The position numbers and the translations under genes were made by a program. Positions 1-64,000 of a DNA stretch of 64,000 nt are shown in pieces. The DNA is taken from IMG/VR virus record IMGVR_UViG_3300035214_000144, positions 5,309 to 69,308 of that record. One strand, given 5' to 3'. The notes under the pieces are model-generated. The model was given only the letters and a program-made list of their open reading frames with translations, was not told the DNA's origin and searched no databases. Numbering within the stretch: the stretch's first letter is position 1; every line of letters begins with the position of its first letter. The stretch comes from a virus. Lineage: Duplodnaviria > Caudoviricetes.

Positions 1-2759
1 AAAATAGATCAGAAGGATCTAAATTAAAAAATGCTACCGGTGGTAATGATGAGAAGCTTTGGAATGTTATAGAAAAGGGTGCATTTAAAGAAAACCCAGT
101 CCATAGCTATGAAAGAATATCATATGACATTTCTTTACATTTAGCTAATACTGTTGACACAAAAGCCTGGCAAAGAGAAGAGAAAAGTCTCGAGAATGCC
201 GCTGAAATTAATTCGATTAATTCTAGTATATTTAAAGGCGGTGTAATTTGCTTAATAGAAACAGCATCAACTGTGACGTCAATGACGGAGTTGCATATTG
301 AAGGTATAACATCTCCAAACACAATTACAGATACAGCATTCTCAACTAAATGGAGAATGAATGTTGTACAACCACTTGGTGTTAGTTTAATTGCAAACAT
401 TTATAAATCAGCGGCAATACTTAATGTTAAAAATCACTATTCACATCCTTTCTTTTTACAAGTATTATTAAAAGGTAGAAAGGCCGATGGTGAAATTGAA
501 GTTGAAATACCGGGTACTAGAAGATTATATTGTGTTTACATAAAAAATATAATCTATAATATTGACGTTGGTTCAGCAAATTATCAAATTGAAGGTATTA
601 GAGCAGGTGATTTAAATAATGCAGACGACCATTCATTAGTACAAAAAACAAGTTTAGAAGATTTTTTAACTTTTAGTGATTTTTTAAAAGTATTTGAAAA
701 AGAAGTTAATAAACAAGAAAGACATAAACTTGGTTCTACTAAAGCAATATTAGATCAATATCAATTTAGAATTGATACTACTGAAAACTCTGACTTATCA
801 GTAGACGAATTAAAAAGTGCTAAAGTAATGGATGATGAAGGTTCAAGAAATAATCCAGTGAATGTAGGTCTAGGTGGTTTATTAAAAGCAGAAATTGAAA
901 AAAATACATCAATCGTTCAAGTATTAGAAAGATTTTTATCTCGTAATGAAGTAATGCAAAGAAAAATATTAGCTACTAGAAACAAAATAATGTCTACTAC
1001 CTGGATTAAAAAAGAGATTGACGACTTAGAATTGGAAAAATATTTGTTTACAATCTCAACACATAACGAATTAATTGCTTACGATCCATTAAGAAGAGAT
1101 TATGCAAGAAAATTTGTTTATACTATAACAATTACTCCATTTATTTCAATAACAGCGGCAGTTAGAAAAGAATTTGAGAAAAAACCAGCATACACTAAAA
1201 AACGTGTTGACGCAATGATGCAAAGAAAAATATTAGTTAAGAGATATGATTACTTTAATACTGGTATGAATCTTGACGTAACAAACTTTAATATTAATTA
1301 CAATTATCAATATGTTTATGGTTTGGATACAATGGTTGGTTTATTTAACAAATATTCAGAAGCTTTTCAAACTATTATTAAAACAATTGGGTCAAGTCAA
1401 GATCGTATTAAAATGGCAACAGAAGCTGGAGTCGAAGCAAATACAAAATTTAATGAATATGCTAGTGATGGAATATTAACTACAGGCGAAAAATATTGGA
1501 TCACAATTATGCAAGAAAGAAATCTAAAAAATGTTAAAGAATTATATGATACTGGAGGCGTTGAACCTGATAATAATACTCTAGAAGCTTACAATGCCTT
1601 AGTAAAAGAGTATAATCAAAGTTATAAAAATTATGAACATCTAGGAGATCAAGAAGCAGAGAATTACCATCCTATAGTTTTCGATAAAAAATCACCAAAA
1701 TTAAATGCTTTAGATTCTTACACAAAACACCCAGTATACGGTTGGGCATTACCACAAACAAAAGATAAAAATAAATCAAGACTTGGTGCACAAAATATAT
1801 TAGCTGAAACTATACCCGATGAAATGTATGCAGATGCATTAAAAACAGATAAAGGTGGCACTCAATTTCCTATACAATTTTATGAAAAATATGTTGACCC
1901 GAGCCAAGAAGGTATGATAGAAGTATCATCAGCTGATGGATCAGGATTTAATACAATATTAAGAAATGCTAAAGTTGGTTCGGCTGAAATGGTTAAAGTA
2001 ACAATGGATATTATTGGCGACCCATATTGGTTAGACCACCCGGCATATTCTCATAAATCAACAGCTCCAGAGAATTTAGACGATGACGACCATCCTAATG
2101 AAGTTGATTGGAAGACAGAAAATTGTATATTATTTTGTTCTATGGTTCCAGCAGAAAAAGATGCGGACTCAGGATATCAACCAACCCTAGCTGAAAGAAG
2201 CAATGAATTTTTAACTGCTATATATAGGGTATGGAAAGTTGAACATAAGTTTAATGATGGCCAATTTACTCAAACACTACATATGGTTAGAGATGCTGTT
2301 ACGGATTTATCATTACTAGTCGCCGGCGATATAACTAAAAAAGCAAAAAGACAAGATACATCAATCAAAGACGGTTTATTTAATTTTGAGAAAAAGGGAA
2401 ATGATAAAAAACCAGTAATAACTGGAAAGCCGCACGATCAGACAGAAGTTAATAAAGCAATTATACAAAAAGAGATTGATAAAGGAAACTTGAATAAAGA
2501 ATTTGTCGACTTATGGTATAAAGATTATCAATATAAAAAACTTCACCCAGAATTATTTAAAGAAGAGGTTGTAGAAGTTTTAAAAAATGCTCAAAATAAT
2601 AGTCCTCTAGGTAAAAAAGGAATTTTTAATCCAGACAATAAAATCAAATTTGATTATAATAAGGATGGTAGTGTTTCAGGTAAAGAATGGGCAGATATGA
2701 AAAAATATTTACAAGGGGATCCATATACAGTAAGAAATGTAGATGGAGATGGAAAATAA
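1..2759 (+). CDS. Baseplate hub-like (gp27/late-control-D-like) structural protein, 5'-truncated by the window edge
   Basis: Frame is open from nt 3 (NRSEGSK...ENPVHSYERISYDISLHL) into the listed 273 start. C-terminal VTMDIIGDPYWL and YRVWKVEHKFNDGQFTQTLHMVR resemble hub proteins. Lies directly upstream of the gp5-like gene. Confidence 0.6.
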   Translation, partial: NRSEGSKLKNATGGNDEKLWNVIEKGAFKENPVHSYERISYDISLHLANTVDTKAWQREEKSLENAAEINSINSSIFKGGVICLIETASTVTSMTELHIEGITSPNTITDTAFSTKWRMNVVQPLGVSLIANIYKSAAILNVKNHYSHPFFLQVLLKGRKADGEIEVEIPGTRRLYCVYIKNIIYNIDVGSANYQIEGIRAGDLNNADDHSLVQKTSLEDFLTFSDFLKVFEKEVNKQERHKLGSTKAILDQYQFRIDTTENSDLSVDELKSAKVMDDEGSRNNPVNVGLGGLLKAEIEKNTSIVQVLERFLSRNEVMQRKILATRNKIMSTTWIKKEIDDLELEKYLFTISTHNELIAYDPLRRDYARKFVYTITITPFISITAAVRKEFEKKPAYTKKRVDAMMQRKILVKRYDYFNTGMNLDVTNFNINYNYQYVYGLDTMVGLFNKYSEAFQTIIKTIGSSQDRIKMATEAGVEANTKFNEYASDGILTTGEKYWITIMQERNLKNVKELYDTGGVEPDNNTLEAYNALVKEYNQSYKNYEHLGDQEAENYHPIVFDKKSPKLNALDSYTKHPVYGWALPQTKDKNKSRLGAQNILAETIPDEMYADALKTDKGGTQFPIQFYEKYVDPSQEGMIEVSSADGSGFNTILRNAKVGSAEMVKVTMDIIGDPYWLDHPAYSHKSTAPENLDDDDHPNEVDWKTENCILFCSMVPAEKDADSGYQPTLAERSNEFLTAIYRVWKVEHKFNDGQFTQTLHMVRDAVTDLSLLVAGDITKKAKRQDTSIKDGLFNFEKKGNDKKPVITGKPHDQTEVNKAIIQKEIDKGNLNKEFVDLWYKDYQYKKLHPELFKEEVVEVLKNAQNNSPLGKKGIFNPDNKIKFDYNKDGSVSGKEWADMKKYLQGDPYTVRNVDGDGK

Positions 2760-2762
2760 GCA

Positions 2763-4661
2763 ATGGCAGGAAAAAATCGATCATCAATTACAGCATTTAA
2801 CAAGTATGCAGGTCTCCACGTTAAAGGTGGTAGTACAACATCTGTACAATTAGCTGAAGTAATGGATAATGTCGATTATGCTAGACTTGGAAGATTAAAA
2901 GTTTATATTCAAGGAAGCCAAGGAGTAAAAACTGATCCAAACAATTGGAGAACAGTCTTATGGACATCACCATTTGGTGGTGCAACTAACCCTAGTTCAT
3001 TAATAAAAAGTGCTGATACTGAAAACGAAAATAAATTTGCGGCGACACAAACAAGTTATGGAATGTGGATGATTCCACCTGATATAGGAAACCTTGTTGT
3101 TGTTGCGTTTGTTAATGGAAAAGAAAATAACGGTGTGTGTTTAGGTTGTATATTCCAACCTGGCATAAACCATATGATTCCTGGTATTGCTAAAGGTAAA
3201 ACAACTGTAGCAAATGCACCAACAGTTCCAGTAGCAGAAGTTAATAGAGTTTCATCTGAAGCTGAAAATATGAACATTTTTGAAAAATTAGATAAATCAA
3301 AAATGCCTGATCATTTATCTAAAGGAACATCAGACAATGTTAGACGACCACCCCATACACCTTTTTATGATAGACTATTAGTACAAGGCTTAGAAAACGA
3401 TAATATAAGAGGTTTATCAGATTCTAGTGCTAGACGTGAATCACCTAGTAACGTATTTGGTATATTAACACCAGGTGGACACCAATTTATTATGGATGAT
3501 AAATCCGGTGGTAGTCATATGAGATTTAGAACAGCCGGCGGTGCTCAAGTATTAATGGATGATACAACTAGTACTGTTTATGTAACAAATACAAGCGGAA
3601 CAGCCTGGGTTGAATTAACTGCTGAAGGTAAAATAGAATTATGGGGTGCTGATTCAATATCAATGAGAAGTGAAAAAGACTTCAACATTAGAGCTGACAG
3701 AGATATTAATATTGAATCGGGAAGACATATTAATATTAAAACGCATCATACAGAACAAAACCTACCTCCTGCTACAGATTCAGATCAACCTAAATCAACA
3801 GTAGCTTTAGATGATATAAAAGGAGATGTATTCTTTGATGTGTCTGGTAAATTTAAACTTATATCTACAGGCGGCACAGATTTAACTACATTACAAACAA
3901 CAAACGTATACTCGACAGTTGATAATAATTTAACTGCCGGGGGTGTATCAAATATTAATGCGGCAGGCGGCCACTATGAAACTGCATCAGTAATTCATAT
4001 GAATGGACCAGCGGCAAGTAAAGCAACAGAACTTACTGCTATGGAAGGAATGTTATATACTAATGTACTTGAAGAAAGAACTGCAACAAATCCTATATAT
4101 TCTCCAAGAAAAACTGAACCAAATATGACATCAATATTAACTAGATATACAACACGTGAACCTGATCCTGGCCACGAAGTAATATCAATTGAAAATGCAA
4201 CAGTAATTGATAATAGTATTACTGAAACACAAATAGCTGAAGCAAAAGATACATACGATAAAACTAATGCAGTTGCCGAAAGTGAAATAAAAGCTATAGA
4301 AAATGCTGTCAGTAAACAAGTTGATGATATAGTACAAGAAACATATACATCTTTAGTTAATGAAACTGTGAGTGGTGTAAGTGATGAATTAAAAGAAATA
4401 ACAACTCAAATTAAAACTATACTCAAAACGAACTTAGATTTTATTTCAAATTTAGACCTTTCAAAGCCTGATCAAAAAAAAGCATTTGATGATTTAATTT
4501 TAGTTAATGAAGAAGTACAAAAAAATATTGTATTACCAAACTTAATAGCTAAAGAATTTTTAAAGAAGCACAAACCTCAAGATATTCATCCGCCAATCAC
4601 AAAAACTATTACAAAAACTGTATCTGATTTTATAAACTTTAAAGTTGGAATTGACGTTTAA
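2763..4661 (+). CDS. Baseplate central spike, gp5/VgrG-like (OB-fold plus beta-helix, no lysozyme domain seen)
   Basis: VMDNVDYARLGRLKVYI...WTSPFGG...YGMWMIPPDIGNLVVVAF matches the gp5 N-terminal OB-fold pattern. RTAGGAQVLMDD and DINIESGRHINIK are beta-helix-like repeats. Confidence 0.8.
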   Translation: MAGKNRSSITAFNKYAGLHVKGGSTTSVQLAEVMDNVDYARLGRLKVYIQGSQGVKTDPNNWRTVLWTSPFGGATNPSSLIKSADTENENKFAATQTSYGMWMIPPDIGNLVVVAFVNGKENNGVCLGCIFQPGINHMIPGIAKGKTTVANAPTVPVAEVNRVSSEAENMNIFEKLDKSKMPDHLSKGTSDNVRRPPHTPFYDRLLVQGLENDNIRGLSDSSARRESPSNVFGILTPGGHQFIMDDKSGGSHMRFRTAGGAQVLMDDTTSTVYVTNTSGTAWVELTAEGKIELWGADSISMRSEKDFNIRADRDINIESGRHINIKTHHTEQNLPPATDSDQPKSTVALDDIKGDVFFDVSGKFKLISTGGTDLTTLQTTNVYSTVDNNLTAGGVSNINAAGGHYETASVIHMNGPAASKATELTAMEGMLYTNVLEERTATNPIYSPRKTEPNMTSILTRYTTREPDPGHEVISIENATVIDNSITETQIAEAKDTYDKTNAVAESEIKAIENAVSKQVDDIVQETYTSLVNETVSGVSDELKEITTQIKTILKTNLDFISNLDLSKPDQKKAFDDLILVNEEVQKNIVLPNLIAKEFLKKHKPQDIHPPITKTITKTVSDFINFKVGIDV

Positions 4662-4700
4662 ATTAAGGGCGATTAAGACAAAGCTTTGCCGCCCCTAATT
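4661..4700. terminator. Hairpin between convergent genes, possible bidirectional terminator
   Basis: AATTAAGGGCG (4661-4671) pairs with CGCCCCTAATT (4690-4700) with one mismatch. Flanks are A/T-rich. Confidence 0.5.
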
Positions 4701-4720
4701 AAAAATTACGTTTATATCGA

Positions 4721-4954
4721 TTATTTACTTTTATAAATGTGATATAATACCCAAACAGCTACCAAGCCAAGCAATCCTTGATCACTAAAGCCACTAACAA
4801 TTGATTGAACATTACCTATCACAGAAATATTAGGCCAGAACGGAATACTTTGACCTCCAAATAGTACTTCTAGAACGATGCCTAGAGCAATTAAAGTTAC
4901 GCCAACATCAGTTAATGATGAGGCCCACGATTTAATCTTATTAATAATATCCAT
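4721..4954 (-). CDS. Small two-helix membrane protein, unknown function
   Basis: 77 aa with two hydrophobic segments and a strong SD (AAGGAGG) upstream. Confidence 0.75.
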   Translation of the reverse strand: MDIINKIKSWASSLTDVGVTLIALGIVLEVLFGGQSIPFWPNISVIGNVQSIVSGFSDQGLLGLVAVWVLYHIYKSK

Positions 4955-5110
4955 AACTTCCTCCTTTTATATAAGTTATTAAGTTGTTATGTTTAATGGT
5001 TAATAATACTTTAAACTAATTTAACGATCAAATACAACCTATTAAAACGTCATATTTGGTTTAACTACATAAAACAAAGATTATCTTGATAGAATTTTGT
5101 GGATATCCAT

Positions 5111-5138
5111 AAAAAAAGGGCGAGTAAACCCGCCCTTT
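5111..5138 (-). terminator. Intrinsic terminator
   Basis: Minus strand AAAGGGCG-ggtttact-CGCCCTTT running into a T7 tract, just downstream of the 5165 stop. Confidence 0.8.
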
Positions 5139-5164
5139 AGTGTCTAACAACGTTAAAGTTCTAA

Positions 5165-5479
5165 TTACGCAACTTTATTAATTAAAGTTTTGCCATTGTC
5201 TTGTAAAAGACTAATAACAGAATTTTTCATTCCTTTTGCAACTTCATAGTTTCCAGTTCCAATTACTCTTACCGAGAAATCATAACCTTTACCCATCAAG
5301 TTAGTTGTTGGTGTAGATCTTTTCATTTTTAAGTTTTTATACTTAATTACACCACCATTAACGTCACCGTTTGTATCAAGAGTATTTTTAGCTTCATCTA
5401 GAAAAACGCCAATTTTGTTTTTCACGTTTCCTTTGATGAATTCTCTTGTATATACTACGTATTGTTTCTTGTTCGCCAT
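5165..5479 (-). CDS. Hypothetical protein (104 aa; start moved to MANKK)
   Basis: A GGAGG SD precedes the ATG at 5479 rather than the one at 5533. Confidence 0.7.
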   Translation of the reverse strand: MANKKQYVVYTREFIKGNVKNKIGVFLDEAKNTLDTNGDVNGGVIKYKNLKMKRSTPTTNLMGKGYDFSVRVIGTGNYEVAKGMKNSVISLLQDNGKTLINKVA

Positions 5480-5542
5480 TTTAATGTTACCTCCGATTAA
5501 ATTAGCTAATTTATATGCTATAGTTTTAAACATAATATTATT

Positions 5543-5571
5543 ATAGTATACTAGAAGATTGGATATGTCAA
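5543..5571 (-). promoter_or_regulatory. Sigma70-type promoter
   Basis: TTGACA (5571-5566), 17 nt, TACTAT (5548-5543). Confidence 0.65.
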
Positions 5572-5618
5572 CCTGGAAAATGATCTTATTTACCCAATTT
5601 TATCCAATTTTTCCTTAA

Positions 5619-5831
5619 TTAAATTCGTAGTGCTGTTTTTCTCAAGGTTCTTAACTTCTTAATGACGAGTCCTTTGATACTATTGATGTTCTTTTCCTCT
5701 AATGATTCTCTTAAGATGGCTCGTGCTACATAGTCAGCAAATACTAGTCGTGCTTTCTTTATACTTCGTTTTGTACCAACCCATCTAACTAATAGCTTAT
5801 CATCATTTTTTTTTCGCTTCTTTTTACGCAT
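5619..5831 (-). CDS. Small basic hypothetical protein
   Basis: 70 aa, begins MRKKKRKK; start overlaps the stop of an upstream micro-ORF. Confidence 0.55.
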   Translation of the reverse strand: MRKKKRKKNDDKLLVRWVGTKRSIKKARLVFADYVARAILRESLEEKNINSIKGLVIKKLRTLRKTALRI

Positions 5832-5895
5832 TAGGTGGAAACCCTGTTAATAGGACTATCAATATAAAACAAGTTACAAATACTACTAATGTCAT
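5824..5895 (-). CDS. Hydrophobic micro-peptide (23 aa), not in ORF track
   Basis: MTLVVFVTCFILIVLLTGFPPNA; TAATG overlap with the upstream ORF and stop overlapping the next start. Confidence 0.35.
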   Translation of the reverse strand: MTLVVFVTCFILIVLLTGFPPNA

Positions 5896-6014
5896 TATAT
5901 TCCAAAATAGATAAGGATTTGGGTGGCTCCATACCAAAACAATATTACGGCTACGACAGCCACCGCTAACATCCCTGCTAACGTATAAACAATGTTAAGA
6001 AATTTCTTACGCAT
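5895..6014 (-). CDS. Small membrane peptide (39 aa), not in ORF track
   Basis: MRKKFLNIVYTLAGMLAVAVVAVILFWYGATQILIYFGI: basic N-terminus plus a TM helix. Confidence 0.5.
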   Translation of the reverse strand: MRKKFLNIVYTLAGMLAVAVVAVILFWYGATQILIYFGI

Positions 6015-6044
6015 TTACATATTGCTATAAGTTAACATATTCTA

Positions 6045-6209
6045 CTATGTTCGTTTCTTTTTCTTTGTTGCTTTTCTTTTTTTACGAGAAGTAGTAGTCT
6101 TCTTTGTTTTTTTCTTTGTTACTCTCTTTTTTGTTCTTGTAGCTACTTTTCTTGTAGCTTTCTTTGTAGCTTTTCTTTTAGCTTTCTTTTTCTTTTTCTT
6201 TGTTGGCAT
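6045..6209 (-). CDS. Histone H1-like / protamine-like basic protein (54 aa), not in ORF track
   Basis: MPTKKKKKKAKRKATKKATRKVATRTKKRVTKKKTKKTTTSRKKRKATKKKKRT: 32/54 Lys+Arg, no acidic residue. AAGGAGG SD and its own promoter. Confidence 0.8.
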   Translation of the reverse strand: MPTKKKKKKAKRKATKKATRKVATRTKKRVTKKKTKKTTTSRKKRKATKKKKRT

Positions 6210-6231
6210 AAATTGCCTCCTTGTTATCTTT

Positions 6232-6260
6232 ATTGTATAACATTTCCATTATCTTGTCAA
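6232..6260 (-). promoter_or_regulatory. Sigma70-type promoter of the H1-like gene
   Basis: TTGACA (6260-6255), 17 nt, TACAAT (6237-6232). Confidence 0.75.
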
Positions 6261-6280
6261 TACAGTTTTTAGTTGTAATA

Positions 6281-6562
6281 TTACCAAACATACACCGGGA
6301 GTGCGCCTTGGTACTCGTAAACAAGATATAATGCTAACAGCCAGCCTGCAAGGCCGAACCAAAAATCATCCCAGCTCCATTTACCTTTGCTCCACCAGTC
6401 TAGTGCTTCTTTAACTATAGTTGCTATTAGACCTGAGTATAACATTGGCCACCATATAACTGCAAACAATGTTAATACAAATGACCATAAGAAGTGTAGC
6501 TGAAGATCTAATCTAAGATATCCAACAATAAAGTTAGCTATTCGCTTATAAAAATTTTTCAT
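6281..6562 (-). CDS. Small membrane protein (VanZ/DUF2279-like HF...KE..D...W.D pattern)
   Basis: LHFLWSF...IVKEALDWW...WSWDDFWFG with three hydrophobic segments. Confidence 0.6.
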   Translation of the reverse strand: MKNFYKRIANFIVGYLRLDLQLHFLWSFVLTLFAVIWWPMLYSGLIATIVKEALDWWSKGKWSWDDFWFGLAGWLLALYLVYEYQGALPVYVW

Positions 6563-6572
6563 ATTATTATTA

Positions 6573-7133
6573 TTATAATATATGATCTGCTATCTTAAGG
6601 TCAATCAATTGTTTTGCTGTAAAATACTGATCACTTGGAGAATCCAATTTCTGTTTAACCATACTCATTGTACCTCCAGTTGCTTCTTTTAGTAATTGGA
6701 AACATCTTTCTTCGCAATTTTGATTTTCTTTCATTTGAGATTTCATATCGTGCATTTTAGATTCTATGGCATCAGAGTGTTGGTGATTCATTATTCCAGC
6801 ATTTTTACCAATATATCTTTTACCTTGTTTTCCACTTGCAAAAATTAAAAATGCCGCACTCATTACAGCACCAACTCCTATAGTGGAGATATCGTGATTA
6901 CTTTTCTTCATCACGTCAATTAGGGCAAATGTTTCGTAAAGATCTCCACCAGTAGAGTTAATGTATAATTGCAAAGTTCGTTTGGGTTTTTTATTGAAGT
7001 TAGCTGACACAATCCATTTAATAGCTCTCGCTATATTTTCATCATCAATTTCACCTGACAAATAGTGTACGTCATTATCTAATAGGGCTACATCAATTCT
7101 GTCATCAGCACCCCAATTCTCATATTTTTTCAT
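6573..7133 (-). CDS. clpP: ATP-dependent Clp protease proteolytic subunit (ClpP family)
   Basis: LYINSTGG, catalytic Ser in VMSAA, His in IMNHQ, Asp in DQYFTA. Confidence 0.9.
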   Translation of the reverse strand: MKKYENWGADDRIDVALLDNDVHYLSGEIDDENIARAIKWIVSANFNKKPKRTLQLYINSTGGDLYETFALIDVMKKSNHDISTIGVGAVMSAAFLIFASGKQGKRYIGKNAGIMNHQHSDAIESKMHDMKSQMKENQNCEERCFQLLKEATGGTMSMVKQKLDSPSDQYFTAKQLIDLKIADHIL

Positions 7134-7247
7134 ATTATTATTCGCCCAAAATGTTACACGATATTATATACAACTATATTTAGTTTCTCGTCAATTTACG
7201 CATTTTAACTAAAACATATCATAATTATAGTAGTATTTAAAATCCAC

Positions 7248-7255
7248 TATAAATA
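7248..7255 (+). promoter_or_regulatory. T4-type late promoter
   Basis: Exact TATAAATA 22 nt upstream of the gp25 start, heading the baseplate operon. Confidence 0.7.
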
Positions 7256-7277
7256 TCATATAGAGAAGAAGATTATT

Positions 7278-7703
7278 ATGGCATACACAGATTCAAATAA
7301 TAGTAATATGGCAATATCCACGTTTAGTGGGTCTAGTAGCAATGGTGCGACTTATAAAGGATTTAGTACTGTAGCTGGAGTCAAGTCAAATCAGTTGTAT
7401 GATATGGATATAATCAAACAAGATTTATTAAACCACTTTTATACTAGAAAAGGTGAAAGGGTTATGAATCCTGAGTTTGGCTCAGTTATATGGGACTTAT
7501 TATACGAACCATTAGATGAATCAACTAAAGAAGATATTGTTACTGATTGTCAAAGAATTATTAACTCTGATCCAAGAGTAAGATTAGTAACTACAAATAT
7601 AGAGGAATATGATAATGGTGTAACAATAGAAATTTTAATGACTGCTATGCCATTTAATAAAAAAATTAACCTACAATTAGATTTTGAAAGAGATACATTT
7701 TAA
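7278..7703 (+). CDS. Baseplate wedge subunit, gp25-like
   Basis: IKQDLLNHFYTRKGERVMNPEFGSVIWDLLYEP...DPRV is the GPW/gp25 signature. Confidence 0.92.
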   Translation: MAYTDSNNSNMAISTFSGSSSNGATYKGFSTVAGVKSNQLYDMDIIKQDLLNHFYTRKGERVMNPEFGSVIWDLLYEPLDESTKEDIVTDCQRIINSDPRVRLVTTNIEEYDNGVTIEILMTAMPFNKKINLQLDFERDTF

Positions 7704-10700
7704 TGAGCCAGATAGTTAGACAAAATAATTTATTTTCAGCTGAAAATTGGCAAACAATTTATAGAACATTTTCACAGGCAGATTTTACAGCATATGATTA
7801 CGATGCAATTCGTGATTCAATGCTAAATTATATCCAAATAAATTACCCTGAAGATTTTAATGATTACATAGCATCAAGTGAATTTATCGCTATTATTGAT
7901 TTACTTGCGTTCCTAGGTCAAAGTTTAGCATTTAGAACAGACTTGAACTCGAGAGAAAATTTTTTAGATACAGCTGAAAGACGAGATTCAATAATTAGAT
8001 TAGCAAAACTAATCAATTATAGACCCAAAAGAAATATACCAGCAAGGGGTCTTTTAAAAGTTACAAAAATTAAAACTAATGAACCTTTAGAAGATTCTGC
8101 AGGAAGTGAACTTACTAATGCATATATTAATTGGAACGATGCAAATAATTCTGATTGGTACGACCAATGGTTAACAATTTGTAATTCAATTTTTAATTCA
8201 ACAAATCGATTCGGGACTCCAACTAAATCAGCTACAATAAGTTCTGTTAAAACTGAAATTTACAATTTAAACTCAACATCAGCACAATCGGCTGTTAAAA
8301 ACTTTTCAGAAACTATAGATGGACTTAATACATCTATTGATGTTGGAAAAGCAGATATTCATACTAATGGATATCTTTATGAAAGAGCACCTGACACATC
8401 AGAAGCATATAACTTTGTTTATAGAAATGATAATCAAGGTTTTTCTAGTGGTGATACAGGATTTTTTATGTATTTCAAAGAAGGCGAATTAGGTTTTCAA
8501 GATTATACATTTACAAATCCATTACCAAATAGAACTGTCGACTTAGAGCTTACAAACATAAATGACTTAGATGTTTGGGTACAAAAAATTAATTCAAACG
8601 GTGTACCTACAGAGAAATGGGAAGCAGTTCCTGGTTTATTTGGTCAAAACACAATTTATAACAGTTTAGCATTAAACACTAGAGATATATTTTCTATACA
8701 ATCAAGAAATAACGATCAAATATCTATATTGTTTAGTGATGGAAATTTTGGTAACGCACCAAAAGGTCAATTTAGAATTTATTACAGAAGAAGTACAGGA
8801 CACGGCCAAATCATTAAAAAAGATAGAATAAAAAATAGAGAAATTACAATTAAATATTTTAATGCACAAGGACAAGAATATACTGCGACTATATCTTTAA
8901 CTTTAACAAATACAATTACAAATTCACAGGCGGCAGAAACAGATACTGATATTAAAAACAATGCACCAAAATCTTTTTATACACAAGATAGAATGGTTAA
9001 TGCAGAAGACTATAATATTTTTCCATTAACACAATCAACTGCTATACAAAAAATGAAAGCATTGAATAAAACACATATTGGCCATTCAAGATATATTGAT
9101 GTTAATGACCCAACAGGCACAGTTAAAAGTGTGAATGTATTTGGAGAAGATGGTGTTTTATATAAAAATCCAAACTTCACTTTAAGCACTGAAGAAATTA
9201 CAGGTACTATTATAGATACTACAAGTTATACATATATTATTGACAACGTACTAGCACCATTAATGAAAAAAATACATTTACAAAATTTTTATTTTGATAC
9301 ATATAAAACTGCTGTCGAAACATCACACGATAGCAATCAATTTATTATGACGCTAGTGTCAACAAATAAAGTATTATGGAAACCATATCCTTTAGCAGGT
9401 GCAGGCTCTAGTGGATATTTTTACATAGGTAATTTATCTGATACATCAAATGCTATAACAATTTATAATAATCCAAAAGACTCGGATGAAAAACTTGGTT
9501 TTATTAGACCAGGAACAAAATTAGAATTTGTTGACGATTATACAACGCCAACTATAATTAAATGGACAACTGTAGTAAGCATACATAATGACGGCGCTAT
9601 GCTTTCATCAGATACTACTGGATCAATTACATTAGATGAATCAATTACTGCTGGTATGAAGTTAAGAAAAGTTCTTCCAAATTTAAGAACAAAACTTAAT
9701 GTATCAGAAAAATCATTAATACAAACTGAAATGGAAAAAGGTGTTGACTTTGGTATTGGCTATCACTATAGAGATTCAAGCACAAAATCTGAAAAATGGT
9801 ATTTGGTTAGTGAAGATTATATAAACACTACAAACGATTTTGATATAATAAACAATCAATCACACGGTGGATCAACGGTACTAGCTGGTGATACATCTTG
9901 GTTAGTATATGCAAATTATATTCCAGCTACAGACTCAGCAAGTAATCCAAAATACGAATTTAAAATTAGAGGATTAGATTATGTATTTGAAAGTGATCAA
10001 GAAGTTAGGTTCTATTATGTTCCAGAATATAAAAATATTGATAGTGCAACCGGAAAGGCTGTAAAAGATACTATACAACTTTTAGATATTAATAAAGACG
10101 TTTCAGTATTAACTAACCCTTCAAGTACAACTAAACTGACAAACAAAGTAACATTAAGTATTACTGATAGTTACATTGAAACAGATGGATATGTCGACAC
10201 TAAAAAAGTAAAAATTACAAATATTGATTCAGACGACGATGGTATGCCAGACAATCCAGTGGCCCACGAAGATGTCATTGATAATACAACTAATATTTTC
10301 TTTGTAAGTTATGACGATTATGATGGATACACATATTATAAAACAACAACAGGTGTAACGGCTGTTAGTTCGTTAACTAGTAATGGTTTAGAATACTTAA
10401 CTACCGATAATTATTTTTATCTAAATGGAACTAAATTAACTAACGGTTCTGCTAACTCATATACAACAAGATATGGTGTAAGCGGAACTGCAATTTATAA
10501 ATCATATATTGGCAGAGCATTTAACAGTACAAATAAATTTTACTTCCAATATAAACATTCTGCACCACGAAATCAAAGAATCGATCCTAGTGTATCGAAT
10601 ATTATGGAATTAATTATTTTACAGACAGACTATTATACAAATGTGTTTGACTGGTTTACATCCGGTGGAATGTTAACTGCATTTCCAATAGCACCAACAT

Positions 10701-11161
10701 CACAAGAAATTAAAAATAATTTAATTGATTTAGAAAAATATAAATCAATTAGTGATCAACTTGTATATACATCAGCTTCATTTAAATTATTATTTGGTAG
10801 TACTGCTAACGAAGTTAATCAAGCTATTTTTAGAGTTGTTAAAGTACTAGGCTCAACTTATACAGATAATGAAATTAAAACAGAAGTAATTAAAGCAATT
10901 AATGCCTATTTTAGCATTACAAATTGGGACTTTGGAGATACTTTTTATTACAGTGAACTAGGCGCATTTATACATAGACAATTATCAACACAGATTTCTT
11001 CAGTTGTTATTGTGCCAACAGATGCTGAATCAAAATTTGGTGACTTATTTCAAATTAAAGCCGCAAGTAATGAATTGTTCTTTTCAACTGCATCAGTAGA
11101 TGATGTTGAAATTGTTTCAGGCCTAACAGGTGCAAATTTAAGGTCAACTGGAGGAAATTAA
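7703..11161 (+). CDS. Baseplate wedge subunit, gp6-like
   Basis: DFTAYDYDAIR...YPEDFNDY, RENFLDTAERRDS, ETDTDIKNNAP...QDRMVNAEDY, NWDFGDTFYYSEL; follows gp25. Confidence 0.85.
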   Translation: MSQIVRQNNLFSAENWQTIYRTFSQADFTAYDYDAIRDSMLNYIQINYPEDFNDYIASSEFIAIIDLLAFLGQSLAFRTDLNSRENFLDTAERRDSIIRLAKLINYRPKRNIPARGLLKVTKIKTNEPLEDSAGSELTNAYINWNDANNSDWYDQWLTICNSIFNSTNRFGTPTKSATISSVKTEIYNLNSTSAQSAVKNFSETIDGLNTSIDVGKADIHTNGYLYERAPDTSEAYNFVYRNDNQGFSSGDTGFFMYFKEGELGFQDYTFTNPLPNRTVDLELTNINDLDVWVQKINSNGVPTEKWEAVPGLFGQNTIYNSLALNTRDIFSIQSRNNDQISILFSDGNFGNAPKGQFRIYYRRSTGHGQIIKKDRIKNREITIKYFNAQGQEYTATISLTLTNTITNSQAAETDTDIKNNAPKSFYTQDRMVNAEDYNIFPLTQSTAIQKMKALNKTHIGHSRYIDVNDPTGTVKSVNVFGEDGVLYKNPNFTLSTEEITGTIIDTTSYTYIIDNVLAPLMKKIHLQNFYFDTYKTAVETSHDSNQFIMTLVSTNKVLWKPYPLAGAGSSGYFYIGNLSDTSNAITIYNNPKDSDEKLGFIRPGTKLEFVDDYTTPTIIKWTTVVSIHNDGAMLSSDTTGSITLDESITAGMKLRKVLPNLRTKLNVSEKSLIQTEMEKGVDFGIGYHYRDSSTKSEKWYLVSEDYINTTNDFDIINNQSHGGSTVLAGDTSWLVYANYIPATDSASNPKYEFKIRGLDYVFESDQEVRFYYVPEYKNIDSATGKAVKDTIQLLDINKDVSVLTNPSSTTKLTNKVTLSITDSYIETDGYVDTKKVKITNIDSDDDGMPDNPVAHEDVIDNTTNIFFVSYDDYDGYTYYKTTTGVTAVSSLTSNGLEYLTTDNYFYLNGTKLTNGSANSYTTRYGVSGTAIYKSYIGRAFNSTNKFYFQYKHSAPRNQRIDPSVSNIMELIILQTDYYTNVFDWFTSGGMLTAFPIAPTSQEIKNNLIDLEKYKSISDQLVYTSASFKLLFGSTANEVNQAIFRVVKVLGSTYTDNEIKTEVIKAINAYFSITNWDFGDTFYYSELGAFIHRQLSTQISSVVIVPTDAESKFGDLFQIKAASNELFFSTASVDDVEIVSGLTGANLRSTGGN

Positions 11162-11164
11162 TAA

Positions 11165-14100
11165 ATGGCTTACGATGATGAAATTAAATTCAATTCATCT
11201 AAATCAAACTCAAGCATAAGCGGGTCGGTTTCAACAACTGACGATAAAGCAAAAGCTATAAGTTTTTTACCAGAAGTTTTTCATACAGAAAAACTAAAAA
11301 ACTTCTTTGACGGAACTGTTGAACAAGCATTTAGTAAAGCTAACGATATTAGAGTTACAGAATACATTGGTAGGAAATCTAATGTATACTATAGGCCATT
11401 TAAAGACAATTATAAAACTGAAGCAGTTAAAAATAGAAAAACATATCAATTAGAACCAGCTGGTGTTATTAAAGATCCTGATAGTAAAGAAATAAGAGAT
11501 TCAGTTTTTTATAACGAAATATTAAATTATATAGATAGTGAAAATGGAAAAACAATTAATCAAAATAGATTATTTGAACAAAAATATTATACATTTTCAG
11601 CACCAATAGATTATGATAAGTTTTTAAATTATGAAAACTACTATTGGTACCCAAGTTTAGACTTAAACGTGCCTGCTATTGTTATAGGAGGTAATGTTGA
11701 GTTACTTGTGTCAGTTGCTAACTCAAATACATTTACATTAACATATTCAATTGTTACCAACGACATTGTAGAAGTTAACGGTGTAGCAACAGCAGATTAT
11801 GAATCGACAGGTTTAAATTTATCATTTGCTAACAGTTCAATTAACATTGTGACTGGAGATGCAATTACTGTCAATCATAGAGTTGATCCTAACAATATTA
11901 TTGGTTCAAAATCTTATACTTCTCCCAATGGTGTAACACTCAGCTCTGGTATGTTAATACAATTTAGTAATACATCCCTAGTCAACACAGATTATAAAGA
12001 TAAAGATTATTTTGTTGAGGGTGTAGGTTCGAAAGAAGGTATCTCATTAATTGAAACGTCGGACGTTGAAACAGAATTATTTTTAAGTGATACATTTATA
12101 CCGTGGGATAGAGCAGATACAGTAGGACTAACAAGTACAATTACAGGATTTGATGCTGAACGTTGGGATACTATTCCTGATGTTGCCGTCCCTGATTACA
12201 TTACAATTAATAGAGGATGTACAGATAAAAACCCTTGGTCAAGAACTAATGGTTGGGTACACAAAGATAATATTACTGACTACAGAACTTTTCAAGAAGA
12301 AGTCGAAGTATATCATCCATATGATTCAATAACAACTGATATTCGAGGTTGGGATGGTGGTTATTTTGATTCTACTACTCTTTTACAAGAAACAACGTTC
12401 CAATTAGAACAATCTAGAAAAGGACAAAAACCAATTATAGAATTTAATAAAGATATTGAATTATACTCTTATGGTTCAGACCACGTTACTACTGTTGATG
12501 TTCTTGAATCAGCTGTAACTGTTAATGATATAGAAGGCACATCAACATATAGAGTTGATGATATTGTATTAGTTGATGGATTTAAAATTTTATTTATAAA
12601 CCCAAACTTTGAAACTGAATTCGTTAATTGGGACGCTAATGCTGATCCTTGGGATTATGACAAAGACGGTGATGGTATACCAGATACTGGTTGGGATATT
12701 AAAGGTGCAGACTTTGATGTTTCTGGATCTGTTTGGGAAGTAAGTGGTGTTGGGTCATCAATAACTTTAACAAAAGTTTCAAATCTTCAAATAAAAGATA
12801 ACGATAAAATTACAATTAGATTAGGGAAAATTAATGCTGGTAAAGAATACTACTGGACAGGCTATCAATGGAAACTAGCACAACAAAAAATAGGAATGAA
12901 TCAAGCACCTAAATTTAATTTATATGACACCGATGGCATTGAATTAGGAAATACTAGTGTTTATAGTTCATCAACATTTACAGGAAATGAATTGTTTGGC
13001 TATACTATCGGTACTGGAACTAACGACGCAGATTTAGGCTTTCCATTAACTTATACTGATTATACTAGTCTTAGTACGATTCAATTTAAAAATTATTTAA
13101 ACAGTGAAGCTAATGGTAAAGATGGTTTCAAATATTATAAACAATATAATTATAAAAATATATTACAAGATACATTTGAATATAAAATTATTGTACAACC
13201 TGCAAGTGACACTACAACAGGAAACAAATTTTATATAGATGAAATCGAACAAGAAAATCTAATTTTAATTAGAGGAAACAACTATATCTTTAATCTAGAT
13301 GATAGTTCGGTTACATCGCGAGGATACTCAGACGCATATCATCCGTTCTTAATGAGTATTACAAAAAATGGTTCTCACGCAAGTGGCGTTTCATATAATA
13401 CTGATGTAAAATATTTTCATAATAATATTGGAGTAACTGAAACAGTATTCCATAGTGCAACTTATGATGATGAAACAATAACAAAAAGAAAAATTGAATT
13501 TAAACCAACAGCAAGTACTCCAGATCAATTATATTATTATTGTAAAAATCATACTAATATGGGCGGTGGTATAAGAGTTGTTGATAACAATGTTAGTGTT
13601 TTATCTGATGGTACAATTATTAACTATAATAACGAATGGGCGCCTGTTATTACTAAATCAAAACAATGCTTAATGCAAGAATTTGATGTAGCTGATGAAA
13701 TTAGCAATGATTTATTTTTACTTGAATCTATAATTGCTGGTGATGATACTGTTCGTGTGTTTATTAATAATGTTGAAAAATTACAAAATATAGATTATAC
13801 AATTCGAGGTAATAAATTTATTCACTTAACAACACCAGCAATAGATACAGATCATATTTTAATTAAGTTTACGAGTTTTGACACACGAGATTTAACTAAA
13901 GCTTATTATGAAGTACCAAAAAATTTAACTAATAATGCATTAAATTCAGATGTTACAACATACGATTATGGAGATTTATTAAATCATTTTTCAAGTGGTA
14001 TTGCAAATCAAAAAAATCTTACTGGATTGCCTTTAGGAAATAACAACTACAGAGACACTAAACAAGATTTATCATTAAGTGAAAATATTTTACAACACGA

Positions 14101-17100
14101 TGCACCTTTTTTAAAATTAGCATCACACGTAAACAGCAATGATAGAGATATTATTAAATCTATAAGATTAGCAGAAACGGATTATGTAAGATTTAAATAT
14201 AAACTTTTACACAAAACATTAGATATAGCAAGAAAAAATGATGTCTCATCTTGGACTGATACTAAACTAGTTGATACTATTTTATTAGATATTAATACTA
14301 ATAAAAAACCAAATGAGAATTGGGCATATAGTTTAATGCTTTCATTTGGTGATACTAAACAAGTTTCTAATGTAACAATTACAACAACAAATAAAACCTG
14401 GACATCAGATACTTTAAATTGGACGATACAAGATTATCAAAATGTCTTAATAGATTCTTCTGCTGGCGGATTAGCAATATCTTATTCTTATAATCCAATA
14501 TCTGATAAAGATTCAAAATCATTATATGTTTATAATAATGATAAAATGTTGCTAATAAATCACGATTATGTAATTGTTAATAAAGTAGATACTCGAATAA
14601 TTTTTATAGGAAATAATAAACCAGATGTTGGTGATATTGTTAGAATAGAATATTTTGATAGTAAACAACCTGTGTTCATTCCACCTACACCATCAAAACT
14701 TGGTCTTTATCAATGTTTTACACCAAGTGAAGTTACTGATTCATTATCTTATAGTAGAGGCCCAACAACATTTATTCAAGGTCACGATGGTTCATTAAAT
14801 AGAAAATTTAATGATGATAGGGATAGAGTATTACTAGAACTTGAAAAAAGAATTTTTAATGATATTGAAACAAGATTTGTTGATCCAGACTATATTGCTC
14901 CATTATCATATGAACAATTAGTTAGTAATCATTTTAATATAAAAGATTATTCATATTTAGAATTTAATCAAATATTTAGATCACACATTTATCGTTGGAT
15001 GACATTTAATGATGTTGATTGGCAAAAAAACGAACCACTTCGTGTTAATGAACAAGATTGGAAAACTTGGAACTGGTCTGCAATTAAAAACATTAAAGAT
15101 ACAGATACACGGGGCCACTGGAGAGGAATATACAAAAGATTTTACGGTACTGATAGACCACATACCCATCCTTGGGAAATGTTAGGCTTTAGTATGAAAC
15201 CTACTTGGTGGGACAGTAACTACTCTTGGACTGAGACAAATAAAAGAGAAAACTTATTAGATGACATTGACAACGGAATTATACGTGAAGGTAAAAGAAA
15301 AAACGTTACTGATTTATCTTACACAAAACAAAAAAATATATATCGTAGAGATGGGTTTAAATTATATCCACCTGTAGACCTTTATGGTAGATTACAAAGT
15401 CCAAAAGAAATAGGTCTTTGTACAGGTCTTCCTAATAGAGTTGAAGCTTTATTACATTGGAGTATAGGAGATATTGCTCCGGCAGAAAAAGCATTCTATA
15501 ATAGTAGTTCTATGCCGTTTGCACTTTTATCAGCATTATTTGTAATGAAACCTACACAATTTACTGAACTAATGTTTGATACATTAAACATTGACAATAG
15601 TAATATAAGCAAATTACAAAAATACGACAAAAATACTGGTAAACGTCATACTAATAATATGTATGTTCATAGAGAAACTGCTAATGCCTCAATAGCTGTT
15701 GGTATTGGTTACCAACACTATGTTAGTGAAAGATTAATTAGCGAAAACAAAAAACCAGATATATTATATGGTGGTGTAATAAGAAATATTACTCCACAGT
15801 TAGCACATAAACAAGGTGCATTTATTGATTACGGTTCATACAAAGCACAGGCTGAAGCTTATTCTCCAACGTCAAAACGAACAGGAATTTATATACCTGA
15901 TACAAATATTAATCACTTGTTACACATTTCTCCATCTGTACAAAATTCAAGTTATTCAGCTATTGTAATTGAAAAAACAGTACGTGGTTGGTCTGTACAA
16001 GGATATGACATTGGTAAAAATTATTTTAGATGTACAATTAGTGACCCAAATGGTCCAAATGCACCAGTACAAGTTGGTGGTTCATATCTTGATATTCCTT
16101 ATTACCAACCAAATCAAACTCTTTCAGTTGATGAATATGTTTTATATGAAGGGGTTTATTACAAATGCAAAGAAACACACGTTACTAAAAATACATTTGA
16201 TATAACTAAATTTGTATCAATATCTAAACCACCAATGCAAGGTGGAGCAACTGCAACATATCATAGAGCAGTTAAACGACAAGAAACTGTAGATTATGAA
16301 TATGGTAAAGAATTTACAACAATACAAGAAGTATTTGATTTTATAGTTAACTATGGCAGATATTTAGAATCACAAGGTTGGATATTTGATTCAATAAACA
16401 ACGATATACAAGAAACATATAACTGGTTATATTCTGCTAAAGAATTTTTATTCTGGACATTAGGTGACTGGCCTGTTGAAAGTATTTTAGCGATTTCTCC
16501 TGCGGCAAACAAAGTTAAATTTAAACCATTAAGAGGTATTGTTGCAAGTGTTGAAGATATTATTGGAAGCACATATTCTATTTTAGATAAACAAGGTAAA
16601 CCAATTGATCCAAATACAACAACAGTTATTCGCGATGGCTCACAAATTCAAGTAACATCAGATGAAGGTAGACCAATATACTTTGTAAATTTATATGCTA
16701 GAGAGATAGAACATATTACAATATTTGATAATATTACAACATTTAAAGATGTAATTTATGACCCAGCGTTAGCTATTAGACAACCAAGATTAAAACAAAC
16801 ATTACTAAGAACTAATGATTGGAATGGTAAATTAGAAGCTAATGGTTACTTAATTAGTGTTAATAAAGGTATAGTATCAAATTTTGAAACATCAGCTAGT
16901 GACGTAACAACATATCTTAACGTTGATAAAACAACTAATAATGAAGAATTAAACAGAGCAGGTTTACATACAATTGGATTCCAAAGCAGAGAAAGTTTAG
17001 AAAACTTAGAAATTGTTGACGAAAGCCAAACTAGATTCTATCAAGGATTTATAAGACAAAAAGGTTCTAGGAATGCAATTGATAAAATTTTAAGAACTGA

Positions 17101-20100
17101 TGTTATTAGTGAAAGACAAGAAATTAATCTTTATGAACACTATGCATTTAAAGTAGGTGAGTTTGGTGGTACAGAAATTAATCAGTCTATGGAATTTAGA
17201 CTTGACCCAACTAAAATCAAAACTAACCCGCAAGTAATTTCATTTTTACCAAATATCGATTTAGCAATTACTACTGATATTGACTCAGATGACATTATAA
17301 CAATTGACGCTGATGATAGTTTAAATTGGACTAAAAAACCAACTGGTTCAAAATATATATCGACAATATGGCCAACTAGGACAGAATCATTTGATTTACC
17401 AACTGCTGGTTATGTACATATTTCTGATACTGATTACCAAGCATTAACAAAAGCAAACTTAAAAACACAATATGGTAATACAGTATCAAGTAACTTAGAT
17501 GTTGATTTAGGATCTACAAATTGGGTAGCAAAAGATGATAATGGCGATTGGAATATATACAGGTTATCAAATACAAATCACGGAATTGAAAATGTTGAAA
17601 CATTAAATCCGTTAACAATATCAATGAACGAGTCTAGTGGAAAACTAGTAACAGTAGCAAACACTAGTATTGATGCTGTAATACCAAATAACAAAAGTTC
17701 AAATGTAAGTACAATTACAACAGAAACTTATGGAACAAAAACATTTCAATTATCATTAACAGATCAATCAATTACACAAACTATTAACTTCACAGACTTT
17801 GGTGGATCTAATGCAAATATTTCTGTAGCTAATGTTGCCGACGGTGTGTCACAAATGATAGTAACAACTGGCGGATCAGATTATAATATTGCAGACGTAA
17901 TTAGTGTAGATGGTTCAGGTGGATCATCAGCAACTGGTACTGTAACAACAGTATCAACTGTAGGTGTAAGTAGCCTATCACTTACAGATGGCGGTTCGCT
18001 TTATACAGCAACACCAATAATTACAATTACACCTAATGCAAATGATTCAAACTTACAAAATATTAATGCCGCTACGGCAACTGCTACATTAACAGGAGAT
18101 GCTGTAACTAATATTAATTTAACTAGTGCAGGAACTGGTTATACAAAAACACCAGTCGTAACTATTACTAGAGATGGTTCTGATACAACTGGTACTGGAG
18201 CAACTGCAACTGCAACAATAGGCACAGCAGGAGCTATTACAGAAATTGCATTATCAAACCCAGGTGGCGGTTTTTATGCTGAACCGGGAAATATTTCTAT
18301 TAAAACTGAAGGAGTAGACTCGTCTGGTACAAGTGCGGTAATTAGAATAAAAGGAAATAATCCTACATACAGAATTGAAACAACATTAACTAATGCAGGT
18401 ACACCATTTGTTTATGGAGAAACTATAACACAAAATAATACTAGTGCAACTGGAAAAGTTGTAAATGTTTATACTAATGGTACAGCAACAGTTTTACATA
18501 TCTATGATGATACAAATACATTTGATACTGGTAATCATATTATCGGCGGCACATCAGGAGCATCGGCAACTACCACTCATACAATAACTGCTTTATCAGG
18601 ATCACAATATGGTGATACAACATTTGGTGCAATATTAAATTTAGCAATCAATGATAGTGGAACAAATTATGTTTCGCCAACAATAACAGTCTCAGGAGAT
18701 GCACCAGCAACTGGTATTGTTAGTGCAACATCAGGAATTGTTGATCAAGCTTATATTACTAATGGTAGCTACGGATATAGAAAAGAATTTTCAGATAATC
18801 CAACTATTTCTATAACTATTAAAGATACAATTACTTTTAGCGATAACAAATATATTGATTTTGCTGACAAACTATTAAAACCTGATACATTATCTAATGT
18901 AACAGTTACAATTGATCCTCTCCAAGGCCACGCAGAGTTTGATGGTACATCACCTGAATTTTCTCTTGGACCTACTGCAACACCTACTAGTATTATTTCA
19001 GGTCAAAGTTTATCTGCTAATGCTACAATATCTTCATTTGGTGCAAATATTACTGATAGAGCTAATGCTACAATAAGATTAAGTTTTGCTACTACTGGTG
19101 CTACAACTGGTAATGCTACAATTACTATAAATTATAAAAAAGCACTTTACAATGTTTTTGACTTGCCAGTAAATGACGTTGTATCTCCAACAATAGCAAC
19201 AGCATATACAGATAGTTTCTTTGACGGTACAAATAATCATCCTTTATATGTTTATAAAGATGTAAGATTAGCAACTAGAAATAGTGGAATTGACTCAGCT
19301 AATATTGGTACTAATTTACCAGCAACTGTAAATGACTTTGTATCAAATGTATGTTCAACTGTTTCATTTGTTGAAGGAGATAAAATTTGGATAGACAATG
19401 GTGGAGACAATTATTGGTACACAATGACAAAAACTGCTAATGCATCTATTAAAACTAACTATGAGGAATTAGCATTTAATAAAGGTGTGTCAACTAAAGG
19501 TCCAATAACAAGTTTAACTGTAACAGGTGTTGGTGGCGGATATTTACTTGCACCAACAGTAACATTTACACCACGTGTCGGTGATACAACTGGTTCAGGT
19601 GCAACTGCAACTACAAAACTTGATATTATATTAACAACTTTTGCAGGAATAACAGTAGTAACAGGCGAAACAATTACTCAAGCTACAACAGGAGCCTCAG
19701 GCACAGTAGTTGCTGGAGTAACTAATGCAACATCAGTAACATTAAAAGATGTAAACAATACAGCATTTGACCTTAATAAAAATAATAATTATAATCTTAC
19801 TGGATCAACTAGTGGAGGATTAGGCACTTACTTAACAAATGCACGTGGTAACCTTGCTCAAATAGATGGTGTTACTTTAACAGATGGTGGAGATAATTAT
19901 CAGTTTGTACCTACTATTACAATTACAGCTCACGCAGATGATCCAAATAATCCAAGTTCTGCAAATTATCTAGAGCCAGAGGATAGACATTCAGGTACAT
20001 ACCATATAACACCGGCAGTAGTTACATCAGCTGGAACTAATATAGGAAGTATTACTATTGGAAGTGATTCTTGGATTATACACTCTGATGTTGATTATAC

Positions 20101-23100
20101 AGTAGCAAATGCAACAATTAGACAACAAGTCTTTGATGGATCTGTTAGAACAAACAAAGATAATTTACAAATTGATACAAAGTTATTTTCACAATCAAAA
20201 TTAACTTTAATTGATACAAACGATTATACAAATGAAGTACCATTTGAAGTTATTGATCCTATTAAAAATTTATTACCAGGGGTGGCTCAAAGTGAATTAA
20301 ATTATATTACACAATCTGATCCTGCTGTTTATACTAACCATTCAAATACAGATAGGGTTAGTATTAATTCTCCTTGGGAAACTGATAATGTTGGCTTAAC
20401 TTGGTGGGATACGTCAACTGCTAGATATATTGAATATGAGAACTTTAGTAATGAGTATCGTCAAAACAACTGGGGTAAATTATTTCCAGGGTCAACAATT
20501 GACATTTATGAATGGACCGAAAGTTCAGACTTGCCAACAAATTATACAGGTGATGGCATAGTAGCAAACACTACAAACTACAGTACTATTAGTAAAACAA
20601 GTAAAGAAGGATTTGTATCTACAAAATATTACTTCTGGGTAAAAAATAAAACAATTCCACCTAGAGGAACTACACCAAATGCAAGATATAGATTACTATC
20701 TACAACTACTATAAGTCGATTAATTAAAAACCCAACTGCTTATGGCATTAATTGGTATGCACCAATATCAAAAAATTCATTAGCTATTTCTAATGCAACA
20801 AGACACATTACAACAGATTCAGTATTTAAATTAAATTATAGAAAAGTAGATAAAGATATACCAATACATAAACAATGGATTATGATTAAAGAGAACGATC
20901 CAGATACAATAGTTGATCAAAAGATTTGGAATAAATTCACTGATTCATTATCTGGAAAAGATGCAGACGGAAAAGCTGTGCCAGACACAACAATTTTAAG
21001 CAAATATTCACAATATGGTAATAATGTAAGACCTAGACAGACTTGGTTTAAAGATATTCAAAAAGCGAGAAGAATATTTGCATACACATTAAACAATATA
21101 TTAAAAGAAACTAACTTAGATGTAAATTATCCGGAATGGGAAAATACATTAACAGATCAAACATTATATAATAAATCAAACTACTATGTTGAAGGTTATG
21201 ACGATAGCATTATTGTAGATAGAATATTTGATTATAAAGCAAATATTGATACTTCTACATTAAAAGATTATGATGTAATTAAAGTTAATTACGATTACAA
21301 TAGTAAATGGGCAATCTATGTATATGGTGACAGAGATATTGTATTAAATGGACAGGCTCCGGTTGCAACTGCAAATCTTGACTTTACGGCAGGTACGGCT
21401 ACAACAACAACTGGTGTATATACGGCAAAAACTAAAACATCATCAGATGTTACTACAAGCGAAGTAAGTGTATACTCAGGTGTAGCAGACAATCCTGAAC
21501 TTGTAGTAATTGCTAACCAAACATCTACAGCTCAATTAGATAATAAATTTTGGACAACAACAGATGACATAGCAACTGGTATAAGAGACTTAATGAGTGT
21601 ATTATACAACTATCTATTTTTAGGATCGCAAAAAATAAATCTAAATACATTATTGTTTTCGGCAGTTAACTTTATTTTTGAAGAACAAGATAACATCGAT
21701 TGGATTATTAAGACAACATACTTTGATGCTATACAAAAAGATTTATCACTACAACAAGCAGTTTCGTATGCACCTGATACATTTGAATACGTTAAAGATT
21801 ATATTAACGAAGCTAAACCATATCACTCTAAATTAATTAACTATGTTAGTAAAAAACAAACACCTGTTGAAAATGCTAATGTTAATATAATTGAAACTAG
21901 ATCAGGTAAAGAAACAGTAGTGTTTGATAGAATTAGTAAAAATATAGAACTAGTTACAGAAAATCATCCTGATGGTGACACTCATACTACTTGGGATGAA
22001 ACTGCTGGTGCTTATACATCAAAAATAGTACAAGTGTTTAGCGATGATACAACTCAGTTAATTGAATTAATGAAAAAGAAAACAAGTGCGGCTATTACTA
22101 AAGACGGTGGCGGAGGTGATTTAACTTATGGTGAAACAAATAGTTCAATTGAAAGAATAGCGGCATATCATTTCTCAGAGCAATTGGCGGCATTAGATAC
22201 AACATCAGAAGAACAAGTTATCGAATTTATGAGACAGTTAAGAACTCAATTATCTCCATTTAAAGATATTGATTTTAACTCAATGATCTCCGGTGGCTTT
22301 GCTACTGCAACAGATTTTAATATTTCAAAATATGCTGATAACGAAGATATTGAAAGTTTAGGTTTTGAAATTTCAAATTGGGACGTAGGTTTAAAATGGG
22401 ATGAAGCGGCGGCACAAAACTTCTTTACTTCATTATTCCAAACTGCAATTTACTGGCAGGCTGGTACAACGTATACACCAAATATAGCTATAGATAGTAC
22501 TGATACAATTACATCAGCTAACTTTGTGAAGTATAATAATATTAGTCACTTTCCTGCTTGGAGTAATATAACAGAATATAAAGTTAAAGATGTTGTTCAA
22601 TATAATGGAAAAATTTATAGATGTAATGTTCAACATAAAAACTTACAAAATGAAAGTGGTTTACAAAATTCTAGATGGGATTTAATTGAAGAATATATCT
22701 ATTATGCAAATGTCGATCATACAAGTACATCAAATTTTGTAACAGACTATACTGATGGAAAATGGAATTTAGTTGTAACTAAACTTGATGGTGCAGGTTT
22801 CTTAAGACCATTGCAAGAAGATAGACCAGAAGAACAATTCTTAATGCAAATGAAAGAAACTTTAAAAATTACAGTTGTAACTTATGAAGAAACAGCAATG
22901 GATATAGCAGATATTGATAGTGATGGTAATACAACAGAAACTATGGGTTATGGTGATCAATATGCATTTAGAATCTTTTATGGTAATGATAACCAAGCAC
23001 AATATAAAAGATTACCATTAGTTTGTGAAACAAATTTAACTGCTAATATTGGTACAAGTATTAATGAATTAACAGTTAGTAACGCACAAATATTATATTC

Positions 23101-23626
23101 AAGTGTAAGTGTTCCAGACCCAGATACAAATTATGATTCAAGTGGCAATCCAACAACACCAATTATTGGAACAATACCTGAAATTGTAACAGGAGCAATT
23201 AATGAACTTAATCCTGGTTATATATGGATTGGTGATGAATTAATTGAATATAGTGAAGTAAATGGTAATACTTTGAAAAAATTACGTAGAGGTATTTTAG
23301 GTACACCTATTATATCTCATACTACAACTGATGTTATACACTCTGCAAGTTCACAACACGATATACCAAATGCATCAGAATCGGCTAGATGGTCAGCATA
23401 TGATCCAGCTGGTACTAAATTAGTTGATAAAACTATACAAGCAAATTGGGATGCCGTTGCATTTGATTCAGCAGAATGGGATTTAGCTAATCTAGATCCT
23501 ACAGAACAAGCTGTCTTTATAAGAGCTGGCGGATTAAGTAACTTTACACTACATAATACAACATACGTACAACCAGGATATGTTACTCCAGATGGAGATA
23601 AAACTGGGTACTTTAATGAGGAATAA
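11165..23626 (+). CDS. Giant (4153 aa) baseplate/virion structural protein, gp7-like position, with inserted beta-rich and carbohydrate-binding-like modules
   Basis: One uninterrupted ORF after gp6. Contains NPWSRTNGWVH, HPWEMLGF and VKDYINEAKPYHSKL segments, a YYYCKNHTNMGG motif, GGxxYxxxPxITI/GATATAT repeats and W/Y-rich CBM5/12-like motifs. Confidence 0.75.
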   Translation: MAYDDEIKFNSSKSNSSISGSVSTTDDKAKAISFLPEVFHTEKLKNFFDGTVEQAFSKANDIRVTEYIGRKSNVYYRPFKDNYKTEAVKNRKTYQLEPAGVIKDPDSKEIRDSVFYNEILNYIDSENGKTINQNRLFEQKYYTFSAPIDYDKFLNYENYYWYPSLDLNVPAIVIGGNVELLVSVANSNTFTLTYSIVTNDIVEVNGVATADYESTGLNLSFANSSINIVTGDAITVNHRVDPNNIIGSKSYTSPNGVTLSSGMLIQFSNTSLVNTDYKDKDYFVEGVGSKEGISLIETSDVETELFLSDTFIPWDRADTVGLTSTITGFDAERWDTIPDVAVPDYITINRGCTDKNPWSRTNGWVHKDNITDYRTFQEEVEVYHPYDSITTDIRGWDGGYFDSTTLLQETTFQLEQSRKGQKPIIEFNKDIELYSYGSDHVTTVDVLESAVTVNDIEGTSTYRVDDIVLVDGFKILFINPNFETEFVNWDANADPWDYDKDGDGIPDTGWDIKGADFDVSGSVWEVSGVGSSITLTKVSNLQIKDNDKITIRLGKINAGKEYYWTGYQWKLAQQKIGMNQAPKFNLYDTDGIELGNTSVYSSSTFTGNELFGYTIGTGTNDADLGFPLTYTDYTSLSTIQFKNYLNSEANGKDGFKYYKQYNYKNILQDTFEYKIIVQPASDTTTGNKFYIDEIEQENLILIRGNNYIFNLDDSSVTSRGYSDAYHPFLMSITKNGSHASGVSYNTDVKYFHNNIGVTETVFHSATYDDETITKRKIEFKPTASTPDQLYYYCKNHTNMGGGIRVVDNNVSVLSDGTIINYNNEWAPVITKSKQCLMQEFDVADEISNDLFLLESIIAGDDTVRVFINNVEKLQNIDYTIRGNKFIHLTTPAIDTDHILIKFTSFDTRDLTKAYYEVPKNLTNNALNSDVTTYDYGDLLNHFSSGIANQKNLTGLPLGNNNYRDTKQDLSLSENILQHDAPFLKLASHVNSNDRDIIKSIRLAETDYVRFKYKLLHKTLDIARKNDVSSWTDTKLVDTILLDINTNKKPNENWAYSLMLSFGDTKQVSNVTITTTNKTWTSDTLNWTIQDYQNVLIDSSAGGLAISYSYNPISDKDSKSLYVYNNDKMLLINHDYVIVNKVDTRIIFIGNNKPDVGDIVRIEYFDSKQPVFIPPTPSKLGLYQCFTPSEVTDSLSYSRGPTTFIQGHDGSLNRKFNDDRDRVLLELEKRIFNDIETRFVDPDYIAPLSYEQLVSNHFNIKDYSYLEFNQIFRSHIYRWMTFNDVDWQKNEPLRVNEQDWKTWNWSAIKNIKDTDTRGHWRGIYKRFYGTDRPHTHPWEMLGFSMKPTWWDSNYSWTETNKRENLLDDIDNGIIREGKRKNVTDLSYTKQKNIYRRDGFKLYPPVDLYGRLQSPKEIGLCTGLPNRVEALLHWSIGDIAPAEKAFYNSSSMPFALLSALFVMKPTQFTELMFDTLNIDNSNISKLQKYDKNTGKRHTNNMYVHRETANASIAVGIGYQHYVSERLISENKKPDILYGGVIRNITPQLAHKQGAFIDYGSYKAQAEAYSPTSKRTGIYIPDTNINHLLHISPSVQNSSYSAIVIEKTVRGWSVQGYDIGKNYFRCTISDPNGPNAPVQVGGSYLDIPYYQPNQTLSVDEYVLYEGVYYKCKETHVTKNTFDITKFVSISKPPMQGGATATYHRAVKRQETVDYEYGKEFTTIQEVFDFIVNYGRYLESQGWIFDSINNDIQETYNWLYSAKEFLFWTLGDWPVESILAISPAANKVKFKPLRGIVASVEDIIGSTYSILDKQGKPIDPNTTTVIRDGSQIQVTSDEGRPIYFVNLYAREIEHITIFDNITTFKDVIYDPALAIRQPRLKQTLLRTNDWNGKLEANGYLISVNKGIVSNFETSASDVTTYLNVDKTTNNEELNRAGLHTIGFQSRESLENLEIVDESQTRFYQGFIRQKGSRNAIDKILRTDVISERQEINLYEHYAFKVGEFGGTEINQSMEFRLDPTKIKTNPQVISFLPNIDLAITTDIDSDDIITIDADDSLNWTKKPTGSKYISTIWPTRTESFDLPTAGYVHISDTDYQALTKANLKTQYGNTVSSNLDVDLGSTNWVAKDDNGDWNIYRLSNTNHGIENVETLNPLTISMNESSGKLVTVANTSIDAVIPNNKSSNVSTITTETYGTKTFQLSLTDQSITQTINFTDFGGSNANISVANVADGVSQMIVTTGGSDYNIADVISVDGSGGSSATGTVTTVSTVGVSSLSLTDGGSLYTATPIITITPNANDSNLQNINAATATATLTGDAVTNINLTSAGTGYTKTPVVTITRDGSDTTGTGATATATIGTAGAITEIALSNPGGGFYAEPGNISIKTEGVDSSGTSAVIRIKGNNPTYRIETTLTNAGTPFVYGETITQNNTSATGKVVNVYTNGTATVLHIYDDTNTFDTGNHIIGGTSGASATTTHTITALSGSQYGDTTFGAILNLAINDSGTNYVSPTITVSGDAPATGIVSATSGIVDQAYITNGSYGYRKEFSDNPTISITIKDTITFSDNKYIDFADKLLKPDTLSNVTVTIDPLQGHAEFDGTSPEFSLGPTATPTSIISGQSLSANATISSFGANITDRANATIRLSFATTGATTGNATITINYKKALYNVFDLPVNDVVSPTIATAYTDSFFDGTNNHPLYVYKDVRLATRNSGIDSANIGTNLPATVNDFVSNVCSTVSFVEGDKIWIDNGGDNYWYTMTKTANASIKTNYEELAFNKGVSTKGPITSLTVTGVGGGYLLAPTVTFTPRVGDTTGSGATATTKLDIILTTFAGITVVTGETITQATTGASGTVVAGVTNATSVTLKDVNNTAFDLNKNNNYNLTGSTSGGLGTYLTNARGNLAQIDGVTLTDGGDNYQFVPTITITAHADDPNNPSSANYLEPEDRHSGTYHITPAVVTSAGTNIGSITIGSDSWIIHSDVDYTVANATIRQQVFDGSVRTNKDNLQIDTKLFSQSKLTLIDTNDYTNEVPFEVIDPIKNLLPGVAQSELNYITQSDPAVYTNHSNTDRVSINSPWETDNVGLTWWDTSTARYIEYENFSNEYRQNNWGKLFPGSTIDIYEWTESSDLPTNYTGDGIVANTTNYSTISKTSKEGFVSTKYYFWVKNKTIPPRGTTPNARYRLLSTTTISRLIKNPTAYGINWYAPISKNSLAISNATRHITTDSVFKLNYRKVDKDIPIHKQWIMIKENDPDTIVDQKIWNKFTDSLSGKDADGKAVPDTTILSKYSQYGNNVRPRQTWFKDIQKARRIFAYTLNNILKETNLDVNYPEWENTLTDQTLYNKSNYYVEGYDDSIIVDRIFDYKANIDTSTLKDYDVIKVNYDYNSKWAIYVYGDRDIVLNGQAPVATANLDFTAGTATTTTGVYTAKTKTSSDVTTSEVSVYSGVADNPELVVIANQTSTAQLDNKFWTTTDDIATGIRDLMSVLYNYLFLGSQKINLNTLLFSAVNFIFEEQDNIDWIIKTTYFDAIQKDLSLQQAVSYAPDTFEYVKDYINEAKPYHSKLINYVSKKQTPVENANVNIIETRSGKETVVFDRISKNIELVTENHPDGDTHTTWDETAGAYTSKIVQVFSDDTTQLIELMKKKTSAAITKDGGGGDLTYGETNSSIERIAAYHFSEQLAALDTTSEEQVIEFMRQLRTQLSPFKDIDFNSMISGGFATATDFNISKYADNEDIESLGFEISNWDVGLKWDEAAAQNFFTSLFQTAIYWQAGTTYTPNIAIDSTDTITSANFVKYNNISHFPAWSNITEYKVKDVVQYNGKIYRCNVQHKNLQNESGLQNSRWDLIEEYIYYANVDHTSTSNFVTDYTDGKWNLVVTKLDGAGFLRPLQEDRPEEQFLMQMKETLKITVVTYEETAMDIADIDSDGNTTETMGYGDQYAFRIFYGNDNQAQYKRLPLVCETNLTANIGTSINELTVSNAQILYSSVSVPDPDTNYDSSGNPTTPIIGTIPEIVTGAINELNPGYIWIGDELIEYSEVNGNTLKKLRRGILGTPIISHTTTDVIHSASSQHDIPNASESARWSAYDPAGTKLVDKTIQANWDAVAFDSAEWDLANLDPTEQAVFIRAGGLSNFTLHNTTYVQPGYVTPDGDKTGYFNEE

Positions 23627-23634
23627 ATATTGTT

Positions 23635-25791
23635 ATGGCACTAGGAAATATTACATTACGATCAACTTCAAGCTCTTCAGTAGTTAATCTGAAAGCTAAC
23701 GTAGATGCGTCTATTGACATTGTTAATAGACCATTAACTCACGAAGAAGTTGACTTAAACTTTTTAGAAATCGGTGAATCTGTAAAAGCAAATTTAATAT
23801 CAAACTACACTACAAGTGATTTAGCAGAAGGCACAAGATTATATTATACTGACGCTAGAGTAGGTACTTACTTGTCAGGAACAGCAAAATTTAGTGATAT
23901 ATCAAATATTGATAGTGCAACTGCTTCAGATGATAGATTCCACATATATTATGACCACAGTACAACAAGTCTTAAATTTGGTCAAATGACAAATACAGAT
24001 TACTTGCCAGAAGGCTCAACAAACCTTTATTATACAGATGCAAGATGGGATACAAGATTATCAGCTAAAACAACTTCAAATTTAGCTGAAGGTACTAACC
24101 TTTATTATACAGATGCAAGATGGGATACAAGACTTGGAACGAAGTCAACAACAGATTTAACTGAAGGTACAAATTTATATTATACTACAGCAAGAGCAAA
24201 TACAGATATAGATGCCAGAGTTGCAACTACTTCTATTAATGTTTTATCAGATGTAGATACAACTGGCGTAGCAAATAATAAAATTTTAAAACATAATGGT
24301 ACCAATTGGATAATATCAGATTTAGTAACGTCAACATTAACAGGATTAACAGATACAACTCTTACTGCACCAAGCAATGGTGAAGTTTTAAAATATAATG
24401 GAAGTGCTTGGGTTAATGCGGCAGATACCGATACTGATTTTGATGGTGACTTAAAAGCAACTACATTAACAAGTTCAACTGGTGATATTAATGTTGCAAC
24501 TTATACAGATAGAAATGTTATTTTAGATTTAAATGCTAACGCAAGTATCGTAGCAAATGCCAATACAGCAGTTGGTGATGTTATATCATCTGCTTATTTG
24601 AATACAGCTACTGATATTAATGCGGCTATTAATATGAGTGACTTTACAATTAAAGGTGACTTGTTAAGAGGCTTGAATATTTTAAATAATTCAAACAATG
24701 CAAATGTAACTAATGTAGGTGTTAATTTAAGTAACTATCATTACAATCAAGATGGTTACTCATCATTTAATATTAGTTTATTTGATGATACCCACTCATT
24801 ACACGACTCTTATATGACAGCAAGTCAAAATGCTTGGCAATGGCAATTCAAACCTACAAACACGGCAGAAGATGCTACCGGGGAAACTAGAGTGGCAATT
24901 TTTGCAGGTGATACAAGAGGAAAAATTATTCACGATAACAGAGCATATGATAATAAAAGAAGATATAGTGTTCCACTAACTGATGCAGAAGCTTATGGTT
25001 ATATTGATACAGAACACAGAGGAAAAAATTTTACAATTACAGCAACAGATAATATTAAACTAATGCCTGCAGGAATGACAGAAGTTGGTCTTGGTATTGC
25101 TGGATTTCCTGCTGTAACACAACCTAGGTTAACTCATTATGCACAAGCTTCTTCGTCGACAGGAGCTGACAATACTAAAAGTCATTATGCTGACGGATAT
25201 CACCAAAAAATTACATTATCAGAAAACGTTGATGCTGATCAAAGAAAACAAGGTATCCAATTAGATACTGAATTTGATTTAGCTGGATATACTTTTGGTG
25301 CAGATAATTCAACTAGTGTATATAGACATCTTGGTAACTTTGATTGGGTTCGTCCAATAAACTCGGGATCCGCTACAACTTTTTCAGGTGTGACTGGAAG
25401 AAACACAACAACATATATTGACGGTACACAAAATTTAACTGGAGAAAAATTAATCGGCCTTAGAACTCAGGCATATATAGAAGATGCATCATCTACTGTA
25501 ACTAATTTAATGGGCTTACACGTATCAACAGCCGTTTGGGCTGGTACAGCCACAAATAAATATTCAATTTACGCACCAGAGTCAGATGACAAGGCATACT
25601 TTGCAGGTCAAATTATAACAGGTGCAATTACATTACCAAACACAGATGGTACAGCAAATCAAGTTTTAACAACAGATGGTGCTGGTACAGTTACTTGGCA
25701 ATCAGAAACAATCACTCTTGCAACACTAAAAACAGAAGTTGCGGCTTCAACAGATTTTGCAGATTTCCAAACAAGGATAGCGGGATTATAA
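23635..25791 (+). CDS. Tail fibre / adhesin-like protein
   Basis: Repeated T(S/T)DLxEGTNLYYTDAR units, SDVDTTGVANNKILKHNGTNW-type repeats and C-terminal LPNTDGTANQVLTTDGAGTVTW. Confidence 0.75.
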   Translation: MALGNITLRSTSSSSVVNLKANVDASIDIVNRPLTHEEVDLNFLEIGESVKANLISNYTTSDLAEGTRLYYTDARVGTYLSGTAKFSDISNIDSATASDDRFHIYYDHSTTSLKFGQMTNTDYLPEGSTNLYYTDARWDTRLSAKTTSNLAEGTNLYYTDARWDTRLGTKSTTDLTEGTNLYYTTARANTDIDARVATTSINVLSDVDTTGVANNKILKHNGTNWIISDLVTSTLTGLTDTTLTAPSNGEVLKYNGSAWVNAADTDTDFDGDLKATTLTSSTGDINVATYTDRNVILDLNANASIVANANTAVGDVISSAYLNTATDINAAINMSDFTIKGDLLRGLNILNNSNNANVTNVGVNLSNYHYNQDGYSSFNISLFDDTHSLHDSYMTASQNAWQWQFKPTNTAEDATGETRVAIFAGDTRGKIIHDNRAYDNKRRYSVPLTDAEAYGYIDTEHRGKNFTITATDNIKLMPAGMTEVGLGIAGFPAVTQPRLTHYAQASSSTGADNTKSHYADGYHQKITLSENVDADQRKQGIQLDTEFDLAGYTFGADNSTSVYRHLGNFDWVRPINSGSATTFSGVTGRNTTTYIDGTQNLTGEKLIGLRTQAYIEDASSTVTNLMGLHVSTAVWAGTATNKYSIYAPESDDKAYFAGQIITGAITLPNTDGTANQVLTTDGAGTVTWQSETITLATLKTEVAASTDFADFQTRIAGL
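24022..24197 (+). repeat. 75-bp-period coding tandem repeat in the fibre gene
   Basis: 36-bp AACCTTTATTATACAGATGCAAGATGGGATACAAGA is identical at 24022-24057 and 24097-24132; a degenerate third copy follows (25-aa period). Confidence 0.9.
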
Positions 25792-25799
25792 AAATGAAT

Positions 25800-25857
25800 T
25801 ATAAATATAATATAACCCAACTTTACCTTGACAATAAATATGTTTATAAAGTATAAT
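25800..25857 (+). promoter_or_regulatory. Late box plus sigma70-type promoter
   Basis: TATAAATA at 25800-25807; TTGACA (25828-33), 18 nt, TATAAT (25852-57); AGGA SD. Confidence 0.6.
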
Positions 25858-25867
25858 AGGAAAAAAT

Positions 25868-26518
25868 ATGTCAGATAATAACGTACAAAAACCAGATGAG
25901 ACCGGAACTGTTAAAATAGAAGGTCACATTTTAATTAAAGACAAGAATACTGGAGAGGTATTAGTTGACCAAAAGAATGCAATTCACTTTGGTAATATGG
26001 CTTATGTGATAGCATCAGCTTTAAGTTATCATACGTTAAATGACTCAGGAATTTATTGGATGGGCTTTGGTAATGGCGGATCTGATATTTTATCAACAGG
26101 TAGTATCAAATACAAAAGTACAAATACAGGTACTACAAAAGATAATTCATCAGATTTATATAACAGAACATACCAAAAAGTTGTAGCTAAACCATCAGGT
26201 GTTAGTACTACAGCGGCCACAGATCCAGACAACAATATTGAAATTTTGCCTTCAACTGGTGCATATACTGACTTAAAAGTTAAATGCACACTAGATTTCG
26301 GTGAACCAGCAGGGCAAGACGCTTCAGATTCAGCTACAGCAGATACTGATTTTGTATTTGATGAGCTAGGATTATTTGGTTATTATCAAGATACAACTAA
26401 TGGTACATTGGATCATAGCCAGGCTTTAATGTTATCGCACGTGATTTTTCACCCGGTACAAAAAAGCACAAATAGACAAATAGAAATAGTGTATACAGTA
26501 AGAGTACAAATGCAATAA
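25868..26518 (+). CDS. Virion structural protein (baseplate/tail associated)
   Basis: VKIEGHILIKD...KNAIHFGNM...FVFDELGL...HVIFHPVQKSTNRQIEIVYTVR, within the structural operon. Confidence 0.65.
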   Translation: MSDNNVQKPDETGTVKIEGHILIKDKNTGEVLVDQKNAIHFGNMAYVIASALSYHTLNDSGIYWMGFGNGGSDILSTGSIKYKSTNTGTTKDNSSDLYNRTYQKVVAKPSGVSTTAATDPDNNIEILPSTGAYTDLKVKCTLDFGEPAGQDASDSATADTDFVFDELGLFGYYQDTTNGTLDHSQALMLSHVIFHPVQKSTNRQIEIVYTVRVQMQ

Positions 26519-26592
26519 AGGAAAACTTAATTTTATGCATATAACACCGGTTTTAACTAAACTACGCATAAATAGAAATAGGAGCAATTAAT

Positions 26593-27903
26593 ATGTCATA
26601 TACAATTAATAATACAAGAGGCACAGTTGTTACCACAGTTACACCGGGTACTACTCAGGTTGTAGGTGGCGTAACACTAATTGGAAAAAATTACACAGGA
26701 TACGGTGAACTTATCGCTGAAGATTTTGTTCATATGCTTGAAAATCAAGCAAATTCAACGTCACCGTCATCACCATTAACAGGTCAATTATGGTATGATA
26801 CAGGAGAAAGTACATTAAAAGCATACGATGGTACTGCTTGGGATAGATTAAATGTATCAGTAAGCTCTAGTGCACCAAGTTCTGCTACAGCAGGAACACT
26901 TTGGTTGGACAATACAGCAGACGAAATTTTAAAAATTTACGATGGTGCCGCTTGGGTATCTACTGCAATGGCGTCGAGCAATACTAGATCGACAGCAGTT
27001 ACTATAAAAGTTGGGAACAACTCTTGGGTATCAACAGCAGTTAGAAAAGCAGGCCATACATCAAATTCTCACGTAGACGTAGATATTACAGCAGTTGTTG
27101 GAAAAACACAAGCAGGAGTAGATAGTGTTATCGCTGTCTTTTCACCAGCATCATTTGATATTAGTACACAAACAACGAATTATAATGTTAATGGTACATT
27201 AGAATACGATATATATGAAAACTTTAGTGTAACTACAGCAGGGGCATCCGCAACAGGTTCGCTACAAGCTGGTATGAACATTAGAGACGGATTCTTAGAT
27301 GCTACAGCATCAGCTCCATTATCAGATGAAACGTTAGCACTTCAAGACGCAAACAATTCATCTACAACATATAATTCAGATGAAATAATGATTTTAACAA
27401 AAACTACTACACAGGCACACGCAGGTAAATTAGAACCTACGTCGAATGCTTCAGTTGATTTAGGATCAACAACCAAACGGTATGCAACCATATATGGTGT
27501 ATCAACTTCAGCCCAATATTCAGATATAGCTGAAAGATTCGCTTCAGATGGTGCAATGGACCCAGGAACAATTGTTGCTTTAGGTGGTGTAGAAGAAATT
27601 ACAAAAACTGCCACTAGGGCAGATGAAAACGTATTTGGCGTTATCTCTGACAAACCAGCATTCAGAATGAATGATGGCGCAGGGGATAATGCTACTCACC
27701 CATTTGTTGCATTTTCTGGAAGGGTTGAATGCAATATTCAAGGCCCTGTAACAAAAGGTGATAGATTGGTTAGCAGTGACATTCCAGGTGTAGCTGTCAA
27801 AGCCGATCCAAACGACAACTGGAAAGCTACCTTTGGTAGAGCTCTAGTTGACAAGAAAACCGACAATGTTGGAAAAATAACTATTGCAATAGGAGTGAAA
27901 TAA
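26593..27903 (+). CDS. Tail fibre/baseplate protein with C-terminal intramolecular-chaperone (peptidase S74/G2-like) domain
   Basis: N-terminal LIGKNYTGYGE...HMLENQA...GQLWYD; C-terminal YSDIAERF..D...PGTIVALGG...FGVISDKP...GRV...GDRLVSS. CATAAATA late box (26567-74) and AGGAG SD upstream. Confidence 0.7.
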   Translation: MSYTINNTRGTVVTTVTPGTTQVVGGVTLIGKNYTGYGELIAEDFVHMLENQANSTSPSSPLTGQLWYDTGESTLKAYDGTAWDRLNVSVSSSAPSSATAGTLWLDNTADEILKIYDGAAWVSTAMASSNTRSTAVTIKVGNNSWVSTAVRKAGHTSNSHVDVDITAVVGKTQAGVDSVIAVFSPASFDISTQTTNYNVNGTLEYDIYENFSVTTAGASATGSLQAGMNIRDGFLDATASAPLSDETLALQDANNSSTTYNSDEIMILTKTTTQAHAGKLEPTSNASVDLGSTTKRYATIYGVSTSAQYSDIAERFASDGAMDPGTIVALGGVEEITKTATRADENVFGVISDKPAFRMNDGAGDNATHPFVAFSGRVECNIQGPVTKGDRLVSSDIPGVAVKADPNDNWKATFGRALVDKKTDNVGKITIAIGVK

Positions 27904-27904
27904 A

Positions 27905-28834
27905 ATGGCTTATCAACAAGGCGATACAATTACAGCGGCGGACTTTAACAATTTCGCGGCAAATGTGAATACCGTGATTGGTACCGGCTCGGGAGATAAA
28001 GGATACGGCTTATCGGAAGTTTCAACAGTAGCGGCAGGTAATACTATAACTGCTGTTCAATGGAACTCTTTACTTTCTGGCTTACAAAAAGCGGCCAATC
28101 ACCAAGGAACAACATTAACAAATGCATCAAATACAGTAACAACGAGTGGAAACGTTCTACCGTTGTCAAATTTGGGAGCAGATGTCACATTAATCGATAC
28201 TAACAGAGGAACAGCGGCTGGCGCCAATTTGTCAACTGGTGTAGCTGGTACAACATCTACAAGATCAACATCTTGGAGTGGTACTATTACACATACGTTT
28301 ACTGTTAACTTCGGTTCATCGAATGCGGCTAGACACTTTTTTAATTCAGGTGGAAAAATCCATCTAGTGTTTGCACAGGCTAACGGTGCGGCAACGGCTC
28401 AAAATACAGCTTGGTCTGACTTATGTTCAGGCTTAGGAACTGTAACTTTAGATGCAACTGATACAACAAAAACTGGCGGAACATACGGTACTAACACAGC
28501 GATTGGTTACAGAGATTTAACAGGTACAAACCAAACGATTATGTCAGCACCAATTGGTTCAGGTGATTATACAGCGAACGATATTCTTATCCAAGCTAAA
28601 ACAGATGGGTCTGGATTACTTACTTTCCAAGCTGATCTGAACGATGATCACGCGGCAGAAACAGGCACCTACACTGGTGGCGGTTTAGGTACTGCACCAA
28701 ATGAAGGAAATGCTTGGACAGGAACAGATGCAGTAGATGGAGATATTTCGTCTACAATAACATTTGATAAAGCGGACAATGCCTCATACGTACAAGTGGC
28801 TAGTCCATCTTTTTCAAATATTGCGAACCTTTAA
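27905..28834 (+). CDS. Virion structural protein
   Basis: MAYQQGDTITAADFN...GSGDKGYG...ARHFFNSGGKI; G/T/A-rich; last gene of the structural run. Confidence 0.6.
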   Translation: MAYQQGDTITAADFNNFAANVNTVIGTGSGDKGYGLSEVSTVAAGNTITAVQWNSLLSGLQKAANHQGTTLTNASNTVTTSGNVLPLSNLGADVTLIDTNRGTAAGANLSTGVAGTTSTRSTSWSGTITHTFTVNFGSSNAARHFFNSGGKIHLVFAQANGAATAQNTAWSDLCSGLGTVTLDATDTTKTGGTYGTNTAIGYRDLTGTNQTIMSAPIGSGDYTANDILIQAKTDGSGLLTFQADLNDDHAAETGTYTGGGLGTAPNEGNAWTGTDAVDGDISSTITFDKADNASYVQVASPSFSNIANL

Positions 28835-28861
28835 TATTATATAATATTGTTAACTTATTAG

Positions 28862-28912
28862 TTGACTTAATAAGCCCTCTAGTGTATTATTATAACACTG
28901 GAGGGTTTTTTT
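28862..28912 (+). terminator. Intrinsic terminator overlapping a sigma70 promoter and the next gene's SD
   Basis: Stem CCCTCTAGTGT / ACACTGGAGGG then T7; TTGACT (28862-67), 17 nt, TATTAT (28885-90); GGAGG lies in the 3' arm. Confidence 0.7.
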
Positions 28913-29260
28913 ATGACCGATCAAAGACTAGAAAATGCACTGGAATTTGCCAATTATAGAGCAACATTGGCTAACCAAAAAGCAAAACTAAAAGATAGAT
29001 GTGAAGCACAACTAAACTATGCATACAATGGTGGTATCTTTCATATTAGTGAATCATTAATTTCATTTGTTGATTCATTTTATAGACAAGGTAAAAAATC
29101 AATGATTATGCTAGATTCAAATAAAACACCTGTTGATATTGAAGACGTACAAGAATTTTATAATCAAATTACAACTAGATGGTTTGAATCTGTTAATGAA
29201 TATCACAGACAACATAACGAGTTAGCAAATAAAAGAAAAGTTCATACTCTAATAGATTAA
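28913..29260 (+). CDS. Conserved-looking phage hypothetical protein
   Basis: MTDQRLENALEFANYRATLANQK; GGAGG SD. Confidence 0.75.
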   Translation: MTDQRLENALEFANYRATLANQKAKLKDRCEAQLNYAYNGGIFHISESLISFVDSFYRQGKKSMIMLDSNKTPVDIEDVQEFYNQITTRWFESVNEYHRQHNELANKRKVHTLID

Positions 29261-29265
29261 TTTTT

Positions 29266-30144
29266 ATGTCTACTGGGGTTCTTTTTTACGTACATAATAA
29301 TCGTCATATTGATTATGGAAAAATAGCTTTAGCCAATAGCTGTTTAATCAAAAAACATATGAAGAACAATTCTGTAACTATTGTTACAGATACTGGTACA
29401 ATCAACTGGCTGTATAAAGCATTTGACAAAGATTTTGTTGATAGCAAAATAGATAATATTATAGTTGCTAAAAGAAATAATACACGAAATATAAGAAGAT
29501 TTTACGATACTCGATATTCTAAACAAGTTGAAACATTTTATAATATTGATAGATTTAATTCTTATAACTATTCCCCATATGATGAAACATTAATATTAGA
29601 TGTCGATTATATGATTTGTAATAATCAATTTGATATGTGTTGGGAATTAGATTATGATATACAAATTAATAAAGATTCAAAAGATATTTTATCAACAAGA
29701 CATTATGACGAGTTTAAAAGAATAGGTGAACAATCAATTGATTTCTATTGGGCTACCGCAGTATTTTTTAGAAAAACTAAAGAAGCAGAAATACTATTTA
29801 ATCTAGTTAATCACGTACAACAAAATTATCAATATTATAAATTACTTTATGGTTTTGAAGCACCAACATTTCGTAATGATTTTGCATTTAGTATAGCTAT
29901 ACATCTTTTAAATGGAATGGGAAATAATAATTTTATTAAACCATTACCAGTTCCATTTTTACAACACTCACACGGCTTTGATGATTTTGTTGACGTGAAT
30001 GGAACTAAATTTAAATTTTTATTAGAAAAACCAAACAACCCTGGAGATTACTTACTATGTTCAACTGAAGATACAAACGTACATATTATGAATAAATTTG
30101 CATTAAACAGATTGTCAGACAAGATTATTAAGGAGAACAAATAA
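29266..30144 (+). CDS. GT-A fold glycosyltransferase-like protein (GT8-like)
   Basis: SPYDETLILDVDY (DxD), YWATAVFFRK, FRNDFAFSIAIH; paralog of 32215. Confidence 0.7.
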   Translation: MSTGVLFYVHNNRHIDYGKIALANSCLIKKHMKNNSVTIVTDTGTINWLYKAFDKDFVDSKIDNIIVAKRNNTRNIRRFYDTRYSKQVETFYNIDRFNSYNYSPYDETLILDVDYMICNNQFDMCWELDYDIQINKDSKDILSTRHYDEFKRIGEQSIDFYWATAVFFRKTKEAEILFNLVNHVQQNYQYYKLLYGFEAPTFRNDFAFSIAIHLLNGMGNNNFIKPLPVPFLQHSHGFDDFVDVNGTKFKFLLEKPNNPGDYLLCSTEDTNVHIMNKFALNRLSDKIIKENK

Positions 30145-30326
30145 TGTTTAGTATTAGTAGTCACCAAACATATCTTTTTCCGTGTATTGGTATATGTAGC
30201 ATTGACAAAGAAAGTGGTTATTGTATGGGATGTAGCCGTACTGAAGAAGAAGTATACAAATGGGAAGATAAAAATACTTCTGATAAATGGAAAAAAAACT
30301 TATTAGAAGAATTAAAAACAAGATGA
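30144..30326 (+). CDS. DUF1289-family small Cys-rich (putative Fe-S) protein
   Basis: PCIGICSID..SGYCMGCSRT.EE...W. Confidence 0.85.
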   Translation: MFSISSHQTYLFPCIGICSIDKESGYCMGCSRTEEEVYKWEDKNTSDKWKKNLLEELKTR

Positions 30327-30592
30327 ACATAGAGGAAATTCGAGAAATATTAAAAGATATAAAATGGAGTACGTGGGTAGTTCCATTTGAATTAATTAAA
30401 CCATATATTATATTATTATTATGTGTATTATTTGTTTTTCCGTTGATTATAGGTTTACGATTTTCATTACTTGGATATGCTATGAATTATTTTTGGTTTG
30501 ATTATATGTTTTTTATGTGGTATAAAGCAAAAGTAGTTAAACAAATAGAATGGGAAAGACGACAAAAGCGAAAAGAATTTAGAGATGATTAG
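30323..30592 (+). CDS. Membrane hypothetical protein (start probably 30323, ATGA overlap)
   Basis: Hydrophobic core [16 protein letters not shown]; ATG overlaps the DUF1289 stop. Confidence 0.55.
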
Positions 30593-31550
30593 TAATTTAA
30601 AAATGTACGATAAAGTTTCAAGAGTTATTCCTGAAGTAGAATGGCAATTCCACGAACCTTATATTTCTAGTATTAATAGATTAAAGAAACAAAAGAATGC
30701 AATTATTCTTGCTCACAATTATCAAACACCAGAAATATATCATTGTGTTGCAGACATAGTTGGAGACTCTTTAAAGTTAGCTATAGAATCAAAAAAAGCT
30801 AAAGCAAATACTATTATAATGTGTGGTGTAACTTTTATGGCCGAAACAGCCAAGTTAATGAGTCCTAACAAAACTGTTTTAATACCAGATGCAAGAGCTG
30901 GTTGTTCATTATCAGAATCAATTACAGGTAGAGATGTACGTTTATTAAAACAAAAATATCCAGGTGTACCAGTAGTAACTTATGTAAACACATCTGCTGA
31001 TGTTAAAGCAGAAACAGATATATGTTGCACATCAGGTAACGCAGTAGAAATTATAGAATCATTAGGTGTTGATAAAGTTATTTTTCTTCCAGATGAATAC
31101 CTTGCAAAAAATGTTGCCGCACAAACAAAAGTAAAAATTATTTCGTGGCACGGAAAATGTATGGTTCACGAAAGATTTACAGCACAAGAGATTAGAGAAT
31201 ATAGAGAAAACAATCCAGGTATAACTATTTTAGCTCATCCAGAATGTCCACCAGAAGTTATTGCTGAAGTAGATTTTACAGGATCAACATCTAAGATGAG
31301 TAATTATGTTAAAGAAAAACAACCTGCAAAAGTTCTTATGGTTACAGAATGTTCTATGAGTGATAATGTATCAATTGAGAACCCTGATGTAGAATTTGTT
31401 AGACCTTGTAATTTGTGTCCACATATGAAAAAAATAACTTTACCAAGTATATTACGATCATTAATGTTGAATATTCACGAAGTAAAAATAGGTCATAACA
31501 TAATGACAAAAGCAAAACGTCCTATAGAAAGAATGATATATGGAATATAA
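30585..31550 (+). CDS. nadA: Quinolinate synthase A
   Basis: ILAHNYQ, GDSL, three cluster Cys in MCGVTFMAE / CMVHERF / [23 protein letters not shown]. Confidence 0.95.
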
Positions 31551-32214
31551 ACAACAAATGGACGATATGATTAACGTTATTAATCAACACGCCACAAGTT
31601 ATGCAGGAGGCAAAAAAATTAGTCGTAGAGTTGAGTATGCATTAGAGCAAACACCTAGACATAAGTTTGTTGAAAATTTAGTAGGAATGATAGATCCAAT
31701 AGATCCATATGAAGATAATCCGATTCAAATTGGTTATGAGCAAACAATTTCACAACCTTTTATTGTAGCATATATGACAGAGATGTTAGAGATACAACCA
31801 TTGCATAAAGTATTAGAAATTGGTATGGGGTCTGGTTATCAGGCGGCCGTGCTATCTGAATTAGCAGAGGAAATTTATACAGTTGAAAGAATTCCAGAGT
31901 TGGCACAAAGAACAAAACAATTATTTGAAACATTAAAAGATTATGAAAGTATTAAAGTAAAAGTCGGTAATGGAGTTGAAGGCTGGAAAGAACACGCACC
32001 ATATGATAGAATTATTGTAACAGCAATGGCTAATGCGATGCCAAATGAATTAGCAAAGCAATTAGTAGATGGTGGAAAAATGATTGTACCTATTGAAGGT
32101 AAGTTATTATTAATAACAAAGAAAAAAGAAATTGCTGGTGTACCAGTTTTAGAACAAAAAAATTTAATAGGAGTAAGGTTTGTACCATTAATAGACAATG
32201 ATAGTAACAAATAA
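31540..32214 (+). CDS. pcm: Protein-L-isoaspartate O-methyltransferase
   Basis: [45 protein letters not shown]. Confidence 0.93.
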
Positions 32215-33066
32215 ATGAAAAAAGGTTATCTAGTAATAGCACAAAATAGTAATTACGATTATGTTCGTATGGCATACGCACTAGCTTTGAGTATTACTAA
32301 CACACAAAAATCTGTTAGGCGTATTAGTATTGCAGTTGATAAAAACACTATCGTTCCAGACAAGTACAAAACTGTATTTGATGAAATAATAAAAATTCCA
32401 TTTACTGATGATGCTGAATTGGCTGACTGGAAAATTAATAATAAATGGAAATACTATTATATGACACCATATGATCATACAGTTATATTAGATACTGATA
32501 TGTTATTTTTAAGTGATATTGGGCATTGGTGGGAATATTTTACAAGCAGAGCAATGACATCAACTTGTAAAATTAAAACTTATAGAAATGAACTAGCTAA
32601 CAATAGTCCCAATAGACAAACTTTTTTAGCAAATAAACTACCTAACATATATACAGCATTTTTTCATTTTAATAAAAATAGTGATTTAACTGAAGAATAT
32701 TTTAAATTAATTCAACATATTTTTAGAAACTATGATACATTTAAAGAAGACTTCTTAGTTCCACCAAGACAAACCTTTTTAAGTGCTGATGTAGTATATG
32801 CTTTGGCTGGAAAATTGTTAGGTATTGAAGATGAAATGTGCAACAAACATTTAGAATATCCTACATTTACACATATGAAATCTAATGTGCAAGGCTGGGG
32901 ACCAGGATATTCTAAACATTGGACTAAACATATTGGTGCATATTTTTCAAAAAACTGTGAATTAAAAATAGGTAATTATATACAAAAGCTACCATTTCAT
33001 TATCAAGATAAAAAATTTTTAACCGATGAAATAATAGTAAAATTAGAAAAGAAGATTGGGTTATGA
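32215..33066 (+). CDS. GT-A fold glycosyltransferase-like protein (GT8-like)
   Basis: TPYDHTVILDTDM (DxD), LPNIYTAFFHF, PTFTHMK; paralog of 29266. Confidence 0.7.
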   Translation: MKKGYLVIAQNSNYDYVRMAYALALSITNTQKSVRRISIAVDKNTIVPDKYKTVFDEIIKIPFTDDAELADWKINNKWKYYYMTPYDHTVILDTDMLFLSDIGHWWEYFTSRAMTSTCKIKTYRNELANNSPNRQTFLANKLPNIYTAFFHFNKNSDLTEEYFKLIQHIFRNYDTFKEDFLVPPRQTFLSADVVYALAGKLLGIEDEMCNKHLEYPTFTHMKSNVQGWGPGYSKHWTKHIGAYFSKNCELKIGNYIQKLPFHYQDKKFLTDEIIVKLEKKIGL

Positions 33067-33659
33067 TAAAAGAAAAAAGATATGTTTTGTTTGATTTAGA
33101 AACACGTGATATAAAAGGTATAATGCGTAATCAACCTGCATTATCAGAAACATATTTTGAAATTGACTATCCTGATGTTGAAGATTTTATAACAAATACT
33201 AAAAATGTTGTAAATTATTACATAGATAAAGATATAAAACAAAGTAAATACTCAATAAAATTAAAGAAAACTGATATATCTGTAAAGTTAATAGATGATC
33301 GATTATTCAAAATACCTAAAGCTGAAAGCGGTGATGTAATGATTGAAAACAATACAAAAGAACAAAAAATGGTTATTAAGTTTGAAGAGGCATTTAGGTC
33401 TTACTTATTAAAAAAATATAAGATAAACAAAGAAACAAAAATTAAAAACATTAATGTAGAAGGTCAACAATTTTTAGATTTTATTTTGTGTTATGATGCT
33501 GACCCGCATAATTTAATACATTATGCACGTATTCCAGTTTTATATTTGTTAATGAATAATAAAGCAGATGTTTTGTATAAGACAGAACATACAAATCATT
33601 GCGTCTATACAAAAAGAATATACGACGACTATTGCTATAAGGAAATAGAGTATGAGTAA
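33063..33659 (+). CDS. Hypothetical protein
   Basis: 198-aa ORF coupled to both neighbours. Confidence 0.7.
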   Translation: MIKEKRYVLFDLETRDIKGIMRNQPALSETYFEIDYPDVEDFITNTKNVVNYYIDKDIKQSKYSIKLKKTDISVKLIDDRLFKIPKAESGDVMIENNTKEQKMVIKFEEAFRSYLLKKYKINKETKIKNINVEGQQFLDFILCYDADPHNLIHYARIPVLYLLMNNKADVLYKTEHTNHCVYTKRIYDDYCYKEIEYE

Positions 33660-34653
33660 AATAATTGACGTAACTGATATTGATATCTTTTATATTAGTT
33701 TCGACGAACCAAATATGGAAGAGAATTGGGCAGATTTAAAAACAAAATGCCCGTGGGCAAAAAGAACACACGGAATATTAGGATCGGATGCCGCTCATAA
33801 AGAGTGTGCCAAAAATGCTGAAACTGATAGATTTATTTCTGTTGATGGAGACAATATTGTTGATCCACAGTTCTTTGATCAAGTAATTGACTTTAGACAA
33901 GCAGATGTTAAATTAGAAACTTCTGTGATTAGTTGGTGCGGAAAAAATTCTATAAATGGATTAATATATGGTAATGGTGGATTAAAATGTTGGCCAGTTC
34001 AATATGTATTAGATATGAAAACACACGAAGCCGCCGTTGATGAAAGATCAAAAGTAGATTTTTGTTGGGACTTAAATTATATACAAATGAATGATGCATA
34101 TAGTTTAGTAATGAACAACGATACACCTTATCAGGCATACAGAGCAGGATTTAGAGAAGGTGTTAAAATGAGTTTGGATAGAGGATTAAAAGTCGACCCA
34201 GATAATTTTGAAGCAAGTATACACGATAAAAACTTTCATAGATTATTAACTTGGTGCAATATAGGTAGAGATGTTACTAATGGATTATGGGCTATGTATG
34301 GAGCAAGACTAGGTTGCTACTTAACTAATTTAGATTCAACATTTGACTTTGTTAATGTACGAGATTTTGAATGGCATACAAAATACTTTAATGAAGAAAT
34401 AATGCCAAAATTCGAAGGGGAAGATGAATATTGTATTAAATCTAAATATCATTGGAACTACGAAAAATTACTTAAAGAAACATTATATTTAGGTGACCAG
34501 TTACGTAAAAAATTAAATATTCCAGTTGCAGAATTAGATGCAGAAGGTTCTACGTTCTTTAAAAAAGTATATTGGAACCCTCCGAGAATGGGTAACCTGG
34601 TTACTGAAAAAGACTCTGAAGGAAGGATAACTTATAAAACAATCAATGGCTAA
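33652..34653 (+). CDS. Glycosyltransferase-like protein (GT-A, DxD)
   Basis: DIFYISFDEPN...HGILGSDAAHK...FISVDGDN...GNGGLKCWP...AYRAGFREGVKM. Confidence 0.6.
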   Translation: MSKIIDVTDIDIFYISFDEPNMEENWADLKTKCPWAKRTHGILGSDAAHKECAKNAETDRFISVDGDNIVDPQFFDQVIDFRQADVKLETSVISWCGKNSINGLIYGNGGLKCWPVQYVLDMKTHEAAVDERSKVDFCWDLNYIQMNDAYSLVMNNDTPYQAYRAGFREGVKMSLDRGLKVDPDNFEASIHDKNFHRLLTWCNIGRDVTNGLWAMYGARLGCYLTNLDSTFDFVNVRDFEWHTKYFNEEIMPKFEGEDEYCIKSKYHWNYEKLLKETLYLGDQLRKKLNIPVAELDAEGSTFFKKVYWNPPRMGNLVTEKDSEGRITYKTING

Positions 34654-34789
34654 TATTATTTTTTATATTATATTCGTACCAATATGTATAATACTTGTCT
34701 TGGCAGTAGTGCTATGGGCTTTTATTGTAACTAGTTGTTGCCAAATTTGGCATTGGATTAAATCAATTTTTAAAAAAAATGACAGATGA
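34646..34789 (+). CDS. Small membrane peptide (47 aa), not in ORF track
   Basis: MANIIFYIIFVPICIILVLAVVLWAFIVTSCCQIWHWIKSIFKKNDR fills the gap with overlaps at both ends. Confidence 0.55.
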   Translation: MANIIFYIIFVPICIILVLAVVLWAFIVTSCCQIWHWIKSIFKKNDR

Positions 34790-36164
34790 AGTTAAAAAAA
34801 TCAAGCAGACTAGAGATCAGCTTAATGCTGTATCGCCATCCTTCTGTTTAGCAAAATGGTACCAATCAACAATACATTTACAATATGGACATACACATAG
34901 TTGTCATCACCCAAGAACACACCAAGTTCCTTTAAATGAACTTAAATCAAATTCTAGTGCATTACATAATACAGAATATAAAAAATCACAAAGACAACTT
35001 ATGCTTAAAGGAGTAAGACCTCCTGAATGTCAATACTGCTGGAACGTTGAAGATTTAGGTACAGAACATTATAGTGATAGAAGTTCTAAATCACACGAAT
35101 CGTGGGCAAAACCTTTTTTAAATGAAACAGCAAAAATGGATGGCAATGAAAATGTAAATCCAACTTATGTTGAAATAAGTTTTAGTAATGTTTGTAATTT
35201 TAAATGTGCATATTGCTCTCCAGCATTTAGTAGTTCGTGGATGGAAGAAATCCAATCAGAAGGAGCATATCCTACAAGCGACAAGTTTAATAATTTGTCT
35301 TGGTTAAAACAACAAGGCAAACTACCGATTCCTCATCGTGAACATAATCCTTATGTTGACGCATTCTGGAAATGGTTCCCTGACCTGTACAAAACTCTCC
35401 AGGTTTTCAGAATTACAGGCGGGGAACCTCTATTATCTAAAGATACTTACAAAGTACTAGATTATATTAATGATAATCCTAGACCTGAACTTGAACTTGC
35501 AATTAATTCAAATGGCTGTGTACCAAATAAATTATTTGATGAATACATTGAAAAAATGAAAAGAATTACATTAGATAATAAAATTGGGGTAACAAGATTC
35601 TATACATCAATTGATACTTGGGGTGAACAAGCAGAATATATTAGAGATGGATTAGATTTTAATCAATGGTATGATAATATATGTCGTGTATTAACTGAAT
35701 TGCCAAAAACTAAAATTACAATTATGTGTACAACAGGTTTATTAAGTATGCCAAGATTACATAAACTATTAGATATAATACATCCTTTAAAGAGAGAATT
35801 CTATACAGAAGCTCGTAAAGTGCCAATAACAATTGATACAGCTATTTTAAGGCACCCTGCGTACCTTAGTGCATCAATACTACCAAAAAAATATAGTAAG
35901 CTATTAGACCCTGCTATAGCAATTATGGAAGCAAATGCTGAGTCTTATAACAACCCATATAAAGGTTTTTTTGACTTTGAACTAGCTAAATTACTACGTT
36001 TTAAGTCGTATGCAGAAGCTGACCCGAACAAATCAGAGAAAATTAACTTAAATATAACTAGAACTGACTTTATAAGTTATATTAATGAATATGACAAAAG
36101 GAGAAATAAATCATTTAAAAAAGTTTTTCCAGAATTAGAAGAATTTTATGAAAGTTGTTTATGA
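34779..36164 (+). CDS. Radical SAM enzyme with N-terminal twitch/SPASM-like region (#1)
   Basis: SFCLAKW...SCHH...PECQYCW; CNFKCAYC; GGEP. Confidence 0.9.
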   Translation: MTDEVKKIKQTRDQLNAVSPSFCLAKWYQSTIHLQYGHTHSCHHPRTHQVPLNELKSNSSALHNTEYKKSQRQLMLKGVRPPECQYCWNVEDLGTEHYSDRSSKSHESWAKPFLNETAKMDGNENVNPTYVEISFSNVCNFKCAYCSPAFSSSWMEEIQSEGAYPTSDKFNNLSWLKQQGKLPIPHREHNPYVDAFWKWFPDLYKTLQVFRITGGEPLLSKDTYKVLDYINDNPRPELELAINSNGCVPNKLFDEYIEKMKRITLDNKIGVTRFYTSIDTWGEQAEYIRDGLDFNQWYDNICRVLTELPKTKITIMCTTGLLSMPRLHKLLDIIHPLKREFYTEARKVPITIDTAILRHPAYLSASILPKKYSKLLDPAIAIMEANAESYNNPYKGFFDFELAKLLRFKSYAEADPNKSEKINLNITRTDFISYINEYDKRRNKSFKKVFPELEEFYESCL

Positions 36165-36241
36165 ACAAAATAGTATGTTGGACTATGTTTTGGATTATAA
36201 TGGCCCTGGTCGCTTTTTATTTAGGAGTATACGTATGGTAA
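36161..36241 (+). CDS. Hydrophobic micro-peptide (26 aa), not in ORF track
   Basis: MNKIVCWTMFWIIMALVAFYLGVYVW; ATGA overlap with the rSAM stop. Confidence 0.45.
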   Translation: MNKIVCWTMFWIIMALVAFYLGVYVW

Positions 36242-36549
36242 GAATTTTAGGAATTTTATCACTTTTAATATTATTGCAAAGTTGTCAAGGAACTCCTTTT
36301 GCAAGTTTGATTGGTGCAGAAACAGTTGTTGCTGGAACTAGCAGTTATTCAACATATAAAACTATTACAATAACAAAAGCTGGTATTGATACTGGACTAG
36401 CAATATCAGGAAAAAAGACAACAACAGATATGTTTATATCAAGTATTACTGGAAAAGATTGTGATGTAATCCGTTTAATAAAATATAATGAAATGAGATT
36501 TGTTTGTTTAGATATTGTTCCAGAATATGAAGCCATTGGGGAAAAATAA
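36235..36549 (+). CDS. Putative lipoprotein (start moved to MVRIL)
   Basis: AGGAG SD, signal peptide and lipobox LQSC. Confidence 0.65.
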   Translation: MVRILGILSLLILLQSCQGTPFASLIGAETVVAGTSSYSTYKTITITKAGIDTGLAISGKKTTTDMFISSITGKDCDVIRLIKYNEMRFVCLDIVPEYEAIGEK

Positions 36550-36870
36550 ATGTATAAGCCACTACCTAATGGATTAACAATAAAAGAATCCGAACACCAC
36601 GGACTTGGTTTGTTTTCTACACAGGAATTTGACAAAGAGGTTGTATTAGGTATTGCACATATTGAAAACAACAACTTTCCACACGGATATATTAGAACTG
36701 CCTTGGGTGCTTTTTACAATCATTCAGATACTCCTAATTGTATGAGCTTAAAAGGATTTTGGCATCAACTACCAGTACGTTATTTGTGTACAATAAAAAA
36801 AATTAAAGCAGGTGAAGAGTTAACAGCAAAATATACTATGTATATTGATTTTAATAAGGACGCATATTGA
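36550..36870 (+). CDS. SET-domain protein (lysine methyltransferase fold)
   Basis: IKESEHHGLGLFS, FYNHSDTPNC, IKAGEELTAKY match SET motifs GxG, NHS and ELxxxY. Confidence 0.9.
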   Translation: MYKPLPNGLTIKESEHHGLGLFSTQEFDKEVVLGIAHIENNNFPHGYIRTALGAFYNHSDTPNCMSLKGFWHQLPVRYLCTIKKIKAGEELTAKYTMYIDFNKDAY

Positions 36871-36871
36871 T

Positions 36872-37060
36872 ATGAAAATAAAAGAATTAAAACTAAAAAG
36901 CATTAACATAGGCGATGAAATACTCGTAGGTAGATTTAAGAATCGCAAAGCTACAGTTACTGGCTTTGGTGTCGACGATCATAATCAACCTGTACTAAAA
37001 ACAACCAAAGGCCCACAAAAATTATTCAAACCTAGAATAGTAAAACTGATGGACAAATGA
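36872..37060 (+). CDS. Small phage hypothetical protein
   Basis: INIGDEILVGRFKNRKATV...QPVLKT; start moved to the ATG after the SET stop. Confidence 0.7.
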   Translation: MKIKELKLKSINIGDEILVGRFKNRKATVTGFGVDDHNQPVLKTTKGPQKLFKPRIVKLMDK

Positions 37061-38580
37061 TAGATAAAAAACAAAATGAAACTTATCAACAATGGAGAGA
37101 TAGGACAATTGATAAAATATCTTCTTCATTCTGTGGTGCTAAATGGTACAATGCTACTATATGGTTGAACAGTGGTTCGACTGCAAGTTGTCATCATCCT
37201 CCTGCACATAAAATACCTCTTGAAGAAATATTAGCAAACCCAAAAGCAATTCACAATACCAAATATAAAAAAATGGTACGTAAGCAAATGCTTGATGGAG
37301 AAAGACCAAAAGAGTGTGAATACTGTTGGAAGGTTGAAGACTTAGGTAAAAAGTATGTTTCAGATAGAACATATAAAAGTGTTATCTATAATGAAAATGA
37401 TTTAAATTTATGTAAAACAAAATATAATCATACTGAAGACGTTCCATTAAAAACATTAGAAATAGCATTTGATCAAAATTGTAATTATGCTTGTTCATAT
37501 TGTAATGCAAGTTTTTCAACAACGTGGCAAAATGATATACGTAAAAACGGTGCATATCAAAATTTAGTTAGTGATGGTGCAAGAGCATTTCAACAAGATG
37601 GTAAATGGGCTATGCCATACGGAAAGAACAATGAAGGGAATCCTTATGTAAATGCTTTCTTTAAATGGTGGGACGATGAGCTAAATGAAACATTAGAAGA
37701 ATTAAGAGTAACAGGTGGAGAGCCGACGATGTCACAAGACTTTTGGAAACTAATTGACTGGTGGCAAACAAATAAAGATTGTAATGTTAGATTTGCTGTT
37801 AATTCTAATTTAGGATCAAAACCAGAGCTAATACAAAGATTAGTTAACGCAACACATTCATTTAAATATTTTGACTTATATACATCTAATGAATCTTTTA
37901 GTTTACAAGCAGAATATATTAGAGATGGATTGATATGGAATACGTGGTTAGCAAATATACATAAATTTTTACAAGAAGGTAATGTACGTGAGTTTCATAT
38001 GATGATGACTATTAATGCATTATGCTTGTTTAGTATTACAGAGTTTATGGATGAGATGGTACATTTAAAAGAACAATATGGAAAACATTTTCCTACAATG
38101 AGCTTTAATATATTACGGTTTCCTTCCTTCCAAAGTATTGTAACATTGCCAACACATATAAGAAATGAAAGAGCAGATGCATTAGAAAAATGGATTGCTG
38201 ATAATAAAAATAATCCACTTATTCACGATATGGAAATAGATGGTATTAAAAGATTAATTGAATATACTAGAGTAATTAAGACAGGTCACGCATATACATC
38301 TAGTGAAGTAACTAGACACAGAGACTTTAAAACTTTTTATACGCAATATGATATTAGAAGAAATAAAAATTTTATTGAAACATTTAAACACAAAGAATTA
38401 CAAAAATGGTTTGTTAGCATTCCAGAAACAATTACAAAACCAATAGAAGAATTATTTGATGGTGATGCAACAAAAGGATCAATACATAAAGAAGAACTTG
38501 AAGAAAGAGCAAAACAAGAAGGCTGGGTAGTACAACCACAAGGGCCAAACCCTGGAAGCAAAGAATATGTCAACAAATAA
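37057..38580 (+). CDS. Radical SAM enzyme with N-terminal twitch/SPASM-like region (#2)
   Basis: SFCGAKW...SCHH...KECEYCW; CNYACSYC; GGEP; closest to #1. Confidence 0.9.
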   Translation: MIDKKQNETYQQWRDRTIDKISSSFCGAKWYNATIWLNSGSTASCHHPPAHKIPLEEILANPKAIHNTKYKKMVRKQMLDGERPKECEYCWKVEDLGKKYVSDRTYKSVIYNENDLNLCKTKYNHTEDVPLKTLEIAFDQNCNYACSYCNASFSTTWQNDIRKNGAYQNLVSDGARAFQQDGKWAMPYGKNNEGNPYVNAFFKWWDDELNETLEELRVTGGEPTMSQDFWKLIDWWQTNKDCNVRFAVNSNLGSKPELIQRLVNATHSFKYFDLYTSNESFSLQAEYIRDGLIWNTWLANIHKFLQEGNVREFHMMMTINALCLFSITEFMDEMVHLKEQYGKHFPTMSFNILRFPSFQSIVTLPTHIRNERADALEKWIADNKNNPLIHDMEIDGIKRLIEYTRVIKTGHAYTSSEVTRHRDFKTFYTQYDIRRNKNFIETFKHKELQKWFVSIPETITKPIEELFDGDATKGSIHKEELEERAKQEGWVVQPQGPNPGSKEYVNK

Positions 38581-39295
38581 TATTATAGCAGGCGGGTGTT
38601 CGTTTACTTACAACAACGAGATGACGTGGGTTGGAAAAATTGCGGAACATCACAATATTATTAACGTAGGCTCTTGCGCCGCAGGTAATGATTATATTGC
38701 AAGATCTATTATTAATGAAGCCGATAAACATAACGAACCAATAATAATTGCTCAATGGTCTGGGATACATAGAAAAAGCTATTACATCGATAACTCACAT
38801 CCTTTGTATAATGAATTTAAAAAATCCGAATGGCCTGACTGGGCTGGGGATTATCAAAATATAGAAGATGACGCTGTAAAAAAACCAGACTTTTGGATTA
38901 AAACAGGAGGCAATAACATTAATCATAAAGGATCTTCAGAATTAATACACGACCAATTTGTAAAACCTTACACAAAATACTTCTACTCAGATGAACAAGC
39001 CCTTGTAGAATCACTTGAAAATATATTAAAAGTACAGTATTATTGCAAGAGCAAAGGATTAAAAAATATTATGTTTTGGTGGAAGAATGAAATTGATAAT
39101 TATAAATTAGGAAGATTCAGTGGACCGTTAGCTTCACAAATTACAAATGAACATACAATATGGTTACCTAATCTTGGCGAGTGGTGTGTAAAACATACTG
39201 ACCTACTTCAACAAGAATTAGATCAAGGATTTCATCCTACTAAAGCACAACACGATCAATATGCGGAAAGTGTAATATTACAAAATGTTAGTTAA
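38567..39295 (+). CDS. SGNH/GDSL-hydrolase-like protein (#1)
   Basis: AGGCSFT (block I), AAGNDYI (block II), GFHPT (block V). Confidence 0.7.
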   Translation: MSTNNIIAGGCSFTYNNEMTWVGKIAEHHNIINVGSCAAGNDYIARSIINEADKHNEPIIIAQWSGIHRKSYYIDNSHPLYNEFKKSEWPDWAGDYQNIEDDAVKKPDFWIKTGGNNINHKGSSELIHDQFVKPYTKYFYSDEQALVESLENILKVQYYCKSKGLKNIMFWWKNEIDNYKLGRFSGPLASQITNEHTIWLPNLGEWCVKHTDLLQQELDQGFHPTKAQHDQYAESVILQNVS

Positions 39296-40478
39296 ACAAG
39301 TTTATGTAACACATTATGAACCAATGGAGACTATCTCAAGGTTTGTAAGAGATGTTGAATATCTAACTAAACTACCAGCATATGGTGACAATACAAAGTT
39401 TTGGTTTGAAGTAGCTATGGTTGGAACTGACATAGAAAACTTTTGGGACTATCCAAAGATGAAAGAAATGTTACCTTACTTAAAATTAAGACAGGCTCGT
39501 TTAGCAATTTGTTATATGCGAGAATTTCCTTTTGCAGATAATGAATGGGTTCAAATGCAAAGTAAAATAGGTGCAGATGCGGCCAACATACACGGTATTA
39601 ATCCTAATCAAATATTTTATTTTTATGGTAATAACCCTGAGCATTTAACAGAACTACACAAAAGAGAAGTAAATGTTGTTGAGGTTCCATACTTTGAAAT
39701 AGACTTTGTGCATAGATATTTGAATAAAGAAATTGAAATATGTACACCAGAAGAGGCGGCTCATAAAAATCCTCAAAGACAATACCTAGATATGAATGGC
39801 AAGCCTCACAAGTATATGAGACTACGTCACGTTGTACATTTATGGAATAAAAGATTAATCGACAAAGGTATTATTAATTTATTAAGAGGAACAGGTGACT
39901 ATGAAAACTGGGCCAAAGACAAATACTACGAACTAGTTAAAGATATTATTAATGAGGAAGACTGGGAAAAACTTTGGAAGTGGTGGCCTAACTCACACGA
40001 TGATGGAGAAAATATAGATGAAAAACGTTTCTTTGGCAAACATCATCCGGGGTATCCTTACAACAAACAGTTATTTTTAGATACATTTATGAGTTTAGTT
40101 AGCGAAACGCACAGCGGACATTGTGAACCGTATCCTCATAAAGGAAATGGAACTTGTAATCCACAATTCTTTTTAAGTGAAAAGCTTGTTAAAGCAATTG
40201 GCAATTGCCATCCTTTTATTATATTAAGCACACCAAAATATTTAGAACAGTTAAAAAAATACGGGTATAACACATTTGAGCCTCATATTGACGAAAGTTA
40301 TGATAAAGAATTAGAACCAGAATTAAGAATGGTACAAGCTATAGATCAAATAGAAAAAATTTGCAAAGACGGTTTACCTGTTAAAACATTAGAAATTGCT
40401 ATACAAAATCAATACAATCTAGTTAATAGATATTTTAAATTTATGGACGCACTAACAGGAATTCTAGAACAATGGTAA
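39285..40478 (+). CDS. GT10 (alpha-1,3-fucosyltransferase)-like protein (#1)
   Basis: SLVSET...FLSEKLVKAI..CHPFIIL...GYNTF...DESYD resembles the GT10 EN..Y.TEK motif. Confidence 0.55.
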   Translation: MLVKQVYVTHYEPMETISRFVRDVEYLTKLPAYGDNTKFWFEVAMVGTDIENFWDYPKMKEMLPYLKLRQARLAICYMREFPFADNEWVQMQSKIGADAANIHGINPNQIFYFYGNNPEHLTELHKREVNVVEVPYFEIDFVHRYLNKEIEICTPEEAAHKNPQRQYLDMNGKPHKYMRLRHVVHLWNKRLIDKGIINLLRGTGDYENWAKDKYYELVKDIINEEDWEKLWKWWPNSHDDGENIDEKRFFGKHHPGYPYNKQLFLDTFMSLVSETHSGHCEPYPHKGNGTCNPQFFLSEKLVKAIGNCHPFIILSTPKYLEQLKKYGYNTFEPHIDESYDKELEPELRMVQAIDQIEKICKDGLPVKTLEIAIQNQYNLVNRYFKFMDALTGILEQW

Positions 40479-41236
40479 CATTATTAACAGGCGGAGACTC
40501 CTTTACAGCACATATTATGAAAGATAATGTAGCTTGGCCTAACCATATTAATAGAGGAAGAGATCCTGACAAAGAATGCAAAGTTATTAATGTCTCTGAA
40601 ATGGCTAGTGATAATCAACTTATAGCAAGAAATGTTATAAAAGGTTTACAAAAACACGAAGACGATATTAGTCACGTTATTATTGGTTGGAGTGATCCTA
40701 ATAGGTTTAGTTTATATGTTAACCAAGAACATCCTTTTTATAATAACATCTATGAAACTATGAGAAACGAAGCTGGATTTACAAACCAAATATTAACTGG
40801 AAAATGGCATTGTTCTACTAAAGGTAGCTTTATTAAACCTGGTGGTGGATATGATGTTTGGAAAACAAAAAGTGATCTAGTTAATAAAATGGTTAGAGGG
40901 TATATTAAAAACTACCATACTAGAGAAGAACAAATGATGCGTACATTGGAAAACATACTTTTAATACAAGAATATTGCAAAAGCGAAGCAATAGAGTTAC
41001 TCAATTTTAAAGCCTGGGACCACGATTTATTTCACACCGAATATCCAATGACAAAACATCTTGAAAAGCTCATTGACAAAGATACTTGGTGGTTTTATAA
41101 TAAGAAATGTGGAATGAAAGAATGGTGTATTGATAAAGGACTTAATGTTCAACCTGGAGGACATCCGTCTTCTGAAGCACAATATCTTTTTGCATTATCA
41201 ATTATTGAAACTTGGTTATTTGACATCGAAGATTAG
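40472..41236 (+). CDS. SGNH/GDSL-hydrolase-like protein (#2)
   Basis: TGGDSFT, ASDNQLI, GWSDPNR, GGHPS. Confidence 0.7.
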   Translation: MVTLLTGGDSFTAHIMKDNVAWPNHINRGRDPDKECKVINVSEMASDNQLIARNVIKGLQKHEDDISHVIIGWSDPNRFSLYVNQEHPFYNNIYETMRNEAGFTNQILTGKWHCSTKGSFIKPGGGYDVWKTKSDLVNKMVRGYIKNYHTREEQMMRTLENILLIQEYCKSEAIELLNFKAWDHDLFHTEYPMTKHLEKLIDKDTWWFYNKKCGMKEWCIDKGLNVQPGGHPSSEAQYLFALSIIETWLFDIED

Positions 41237-41250
41237 GATAGGACAACAAT

Positions 41251-41691
41251 ATGTTAAGAGAAATCGAAGATGATGAACTACAGTTATTAGATGATGACCC
41301 TGTTAGACCAGGTGTAAGCATTGATGAGAAAATAGATTTAGGTGAAGTATTAGTCCTTGAAAATGATGGTATGGTAGATGCTGTTATTTGTATAATGTTC
41401 ACTAATGATATTCCTACAACAGAAAATGAATTGCTAAAACTTTCCAAGCAATTAACAAAAGATAGAGAACAAGGTTCGATGGCTATATTTTATACTATAT
41501 GGAGTTACAAAAAAGGTTCTGGAAGAGTAATGGTTATTGAAACATTAAAATGGTTAAAAAGAAATATGCCTGAAATAAAAAGATATGTAACATTATCTCC
41601 TTTAACAGATATGGCTAGAAACTTTCATTTGCGTAATGGTGCAAAAGAAATACAAGTAAACAATACTACTCAGAACTTTGAATACAAATAA
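41251..41691 (+). CDS. GNAT-like fold protein
   Basis: AIFYTIWSYKKGSGR (acetyl-CoA loop-like), VTLSPLTDMARNFHLRNGA. Confidence 0.5.
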   Translation: MLREIEDDELQLLDDDPVRPGVSIDEKIDLGEVLVLENDGMVDAVICIMFTNDIPTTENELLKLSKQLTKDREQGSMAIFYTIWSYKKGSGRVMVIETLKWLKRNMPEIKRYVTLSPLTDMARNFHLRNGAKEIQVNNTTQNFEYK

Positions 41692-42614
41692 TGGCATTTA
41701 TTATTGAAAACCCGTACTATAAAGCAACACCAAGTCAAAATTTACCTGCCTTGTTTTGTAATAATCCTTTACCAAATCTTAATCAATTTATTGCAAGTAA
41801 AGAAAATAAATTGATTATTTTTGAGCCGTGGGAGGCTGATATACCTGGTCCAGAGATGTCTTCGGGTGAAACTGTAATTGATTGTATTACAAGACAACTT
41901 GATGAAAAAAGTATACATCCGTTTGATGTAACATTTATTACTCCTAGTTTAGATTGTAAAAGTGTTCCGTTTGCCGGCAAAGTACTACACTATCCTTATC
42001 ATTTTTTAGACATACAACAGAAGCAACAAAAACTATCTTGGATGCATTTAGCTAGGAGTAAACATATATGTTCGCTTAATGGCGCAATAAAATATAAAAG
42101 AATTAAGTTTATTAAATTTTGTGAGAAGCACAATTTAATTAAAAATAATTATATTAGCCTAGTTGGAAACTACGACCACGGTTATCGTACAGATGTGAAA
42201 TTTACAAATTATTATTTAGATAAGAGCCCTGAGCAACTTAATAAAGACGATAAAAGTATTCCACTAGATCTTTTCAAGAATAGTTACTTAAATGTTATTA
42301 ATGAAACACACGAAGACAAGCACGTTTTCTTTACTGAAAAAACCTGGAAACCTATTTTAAATTTTCAAATGTTTTTATATTATGGAGTTAGCGATCCTCA
42401 AAGATACTATGAAGAATTAGAAAGAATGGGCTTTCAATTATACAAGGAATTACTTGATTATGATAATGATCCACTAGATGAAATATTAAAATTTAGTAAT
42501 ATGCCATTACAAGAAATAAGCAAAAAAATATCACCATCAAAACTAATGAGCAATAGAAATTTAGCTGAATCAATAAATTGTGCAGAGATAAGACAAAAAA
42601 TATTATATGGTTAA
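41691..42614 (+). CDS. GT10-like protein (#2)
   Basis: ICSLNGAIKYKR; LNVINET...FFTEKTWKPI...GFQLY. Confidence 0.55.
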   Translation: MAFIIENPYYKATPSQNLPALFCNNPLPNLNQFIASKENKLIIFEPWEADIPGPEMSSGETVIDCITRQLDEKSIHPFDVTFITPSLDCKSVPFAGKVLHYPYHFLDIQQKQQKLSWMHLARSKHICSLNGAIKYKRIKFIKFCEKHNLIKNNYISLVGNYDHGYRTDVKFTNYYLDKSPEQLNKDDKSIPLDLFKNSYLNVINETHEDKHVFFTEKTWKPILNFQMFLYYGVSDPQRYYEELERMGFQLYKELLDYDNDPLDEILKFSNMPLQEISKKISPSKLMSNRNLAESINCAEIRQKILYG

Positions 42615-43557
42615 GATATTTAAACATCCAAAATACTTCTATAATTTAGAATCTGTAACACGGTTTATAGATGTAGACTATGTTGACAATATTAACAAAG
42701 CTGATTTTGTTGCTATTGCTAGTTCACATAATGAACCTGTATTTGAAGATACATTAGGGAGTACAATACCAATTTTATATTCTTATATTAGAGAACATCC
42801 ATATGAACACGATGAACATTTAAAAACACAATTTGCTAGTTTAAATCCTAGCCAAGATATAATAATCTTTTCATTAAGCTCATTTAATAAATTTGCGCCA
42901 GGGCGAAAAAATATAATTATAGACCAATTTGAATTAGATGCTTACTATAGATTATTTGTTAAAAAAGAATGCAAAGTAATACATAATAATATAGGAGGAA
43001 CGACTAGAATTTTATTCCTAGGTGGCAAAGCAAATAAAAATAATAGAAAACCACTTTACGATTTAATACAAAAAAGTAATTTAAAAAATAGAGTTCAAGC
43101 TTCTTTATTTGATATAACCGAAACATTAGATAACATTAAAATTGAAAACAATCATTATCTTGGATATCCATATGATCCTGTATTATATCAAATGACAAAT
43201 TTTAGTTTAATTGCAGAAACTCATTTCGATAACAATCAAGAATTTCACCCAACAGAAAAAACATATAGAGCAATTGCAAATATGCATCCATTCATTATTG
43301 CATCTACTCCTTTATTTCTAAATCATTTAAAACAAAAAGGATATAGAACTTTTAGTAATATAATAAATGAAAACTATGATATACAACAAAATCATAAGTT
43401 TAGATTAAACAATATAATATCTTCATTAAACGATGCTACTAAAACAGACTATTCGTGGTTTAAAAAAGACGTAGAATTCAATGTAAATGTGCTAAAAAAC
43501 AATGCTAAAAACACATTAAATATTATCAATAATAGCTTAAATAATAGCAAAGAATAG
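42607..43557 (+). CDS. GT10-like protein (#3)
   Basis: FSLIAET...PTEKTYRAI..MHPFII...GYRTF...NENYD. Confidence 0.55.
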   Translation: MVKIFKHPKYFYNLESVTRFIDVDYVDNINKADFVAIASSHNEPVFEDTLGSTIPILYSYIREHPYEHDEHLKTQFASLNPSQDIIIFSLSSFNKFAPGRKNIIIDQFELDAYYRLFVKKECKVIHNNIGGTTRILFLGGKANKNNRKPLYDLIQKSNLKNRVQASLFDITETLDNIKIENNHYLGYPYDPVLYQMTNFSLIAETHFDNNQEFHPTEKTYRAIANMHPFIIASTPLFLNHLKQKGYRTFSNIINENYDIQQNHKFRLNNIISSLNDATKTDYSWFKKDVEFNVNVLKNNAKNTLNIINNSLNNSKE

Positions 43558-43568
43558 AGAAAAATTTA

Positions 43569-44327
43569 ATGAAAGTAAGGTTAGTTACATCAGGATGTTC
43601 ATTTACCCACGCACCAGACAGTTGGGCAAACTGGCTTGAGCAAAGGTATGAATTGTTTAATGTTGCCGAAGGTGGTGGCGGTAATGAAATGAATATTAGA
43701 AATATAATGAAAGCTATTTCTAATTTTAAACCTGATATGGCTATAATGCAAATATCAGGTATAGATAGATTTGAAGTTGCTACAAAAGGAAAATTAGAAC
43801 ACAAAAGCGATCACGTTGTAGCAAAAGAAAATTATACTTGGTTAAAAAGTGCAGGTGACTTAAACTGGCTTGGTGACGCAGATTCTAAAATATCAAAGCC
43901 AATTAAATCATATATAAAATACAACTTTCATAATGTTACACAATCATTAAGAACACTATGTTCTATTGTTGCTTTACAAAACCATTGTAAACTGCATAAC
44001 GTTAGATTAAAACTCTTTTGTTGGCAAAGAACATTTACAGATGAATATTATGCTGGTGTTATTAAAGGAAGAGAAGAATTAGAATTTTGGTATAAGCAAA
44101 TTGATTGGAAGCAATTTTGGTTCCACGGGATAGATGGTGGTTTAGCCGAATGGGGAATATCAAATAACTTTACTGGAAATATATTAGAAGACCATATAAA
44201 CAAAAAACCAAAAGGCTGGACTGAAGTAGATGGGCATAGAATTATGGTGGGGCATCCATCAACAGAATGCCAAAAATCATTTGCTGAAAAGGTAGTCGAA
44301 CATTGGATTCAAGATAATGAAGATTAA
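43569..44327 (+). CDS. SGNH/GDSL-hydrolase-like protein (#3)
   Basis: TSGCSFT, GGGGNEM, QISGIDR, VGHPS. Confidence 0.7.
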   Translation: MKVRLVTSGCSFTHAPDSWANWLEQRYELFNVAEGGGGNEMNIRNIMKAISNFKPDMAIMQISGIDRFEVATKGKLEHKSDHVVAKENYTWLKSAGDLNWLGDADSKISKPIKSYIKYNFHNVTQSLRTLCSIVALQNHCKLHNVRLKLFCWQRTFTDEYYAGVIKGREELEFWYKQIDWKQFWFHGIDGGLAEWGISNNFTGNILEDHINKKPKGWTEVDGHRIMVGHPSTECQKSFAEKVVEHWIQDNED

Positions 44328-45648
44328 TTTACTATATCAGTCTTGGATTGATAATAAACCCTGGCCTAATTGTATCCCTTACTGGAAAAGAAATAAGGAA
44401 CATTTTAATAATTGGGGTAATGTAAAATATGAATACCTTGAAGAAATACTAGAATATTCTGAAATAGAATATACACGAAATACATTAGATGATATTACAA
44501 CAAGTAACGAAACATTTTGGTTTCATATACAACCAGAATGGATTGATTTAAGTTTCTTTTATGAAAATGTATTTCATTATATAGATGAAGATGTATTAAA
44601 TCAAATTAGATGTAATGATCAAATTAAAATTTTAATATGGTTTCCAACCGAGGGCTTTAATTTAGATATGCCAAAGTTTATGGAAAATATACTTTGGACA
44701 ATCGGTGATAAAGGAATACCAGATGATAAAGTATATCTTGTTTTTGGTGACTTGCGTATTGAAGAAAACTTTAAAACATATCTTAAAAAACATAAACTTG
44801 AATCAGCAATTAAAACATTTGGACTGAATATATTTGAATTAAACTATCGTCTAGAAACAGATCGTATGTATTTTTCACGAAATAGAATGAAAGAAATTAA
44901 AGTAGCTGATGAACTAGTCCATCCGGATTTAGTTGACGACAATATTATTAGAAGTAAAAAATATGTATGCAGAAATGCTAATCCTCGTAGACATAGGATT
45001 TGGATAATGAGTCAATTGTATAAAATGAACTATTTACGATACGGATATACAAGTTTTTTAAACAGATATTTTACACCTGACGTACAAAGTGTAGGGTTAC
45101 ACGACGCTAGAAGCTTTACTAAAATAAAAGATCCTAAAGATGCATTAGAAGATATGCAAAAATTTATAGCAGAAAGTACACCATTAGTATTAGATAACAC
45201 AGCAAATGATATAGGTGAACAACTAAATCAAAGAAGAATGAACGTTGAACATTATTCAAATAGTTATTTTTCTATTATAAATGAAACTGTTTGTGAATCA
45301 AGTCCCGGTGATCCTTTATTCATTACTGAAAAAGTTTATCAACCAATGTTACAATTACATCCATTTATAGTAATTGGCTCGCGAGGTACATTAAGTTATC
45401 TACAAGATTGTGGATATAAAACATTTGAACCTATGTTTGAAAACAAGTATGATTATATCAATAACGCGGCCGAAAGAATTGATAGTGCTTGGACACAAAT
45501 AAATTTAATGTGCGGTATTGATTTTGATAACTTACATCACTGTTACTTTGAAATTTACGATAAACTATTATATAATAGAGAACGGTTCTTAAACTTTAAT
45601 AGAAAAGAATATTTGGAAAAATTTACAAAATGGCTAACTCAAAATTAG
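44317..45648 (+). CDS. GT10-like protein (#4)
   Basis: YVCRNANPRRHR; FSIINET...FITEKVYQPM..LHPFIV...GYKTF...NKYD. Confidence 0.55.
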   Translation: MKINLLYQSWIDNKPWPNCIPYWKRNKEHFNNWGNVKYEYLEEILEYSEIEYTRNTLDDITTSNETFWFHIQPEWIDLSFFYENVFHYIDEDVLNQIRCNDQIKILIWFPTEGFNLDMPKFMENILWTIGDKGIPDDKVYLVFGDLRIEENFKTYLKKHKLESAIKTFGLNIFELNYRLETDRMYFSRNRMKEIKVADELVHPDLVDDNIIRSKKYVCRNANPRRHRIWIMSQLYKMNYLRYGYTSFLNRYFTPDVQSVGLHDARSFTKIKDPKDALEDMQKFIAESTPLVLDNTANDIGEQLNQRRMNVEHYSNSYFSIINETVCESSPGDPLFITEKVYQPMLQLHPFIVIGSRGTLSYLQDCGYKTFEPMFENKYDYINNAAERIDSAWTQINLMCGIDFDNLHHCYFEIYDKLLYNRERFLNFNRKEYLEKFTKWLTQN

Positions 45649-46106
45649 TAGACTTATTGTGGGGGTCTGATCATAGAGGATTAGAATTAAAAGAATATTT
45701 AAGCGAATATGTTTGTCCTACTAAAATAGATAAAGATGGCAAATTTAATATAGCTACAATGTATGACGTAGGAACTTACACAAATAAAAAATGTAACTAT
45801 CCTGATATAGTTAAAAAGTTTCATAATCACTTTGACATCTATACACACGGCATTTTAATTTGTGGGTCTGGGTTTGGAGTATGTATGGCGGCAAATAGAT
45901 TTAAACATATTAGAGCCGCAACTTGTAGAACAGTTAAAGAAGTCGAAATAGCTCGTAAACATAATAATATAAATGTATTATGTTTAGGAGCAAACTTTAC
46001 ATCTAAGAGTAGAGCAAAAGGTCTAGTTAAAACATTTTTTCAAACTGACTTTGAAAACGGAAGACACAAGAAACGAATAAATATATTAAAGACAATAAAC
46101 AAATGA
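45630..46106 (+). CDS. rpiB: Ribose-5-phosphate isomerase B
   Basis: GSDHRG, GILICGSGFGVCMAANR, IRAA, ARKHNNINVLCLG, GRHKKR. Confidence 0.9.
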   Translation: MANSKLVDLLWGSDHRGLELKEYLSEYVCPTKIDKDGKFNIATMYDVGTYTNKKCNYPDIVKKFHNHFDIYTHGILICGSGFGVCMAANRFKHIRAATCRTVKEVEIARKHNNINVLCLGANFTSKSRAKGLVKTFFQTDFENGRHKKRINILKTINK

Positions 46107-46663
46107 ATATCGAAGAAGTAGATAAAACAGAACTGCTAAAAGGGTTTGATTATGCTAATAAAATATATTCAAATAAAGAATATAATTATACCGTGGTTCC
46201 AAAATGTGCTTCATCGATTATAATTGATACTTTAAATATGACTGAAGGTGAAAATAATAATACTAAAGAACATTTTACTTTTTTAAGACACCCATATGGA
46301 AGACTTAAAAGTTATCTATACCAAGTAAAATGCTATACCTATGGAGAAACTATACACAAAATTGAACATATATTAAATAATTTTGATAATTGGGATGAAC
46401 ATTGTATACCATATAACTTTTATATAACCTATGATGATTTTAAATTTGTTGGAACATTAGAGAATTTTGATAATGGTTTTAGAAATATCTCTAATAAAAA
46501 GATTATTAAAGAATCTAGAAGAGAAGACAATAAAGATATTGAAGCAATACACGATGCCTTAATAGAAAGAAATGCCAAAGAAATTAATAGAATATATGCT
46601 GAAGATTTTATATTATACGAAAAAGCAAAAAAATGTATTACACCAAGGATGACAAATGAATAA
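46103..46663 (+). CDS. Sulfotransferase (Sulfotransfer_2-like)
   Basis: VPKCASS (5'-PSB) and FTFLRHPYGRLKSY (3'-PB). Confidence 0.75.
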   Translation: MNIEEVDKTELLKGFDYANKIYSNKEYNYTVVPKCASSIIIDTLNMTEGENNNTKEHFTFLRHPYGRLKSYLYQVKCYTYGETIHKIEHILNNFDNWDEHCIPYNFYITYDDFKFVGTLENFDNGFRNISNKKIIKESRREDNKDIEAIHDALIERNAKEINRIYAEDFILYEKAKKCITPRMTNE

Positions 46664-47663
46664 AGAACTTCACATAGTTGATTTAGATCATACTCACGAT
46701 ATTACTGGGCAACTTAATGTCTTAGCATTTTGGATTCGCAATAATCAAGATAAAAAGGATACACACCACATAGTAATTAAAAGAGTATGGGAAGGTGAAA
46801 TACATTTTCTAATTAAAGAAAATTTCTTACCATATGTTCGCGAAGCTCTAGCAAATTGGCCTGCTAACAATGTTAGTTTAGTAATGGCTGATGTTTATTT
46901 AGAAAGAAATGTTACACAATGGTTTGCAGGGACAGGAGATACAGATTTTCCAATAAAATGTATATCAGCACCATTTGAATTACTAAAAAGAACTATCGAA
47001 AACAAGAACAATAAAGCAATTGTACAGCCTAAATTATATGAAAGAAAAGCTAAAAGATTTATTTGTTTAAATGGTGCGGCAAAAATACATAGAGCAAAAC
47101 TAGTATCCGATTTATATAATAACGGAATGGATAGTTTTGGTTATATATCTTGGATTAATAGGTATGGCAATAATGTACCTAAGCAATTTTATACAAATGA
47201 GAAATTTAAAGGAGATGAACTTAAATTAGATTTTACTGGCGAAGAGCTTGATAAAGGTAATAACCAAGAAGTATTGCCTCCGATTTATGGTTATGCAGGA
47301 TTTGAAATTGTAAACGAAAGTATTGTAAGTGATACTAGTTTGTTTTTAACAGAAAAAACGTGGAAACCAATTTTGTATAATAAAATTTTTATTGTACACG
47401 GTTGCAAAGATACAATGAAATTTTTAATAGATAATGGATTTGAACCATATACAGAGCTATATAATCACGAAGCATTTGACAACTTACCATACAAAGAAAG
47501 ATATAATGCTATGTGGATTGAGCTACAAAAACTTATGCATTGTACCGCTGAAGACTGGACAGGTATATATCAAGATGTAAATATAAAGAAAAAACTAATA
47601 CACAACACTAATATATTTAGAAATAAGATTATAACTAATTGGAAAAATGAAATAGATGCTTGA
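46656..47663 (+). CDS. GT10-like protein (#5)
   Basis: FICLNGAAKIHR; FEIVNES...FLTEKTWKPI...FIVHG...GFEPY. Confidence 0.55.
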   Translation: MNKELHIVDLDHTHDITGQLNVLAFWIRNNQDKKDTHHIVIKRVWEGEIHFLIKENFLPYVREALANWPANNVSLVMADVYLERNVTQWFAGTGDTDFPIKCISAPFELLKRTIENKNNKAIVQPKLYERKAKRFICLNGAAKIHRAKLVSDLYNNGMDSFGYISWINRYGNNVPKQFYTNEKFKGDELKLDFTGEELDKGNNQEVLPPIYGYAGFEIVNESIVSDTSLFLTEKTWKPILYNKIFIVHGCKDTMKFLIDNGFEPYTELYNHEAFDNLPYKERYNAMWIELQKLMHCTAEDWTGIYQDVNIKKKLIHNTNIFRNKIITNWKNEIDA

Positions 47664-48903
47664 TAAGAAAAAATTATTAGATACAACAAACAAAACATTT
47701 TGTATGATACCGTGGACACATTTAAGCTCGTGGCCTGATGGTCGAATACTAACTTGTTGTATGACCGATAGTGACGATGCTATGGGTAATTTAAAAGATA
47801 TGACTTTTGAAGAAGCTTGGAATTGTGAACAACAAAGACAATTAAGAAAAAATATGCTCGAAGGCAAAGCAAGTAAACTCTGTAGTCGTTGTTATGAACA
47901 AGAACGACACGGCGTAAAAAATACAAGAAATTGGGCTAATAGAAAGTTAAATCATCACTGGGATGTTGTTGAATCAACTAAAGAAGATGGAACAGTAGAT
48001 AAAGTTAATTTACCTTATATAGATTTTAGATTTAGTAACTTATGTAATTTTAGATGTAGAACGTGTGGACCAGATTTATCAAGTGGGTGGTACGATGACC
48101 ATCATAAGATGTGGCAGGGTGCTACACAGAAAAAATTTATTAGACCATATAAAGATGAAAAATCATTTTGGAAAGTAGTGGAACCTTACATTGATGATTT
48201 AGAAGAAATATACTTTGCAGGTGGTGAACCACTAATGATGGACGAACATTATAGAATTTTAAAAAGATTAGTAGAAAAGAAAATGTTCCACGTAAGATTA
48301 CAATACAATACAAACTTTAGTAATATAATATACAAAGACATTAATGTATTAGATGAATGGGACAAGTTTGAAACTGTTGAGATTGGTGCTAGTCTAGATG
48401 GCAGTTTTAAGCGAGGTGAATATCTACGTAAAGGACAAGTATGGGATCAAGTTTTAGAAAATCGAAAACAAGTTAAAGAAAGATGTCCTAGAGCTTTCTT
48501 TTTTCTTGCAACTTGCGTTAATGTGTTTAATTGTTTTCACGTATCAGATTTTCATATAGACTGGATTAAAAAAGGCTTGGTGGGACATCATAGTTTATTA
48601 AATCCTTTACAATCTCCCGAACATTTAAGAATACAAATACTGCCAACAGAGATGAAAGATAAACTTGCAGAGAAATGGAGAAAGGCACAAGCCTGGATGG
48701 TTGAAAATACTAAAGCAGATCACAGACGATACGAATCTTTAATTAGTTATTTGTATGAAACAGACCGTACTAACTTACAAGATCGATGGTATGATATCAC
48801 AAATAGACTCGATAAAATAAGAAATGAGAACTGGCGTGATATTTTTCCTGAACTGCACGAACTTGAAGATAACATAAAATTACAAGCAAAACTCAAAAAA
48901 TAG
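47656..48903 (+). CDS. Radical SAM enzyme with N-terminal twitch/SPASM-like region (#3)
   Basis: TFCMIPW...DGRILTCC...LCSRCY; CNFRCRTC; GGEP. Confidence 0.9.
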   Translation: MLDKKKLLDTTNKTFCMIPWTHLSSWPDGRILTCCMTDSDDAMGNLKDMTFEEAWNCEQQRQLRKNMLEGKASKLCSRCYEQERHGVKNTRNWANRKLNHHWDVVESTKEDGTVDKVNLPYIDFRFSNLCNFRCRTCGPDLSSGWYDDHHKMWQGATQKKFIRPYKDEKSFWKVVEPYIDDLEEIYFAGGEPLMMDEHYRILKRLVEKKMFHVRLQYNTNFSNIIYKDINVLDEWDKFETVEIGASLDGSFKRGEYLRKGQVWDQVLENRKQVKERCPRAFFFLATCVNVFNCFHVSDFHIDWIKKGLVGHHSLLNPLQSPEHLRIQILPTEMKDKLAEKWRKAQAWMVENTKADHRRYESLISYLYETDRTNLQDRWYDITNRLDKIRNENWRDIFPELHELEDNIKLQAKLKK

Positions 48904-49016
48904 AAGCTTATATCTTCGTCTACAGCGTCTTTAAGTACCAACCTGGGGTCTTAGTACCCCCGAAAATTTTTATCTCTTGACATAAATTTACAAATCTTGT
49001 AACATATTATAATATT

Positions 49017-49520
49017 ATGAAAATATTAAAAGATATTAATCCGCTTGGCGTGGTGTATGTAGTATTGGTAGTTTGTTTATTATATATTATATCACAAAAT
49101 TCAATCGAGAAAAAAGAAATGATAAGTCAACTAACTAATGCAGAAAAAGAAATTAGTTCACTAGAATCATATTCAGATGAACTAGAATTATATTCAGATG
49201 AATTAAACAGCCAGTTAGGATTATACCTAAGTACAATAAGTGAAATGAAAACCAGCGAAACAAATTTGAGAAATCAAATTACTAGTTTGGAAAACCAAAT
49301 TACTTTTTTAGAAGCACAACTTACTAGTTTAGAAAAACAAATTACTAGCTTAGAAGAAATTCCGGTAACTCTTTTAACTATAATTGATGGGTTAGAAGAA
49401 AACATACAAACTTTGAAATTCACTATACAAGATTTAGAACTAGAACTAGAACAGCTTAATAAGAAATTAAATAAATTAACTGTTGAAGCTGAAAATAATA
49501 TAGATACTAATACACAATAA
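49017..49520 (+). CDS. N-terminally membrane-anchored coiled-coil protein
   Basis: TM helix LGVVYVVLVVCLLYII followed by a long heptad pattern. Confidence 0.7.
   Translation: MKILKDINPLGVVYVVLVVCLLYIISQNSIEKKEMISQLTNAEKEISSLESYSDELELYSDELNSQLGLYLSTISEMKTSETNLRNQITSLENQITFLEAQLTSLEKQITSLEEIPVTLLTIIDGLEENIQTLKFTIQDLELELEQLNKKLNKLTVEAENNIDTNTQ
49161..49358 (+). repeat. 21-bp (heptad) coding tandem repeats
   Basis: Two units at 49161-49202 (CTAGAAT[C/T]ATATTCAGATGAA) and four units at 49275-49358 encoding QITSLEN/QITFLEA/QLTSLEK/QITSLEE. Confidence 0.85.
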
Positions 49521-49527
49521 AAAATTA

Positions 49528-49764
49528 TCAAGATTTATTCATTAGTTCTTCGTATCGTTCGTGAGCTTCCTTGGGACCAAAATAAGCTTCTTGTAATTCA
49601 ACATTCCAATATAAAAGGTTATCTATTATAATACGTTTACCTGATACAGCACAAACAACATAATGACCCATCTTAACTATATCAAAATACATAGGTTTAT
49701 ATTTTAATTCAGCTAAAACCCACTCGAGTGGATTATCTGGAATATTTGAGATTTTGTTGTTCAT
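49528..49764 (-). CDS. DUF2093-family protein
   Basis: FDIVKMGHYVVCAVSGKRI..DNLLYWNVELQEAY matches the alphaproteobacterial DUF2093 pattern. Confidence 0.8.
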   Translation of the reverse strand: MNNKISNIPDNPLEWVLAELKYKPMYFDIVKMGHYVVCAVSGKRIIIDNLLYWNVELQEAYFGPKEAHERYEELMNKS

Positions 49765-49924
49765 ACCAATTTATATAATCCTCAATATTATTATCAAAGT
49801 ATTCTGTAAAGGTATAAGATTGTATTGAAGTACAATATTCTACAATGTATTGTGGTACAAAATAATTATTTGGAATATTTATGCACCAATATATTACTTC
49901 ATAAAATATTTCTAGTTCACTCAT
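49733..49924 (-). CDS. Hypothetical protein
   Basis: 63-aa ORF between SGNH #4 and DUF2093; acidic and aromatic. Confidence 0.45.
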   Translation of the reverse strand: MSELEIFYEVIYWCINIPNNYFVPQYIVEYCTSIQSYTFTEYFDNNIEDYINWYEQQNLKYSR

Positions 49925-49927
49925 ATA

Positions 49928-50671
49928 TTATATAAGATAGGGCACTAATACTTCGGCTAATTTTTTATTTCCTTTTATATTAAAATGAAAACCCGAATCA
50001 ACAGCATATTGTTTAAAGTCAATTTCTTTTTGCACTACTACTCTATTGGATAAATCCGTTGCTGATCTTGAAAATTCATCATCTAACCAAAACAAATTTA
50101 TAATTTTTTTATTTTTATCTTTTACATAGTAATTACAAAATTCAACTGCCTCAGTATACTTTTCAAAGTTAAGTGGGTGATGTCTTTCTTGATTGTACCA
50201 ATAAGAAACACGATCAATAATTTGCTGTTTGGATAATGTACTTTTACGTTTTATTTCGTGAAATATATGTTGTACTAATTCTGATTGTTCATCAGCAATT
50301 ATTTGTTCTGCCATACCAACAGTTAGATGATAATAACTTTGTGTGTTATCCCATAGCTGTAAGTAATTCTCATATACATCGTGGTCTCTTGTTATTCTTT
50401 GATACTTCCATTGGTCGGATGTAAACTGTAATAGCCCTCTGTCAGGTGTCGTGTGCTGAATTACAAATATATCGCTGTCATATGTTTCATTAATATATTT
50501 TAATGTACTCGGATACGTAACCCAACTAGATCCGGCCCTACCAGCATTAACAACTTGATTTTTAATCTTGCATTCATTTAATTGTTCGTATACTATATAC
50601 GGATAAGTATGTGTATATGGAATATCATAACCTTGTGTCCAACTACAACCTATAAAAGAGACTTTTAACAT
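49928..50671 (-). CDS. SGNH/GDSL-hydrolase-like protein (#4)
   Basis: FIGCSWT, NAGRAGSS, DSGFHFNIKGN. Confidence 0.7.
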   Translation of the reverse strand: MLKVSFIGCSWTQGYDIPYTHTYPYIVYEQLNECKIKNQVVNAGRAGSSWVTYPSTLKYINETYDSDIFVIQHTTPDRGLLQFTSDQWKYQRITRDHDVYENYLQLWDNTQSYYHLTVGMAEQIIADEQSELVQHIFHEIKRKSTLSKQQIIDRVSYWYNQERHHPLNFEKYTEAVEFCNYYVKDKNKKIINLFWLDDEFSRSATDLSNRVVVQKEIDFKQYAVDSGFHFNIKGNKKLAEVLVPYLI

Positions 50672-51853
50672 ATGGATAATAAACTACCTAAAAATTTTTG
50701 TATTCTTCCTTGGACTGCTTTAGAAGTCCAACCAAACGGCACAGTAAAACCGTGCTGTATGTATAAGGATACACTAAAAAAGGAAAATGGTCAAGAGTAT
50801 AAAATACAAAAGGACCAATTTAATGATATTTGGAACAGTGATGAATTAGCTACAATACGTAAAAGATTTTTATCTGGCACACAACCACGTGGGTGCCATA
50901 GATGTTGGATGGAAGAATTATCAGGCAAAAACTCTAAAAGAATAAGAGATAGTAGAAAATACAAGCATCTAATTACTGAAGAAATCATATTTGGAAAGCC
51001 TGCTCCAAGGTATTTAGATTTAAAACTTGGAAATATATGCAACCTTAAATGTAGAATATGCTCTCCACAATACTCATCAAAATGGATATCAGAACAAAGA
51101 AAATATGATATTATTGACAAAAATATTAAGTACTATGAAAGATTAGATTGGGCTGAAAAGTCAGAAATATTTTGGAATAATATTGAATCTTTGATTCCTA
51201 TTTTAGAACATTTAGATTTTACAGGTGGAGAACCTTTTATGATAAAAGAACACTTTGATCTTTTACATAAGATTATAAAACAAGGTTATGCACATAAGAT
51301 TACTTTGCACTATAACACAAATGGAACACAATTGCCATTGGATGCTTTAGATAATATATTTCCTCATTTTAAATCTGTTGACGTTCATTTTAGTGTAGAT
51401 GGCATAGGCAAACACTTTGAATATCAACGACATCCAGCTAAATGGGACCAGCTATTAAAAAATTTAAATATGTGGAAAACATATGAATCCAACAAACTAG
51501 ACCTATCTATATGTCATACTGTTAATGTGTTTAATGTACTTTACTTGCCAGAATTTATCGAATGGACTGAGAACTTTGATATAAAAATATACCTTAATAC
51601 ATTACACGAACCATTACATTATAATATATCAGCACTACCTAGCTTCTTAAAAGATGTTGTAAAAGATAAACTATTAGACTATATTGAAAGAGATTTTGAT
51701 CAAATAATACAATTTATGGAAAATAGCGATAATAGTTATCAACTAAAAGAATTTAAAAGACAAATCTACAGAATGGACCTAGTAAGAGTAGAATCATTTG
51801 ATAAAACATTTCCGGAATTATCTGAGCTAATGAATATTATAAAAATAAAATGA
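50672..51853 (+). CDS. Radical SAM enzyme with N-terminal twitch/SPASM-like region (#4)
   Basis: NFCILPW...NGTVKPCC...GCHRCW; CNLKCRIC; GGEP. Confidence 0.9.
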   Translation: MDNKLPKNFCILPWTALEVQPNGTVKPCCMYKDTLKKENGQEYKIQKDQFNDIWNSDELATIRKRFLSGTQPRGCHRCWMEELSGKNSKRIRDSRKYKHLITEEIIFGKPAPRYLDLKLGNICNLKCRICSPQYSSKWISEQRKYDIIDKNIKYYERLDWAEKSEIFWNNIESLIPILEHLDFTGGEPFMIKEHFDLLHKIIKQGYAHKITLHYNTNGTQLPLDALDNIFPHFKSVDVHFSVDGIGKHFEYQRHPAKWDQLLKNLNMWKTYESNKLDLSICHTVNVFNVLYLPEFIEWTENFDIKIYLNTLHEPLHYNISALPSFLKDVVKDKLLDYIERDFDQIIQFMENSDNSYQLKEFKRQIYRMDLVRVESFDKTFPELSELMNIIKIK

Positions 51854-52671
51854 CCCTAAACAACGAACACAAAGTAGACTATGAAAAAATTGTAGCTACT
51901 GTTTTAAATGATGACAGCTATAAAGTTAAAATAGATCGGCCGGAAGGTATTAATTATACAACCACTCGAGCTAATAAATTAGAGTTCATTAAAAGTAATA
52001 GTAGCTCATTTATATACAATAATGAAACAGTTTATCAAATGGCAGTTAACGTCTTAAATATTCAAGACGGGCGTTTTGTTGATGAATGGTATTATAAAAA
52101 TAGAACAGAAGTAAAAGAAAAACATCAAATTTTTACAAAAGCACATAAAGGTACTATAAGCTTTGATTTATATCTAGCAAATAACATTTTTAATGAATCA
52201 CGTTTGTGGAAATTAATGTTAGTACAATGCAAGTATTGTACTGATGCAAATGAATTTGATAACACCCACGATCCTTATTTTAGCTTACGTATACAAAAGC
52301 CCGGCGAAACTTACGGATTGTATCTACGATGTTGGGAACCAGGTATTGATAAAGATATTATCACAACAACTAAAATATTAAAATTCAATAAAGATGATAT
52401 TAACAAACATAATGGGTATGATAAGTGGATTAAAATAAAAATAACATATACGCAAATAAATACAGCAACATACCAAATAGATGCTTATGCAACTAATGGT
52501 AGTTACGAAGGGCACCAAAGTCATATTATCAAACCACACCAATTTAATAATGCAACCTTAAAACTAGGTATAGTAAACATAGGATCAAAATACAAAAAGT
52601 TCAATGAAAAAAATGTAAGTGTATGGTATAAAAATATTAAAATAATAACAGAGGGAAATTATTATGATTAA
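51850..52671 (+). CDS. Hypothetical protein, C-terminal half possibly a beta-jelly-roll (ConA/polysaccharide-lyase-like)
   Basis: Alternating beta-strand pattern GTISFDLYL...YFSLRI...WIKIKITY...LKLGI; weak. Confidence 0.45.
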   Translation: MTLNNEHKVDYEKIVATVLNDDSYKVKIDRPEGINYTTTRANKLEFIKSNSSSFIYNNETVYQMAVNVLNIQDGRFVDEWYYKNRTEVKEKHQIFTKAHKGTISFDLYLANNIFNESRLWKLMLVQCKYCTDANEFDNTHDPYFSLRIQKPGETYGLYLRCWEPGIDKDIITTTKILKFNKDDINKHNGYDKWIKIKITYTQINTATYQIDAYATNGSYEGHQSHIIKPHQFNNATLKLGIVNIGSKYKKFNEKNVSVWYKNIKIITEGNYYD

Positions 52672-52768
52672 GTGGATCAAAAACATCTGGGTTGAAATTA
52701 AAATGCATTTCGCTTACAAGAAAAAAATTAAAGAACTTAAAAAACGAGACCCGTTTATATACAAATAG
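52664..52768 (+). CDS. Small peptide (34 aa), not in ORF track
   Basis: MIKWIKNIWVEIKMHFAYKKKIKELKKRDPFIYK; GAGGG SD; start overlaps the upstream stop region. Confidence 0.6.
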   Translation: MIKWIKNIWVEIKMHFAYKKKIKELKKRDPFIYK

Positions 52769-52773
52769 TTGTA

Positions 52774-52950
52774 TTAATCAGCAGATTTAAACCGCTCGTC
52801 GTTCTTCTTTTGAATTTTCCAGGCTTTAACTTTCATTTCCCAATACTTTTCGTTCTCAAGCTCTTGGGCTGATGGTGGCATTGTCCACACGAGATGATTC
52901 AGCGAAGCTGTTATAAACGCACCTGTAAAAAATAAAGTCTCTAAGCCCAT
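52774..52950 (-). CDS. Small protein (58 aa), not in ORF track
   Basis: MGLETLFFTGAFITASLNHLVWTMPPSAQELENEKYWEMKVKAWKIQKKNDERFKSAD; TATAAATA on the minus strand (52966-52959) 8 nt upstream. Confidence 0.55.
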   Translation of the reverse strand: MGLETLFFTGAFITASLNHLVWTMPPSAQELENEKYWEMKVKAWKIQKKNDERFKSAD

Positions 52951-53001
52951 TGTATACCTATTTATATCTTGGTATAAGTATTATATAGATTGAGAGCAGA
53001 A

Positions 53002-53391
53002 ATGAGAGACGACGAAGACAAAGACACAAAAGCTAGTTGGATGAGAATAGACGAAATTAGACTTCGTACTATGGACTACAGAGATACTCGCCTGCTCCTT
53101 GAAACATTATCATCACTAAAAAATACTGAAGTTGGCTTCATAATAGACGATCTTAATGACAAATACGGAACAACATTTAGATATAATGACTATCTAAGGA
53201 ACAGAGAGCTACCAATGGAACTACGAAATGCTTGTCGCTCTATGCATCAAACTCTAGGAGCGGAGCAAGAAAAGGTAGTTGACGAATGTATAAAAACATC
53301 TAAAGGTGTAATTCCATTTATGGCAAGAGCATTTTTATTTTTGATGGCAATCATTATGATCCTCACGTGGCTTCGAAATATTTTTTCTTAA
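53002..53391 (+). CDS. Hypothetical protein with C-terminal TM helix
   Basis: ATG at 53002; ends AFLFLMAIIMILTWL. Confidence 0.65.
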   Translation: MRDDEDKDTKASWMRIDEIRLRTMDYRDTRLLLETLSSLKNTEVGFIIDDLNDKYGTTFRYNDYLRNRELPMELRNACRSMHQTLGAEQEKVVDECIKTSKGVIPFMARAFLFLMAIIMILTWLRNIFS

Positions 53392-53429
53392 AAAAATTTA
53401 GCCGGTTGAGCTTGAAATTTTAGCAAAAT

Positions 53430-53437
53430 TATAAATA
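53430..53437 (+). promoter_or_regulatory. T4-type late promoter
   Basis: Exact TATAAATA upstream of the 53476-54895 unit. Confidence 0.6.
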
Positions 53438-53475
53438 TCAAAGAACTACTAATTTAAGACATTTTCAAGGAACCG

Positions 53476-53694
53476 ATGAAGAACTACTGGCTAAAATTAC
53501 TAGCACTAATGAGGTGTGACTTTAAAAAACGTACAGGACACGATTGGGGCTATGATAATCACCACCATAAACTATGGGGTTATGACGCCGGACATCATTA
53601 TTTAGGCTATCAACAAAGTAAACGTTGTAAGGCACAGCAAACTAAAGAGAGAGATAATGGCAAGACAGGACAAGACACACAAGGGCAGACGTAA
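53476..53694 (+). CDS. His/Trp/Tyr-rich small protein with WGYD repeats
   Basis: HDWGYDNHHH-KLWGYDAGHH-YLGYQ; AAGGA SD. Confidence 0.6.
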   Translation: MKNYWLKLLALMRCDFKKRTGHDWGYDNHHHKLWGYDAGHHYLGYQQSKRCKAQQTKERDNGKTGQDTQGQT

Positions 53695-53749
53695 AAAAGG
53701 TAGTAAAAAAAGAAGAGCTCAAAGAAAAATTAGACACAAAAAAAGATAA
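53657..53749 (+). CDS. Protamine-like basic peptide (30 aa), not in ORF track
   Basis: MARQDKTHKGRRKKGSKKRRAQRKIRHKKR, 17/30 Lys+Arg; purine-rich SD-like AGAGAGAG. Confidence 0.55.
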   Translation: MARQDKTHKGRRKKGSKKRRAQRKIRHKKR

Positions 53750-53824
53750 TTAGTTAACTTTTAAACCTAATTGTTGAAGTCTAAATACAATAAATACAGC
53801 TATAATAATAAAAAAGGTGTACAA

Positions 53825-54895
53825 ATGAAAGCTAATTCTTGGACAGAGTTCCAACCATTAAAAGAAGTTATACTAGGTAAAGGTTATACAACAGACTGGT
53901 TAACAAAAGAGCAATTTCCCGAAGTTGATTTACGTGCTGGGCTAAAACAAATATTCGAAGAGACTGAAGAAGACGTTTTAAAAGTCAAAGACTTTTTAGA
54001 AAGTGCTGGTGTTAATGTATTAAGACCAGAAATAACATTTGACTTAAACAAAAAGTATGGCCAAATTGATTTAAGCAAATTTAAATTTCAATTCCCAAAT
54101 CATCCACTTCAACCAAGAGATACTGCTGGTGTTTATGGAGATACGTTAGTTCATTTTTATACAGGTGAGAATGGTCGTATTTTTGAAAACTGGGGTACTT
54201 ATAATCATTTTATAGAATATTATAAGCAAGGTAATAATTGGATTTCAATGCCTATGCCTAACTTTGCTAGTCCAACACAAGGATATAAAGAACACGATGA
54301 TAAAAGAATATTGTATCATTCAGCAAATATATTAAGATGTGGTAAAGATATTTTTTATTCTACTGTACATCCAACACGTGGTCATCATAAAGGCAAAGGT
54401 TCTAACTTAGGTATGGAATGGTTGCAAAGAGCATTTGGTGACAAGTTTAGATATCATATTGTTAATGTAGGTGGCCACCTTGATGGTAAGTTAGCATTAC
54501 TTAGACCGGGGCTTCTTGCTTGTTGGGACAAAGAAGATATTCCAGAAGTTTTAAAAAGTTGGGACGTAATTGAAGTGCCTGAGACTGCGTGGAACGTACC
54601 TAAGCATTTTACAAGAACTCGTAAGCAAAGATGGTATGAAGAATTTGTTAAGGAATATCTAACAGAATGGATTGGCTATTGTGATGAAACAGTATTTGAT
54701 GTTAACTGTTTTAGTGTAAATGAAAATTTAGTAATTACTAACGGCTACCATAAAGAAACATACGATAAATTTAAAGCTCACGGAATAGAAGCTTGGCCGT
54801 GGCATTGGCGACACAAACATTTCTGGGACGGTGGAATACATTGTTTAACAATGGATACTATAAGAGAAGGTAATCAAGAAGATTACTTTAGTTAA
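53825..54895 (+). CDS. Amidinotransferase (pentein superfamily; glycine/inosamine-phosphate amidinotransferase-like)
   Basis: NSWTEFQPLKEVILG, PRDT, HLDGKLALLRPG, FWDGGIHCLTMD (Asp/His/Cys triad); start moved to MKANS. Confidence 0.88.
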   Translation: MKANSWTEFQPLKEVILGKGYTTDWLTKEQFPEVDLRAGLKQIFEETEEDVLKVKDFLESAGVNVLRPEITFDLNKKYGQIDLSKFKFQFPNHPLQPRDTAGVYGDTLVHFYTGENGRIFENWGTYNHFIEYYKQGNNWISMPMPNFASPTQGYKEHDDKRILYHSANILRCGKDIFYSTVHPTRGHHKGKGSNLGMEWLQRAFGDKFRYHIVNVGGHLDGKLALLRPGLLACWDKEDIPEVLKSWDVIEVPETAWNVPKHFTRTRKQRWYEEFVKEYLTEWIGYCDETVFDVNCFSVNENLVITNGYHKETYDKFKAHGIEAWPWHWRHKHFWDGGIHCLTMDTIREGNQEDYFS

Positions 54896-55416
54896 TATTT
54901 TAATTCTAATTGCTTAATTGTTACTAATACTTTATTACCCCAAGCAGGGTCTTTAGCATACGTAGAAGCTAACATATAAACTAATTCATCATAATTAATA
55001 TCATCTATAAGCCATTGGTGCATTAACGTTTCTCTAAAATCAGCATACCTTTTATCCGTTGATAATAAATCCATAAAGCCATAAACACCATCACATAAAG
55101 ATTCAAATTTTACTAATTTAATTTGATTATTATTTTTAGGTACCATATATTCTACAGCATTTGGCCCTGCATATATTCCAAAAAAGTTATATCCTTCTAC
55201 TGCAAATCTTGATGTTCCCCAGCCACTTTCGTGCCCTGCAACCGCTACAACTAATGGAACAGGAATTCTAACGTGTGGTTCTTTAACATAATACGCATTG
55301 TATTCGATTGCACAGGTTTTAATAGCATCAATAAATTGTTCTTTATTTTCATAGCTAATAGGCGTTGTAAAAATATTACAAGCTATTAGTAGTGTGGCGC
55401 AAATATGTTTTATCAT
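54892..55416 (-). CDS. GH73/Bax-like glucosaminidase (candidate peptidoglycan hydrolase) with N-terminal signal
   Basis: AVAGHESGWGTSRFAVEGYNFFGI and YAKDPAW motifs. Confidence 0.85.
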   Translation of the reverse strand: MIKHICATLLIACNIFTTPISYENKEQFIDAIKTCAIEYNAYYVKEPHVRIPVPLVVAVAGHESGWGTSRFAVEGYNFFGIYAGPNAVEYMVPKNNNQIKLVKFESLCDGVYGFMDLLSTDKRYADFRETLMHQWLIDDINYDELVYMLASTYAKDPAWGNKVLVTIKQLELKY

Positions 55417-56210
55417 AAGTCATCCCATAGTTTAATATCATTTTTTTCTAAAAAATTACTTCTTTGAAAGACAGGTATTGGTTCCATTTTATGTAAATTT
55501 GCTTTTCTAATATCTTGATATCTGATTAGCTTTTCGCTTTCTTCTTTTGATATACATAAAATTGATTGCTCTTCTATTTTCATAGAACGTTCTAGCTCAT
55601 CATAAGTCAATCCACCCAACTGCTCTTTATCTGTTCTGCCATCTTCCCATAAGCCATCTGTTGGTGGAGCATCTAAAATTTCTTGTAATATACCTAATTC
55701 TTTTCCTAATGAATAAACTTCAGACTTCATTAAATCTGCAATAGGTGAAATATCAACTCCGCCATCACCATACTTTGTAAAAAATCCTACACCAAAATCT
55801 TCAATTTTATTTCCTGTACCAACTACTATACCTTTTTTAGATGCAGATATTTGATGTAATGTAACCATACGCAATCTAGACTTTGTATTTGCAAAGGCGT
55901 GTTCATTATCAAAACTACTACCTAACGAATCTTGAAAAGAATTATAAACACTATCTAAAGGAATTATACAATGAGATACATTGTTATATTTTTTAACTAA
56001 CCATTCTCCGTGCTTCATACTTAAACTATTTTGATCTTCTTTTTGTCTTATTGGCATTGTTAAAACAAACACAGGCAACTCTGTCATTGCACATAACGTA
56101 CTAACAACAGAACTATCAACACCACCTGATATACCTATAACTAAACTATCTCTGTTATACTCACCTGCATAACTTTTAATCCAGTTAGATATTTCTTTAG
56201 ATACTATCAA
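55413..56210 (-). CDS. nadE: NH3-dependent NAD+ synthetase
   Basis: GISGGVDSS P-loop, ANTKSRLRM, VVGTGNKIE, FFTKYGDGGVDISPIADL, APPTDGLW; no glutaminase domain. Confidence 0.95.
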   Translation of the reverse strand: MIVSKEISNWIKSYAGEYNRDSLVIGISGGVDSSVVSTLCAMTELPVFVLTMPIRQKEDQNSLSMKHGEWLVKKYNNVSHCIIPLDSVYNSFQDSLGSSFDNEHAFANTKSRLRMVTLHQISASKKGIVVGTGNKIEDFGVGFFTKYGDGGVDISPIADLMKSEVYSLGKELGILQEILDAPPTDGLWEDGRTDKEQLGGLTYDELERSMKIEEQSILCISKEESEKLIRYQDIRKANLHKMEPIPVFQRSNFLEKNDIKLWDDL

Positions 56211-56391
56211 CTACTTCTCCTTCTTTTGCTTTTTCTTCTTCTAACTTTTTCTTTAATGCTTCTAGTCTTATTATTATAGCATCACTTTGAACTGGTGCCA
56301 ACTGATTTGATAATATTTTTGTGGCTTCCATAATACCTTTATTGAAAAACATCCAATCTAATAATTCTTCTAACTTCTTATCTATACTCAT
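56197..56391 (-). CDS. Hypothetical protein (start probably MSIDK)
   Basis: ATGA overlap with the upstream stop. Confidence 0.55.
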   Translation of the reverse strand: MSIDKKLEELLDWMFFNKGIMEATKILSNQLAPVQSDAIIIRLEALKKKLEEEKAKEGEVVDSI

Positions 56392-56630
56392 TTTTGTATC
56401 TCGCCTGACCAATTAAGAATTCCTCTATCAATCCAATTTGCTATTTGCATATCTCTATCGTCCCACTCTAACTCTTGTTGCACAGACGCAATTAATCTTT
56501 CTACATCATTTTTTAATATTAAATGATTTTCTTCTATTCCGTCTATTTCATACGTTCCTTTTAACTTTAACCAGAACTTATTTTTACGAGTTATTTTCTT
56601 TTTCGTCTTCTGTTTCTTCTTCGGCGGCAT
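56388..56630 (-). CDS. Hypothetical protein, start uncertain
   Basis: Lys-rich N-terminus overlaps the acidic tail of the upstream gene in another frame. Confidence 0.45.
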   Translation of the reverse strand: MPPKKKQKTKKKITRKNKFWLKLKGTYEIDGIEENHLILKNDVERLIASVQQELEWDDRDMQIANWIDRGILNWSGEIQK

Positions 56631-57048
56631 CTTTTTCTATCTCCTTTGGTGGATTGATTGGCATTCCGCTATTATCAAACCATCTTCCATCTGCTGTAGT
56701 AGTACATTTAGAATAAAAATTATTACCATTTACACCTTTTATTAATCTTCTTTTTGTATATAATTTGCCTTGATACTCTGTGCCATCTGCTTGTACAAGT
56801 CTCTCACCATAATTACCACCATACATTCTGTCAATATAAAACCACGAGTCTTCATTACCGTCTTCATCTACAACTGTATGTTTTGTTGCTTTTTTGGAAT
56901 CCAAGGGTAAATCATAAAGTCCATCTTCACTACAAGTTGATGTCCACATCTTATTAGTATCTGGAATTGTAATAGGTTTATCATTGACAGGCTTTTTTGT
57001 TATATCTTTTAGAGAGTCTAAAAGCTTTTTTGTTTTTTCTGTAGCCAT
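56584..57048 (-). CDS. Hypothetical phage protein
   Basis: 154 aa, YKGKLY-like core, WFDNSGMPI and an acidic tail. Confidence 0.7.
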   Translation of the reverse strand: MATEKTKKLLDSLKDITKKPVNDKPITIPDTNKMWTSTCSEDGLYDLPLDSKKATKHTVVDEDGNEDSWFYIDRMYGGNYGERLVQADGTEYQGKLYTKRRLIKGVNGNNFYSKCTTTADGRWFDNSGMPINPPKEIEKDAAEEETEDEKENNS

Positions 57049-57248
57049 TATTTTTCTGCATCAATGTCATATTCGAATTCTAATCTTGCGAAACGCCCAA
57101 TATATGGTTTATTTAAATCTTTTCTGTGAAGTTCTATGCTGGTGTTTGTTCCATCTACAACAACTTTTATATGCTTGTCTGTTTTAGATAAAACATCAGC
57201 GGATTTTGTTTGTCCGCTATCAATACAACGTATAACAATCTTTTCCAT
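57048..57248 (-). CDS. Hypothetical phage protein
   Basis: 66 aa; TTGACA (57296-91), 17 nt, TATATT upstream; TAGGA SD. Confidence 0.7.
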   Translation of the reverse strand: MEKIVIRCIDSGQTKSADVLSKTDKHIKVVVDGTNTSIELHRKDLNKPYIGRFARLEFEYDIDAEK

Positions 57249-57330
57249 TCTACTATCCTATAGTGTTAATATATAGTAAAAACCAAGATCTGTCAACTAT
57301 ATATTAACGCCTATATACAAAATGAATTGT

Positions 57331-57705
57331 CTACTGCGTTGCAGTAGGGCAAACAGGATTCGTAAGAGCTTCATCTAGTGCTACTGTATTTGCCTCTAAA
57401 GTAAGAGTAGTAGTTTCTAGTTGGCTATTTAAATCCGCAACTGTTATTGCTAACTCACTACGGTTAGTTTCGGTTTGTACTAGTGTACCATTTACAGTAT
57501 CTAGCTCGGTTCCTAAACTCGCAACTTGAACTGTTAAAGTATCAATTGCGTCTTCGTGAGTAAGTATTGTTGCCTCGGCATTAGTTACTTCTGCTGTCAA
57601 CCCTTTAATATCTCCAGATTGATTAAAAAGTAGTATTGCTAAAACAACTACAATTGCCGAAGCAATTTTTGTGCCTGTTGTTATTGTTTTTAGTTTTTCT
57701 ATCAT
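57331..57705 (-). CDS. N-terminally membrane-anchored coiled-coil protein
   Basis: TM IASAIVVVLAILLF, heptads, C-terminal NPVCPTATQ. Confidence 0.7.
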   Translation of the reverse strand: MIEKLKTITTGTKIASAIVVVLAILLFNQSGDIKGLTAEVTNAEATILTHEDAIDTLTVQVASLGTELDTVNGTLVQTETNRSELAITVADLNSQLETTTLTLEANTVALDEALTNPVCPTATQ

Positions 57706-57747
57706 AGTATTTAAATACTACAATAATACAATAACTTTGTCAAGCCT

Positions 57748-57852
57748 TTAATTTACTGCGGCAATAATAATAATAACAACTACAACTACTGCAATTGATA
57801 TTTTTTTATTTGCTAGGGCAGTCGCCCATAAACTTTTGATTTTTTCTATCAT
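57748..57852 (-). CDS. Small membrane peptide (34 aa), not in ORF track
   Basis: MIEKIKSLWATALANKKISIAVVVVVIIIIAAVN; own TTGACA-17-TATAGT promoter (57890-57862). Confidence 0.6.
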   Translation of the reverse strand: MIEKIKSLWATALANKKISIAVVVVVIIIIAAVN

Positions 57853-57890
57853 AATGTATTTACTATACTACAGATCCACAATATTGTCAA

Positions 57891-59159
57891 TTAAGAATTA
57901 CTAGGATAAAGCCAATTGTATAACTCTAAGTTAACGTTTTTTAGTGATTGATTACGCAATTTATCCAATCCTTCTGTTATTTTTCTAAACTTAATTTGGT
58001 CTGGAATATTAGTTAATAGGTTTTGTTTTTCAGGATTAGTATACGTTTGACAAGATATTTTAAGGTCTTTATTTTTTAATTTAGATACTTTTTTATTAAC
58101 AATTGCTAGTTGTGTTTTGGTTAATATTCTTCTAGGGTCTAGGTGATTACCTATGACCATTGTTGATATTACTCTAAGCTTATTCTTTGTTACCCATTTA
58201 TCAAATTGATCAATTTGATTTATATTCCAAGCATTAAGAGTTGAGTGCATTACAACTTCTACATTTTTATTTTCTTTTGCAAACGTTTTCCATTTCTTTA
58301 CAATAGTTTCATATTTTTTCCAATCTAATCCGTTCCTAATGTATTCTGCTAGTTTGCCTATACTTTCATTACTAATTCGTAATTCTAATTTTTTAAGTTG
58401 TTTTAAGTGATTTAATATATTTTGTTTTGGAAATACACTACCATTAGTATTAATACTCATTGTTATATTTTTTAAATTAGATCTTTTTGATAAATCATCT
58501 AAGAACTTATCTAATACCCTAACCATAAAAGGTTCTCCACCTTTTAATAAAACATATTGTAATTGAGATATATCAGTATTTTTTATATTTTTTAATACTT
58601 CTATTTCTCTTTTTGTTGTTTCAGAGATTGGTACATTATTACTTGCATTTTTTAATTTCTTCTCATCCGACAATTCAAACAGAAATATGTTCTTTTTCTT
58701 TGCTTTAATAATCTCTTTATTCCATTCAGAACTAGATACTGGCCCGCAATACCTACAACTAAAATTACATAAGTTAGAAAATGATATGTCTAAAGCATTA
58801 AGTTGTCCTGGCTTTGTTGGTGTAAATCTTTGTTTAGCTCTTAAACGCAAACTAGCTTCATCATCATTAACCCAATATTCTTCATCTCTTTTACATTGTT
58901 TACAAGCTGAATCTTTTAACTTACTGTAATTAATTTTATTAGCATTCTCGGTAGTGAAGTTTAACCAATTTTGAATTATACTATTTGTAGTGTTTTTTAC
59001 TTTTAATGATCTTAAAGATTTCGTGTTAAGAATATTTTTTGGACTAGAATTACAACAAGGTGCTATTATTATGTCTTTATTATATGGTGTAACAAATACT
59101 GCATTGGAATAATATGCACAGCCGGATCTTTGCAAATAGTATTTTAAGGGTTTCATCAT
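57891..59159 (-). CDS. Radical SAM enzyme with N-terminal twitch/SPASM-like region (#5, most divergent)
   Basis: SGCAYY...IAPCC...ACKQCK; CNFSCRYC; GGEP. Confidence 0.88.
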   Translation of the reverse strand: MMKPLKYYLQRSGCAYYSNAVFVTPYNKDIIIAPCCNSSPKNILNTKSLRSLKVKNTTNSIIQNWLNFTTENANKINYSKLKDSACKQCKRDEEYWVNDDEASLRLRAKQRFTPTKPGQLNALDISFSNLCNFSCRYCGPVSSSEWNKEIIKAKKKNIFLFELSDEKKLKNASNNVPISETTKREIEVLKNIKNTDISQLQYVLLKGGEPFMVRVLDKFLDDLSKRSNLKNITMSINTNGSVFPKQNILNHLKQLKKLELRISNESIGKLAEYIRNGLDWKKYETIVKKWKTFAKENKNVEVVMHSTLNAWNINQIDQFDKWVTKNKLRVISTMVIGNHLDPRRILTKTQLAIVNKKVSKLKNKDLKISCQTYTNPEKQNLLTNIPDQIKFRKITEGLDKLRNQSLKNVNLELYNWLYPSNS

Positions 59160-60118
59160 AGTAGTATTTAATGTATGTGCTATTTTATATTTTTTGTGTA
59201 TGCGTTTTTTATTTTTTTGCTGTATGCGTCCAATTTTTTTTTACTAACGTATGTGCGTCGCGATATTTTTATAAACTATGTGTATGTGCTATATTTTAAT
59301 ACAGATGTATTAGTTATACAATTTTTGTATGCGAATGATTTTTAAAGGTATTCTACTACCACTTAATAGTACTGTAGAGCCTTTCGCTTTCGCTCTAGGG
59401 ACAATTCACCGTTCTAACAGTAACTAAAGGTGCTTTTACCCTAATTAAACATCTAAACGCAACCTCTCTTATAAGTACTATTACAACGTGTTGAAGTTCC
59501 TTACATTGATATTACGATAGCTACTTTTCACAACTTATGATATACATAGTCCTTTTGGCCTTAATAGTTACTATAATAATATACCATAAAACGCATTAAG
59601 ACTATTCGCTTCGCTCAACTATTGACTTACCCGAGACGCATCTACATTATTACAATATCCGTATGCTCTTAGGTCCTTTTATAATACAATGGTAGGTTCG
59701 TTGTAATTACCGCCTTTTAACGTGCATATCCTTCACGTACAACGTCATTACCATATTCCATAGTATCAAAGTACATCTAGTTTATTAAAGTACGTTTTAA
59801 CTGTTTATATACATCTATGTTCTTTTTGCATACCAAACTATACTAATACCACATAGCTATTCCAAACCTCATATACTAACCCACATTTTTTTTATTGCGT
59901 AGTTTTTCAACAAACCAACTTTCCTTACGTCAGTTAGTTTAATAAGCTTCGCTTATACTTCATTGCAATATAACTATGCAAAACCTCGCCGCCTACTATA
60001 ATAGCCCACTTTTTAATTTGCAATCGCTAGCCCCGTTTCAAGGTTTCCATTCTGAGGCTGTATCACACGGTCGGGGTGAAAATTATTTTCTGAAAAGTTT
60101 TTTGGAAATGTTTTCTAA
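59160..60118. other. ~960-bp non-coding tract (candidate origin / packaging site / ncRNA)
   Basis: No ORF of 60 aa or more in either strand, the only such gap in an otherwise dense window; contains the repeats and three mini-hairpins. Confidence 0.55.
59172..59333. repeat. Iteron-like array of GTATG(T/C)G separated by T-tracts
   Basis: Six copies starting at 59173, 59198, 59222, 59249, 59282 and 59327; non-coding. Confidence 0.75.
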
Positions 60119-60238
60119 TTAGATAGTGGTGCAGGCAAGTAAGCCACCCACTATAGCAAGTAGGACGAATATTAGTATCCAGGTAGCTATGTAACCTGTA
60201 TAGTACCCGAATACTAATGATAATATCTTCTTAATCAA
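60119..60238 (-). CDS. Small membrane peptide (39 aa, TTG start), not in ORF track
   Basis: (M)IKKILSLVFGYYTGYIATWILIFVLLAIVGGLLACTTI; TTGA overlap with the upstream stop. Confidence 0.45.
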   Translation of the reverse strand: MIKKILSLVFGYYTGYIATWILIFVLLAIVGGLLACTTI

Positions 60239-60519
60239 TCTAACAACACCATATATTCTTTAGCATAGTATTGTCTAAACCAGTCACAGCCCTTACGAAC
60301 TGTATCCCATAGCTTATGTCCACCGTCTGTAGGACTAACCTTTTCAGCTAATAATTGAGCTCCCATTATGTTATCGTACACAGCTACAGCATCTGGCTGA
60401 AGCTCTATAGACTCTCCACTAAAAGGATTCTTAATTGTTTCGGGAGCATCTAACACTACACATTGAAATGGTAATGGATGTCCTCCTGGTTTGTCGCCTT
60501 TGTTATATGTTTTTGACAT
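60235..60519 (-). CDS. Early-type phage hypothetical protein (start moved to MSKTY)
   Basis: GAGAGG SD and promoter P4 upstream; KNPFSGESIEL...EYMVLLD. Confidence 0.75.
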   Translation of the reverse strand: MSKTYNKGDKPGGHPLPFQCVVLDAPETIKNPFSGESIELQPDAVAVYDNIMGAQLLAEKVSPTDGGHKLWDTVRKGCDWFRQYYAKEYMVLLD

Positions 60520-60538
60520 TAATGTCCTCTCTGTTATA

Positions 60539-60573
60539 TGTATATAATAGCATTGATCTACTATCTGTCTACC
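60539..60573 (-). promoter_or_regulatory. Early promoter family, copy P4
   Basis: GGTAGACAGATAGTAGATCAATGCTATTATATACA. Confidence 0.7.
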
Positions 60574-60670
60574 GCTTATTAGTATATAGATATAGCTAGA
60601 TCGCTCCATATTAGAGCTAGATATAGCGTCGTCATTACTGCCATAAATGCTTTAAAAGGTAGGTCGTTCT

Positions 60671-60874
60671 TCATACAGACTCCCTTGCTATTACTTCATA
60701 ATTGACTCTACTAGGTAAAGTCTTTACAAAGCTCTTAAGTTCGTCAGTACCATATAGTTCTCCCATTAGTTCTATTCGAGAATAGTTAACTAACTTAACA
60801 ACCTTGTACATTCTTTGCTTTGGATTGCCTGTAAGGCTTACGTCTTTTAGTATTATCTTCTGTGACATTTGCAC
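60671..60874 (-). CDS. Hypothetical protein
   Basis: 67 aa; AGGAG SD. Confidence 0.7.
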   Translation of the reverse strand: MQMSQKIILKDVSLTGNPKQRMYKVVKLVNYSRIELMGELYGTDELKSFVKTLPSRVNYEVIARESV

Positions 60875-60886
60875 ATTCTCCTATTG

Positions 60887-61096
60887 TTATTTGACTGTTA
60901 ATATTAAGTCGTCTTTCATTTGTACTTCAGCAAAGAACTCTCTAGTTCCGTTGCCGGTTACAGAAGGTCTATTGCTACCTGCAAACCTTCCATTGCTTTT
61001 ATACTCAGGGCCGAACATACTTGTTTCCGTATAGTTAAGGGGCGCCCCGATTGCCCCTTTTAATTGCTTTTTAGATTCGTAGTTAAGTATCATCAT
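60887..61096 (-). CDS. Conserved-looking phage hypothetical protein
   Basis: YESKKQLK..IG..LNYTETSMFGPEY...NRP...REFFAEV; GAGG SD. Confidence 0.75.
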   Translation of the reverse strand: MMILNYESKKQLKGAIGAPLNYTETSMFGPEYKSNGRFAGSNRPSVTGNGTREFFAEVQMKDDLILTVK

Positions 61097-61107
61097 ATTG
61101 CTTACCT

Positions 61108-61494
61108 CTATCTTAAGTATTCAGGACCAGTCCAACTAACTTTGTAAGGTTTGTTGAATATGTTTCCTCTTGGTTTATTAAGTGCTGGAGCATTCCATCC
61201 TGCGGCTTTAAGTATATCGCCTCTTTTAAAATGCTTGTAGTCGTGCTTCATAATAAAGCCCCATACTCTTCTACTACCGTTTCTTTCTACTTGAACTATT
61301 TTAATAAACTTACGTCTATCATTATCAAGAATTCTAAAGCCTTCATTAAACTCTTTAATCATATTAAGGTCAACTTCAGTCTTTTCTCTACCGTGTCCAG
61401 TCCATTTAAAGTAGTCGTCTTTAGCCATTTGTATTACATCGTTAATGGCTTCTTCCATTGTAGGTTCTACTATTATTGTTGTATTTGTTTGCAT
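61108..61494 (-). CDS. Conserved-looking early phage protein
   Basis: GDILKAAGWNAPALNKPRGNIF...WTGPEYLR; GAGAGG SD. Confidence 0.75.
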   Translation of the reverse strand: MQTNTTIIVEPTMEEAINDVIQMAKDDYFKWTGHGREKTEVDLNMIKEFNEGFRILDNDRRKFIKIVQVERNGSRRVWGFIMKHDYKHFKRGDILKAAGWNAPALNKPRGNIFNKPYKVSWTGPEYLR

Positions 61495-61511
61495 TGTACC
61501 TCTCTGTTATT

Positions 61512-61546
61512 GTTTAATAATAGCATAGATCACCGATCTGTCAACC
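61512..61546 (-). promoter_or_regulatory. Early promoter family, copy P1
   Basis: GGTTGACAGATCGGTGATCTATGCTATTATTAAAC. Confidence 0.75.
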
Positions 61547-61547
61547 A

Positions 61548-61583
61548 CAAAAAAAGGGCGGATTTTGGTTATTATTCCGCCCT
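61548..61583 (-). terminator. Intrinsic terminator
   Basis: AGGGCGGA / TCCGCCCT stem followed by a T-tract on the minus strand, immediately upstream of P1. Confidence 0.8.
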
Positions 61584-61605
61584 AAGGTTGCAAGTTTTAG
61601 GTTGT

Positions 61606-62163
61606 TTATAAAACTGGTTGTGCTATAAGGTTTATAGTAATAGGATCTCCTACAACGAATGCTCTGTTGCTACGAGATTTACCACTAAATCCTTCTGCTT
61701 CCCAAGATACTATATAATATGATAGCACCGATTCTACGGCAGTAGTGTAAGTCGTGTTGCATACATTAACTCTTTTGTATCCAACAATTTGACCTTTGCT
61801 TGAATTCTTACCTACTTGCGAACCGATAACTGCGCCTGTACCAATTGCTATATCTTTACCTGTACCGCTTCCAACTTTACTTCCAATTACTCCACCGATA
61901 ATAGCACCAAGAATCTGTCCTCCAGATAATTGACCATTGTCAGTTTGTGAGTAAATAGGAACTTCTTGGATCGTACAAGTTTCTATTGGTGTATGTATGT
62001 TCTTTGAAACATAATACGGCTCAACTGCTATCACAGAACCTTGGATTTGTTTATACTCAGACGCATTTGCTTTTTGCGTTAGAGCAAAACCTAATGAAGC
62101 TATGAATAGAGTAGCAACGATCATATACTTGATGAAGCTATCTAGTTCTAAGAATTTTTTCAT
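61606..62163 (-). CDS. Glycine-zipper 2TM domain protein (YcfJ-like)
   Basis: GQILGAIIGGVIGSKVGSGTGKDIAIGTGAVIGSQVG flanked by a Cys pair; start moved to MKKFL behind GGGAGG. Confidence 0.85.
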   Translation of the reverse strand: MKKFLELDSFIKYMIVATLFIASLGFALTQKANASEYKQIQGSVIAVEPYYVSKNIHTPIETCTIQEVPIYSQTDNGQLSGGQILGAIIGGVIGSKVGSGTGKDIAIGTGAVIGSQVGKNSSKGQIVGYKRVNVCNTTYTTAVESVLSYYIVSWEAEGFSGKSRSNRAFVVGDPITINLIAQPVL

Positions 62164-62191
62164 TAATCCTCCCTTTCTTCTGTTAAACATA

Positions 62192-62226
62192 AGTTAATAA
62201 TAACACAGATCGGGTTTTCGTCAACC
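62192..62226 (-). promoter_or_regulatory. Early promoter family, copy P2
   Basis: GGTTGACGAAAACCCGATCTGTGTTATTATTAACT. Confidence 0.75.
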
Positions 62227-62251
62227 AATTTGTTTGCTATATAAATTGGCA

Positions 62252-62449
62252 TTATTGTACCCATTCCCCTGTGCCTTTTTTACAATAATAGGCACCTACT
62301 GCCTTGTTGTTAAAGGTTATTGCCGTGTCTGATTGTTGTACTACTTGCTCAAATGCTTTACTGCAACTGGCGTACTTCATTGCTAGGCTTACTGGCACCT
62401 TAGCTACTTCGCCATTTACTAACTGCATTATAATCAAGAATACTTGCAT
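62252..62449 (-). CDS. Hypothetical protein (65 aa; start moved to MQVFL)
   Basis: TGATG overlap with the upstream 39-aa ORF explains the apparent 90-aa extension. Confidence 0.6.
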   Translation of the reverse strand: MQVFLIIMQLVNGEVAKVPVSLAMKYASCSKAFEQVVQQSDTAITFNNKAVGAYYCKKGTGEWVQ

Positions 62450-62568
62450 CAGCCACCCCAACCAAATGCTGAACCGAATAAGATTAATAGAAGCATCGTT
62501 GGTACTACTATTGTCATCGGCCAAAAGTCTAATAACTCTAATATCAATTTCTTTGTTTTCTTTTTCAT
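62449..62568 (-). CDS. Small membrane peptide (39 aa), not in ORF track
   Basis: MKKKTKKLILELLDFWPMTIVVPTMLLLILFGSAFGWVG; ATGA overlap and AAGGA SD. Confidence 0.65.
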   Translation of the reverse strand: MKKKTKKLILELLDFWPMTIVVPTMLLLILFGSAFGWGG

Positions 62569-63677
62569 TTATCCTTCTTTAATAGTTTGATTAATTTATC
62601 TTCTGTTTTTGCTACTGCCATTGCATCGAACCAAACCTGCATATTCTCTGCTAGTGCAGGATGAGTAGCGGCTAGATTTGCATTAGTATATAAACCAAAA
62701 CGCAATCTACATTTCTTTCCTATCTTCTTATTGTCTGCAGAGTTGTTATTGTCATAACCTGTTGGACCTTTGTAGTCCCATTTCTTTTCACCGTCTATCC
62801 AAATAGTTAATTGACCTTTATTAGGATCCATACTATTGTGATAATAAATTCTAACATTGGTCCATTCCATTGAACCGTGTCTTTCGTTTGTTGTTAATTT
62901 CTTTAATGTATGATAGTTGCCACCGTAGTTAGCCATCTTGAACCAACCGTTCTCGTTGTGCGTCCATCTGTAATTGTGTTCTAATACTAAATTGCCACCT
63001 ACAAATTTAATCATCCAAGTAATAGGAGACTCGCCCGGGTGACATTGACTTACTGTGAATCTTCTTGACCAATCTTCAAATAAAACATTGTTCGCAGGTA
63101 GTATTGCAAAGTTAATCCATTTTTCTGTTCCTTCAGTAAATGTCCACTCTTTATCATCTCTAACTTCTACTCTAGTAGAACCATTGTCTTGTTTGCAATC
63201 ACTAAACCATTTTGTAGCAACACATTCTGACAAGTCCGCTGTCACACTATAAAAAGTATTACCGCTATAAGCAAATTCATTTGCTCCTTTAACTTCTGCT
63301 TGTGAACCATCGCTTCTCCAAGACTCCATAGTATCTTTTTCAGTAAAGCCTTTGAAGTTAAGTTTCTTAGGTTTAAGTTTAATGTCGTGTCCAATTATTT
63401 CTTCTATTAAGTGTTCGTATCTGTCTTTATTCTTTTCTGTATGATAATTTCCTGCCCAAACTTTGTGTTCGTGTATAACCTTTGTATCACACATACCAGA
63501 AGTCTTACCACCGTAAGTCTCGTCTATTTGATAACAAGTTCCGCCACCTTTACTATCAGCCCATTCATCTGAACCAGGACTCGCGGCATCTGACTTACTG
63601 CAGAATGCTAGTAATATAAGGATTACAAATAGTGCTATTCCGATTGGTTTTGTTATGTCTGTTTTTTTGTTTTGCAT
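62565..63677 (-). CDS. Exported polysaccharide-lyase-like (beta-jelly-roll) protein
   Basis: N-terminal signal/TM ending LAFC; RVEVRD, EKWINFAI, VSQCH, WTNVRIYY...GQLTIWIDGEKKWDYKGPTGY...LRFGLY. Confidence 0.6.
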   Translation of the reverse strand: MQNKKTDITKPIGIALFVILILLAFCSKSDAASPGSDEWADSKGGGTCYQIDETYGGKTSGMCDTKVIHEHKVWAGNYHTEKNKDRYEHLIEEIIGHDIKLKPKKLNFKGFTEKDTMESWRSDGSQAEVKGANEFAYSGNTFYSVTADLSECVATKWFSDCKQDNGSTRVEVRDDKEWTFTEGTEKWINFAILPANNVLFEDWSRRFTVSQCHPGESPITWMIKFVGGNLVLEHNYRWTHNENGWFKMANYGGNYHTLKKLTTNERHGSMEWTNVRIYYHNSMDPNKGQLTIWIDGEKKWDYKGPTGYDNNNSADNKKIGKKCRLRFGLYTNANLAATHPALAENMQVWFDAMAVAKTEDKLIKLLKKDK

Positions 63678-63694
63678 AAGTCTCTCTCTTTATA

Positions 63695-63729
63695 CTATTA
63701 TAATAGCATAAATCAGTTATCCGTCAACC
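63695..63729 (-). promoter_or_regulatory. Early promoter family, copy P3
   Basis: GGTTGACGGATAACTGATTTATGCTATTATAATAG. Confidence 0.75.
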
Positions 63730-63899
63730 TTGGATTTATCGCTTATTTGCTTGTTTAATTCAACTATTCTTGCGTATAAGTTGTATTTCTCTTTAACTTC
63801 TTCTGCTATTTGTAGTTTAAGAGCTTTAACTTGACCACGCAATTCAAGTGTTTCTTCTACCCAATAATCAAGGTTTAAAGCCTTATCACCTTCAGTCAT
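63717..63899 (-). CDS. Small coiled-coil hypothetical protein
   Basis: 60 aa; AAGGAG SD. Confidence 0.7.
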   Translation of the reverse strand: MTEGDKALNLDYWVEETLELRGQVKALKLQIAEEVKEKYNLYARIVELNKQISDKSKVDG

Positions 63900-64000
63900 C
63901 GTTCTTCTCCTTTATTTTAGATTTAAACCATCGTAATAGGTCTAGTCTATAAGCTATAAAGCCACCTAGACCTATACATAGAATCATTAATAATAACATA

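Follow-up and report, generated by a model that had tools for sequence, protein, structure and literature searches.

The enzyme block and its setting

The window, i.e., the whole 64,000-nucleotide stretch analysed here, comes from an uncultured marine jumbo myophage with ~30% GC and a baseplate of the PA5oct/SCTP-2 type. Right behind its tail-fibre genes lies a ~25-kb block of enzyme genes (29266-54895), which starts 5 nt past the tail genes on the same strand. By ORF coordinates, neighbouring genes in this island mostly overlap, by 1-19 nt, in keeping with the translational coupling originally predicted. We defined gene families by all-against-all BLASTP of the window proteins, and these families, together with folds and synteny, establish the multi-paralog locus as real. 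None of the block's enzymes has a membrane-like segment, so they are soluble. Family searches of the window proteins found no flippase, polymerase, initiating transferase or exporter, and a nucleotidyltransferase for sugar activation is absent from both the window and the complete relative G002.

Sub-module A and its accompanying genes

The first part of the island and its flank (28913-36870) carries the following genes, in addition to a radical SAM gene listed further below:

28913-29260, +, conserved 115-aa ORF, always directly ahead of sub-module A
29266-30144, +, GT-A candidate 1, glycogenin (GT8)-like DxD protein (profile A8)
30287-30592, +, small 101-aa membrane protein (residues 29-66 hydrophobic)
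30585-31550, +, quinolinate synthase NadA (PF02445, 368 bits)
31540-32214, +, protein-L-isoaspartate O-methyltransferase, PCMT (PF01135, 176 bits)
32215-33066, +, GT-A candidate 2, glycogenin (GT8)-like DxD protein (profile A7)
33063-33659, +, conserved 198-aa protein of sub-module A (orthologs in G001 and G002)
33652-34653, +, DxD protein, possibly a GT2-like glycosyltransferase (invariant D65 and D67 in A9)
36148-36549, +, small protein (hydrophobic N-terminal segment, lipobox-like LLQSC; G001 ortholog, 53%)
36550-36870, +, minimal SET-domain protein, 106 aa (PF00856, 36.4 bits)

Two of the three GT-A/DxD proteins originally predicted are glycogenin-like: profiles A8 and A7 match glycogenin-1 at E 0.026 and 0.008, respectively, and both matches (E 0.008-0.03) cover the DxD motif. 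Within the 29266 family (636 representative homologs), D112 and D114 do not vary across 38 sequences, and D93 and D95 are likewise invariant in that of 32215, which also matches phrog_1903. The two are distant paralogs (hhalign of A7 against A8, 99.7%). For the third protein, 33652, a GT-A identity is weakly suggested by the invariant DxD and an Atlas lead, the nearest clusters being viral 'Glycosyltransferase 2-like' (score 0.99); a PDB sequence search gave no match, and an RsoM2USA ORF is 47% identical to it.

The 115-aa ORF has same-position orthologs in G001 (the closest relative, 86%), G002 (44%) and the Ralstonia phage RsoM2USA (34%), and an ORF of like size occupies the position of the 198-aa protein in RsoM2USA. 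Family searches gave no match for the 198-aa protein or for the 101-aa membrane protein. NadA is probably outside any glycan pathway, and both NadA and PCMT are absent from the corresponding position in G001. The SET protein has orthologs in L001 (85%) and L006 (68%). PCMT and SET act on protein, not sugar, substrates, and we counted them against a glycan reading; like NadA, they were not listed in the original prediction.

GT10-like, SGNH and candidate sugar-tailoring genes

Behind sub-module A, genes of two paralogous families are interleaved with candidate tailoring enzymes:

38567-39295, +, SGNH-fold paralog 1 (BLASTP to 40472, E 3e-19; in alignment A6)
39285-40478, +, GT10-like GT-B paralog 1 (alignments A1 and A2; own ortholog clade, 10 genomes)
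40472-41236, +, SGNH-fold paralog 2 (modelled, AF2 pLDDT 88)
41251-41691, +, GNAT-fold protein, malonyl-CoA decarboxylase (MCD) C-terminal-domain-like (PF05292, 35.5 bits; cut-off 23.2)
41691-42614, +, GT10-like GT-B paralog 2 (BLASTP family and alignment; ortholog clade of 10 rows)
42607-43557, +, GT10-like GT-B paralog 3 (36% to 39285 over the C-terminal domain)
43569-44327, +, SGNH-fold paralog 3 (BLASTP and A6)
44317-45648, +, GT10-like GT-B paralog 4 (modelled, AF2 pLDDT 89)
45630-46106, +, RpiB/LacAB-family sugar-phosphate isomerase (PF02502, 136.8 bits)
46103-46663, +, sulfotransferase-like protein (PKCASS and RHPYGRLKS motifs, by eye)
46656-47663, +, GT10-like GT-B paralog 5 (BLASTP family and alignment; ortholog clade of 10 rows)
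49017-49520, +, membrane-anchored coiled-coil protein (hydrophobic segment at residues 3-31; Pfam matches coiled-coil only)
49928-50671, -, SGNH-fold paralog 4 (weak Lipase_GDSL match; in A6; head to head with 50672)
51850-52671, +, 273-aa protein (overlaps the stop codon of radical SAM gene 50672)
53771-54895, +, amidinotransferase, StrB1/AGAT type (phmmer against PDB; C-terminal GGIHC motif)

Structure prediction gave a GT-B fold for 44317 and an SGNH fold for 40472, in keeping with the five GT10-like and four SGNH-like paralogs originally predicted. The best VIA-align match of the 44317 model is H. pylori alpha1,3-fucosyltransferase (2nzx, Z 13.0, rmsd 5.2, 279 aligned), followed by T4 beta-glucosyltransferase (1qkj, Z 11.7), which is the top Foldseek match; T4 alpha-glucosyltransferase is also among the matches (Z about 10). 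Family alignments A1 and A2 conserve an R, an E and the E-K of TEK (an E...TEK motif), and the N-terminal domains are unrelated to one another. The GT10-like paralogs match no Pfam family, Glyco_transf_10 included, even at E 10, and the homologs of 44317 form 49 clusters, all metagenomic and none with a Pfam family. Four paralogs each form one clade with one member per genome over 11 genomes (SH-aLRT 97-100). The clade of the fifth, 42607, is confined to the window and L001-L005; this gene arose later, by duplication within the 39285 lineage.

Three SGNH-like genes (38567, 40472 and 43569) are linked by BLASTP (E 1e-11 to 1e-19), the fourth (49928) was joined via a family HMM and orthologs, and Gly, Ser and His are invariant in A6. 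Foldseek matched the 40472 model to TesA (5tic, E 2e-5), with PatB and GDSL esterases next. The divergent 49928/50672 pair is kept in L001, L003 and L005 and is inverted as a whole in L002 and L004.

Pfam matches agree with the original calls of an RpiB and a GNAT-like protein; the former has orthologs in L001, L002 and L004 only (among L001-L010), the latter in L001, L002 and G002. The predicted amidinotransferase was likewise recovered: phmmer against PDB matched residues 37-372, effectively full length, to StrB1 (1bwd, E 1e-20), then to SxtG, HsvA and AGAT, while a Pfam search at E 0.01 returned no family. Its L001 ortholog is 96% identical, and the G002 ortholog sits within a radical SAM array. 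The sulfotransferase call stood in part, since the motifs and an Atlas lead (PF03567 on 12 of the 30 nearest clusters) weakly suggest this activity and Pfam and PDB searches gave no match. For the 273-aa protein, family searches were empty and L001-L010 hold no ortholog.

Radical SAM enzymes

As predicted, the block contains four radical SAM genes, with a fifth nearby, beyond its end. The five are paralogs (BLASTP E 1e-14 to 1e-85) that match NF033640 at 168-399 bits, 57891 falling just below the cut-off of 170 bits:

34779-36164, +, radical SAM 1 (350.8 bits; CX3CX2C at residue 139)
37057-38580, +, radical SAM 2 (296.5 bits; 36% identity to 34779)
47656-48903, +, radical SAM 3 (398.6 bits; in Pfam, SPASM at residues 16-80 before Radical_SAM at 126-279)
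50672-51853, +, radical SAM 4 (390 bits)
57891-59159, -, radical SAM 5 (168 bits; CX3CX2C at residue 131)

NF033640 is a catalogued family, for which a literature search yielded no paper on function; its neighbours in cellular genomes indicate sugar chemistry only weakly.

Conservation in related phages

A survey of related contigs found the block to be syntenic in 10 other viral contigs (IMG/VR, L001-L010), with gene order kept at 25-87% identity, so its composition is not chance. In the window, G001, G002 and the cultured RsoM2USA, sub-module A comes immediately after the genes for the giant protein and the fibres; mass spectrometry places the RsoM2USA giant protein in the virion (PMC8504454). 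In G002, sub-module B is inverted and lies on the opposite flank of the baseplate genes, i.e., the two sub-modules are separable. A weak thymidylate-synthase match in G002 was rejected, its gene being a gp46/SbcC-like ATPase. Identity to G002 is 35-72% for the island and 34-62% for structural genes. The two diverge at much the same rate, which is more in line with a fixed trait of the virion than with a cassette under rapid turnover.

What the island may do

Most likely, the 25-kb block builds and edits a sugar chain. A multi-step pathway of sugar building and tailoring is the most economical reading, because the transferase paralogs are conserved, tightly packed and non-redundant. The glycan assembly line originally proposed is partly supported as a pathway, but the block is not purely glycan-related, as it also holds NadA, PCMT, SET and small membrane proteins. 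As to its target, we tentatively favour, at somewhat less than even confidence, a cytoplasmic pathway, expressed late, for glycosylating and tailoring the tail proteins of the virion.

We infer the following steps, order, donors and acceptor. An oligosaccharide would be assembled and then edited in the cytoplasm, with expression probably late, on an acceptor made within the infected cell, most probably one of the virion's tail, fibre or giant structural proteins. (The Ser/Thr content of the fibre proteins is high, yet ordinary for fibres.) With nucleotide sugars from the host as donors, three GT-A-type enzymes and four to five of the GT10-like GT-B type would attach a single sugar apiece. The SGNH paralogs, whose genes are interleaved with the GT-B genes, would then add or remove O-acyl groups, with the GNAT-like enzyme as a possible acyl supplier or acyl transferase. 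The product may next be sulfated by the sulfotransferase-like protein and amidinated by the StrB1-like amidinotransferase, after which the N-terminal-twitch radical SAM enzymes could carry out C-H chemistry on its sugars (e.g., oxidation, epimerisation, dehydration or C-methylation).

The main rival, which we consider unlikely, is that the enzymes act during infection on the cytoplasmic side of the membrane, remodelling precursors of host envelope glycans (units of capsule or of the LPS O-chain), and so change the cell surface and block superinfection by competing phages. LPS glycosyltransferases occur in the GT8 and GT10 families, and SGNH domains O-acetylate surface glycans (cf. the PatB match of 40472), both of which suit this rival. 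So does the view of the pelagimyophage authors, who favoured host O-chain modification for comparable glycosyltransferase-rich islands by tail fibres, in which GT8 is the commonest family (PMC7029224). However, the window's enzymes lack membrane segments, flippase and Gtr-type machinery were not found among the window proteins, the phage appears lytic and jumbo with the island adjoining late structural genes, and the island is not hypervariable but made up of conserved, orthologous genes. Its phages also infect both marine hosts and Ralstonia, which would be odd for host-specific O-antigen editing.

It is also unlikely that the block has no single product and is a place, tolerant of insertions and next to the tail genes, where mixed auxiliary genes have gathered (e.g., for NAD synthesis, protein repair/methylation and unconnected changes to sugars or metabolites). 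NadA, PCMT, SET and a nearby NadE are unrelated to glycans, G001 lacks NadA and PCMT here, the RpiB, GNAT-like and sulfotransferase-like genes occur in some relatives only, and the sub-modules come apart in G002. Against this, the SGNH/GT10-like/radical SAM core keeps its order and one-to-one orthology over 11 genomes, and its genes overlap, as expected for one operon with one job.

Production or editing of a soluble sugar-containing small molecule, e.g., an aminocyclitol-/aminoglycoside-like compound or a modified nucleotide sugar, used in the infected cell or released at lysis, is distinctly improbable. Among solved structures, the amidinotransferase is indeed closest to StrB1 of streptomycin biosynthesis, then to SxtG, and all the enzymes are soluble. 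Such pathways (BtrN, StrB1) contain twitch radical SAM enzymes and GT-B transferases together with an acyltransferase and a sugar-phosphate isomerase, which the island's enzyme types match. This explanation nevertheless leaves the constant position by the tail genes unaccounted for, a cyclitol synthase, aminotransferase and exporter were not found in the window, and no phage is known to produce such a compound.

Very improbable, finally, is hypermodification in which a tailored glycan on the phage DNA would protect it from restriction: T4 beta-glucosyltransferase is top in Foldseek and nearly tied in VIA-align, T4 alpha-glucosyltransferase also matches, and some thymidine hypermodification pathways include radical SAM enzymes, but the usual routes, originally reported missing here, are also missing from G002 (complete, 328 kb; no thymidylate-synthase-family gene above cut-off, no C5 cytosine methylase and no TET/JBP, the last a weak negative as its control matched nowhere), and a set of eight transferases, with acyl, sulfo and amidino tailoring on top, goes far beyond any known DNA glycan.

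Comparison with known systems

The GT10-like paralogs share the GT-B fold with CAZy GT10 alpha1,3/4-fucosyltransferases (H. pylori FucT, human FUT9; GT10 match 8d0w, Z 10.4 to the 44317 model), as well as a C-terminal-domain acidic residue, short spacer and TEK, plus an invariant Arg, but are only 10-12% identical to them in structural alignments. The amidinotransferase shares a full-length match and the catalytic-Cys motif GGIHC with StrB1 inosamine-phosphate amidinotransferase, but its context lacks a cyclitol pathway. Four of the five radical SAM enzymes score 296-399 bits against NF033640 (N_Twi_rSAM, twitch domain-containing radical SAM protein), and all five have an N-terminal Cys-rich twitch/SPASM region followed by CX3CX2C. 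Related genomes carry an expanded set of about 14-17 copies each, and the family is linked here with two phage-specific families, GT10-like and SGNH, both absent from the 76 cellular loci examined.

For virion glycosylation, the closest parallel is in mycobacteriophages, whose capsid and tail-tube proteins are glycosylated in the cytoplasm by soluble phage-encoded glycosyltransferases with genes near the structural genes (Freeman et al. 2023, Cell Host Microbe, as cited in PMC12619734). Glycosylation is demonstrated in those systems, which have one to a few transferases and lack radical SAM, SGNH, sulfo- and amidino-tailoring; for the island we propose it by inference.

The original prediction knew of no biochemical characterisation of such a combination. 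Comparable large islands of glycosyltransferases and radical SAM cassettes lie beside tail fibres in the structural region of marine pelagimyophages and cyanomyophages, as host recognition clusters (Zaragoza-Solas et al. 2020, PMC7029224). They are described without biochemistry, from T4-like phages of 150-200 kb, as hypervariable and lacking synteny. The window's island has as its core a GT10-like/SGNH alternation that the available part of the paper does not mention, and differs in belonging to a jumbo phage and in being syntenic, with one-to-one orthologs over 11 genomes.

Genomic context of the island

The window, with a GC content of about 30%, makes up 64 kb of a viral contig 69.3 kb long. 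Before the island (29266-54895), PHROG matches identify genes for a virion structural protein, for a baseplate hub and for a baseplate wedge protein of 1152 aa. The wedge protein is 35-41% identical to those of the jumbo myophages Salicola SCTP-2, Pseudomonas PA5oct and Agrobacterium Atu_ph07. Given this kinship, and given IMG/VR relatives of up to 328 kb, we take the window to be part of a marine jumbo-phage genome. Its closest relative, G001 (IMGVR_UViG_3300020477_001008), is 242 kb and about 55% complete; a second relative, G002 (IMGVR_UViG_3300020477_000990; 328 kb, with terminal repeats), is complete. Immediately upstream of the window, P-loop and DIHFG motifs mark gp46 (SbcC)-like and gp47 (Mre11)-like ORFs (G000:C1:322-3110, minus strand).

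The island lies on the same strand as the tail genes, and its first gene starts 5 nt past them. Upstream of it are a giant ORF and several fibre-like ORFs rich in Ser/Thr/Gly, which extend to 29260; the fibre genes themselves occupy 23635-28834. The Ser/Thr fraction of the fibre proteins (0.19-0.25, versus 0.14 window-wide) is raised but has no discriminating power. A promoter/terminator scan gave counts equal to or below shuffled expectation.

Giant ORF and sub-modules
11165-23626, plus strand: giant ORF of 4153 aa; its sole Pfam match is one CBM_5_12 module
28913-38580: sub-module A; the three DxD proteins and radical SAM proteins, along with two conserved unknowns
37057-51853: sub-module B; in G002 it is inverted and lies on the other side of the baseplate genes

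In the window, G001 and G002 alike, sub-module A comes straight after the genes for the giant protein and the fibres. The same holds for RsoM2USA, a cultured soil phage of Ralstonia, in which sub-module A corresponds to ORFs 349-354 at 34-47% identity, all of them annotated as hypothetical. The RsoM2USA counterpart of the giant ORF is ORF361 (>288 kDa), which was detected in virions by mass spectrometry (PMC8504454).

A survey of the cluster in related contigs, retrieved by profile search with the closer GT10-like alignment (A3), found gene order kept in ten IMG/VR contigs at 25-87% identity: radical SAM, SGNH, GT, SGNH, GT, GT, SGNH, GT and then, after this fourth GT, (RpiB), GT, radical SAM and a head-to-head SGNH/radical SAM pair. 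Comparison of the window with G002 shows 35-72% identity for island proteins and 34-62% for structural proteins, i.e., they diverge at a similar rate. No isolated phage matched the island by megablast, and PHROGs has no family for most island proteins.

GT10-like paralogs

The original prediction described a glycan-tailoring locus built from sets of paralogs. That observation is confirmed, and its interpretation is partly supported. All-against-all BLASTP recovered the three paralog families, one of which has five GT10-like members that share a C-terminal domain with an invariant Arg, Glu and Glu-Lys (TEK motif) and have unrelated N-terminal halves. Across 37 sequences, R227, E338 and K339 are invariant and E323 is nearly so. 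These residues may correspond to the GT10 donor-binding motif, which ends in TEK and is accompanied by a conserved Arg.

An AlphaFold model of 44317 (37 homologs, pLDDT 89) is a GT-B glycosyltransferase, bearing out the predicted fold. Its top match is the H. pylori alpha1,3-fucosyltransferase 2nzx (Z 13.0, rmsd 5.2, 279 aligned), with T4 DNA beta-glucosyltransferase close behind (Z 11.7, about 1.3 Z lower), so the ranking is not decisive. None of the five paralogs matches any Pfam model at E up to 10, including PF00852 (Glyco_transf_10), and tblastn with a GT10-like protein found no match in isolated phages. The family comprises 49 homolog clusters, all metagenomic (e.g., Tara), and only one carries a Pfam domain, from HAD-type families only. 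The five paralogs are GT10-like and are not GT10 members by sequence; transfer of fucose from GDP-fucose, as by GT10 fucosyltransferases, is putative here.

In a maximum-likelihood tree of all 49 sequences (quick search version), four paralog clades each have one member per genome (SH-aLRT 97-100), and the fifth (42607) derives from the 39285 lineage through a later duplication within the window's subgroup. The one-per-genome clades indicate that the paralogs are old and individually retained, as would be expected of non-redundant steps and not of a fast-changing cassette.

SGNH proteins, GT-A candidates and other enzymes

The SGNH-like paralogs were also correctly recognised. For a model of 40472 (40 sequences, pLDDT 88), the top Foldseek matches are all SGNH proteins: TesA (E 2e-5), PatB, EstA and acetylxylan/GDSL esterases. 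All 40 sequences keep the block I Gly-x-Ser and block V His (G8, S10 and H231); the block II Gly, block III Asn and block V Asp are not invariant in the family alignment (A6), where R78 is invariant instead. Pfam scores fall below cut-offs (Lipase_GDSL 17.8, DUF6071 24.3). One SGNH gene (49928-50671, minus strand) and a radical SAM gene (50672-51853, plus strand) start back to back with zero intergenic bases. This pair is kept in L001, L003 and L005, while in L002 and L004 the two genes are inverted together (all syntenic contigs); no inverted repeats were found flanking the pair.

The three DxD proteins are candidate GT-A enzymes. The DxD is invariant in all three. Two of them, 29266 and 32215, are distantly paralogous (hhalign 99.7%), and their family profiles each independently give glycogenin (GT8) as best PDB match at marginal E (0.026 and 0.008, respectively), over about 100 residues through the DxD. 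Besides its DxD, the third, 33652, has only viral “GT2-like” clusters in the Atlas as a lead; against the PDB, its family profile returned only spurious BamA matches and its single sequence none.

The predicted amidinotransferase, 53771, proved to be a full-length StrB1 relative (1bwd, E 1e-20 over residues 37-372, followed by SxtG, HsvA and AGAT) with a GGIHC catalytic-Cys motif close to its C-terminus. This gene (53771-54895, plus strand) encodes a protein 96% identical to its G001 ortholog (L001 17104), compared with 73-87% for neighbouring proteins, which points to unusually strong constraint or recent exchange. Of the remaining enzymes, 45630 is RpiB, 41251 has a GNAT fold like the C-terminal domain of malonyl-CoA decarboxylase, and 46103, without a meaningful PDB match, is a putative sulfotransferase by motif and Atlas lead only.

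The block also holds a protein isoaspartyl methyltransferase (PCMT), a SET domain and NadA, all overlooked in the original prediction. NadA (30585-31550, plus strand; 368 bits) and an NAD synthase, NadE, just past the block (55413-56210, minus strand; 164 bits), suggest a phage-driven NAD supply. G001 lacks NadA and PCMT at this place, which makes them an insertion or accessory. A small protein with a lipobox-like LLQSC signal (36148-36549, plus strand) adjoins the 106-aa SET-domain protein (36550-36870, plus strand); the pair lies between two radical SAM genes and is retained in G001.

The NF033640 radical SAM family

All five radical SAM calls stand. Four proteins exceed the curated 170-bit cut-off of the NCBIfam family NF033640, N_Twi_rSAM (34779, 350.8; 37057, 296.5; 47656, 398.6; 50672, 390.0 bits), and 57891 (minus strand) falls slightly below it at 168.0 bits. 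All five have an intact CX3CX2C at residues 123-142 with a CxxC ahead of it. On 47656 and 50672, Pfam places SPASM at residues 10-80, then Radical_SAM at 119-279, i.e., the twitch/SPASM domain is N-terminal. A PDB search with 47656 gave no match at E 0.01, and our literature searches found no paper on NF033640 function or an N-terminal twitch/SPASM, and nothing relevant on a jumbo phage combining radical SAM with glycosyltransferase.

G001 has about 17 copies over cut-off and G002 about 14, often arranged in tandem (G001 198-220 kb; G002 74-97 and 289-297 kb) with unknown 200-500-aa ORFs interleaved. In G002, the ortholog of the amidinotransferase lies within one array, and in another a GT10-like gene is paired with a radical SAM gene.

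More than 5000 metagenomic proteins match the family at E 1e-10 or better, and it also occurs, often in tandem, in cellular genomes of Bdellovibrionota, Bacteroidota, Myxococcota and Elusimicrobia. The GT10-like, SGNH-like and DxD families were absent from all 76 cellular loci examined. Counting Pfam families among 110 genes that neighbour cellular NF033640 members (GT2 x3; carbamoyltransferase, DegT, epimerase and GDSL x2 each) gives a weak sugar-chemistry signal. The Elusimicrobia MAG MJ-2014_bin-0981 contributes at least 14 short contigs that all bear NF033640 copies (L017-L034, L063), and these are either a cellular expansion or misbinned phage contigs.

Proposed acceptor and donors

As the acceptor we tentatively favour a virion protein that is synthesised in the cytoplasm. 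The tail-side position is constant across very different hosts, the island shares the tail-gene strand, its enzymes are soluble (none has a membrane-like segment) and its divergence resembles that of structural genes, all of which favour such a substrate. Autonomous polysaccharide export is disfavoured by this solubility together with the absence of any flippase, polymerase, initiating transferase or exporter.

A DNA substrate is also disfavoured. In keeping with the original prediction, which recognised no thymidylate-synthase-like hypermodification gene in the window, no ThyA-family gene exceeds the cut-off in the complete G002, or in G000 or G001. Nor does any C5 cytosine methylase or TET/JBP gene in these three, although the TET/JBP negative is weak because its control gave no signal anywhere. 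A weak thymidylate-synthase match is not ThyA and falls in the gp46/SbcC-like ATPase upstream of the window.

Donors would have to be supplied by the host, since G002 has no sugar nucleotidyltransferase and few epimerases (one clear gene and a marginal second match). Sub-module B of G002 includes a 148-aa APS-kinase-like ORF among its GT10-like genes (G002:C1:152499-152753, minus strand; 36 bits, cut-off 21.1, partial model coverage). It fits the need for a sulfate donor, and the window has no counterpart.

Taken further, it is conceivable, though we think it rather unlikely, that this lineage's jumbo phages, marine and soil alike, coat their tail fibres or giant structural protein with an acylated, sulfated, amidinated and radical-SAM-edited oligosaccharide. 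If true, 25 kb or more would serve one of the most elaborate glycan pathways known in any virus, to which related genomes would also devote their 14-17 radical SAM genes each. It would give NF033640, a large catalogued family, its first function, as a new class of glycan-modifying radical enzymes, and would be the first phage virion glycan from a phage's own eight-transferase pathway. It would also show how abundant marine phages alter the particle or host surface, with consequences for adsorption, host range, stability and grazing. As a cultured carrier of sub-module A, RsoM2USA makes part of the question accessible at the bench.

Comparison with known systems

Glycosylation of mycobacteriophage virions by phage glycosyltransferases is established (Freeman 2023, as cited in PMC12619734). 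Moraphages have four core glycosyltransferase groups, and radical SAM is nowhere mentioned for them (PMC12619734). Nishimura et al. described a T4-like marine genome carrying 12 radical SAM genes (PMC5332604).

The closest comparison is the “host recognition cluster” of pelagimyophages and cyanomyophages, which Zaragoza-Solas et al. describe as a large island adjoining the tail fibres, with many glycosyltransferases (GT8 commonest) and radical SAM cassettes, and for which host O-chain modification against superinfection was proposed (PMC7029224). Like that cluster as described there, the window's island sits in the structural region beside tail fibres and combines glycosyltransferase and radical SAM genes (PMC7029224). 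However, the host recognition cluster is reported to be hypervariable and non-syntenic and belongs to T4-like genomes (PMC7029224), whereas the window's island is syntenic and belongs to jumbo phages: order and orthology are kept across ten contigs and G002. Such islands are known descriptively and are biochemically uncharacterised, and the one analysed here is a syntenic, jumbo-phage form of them.
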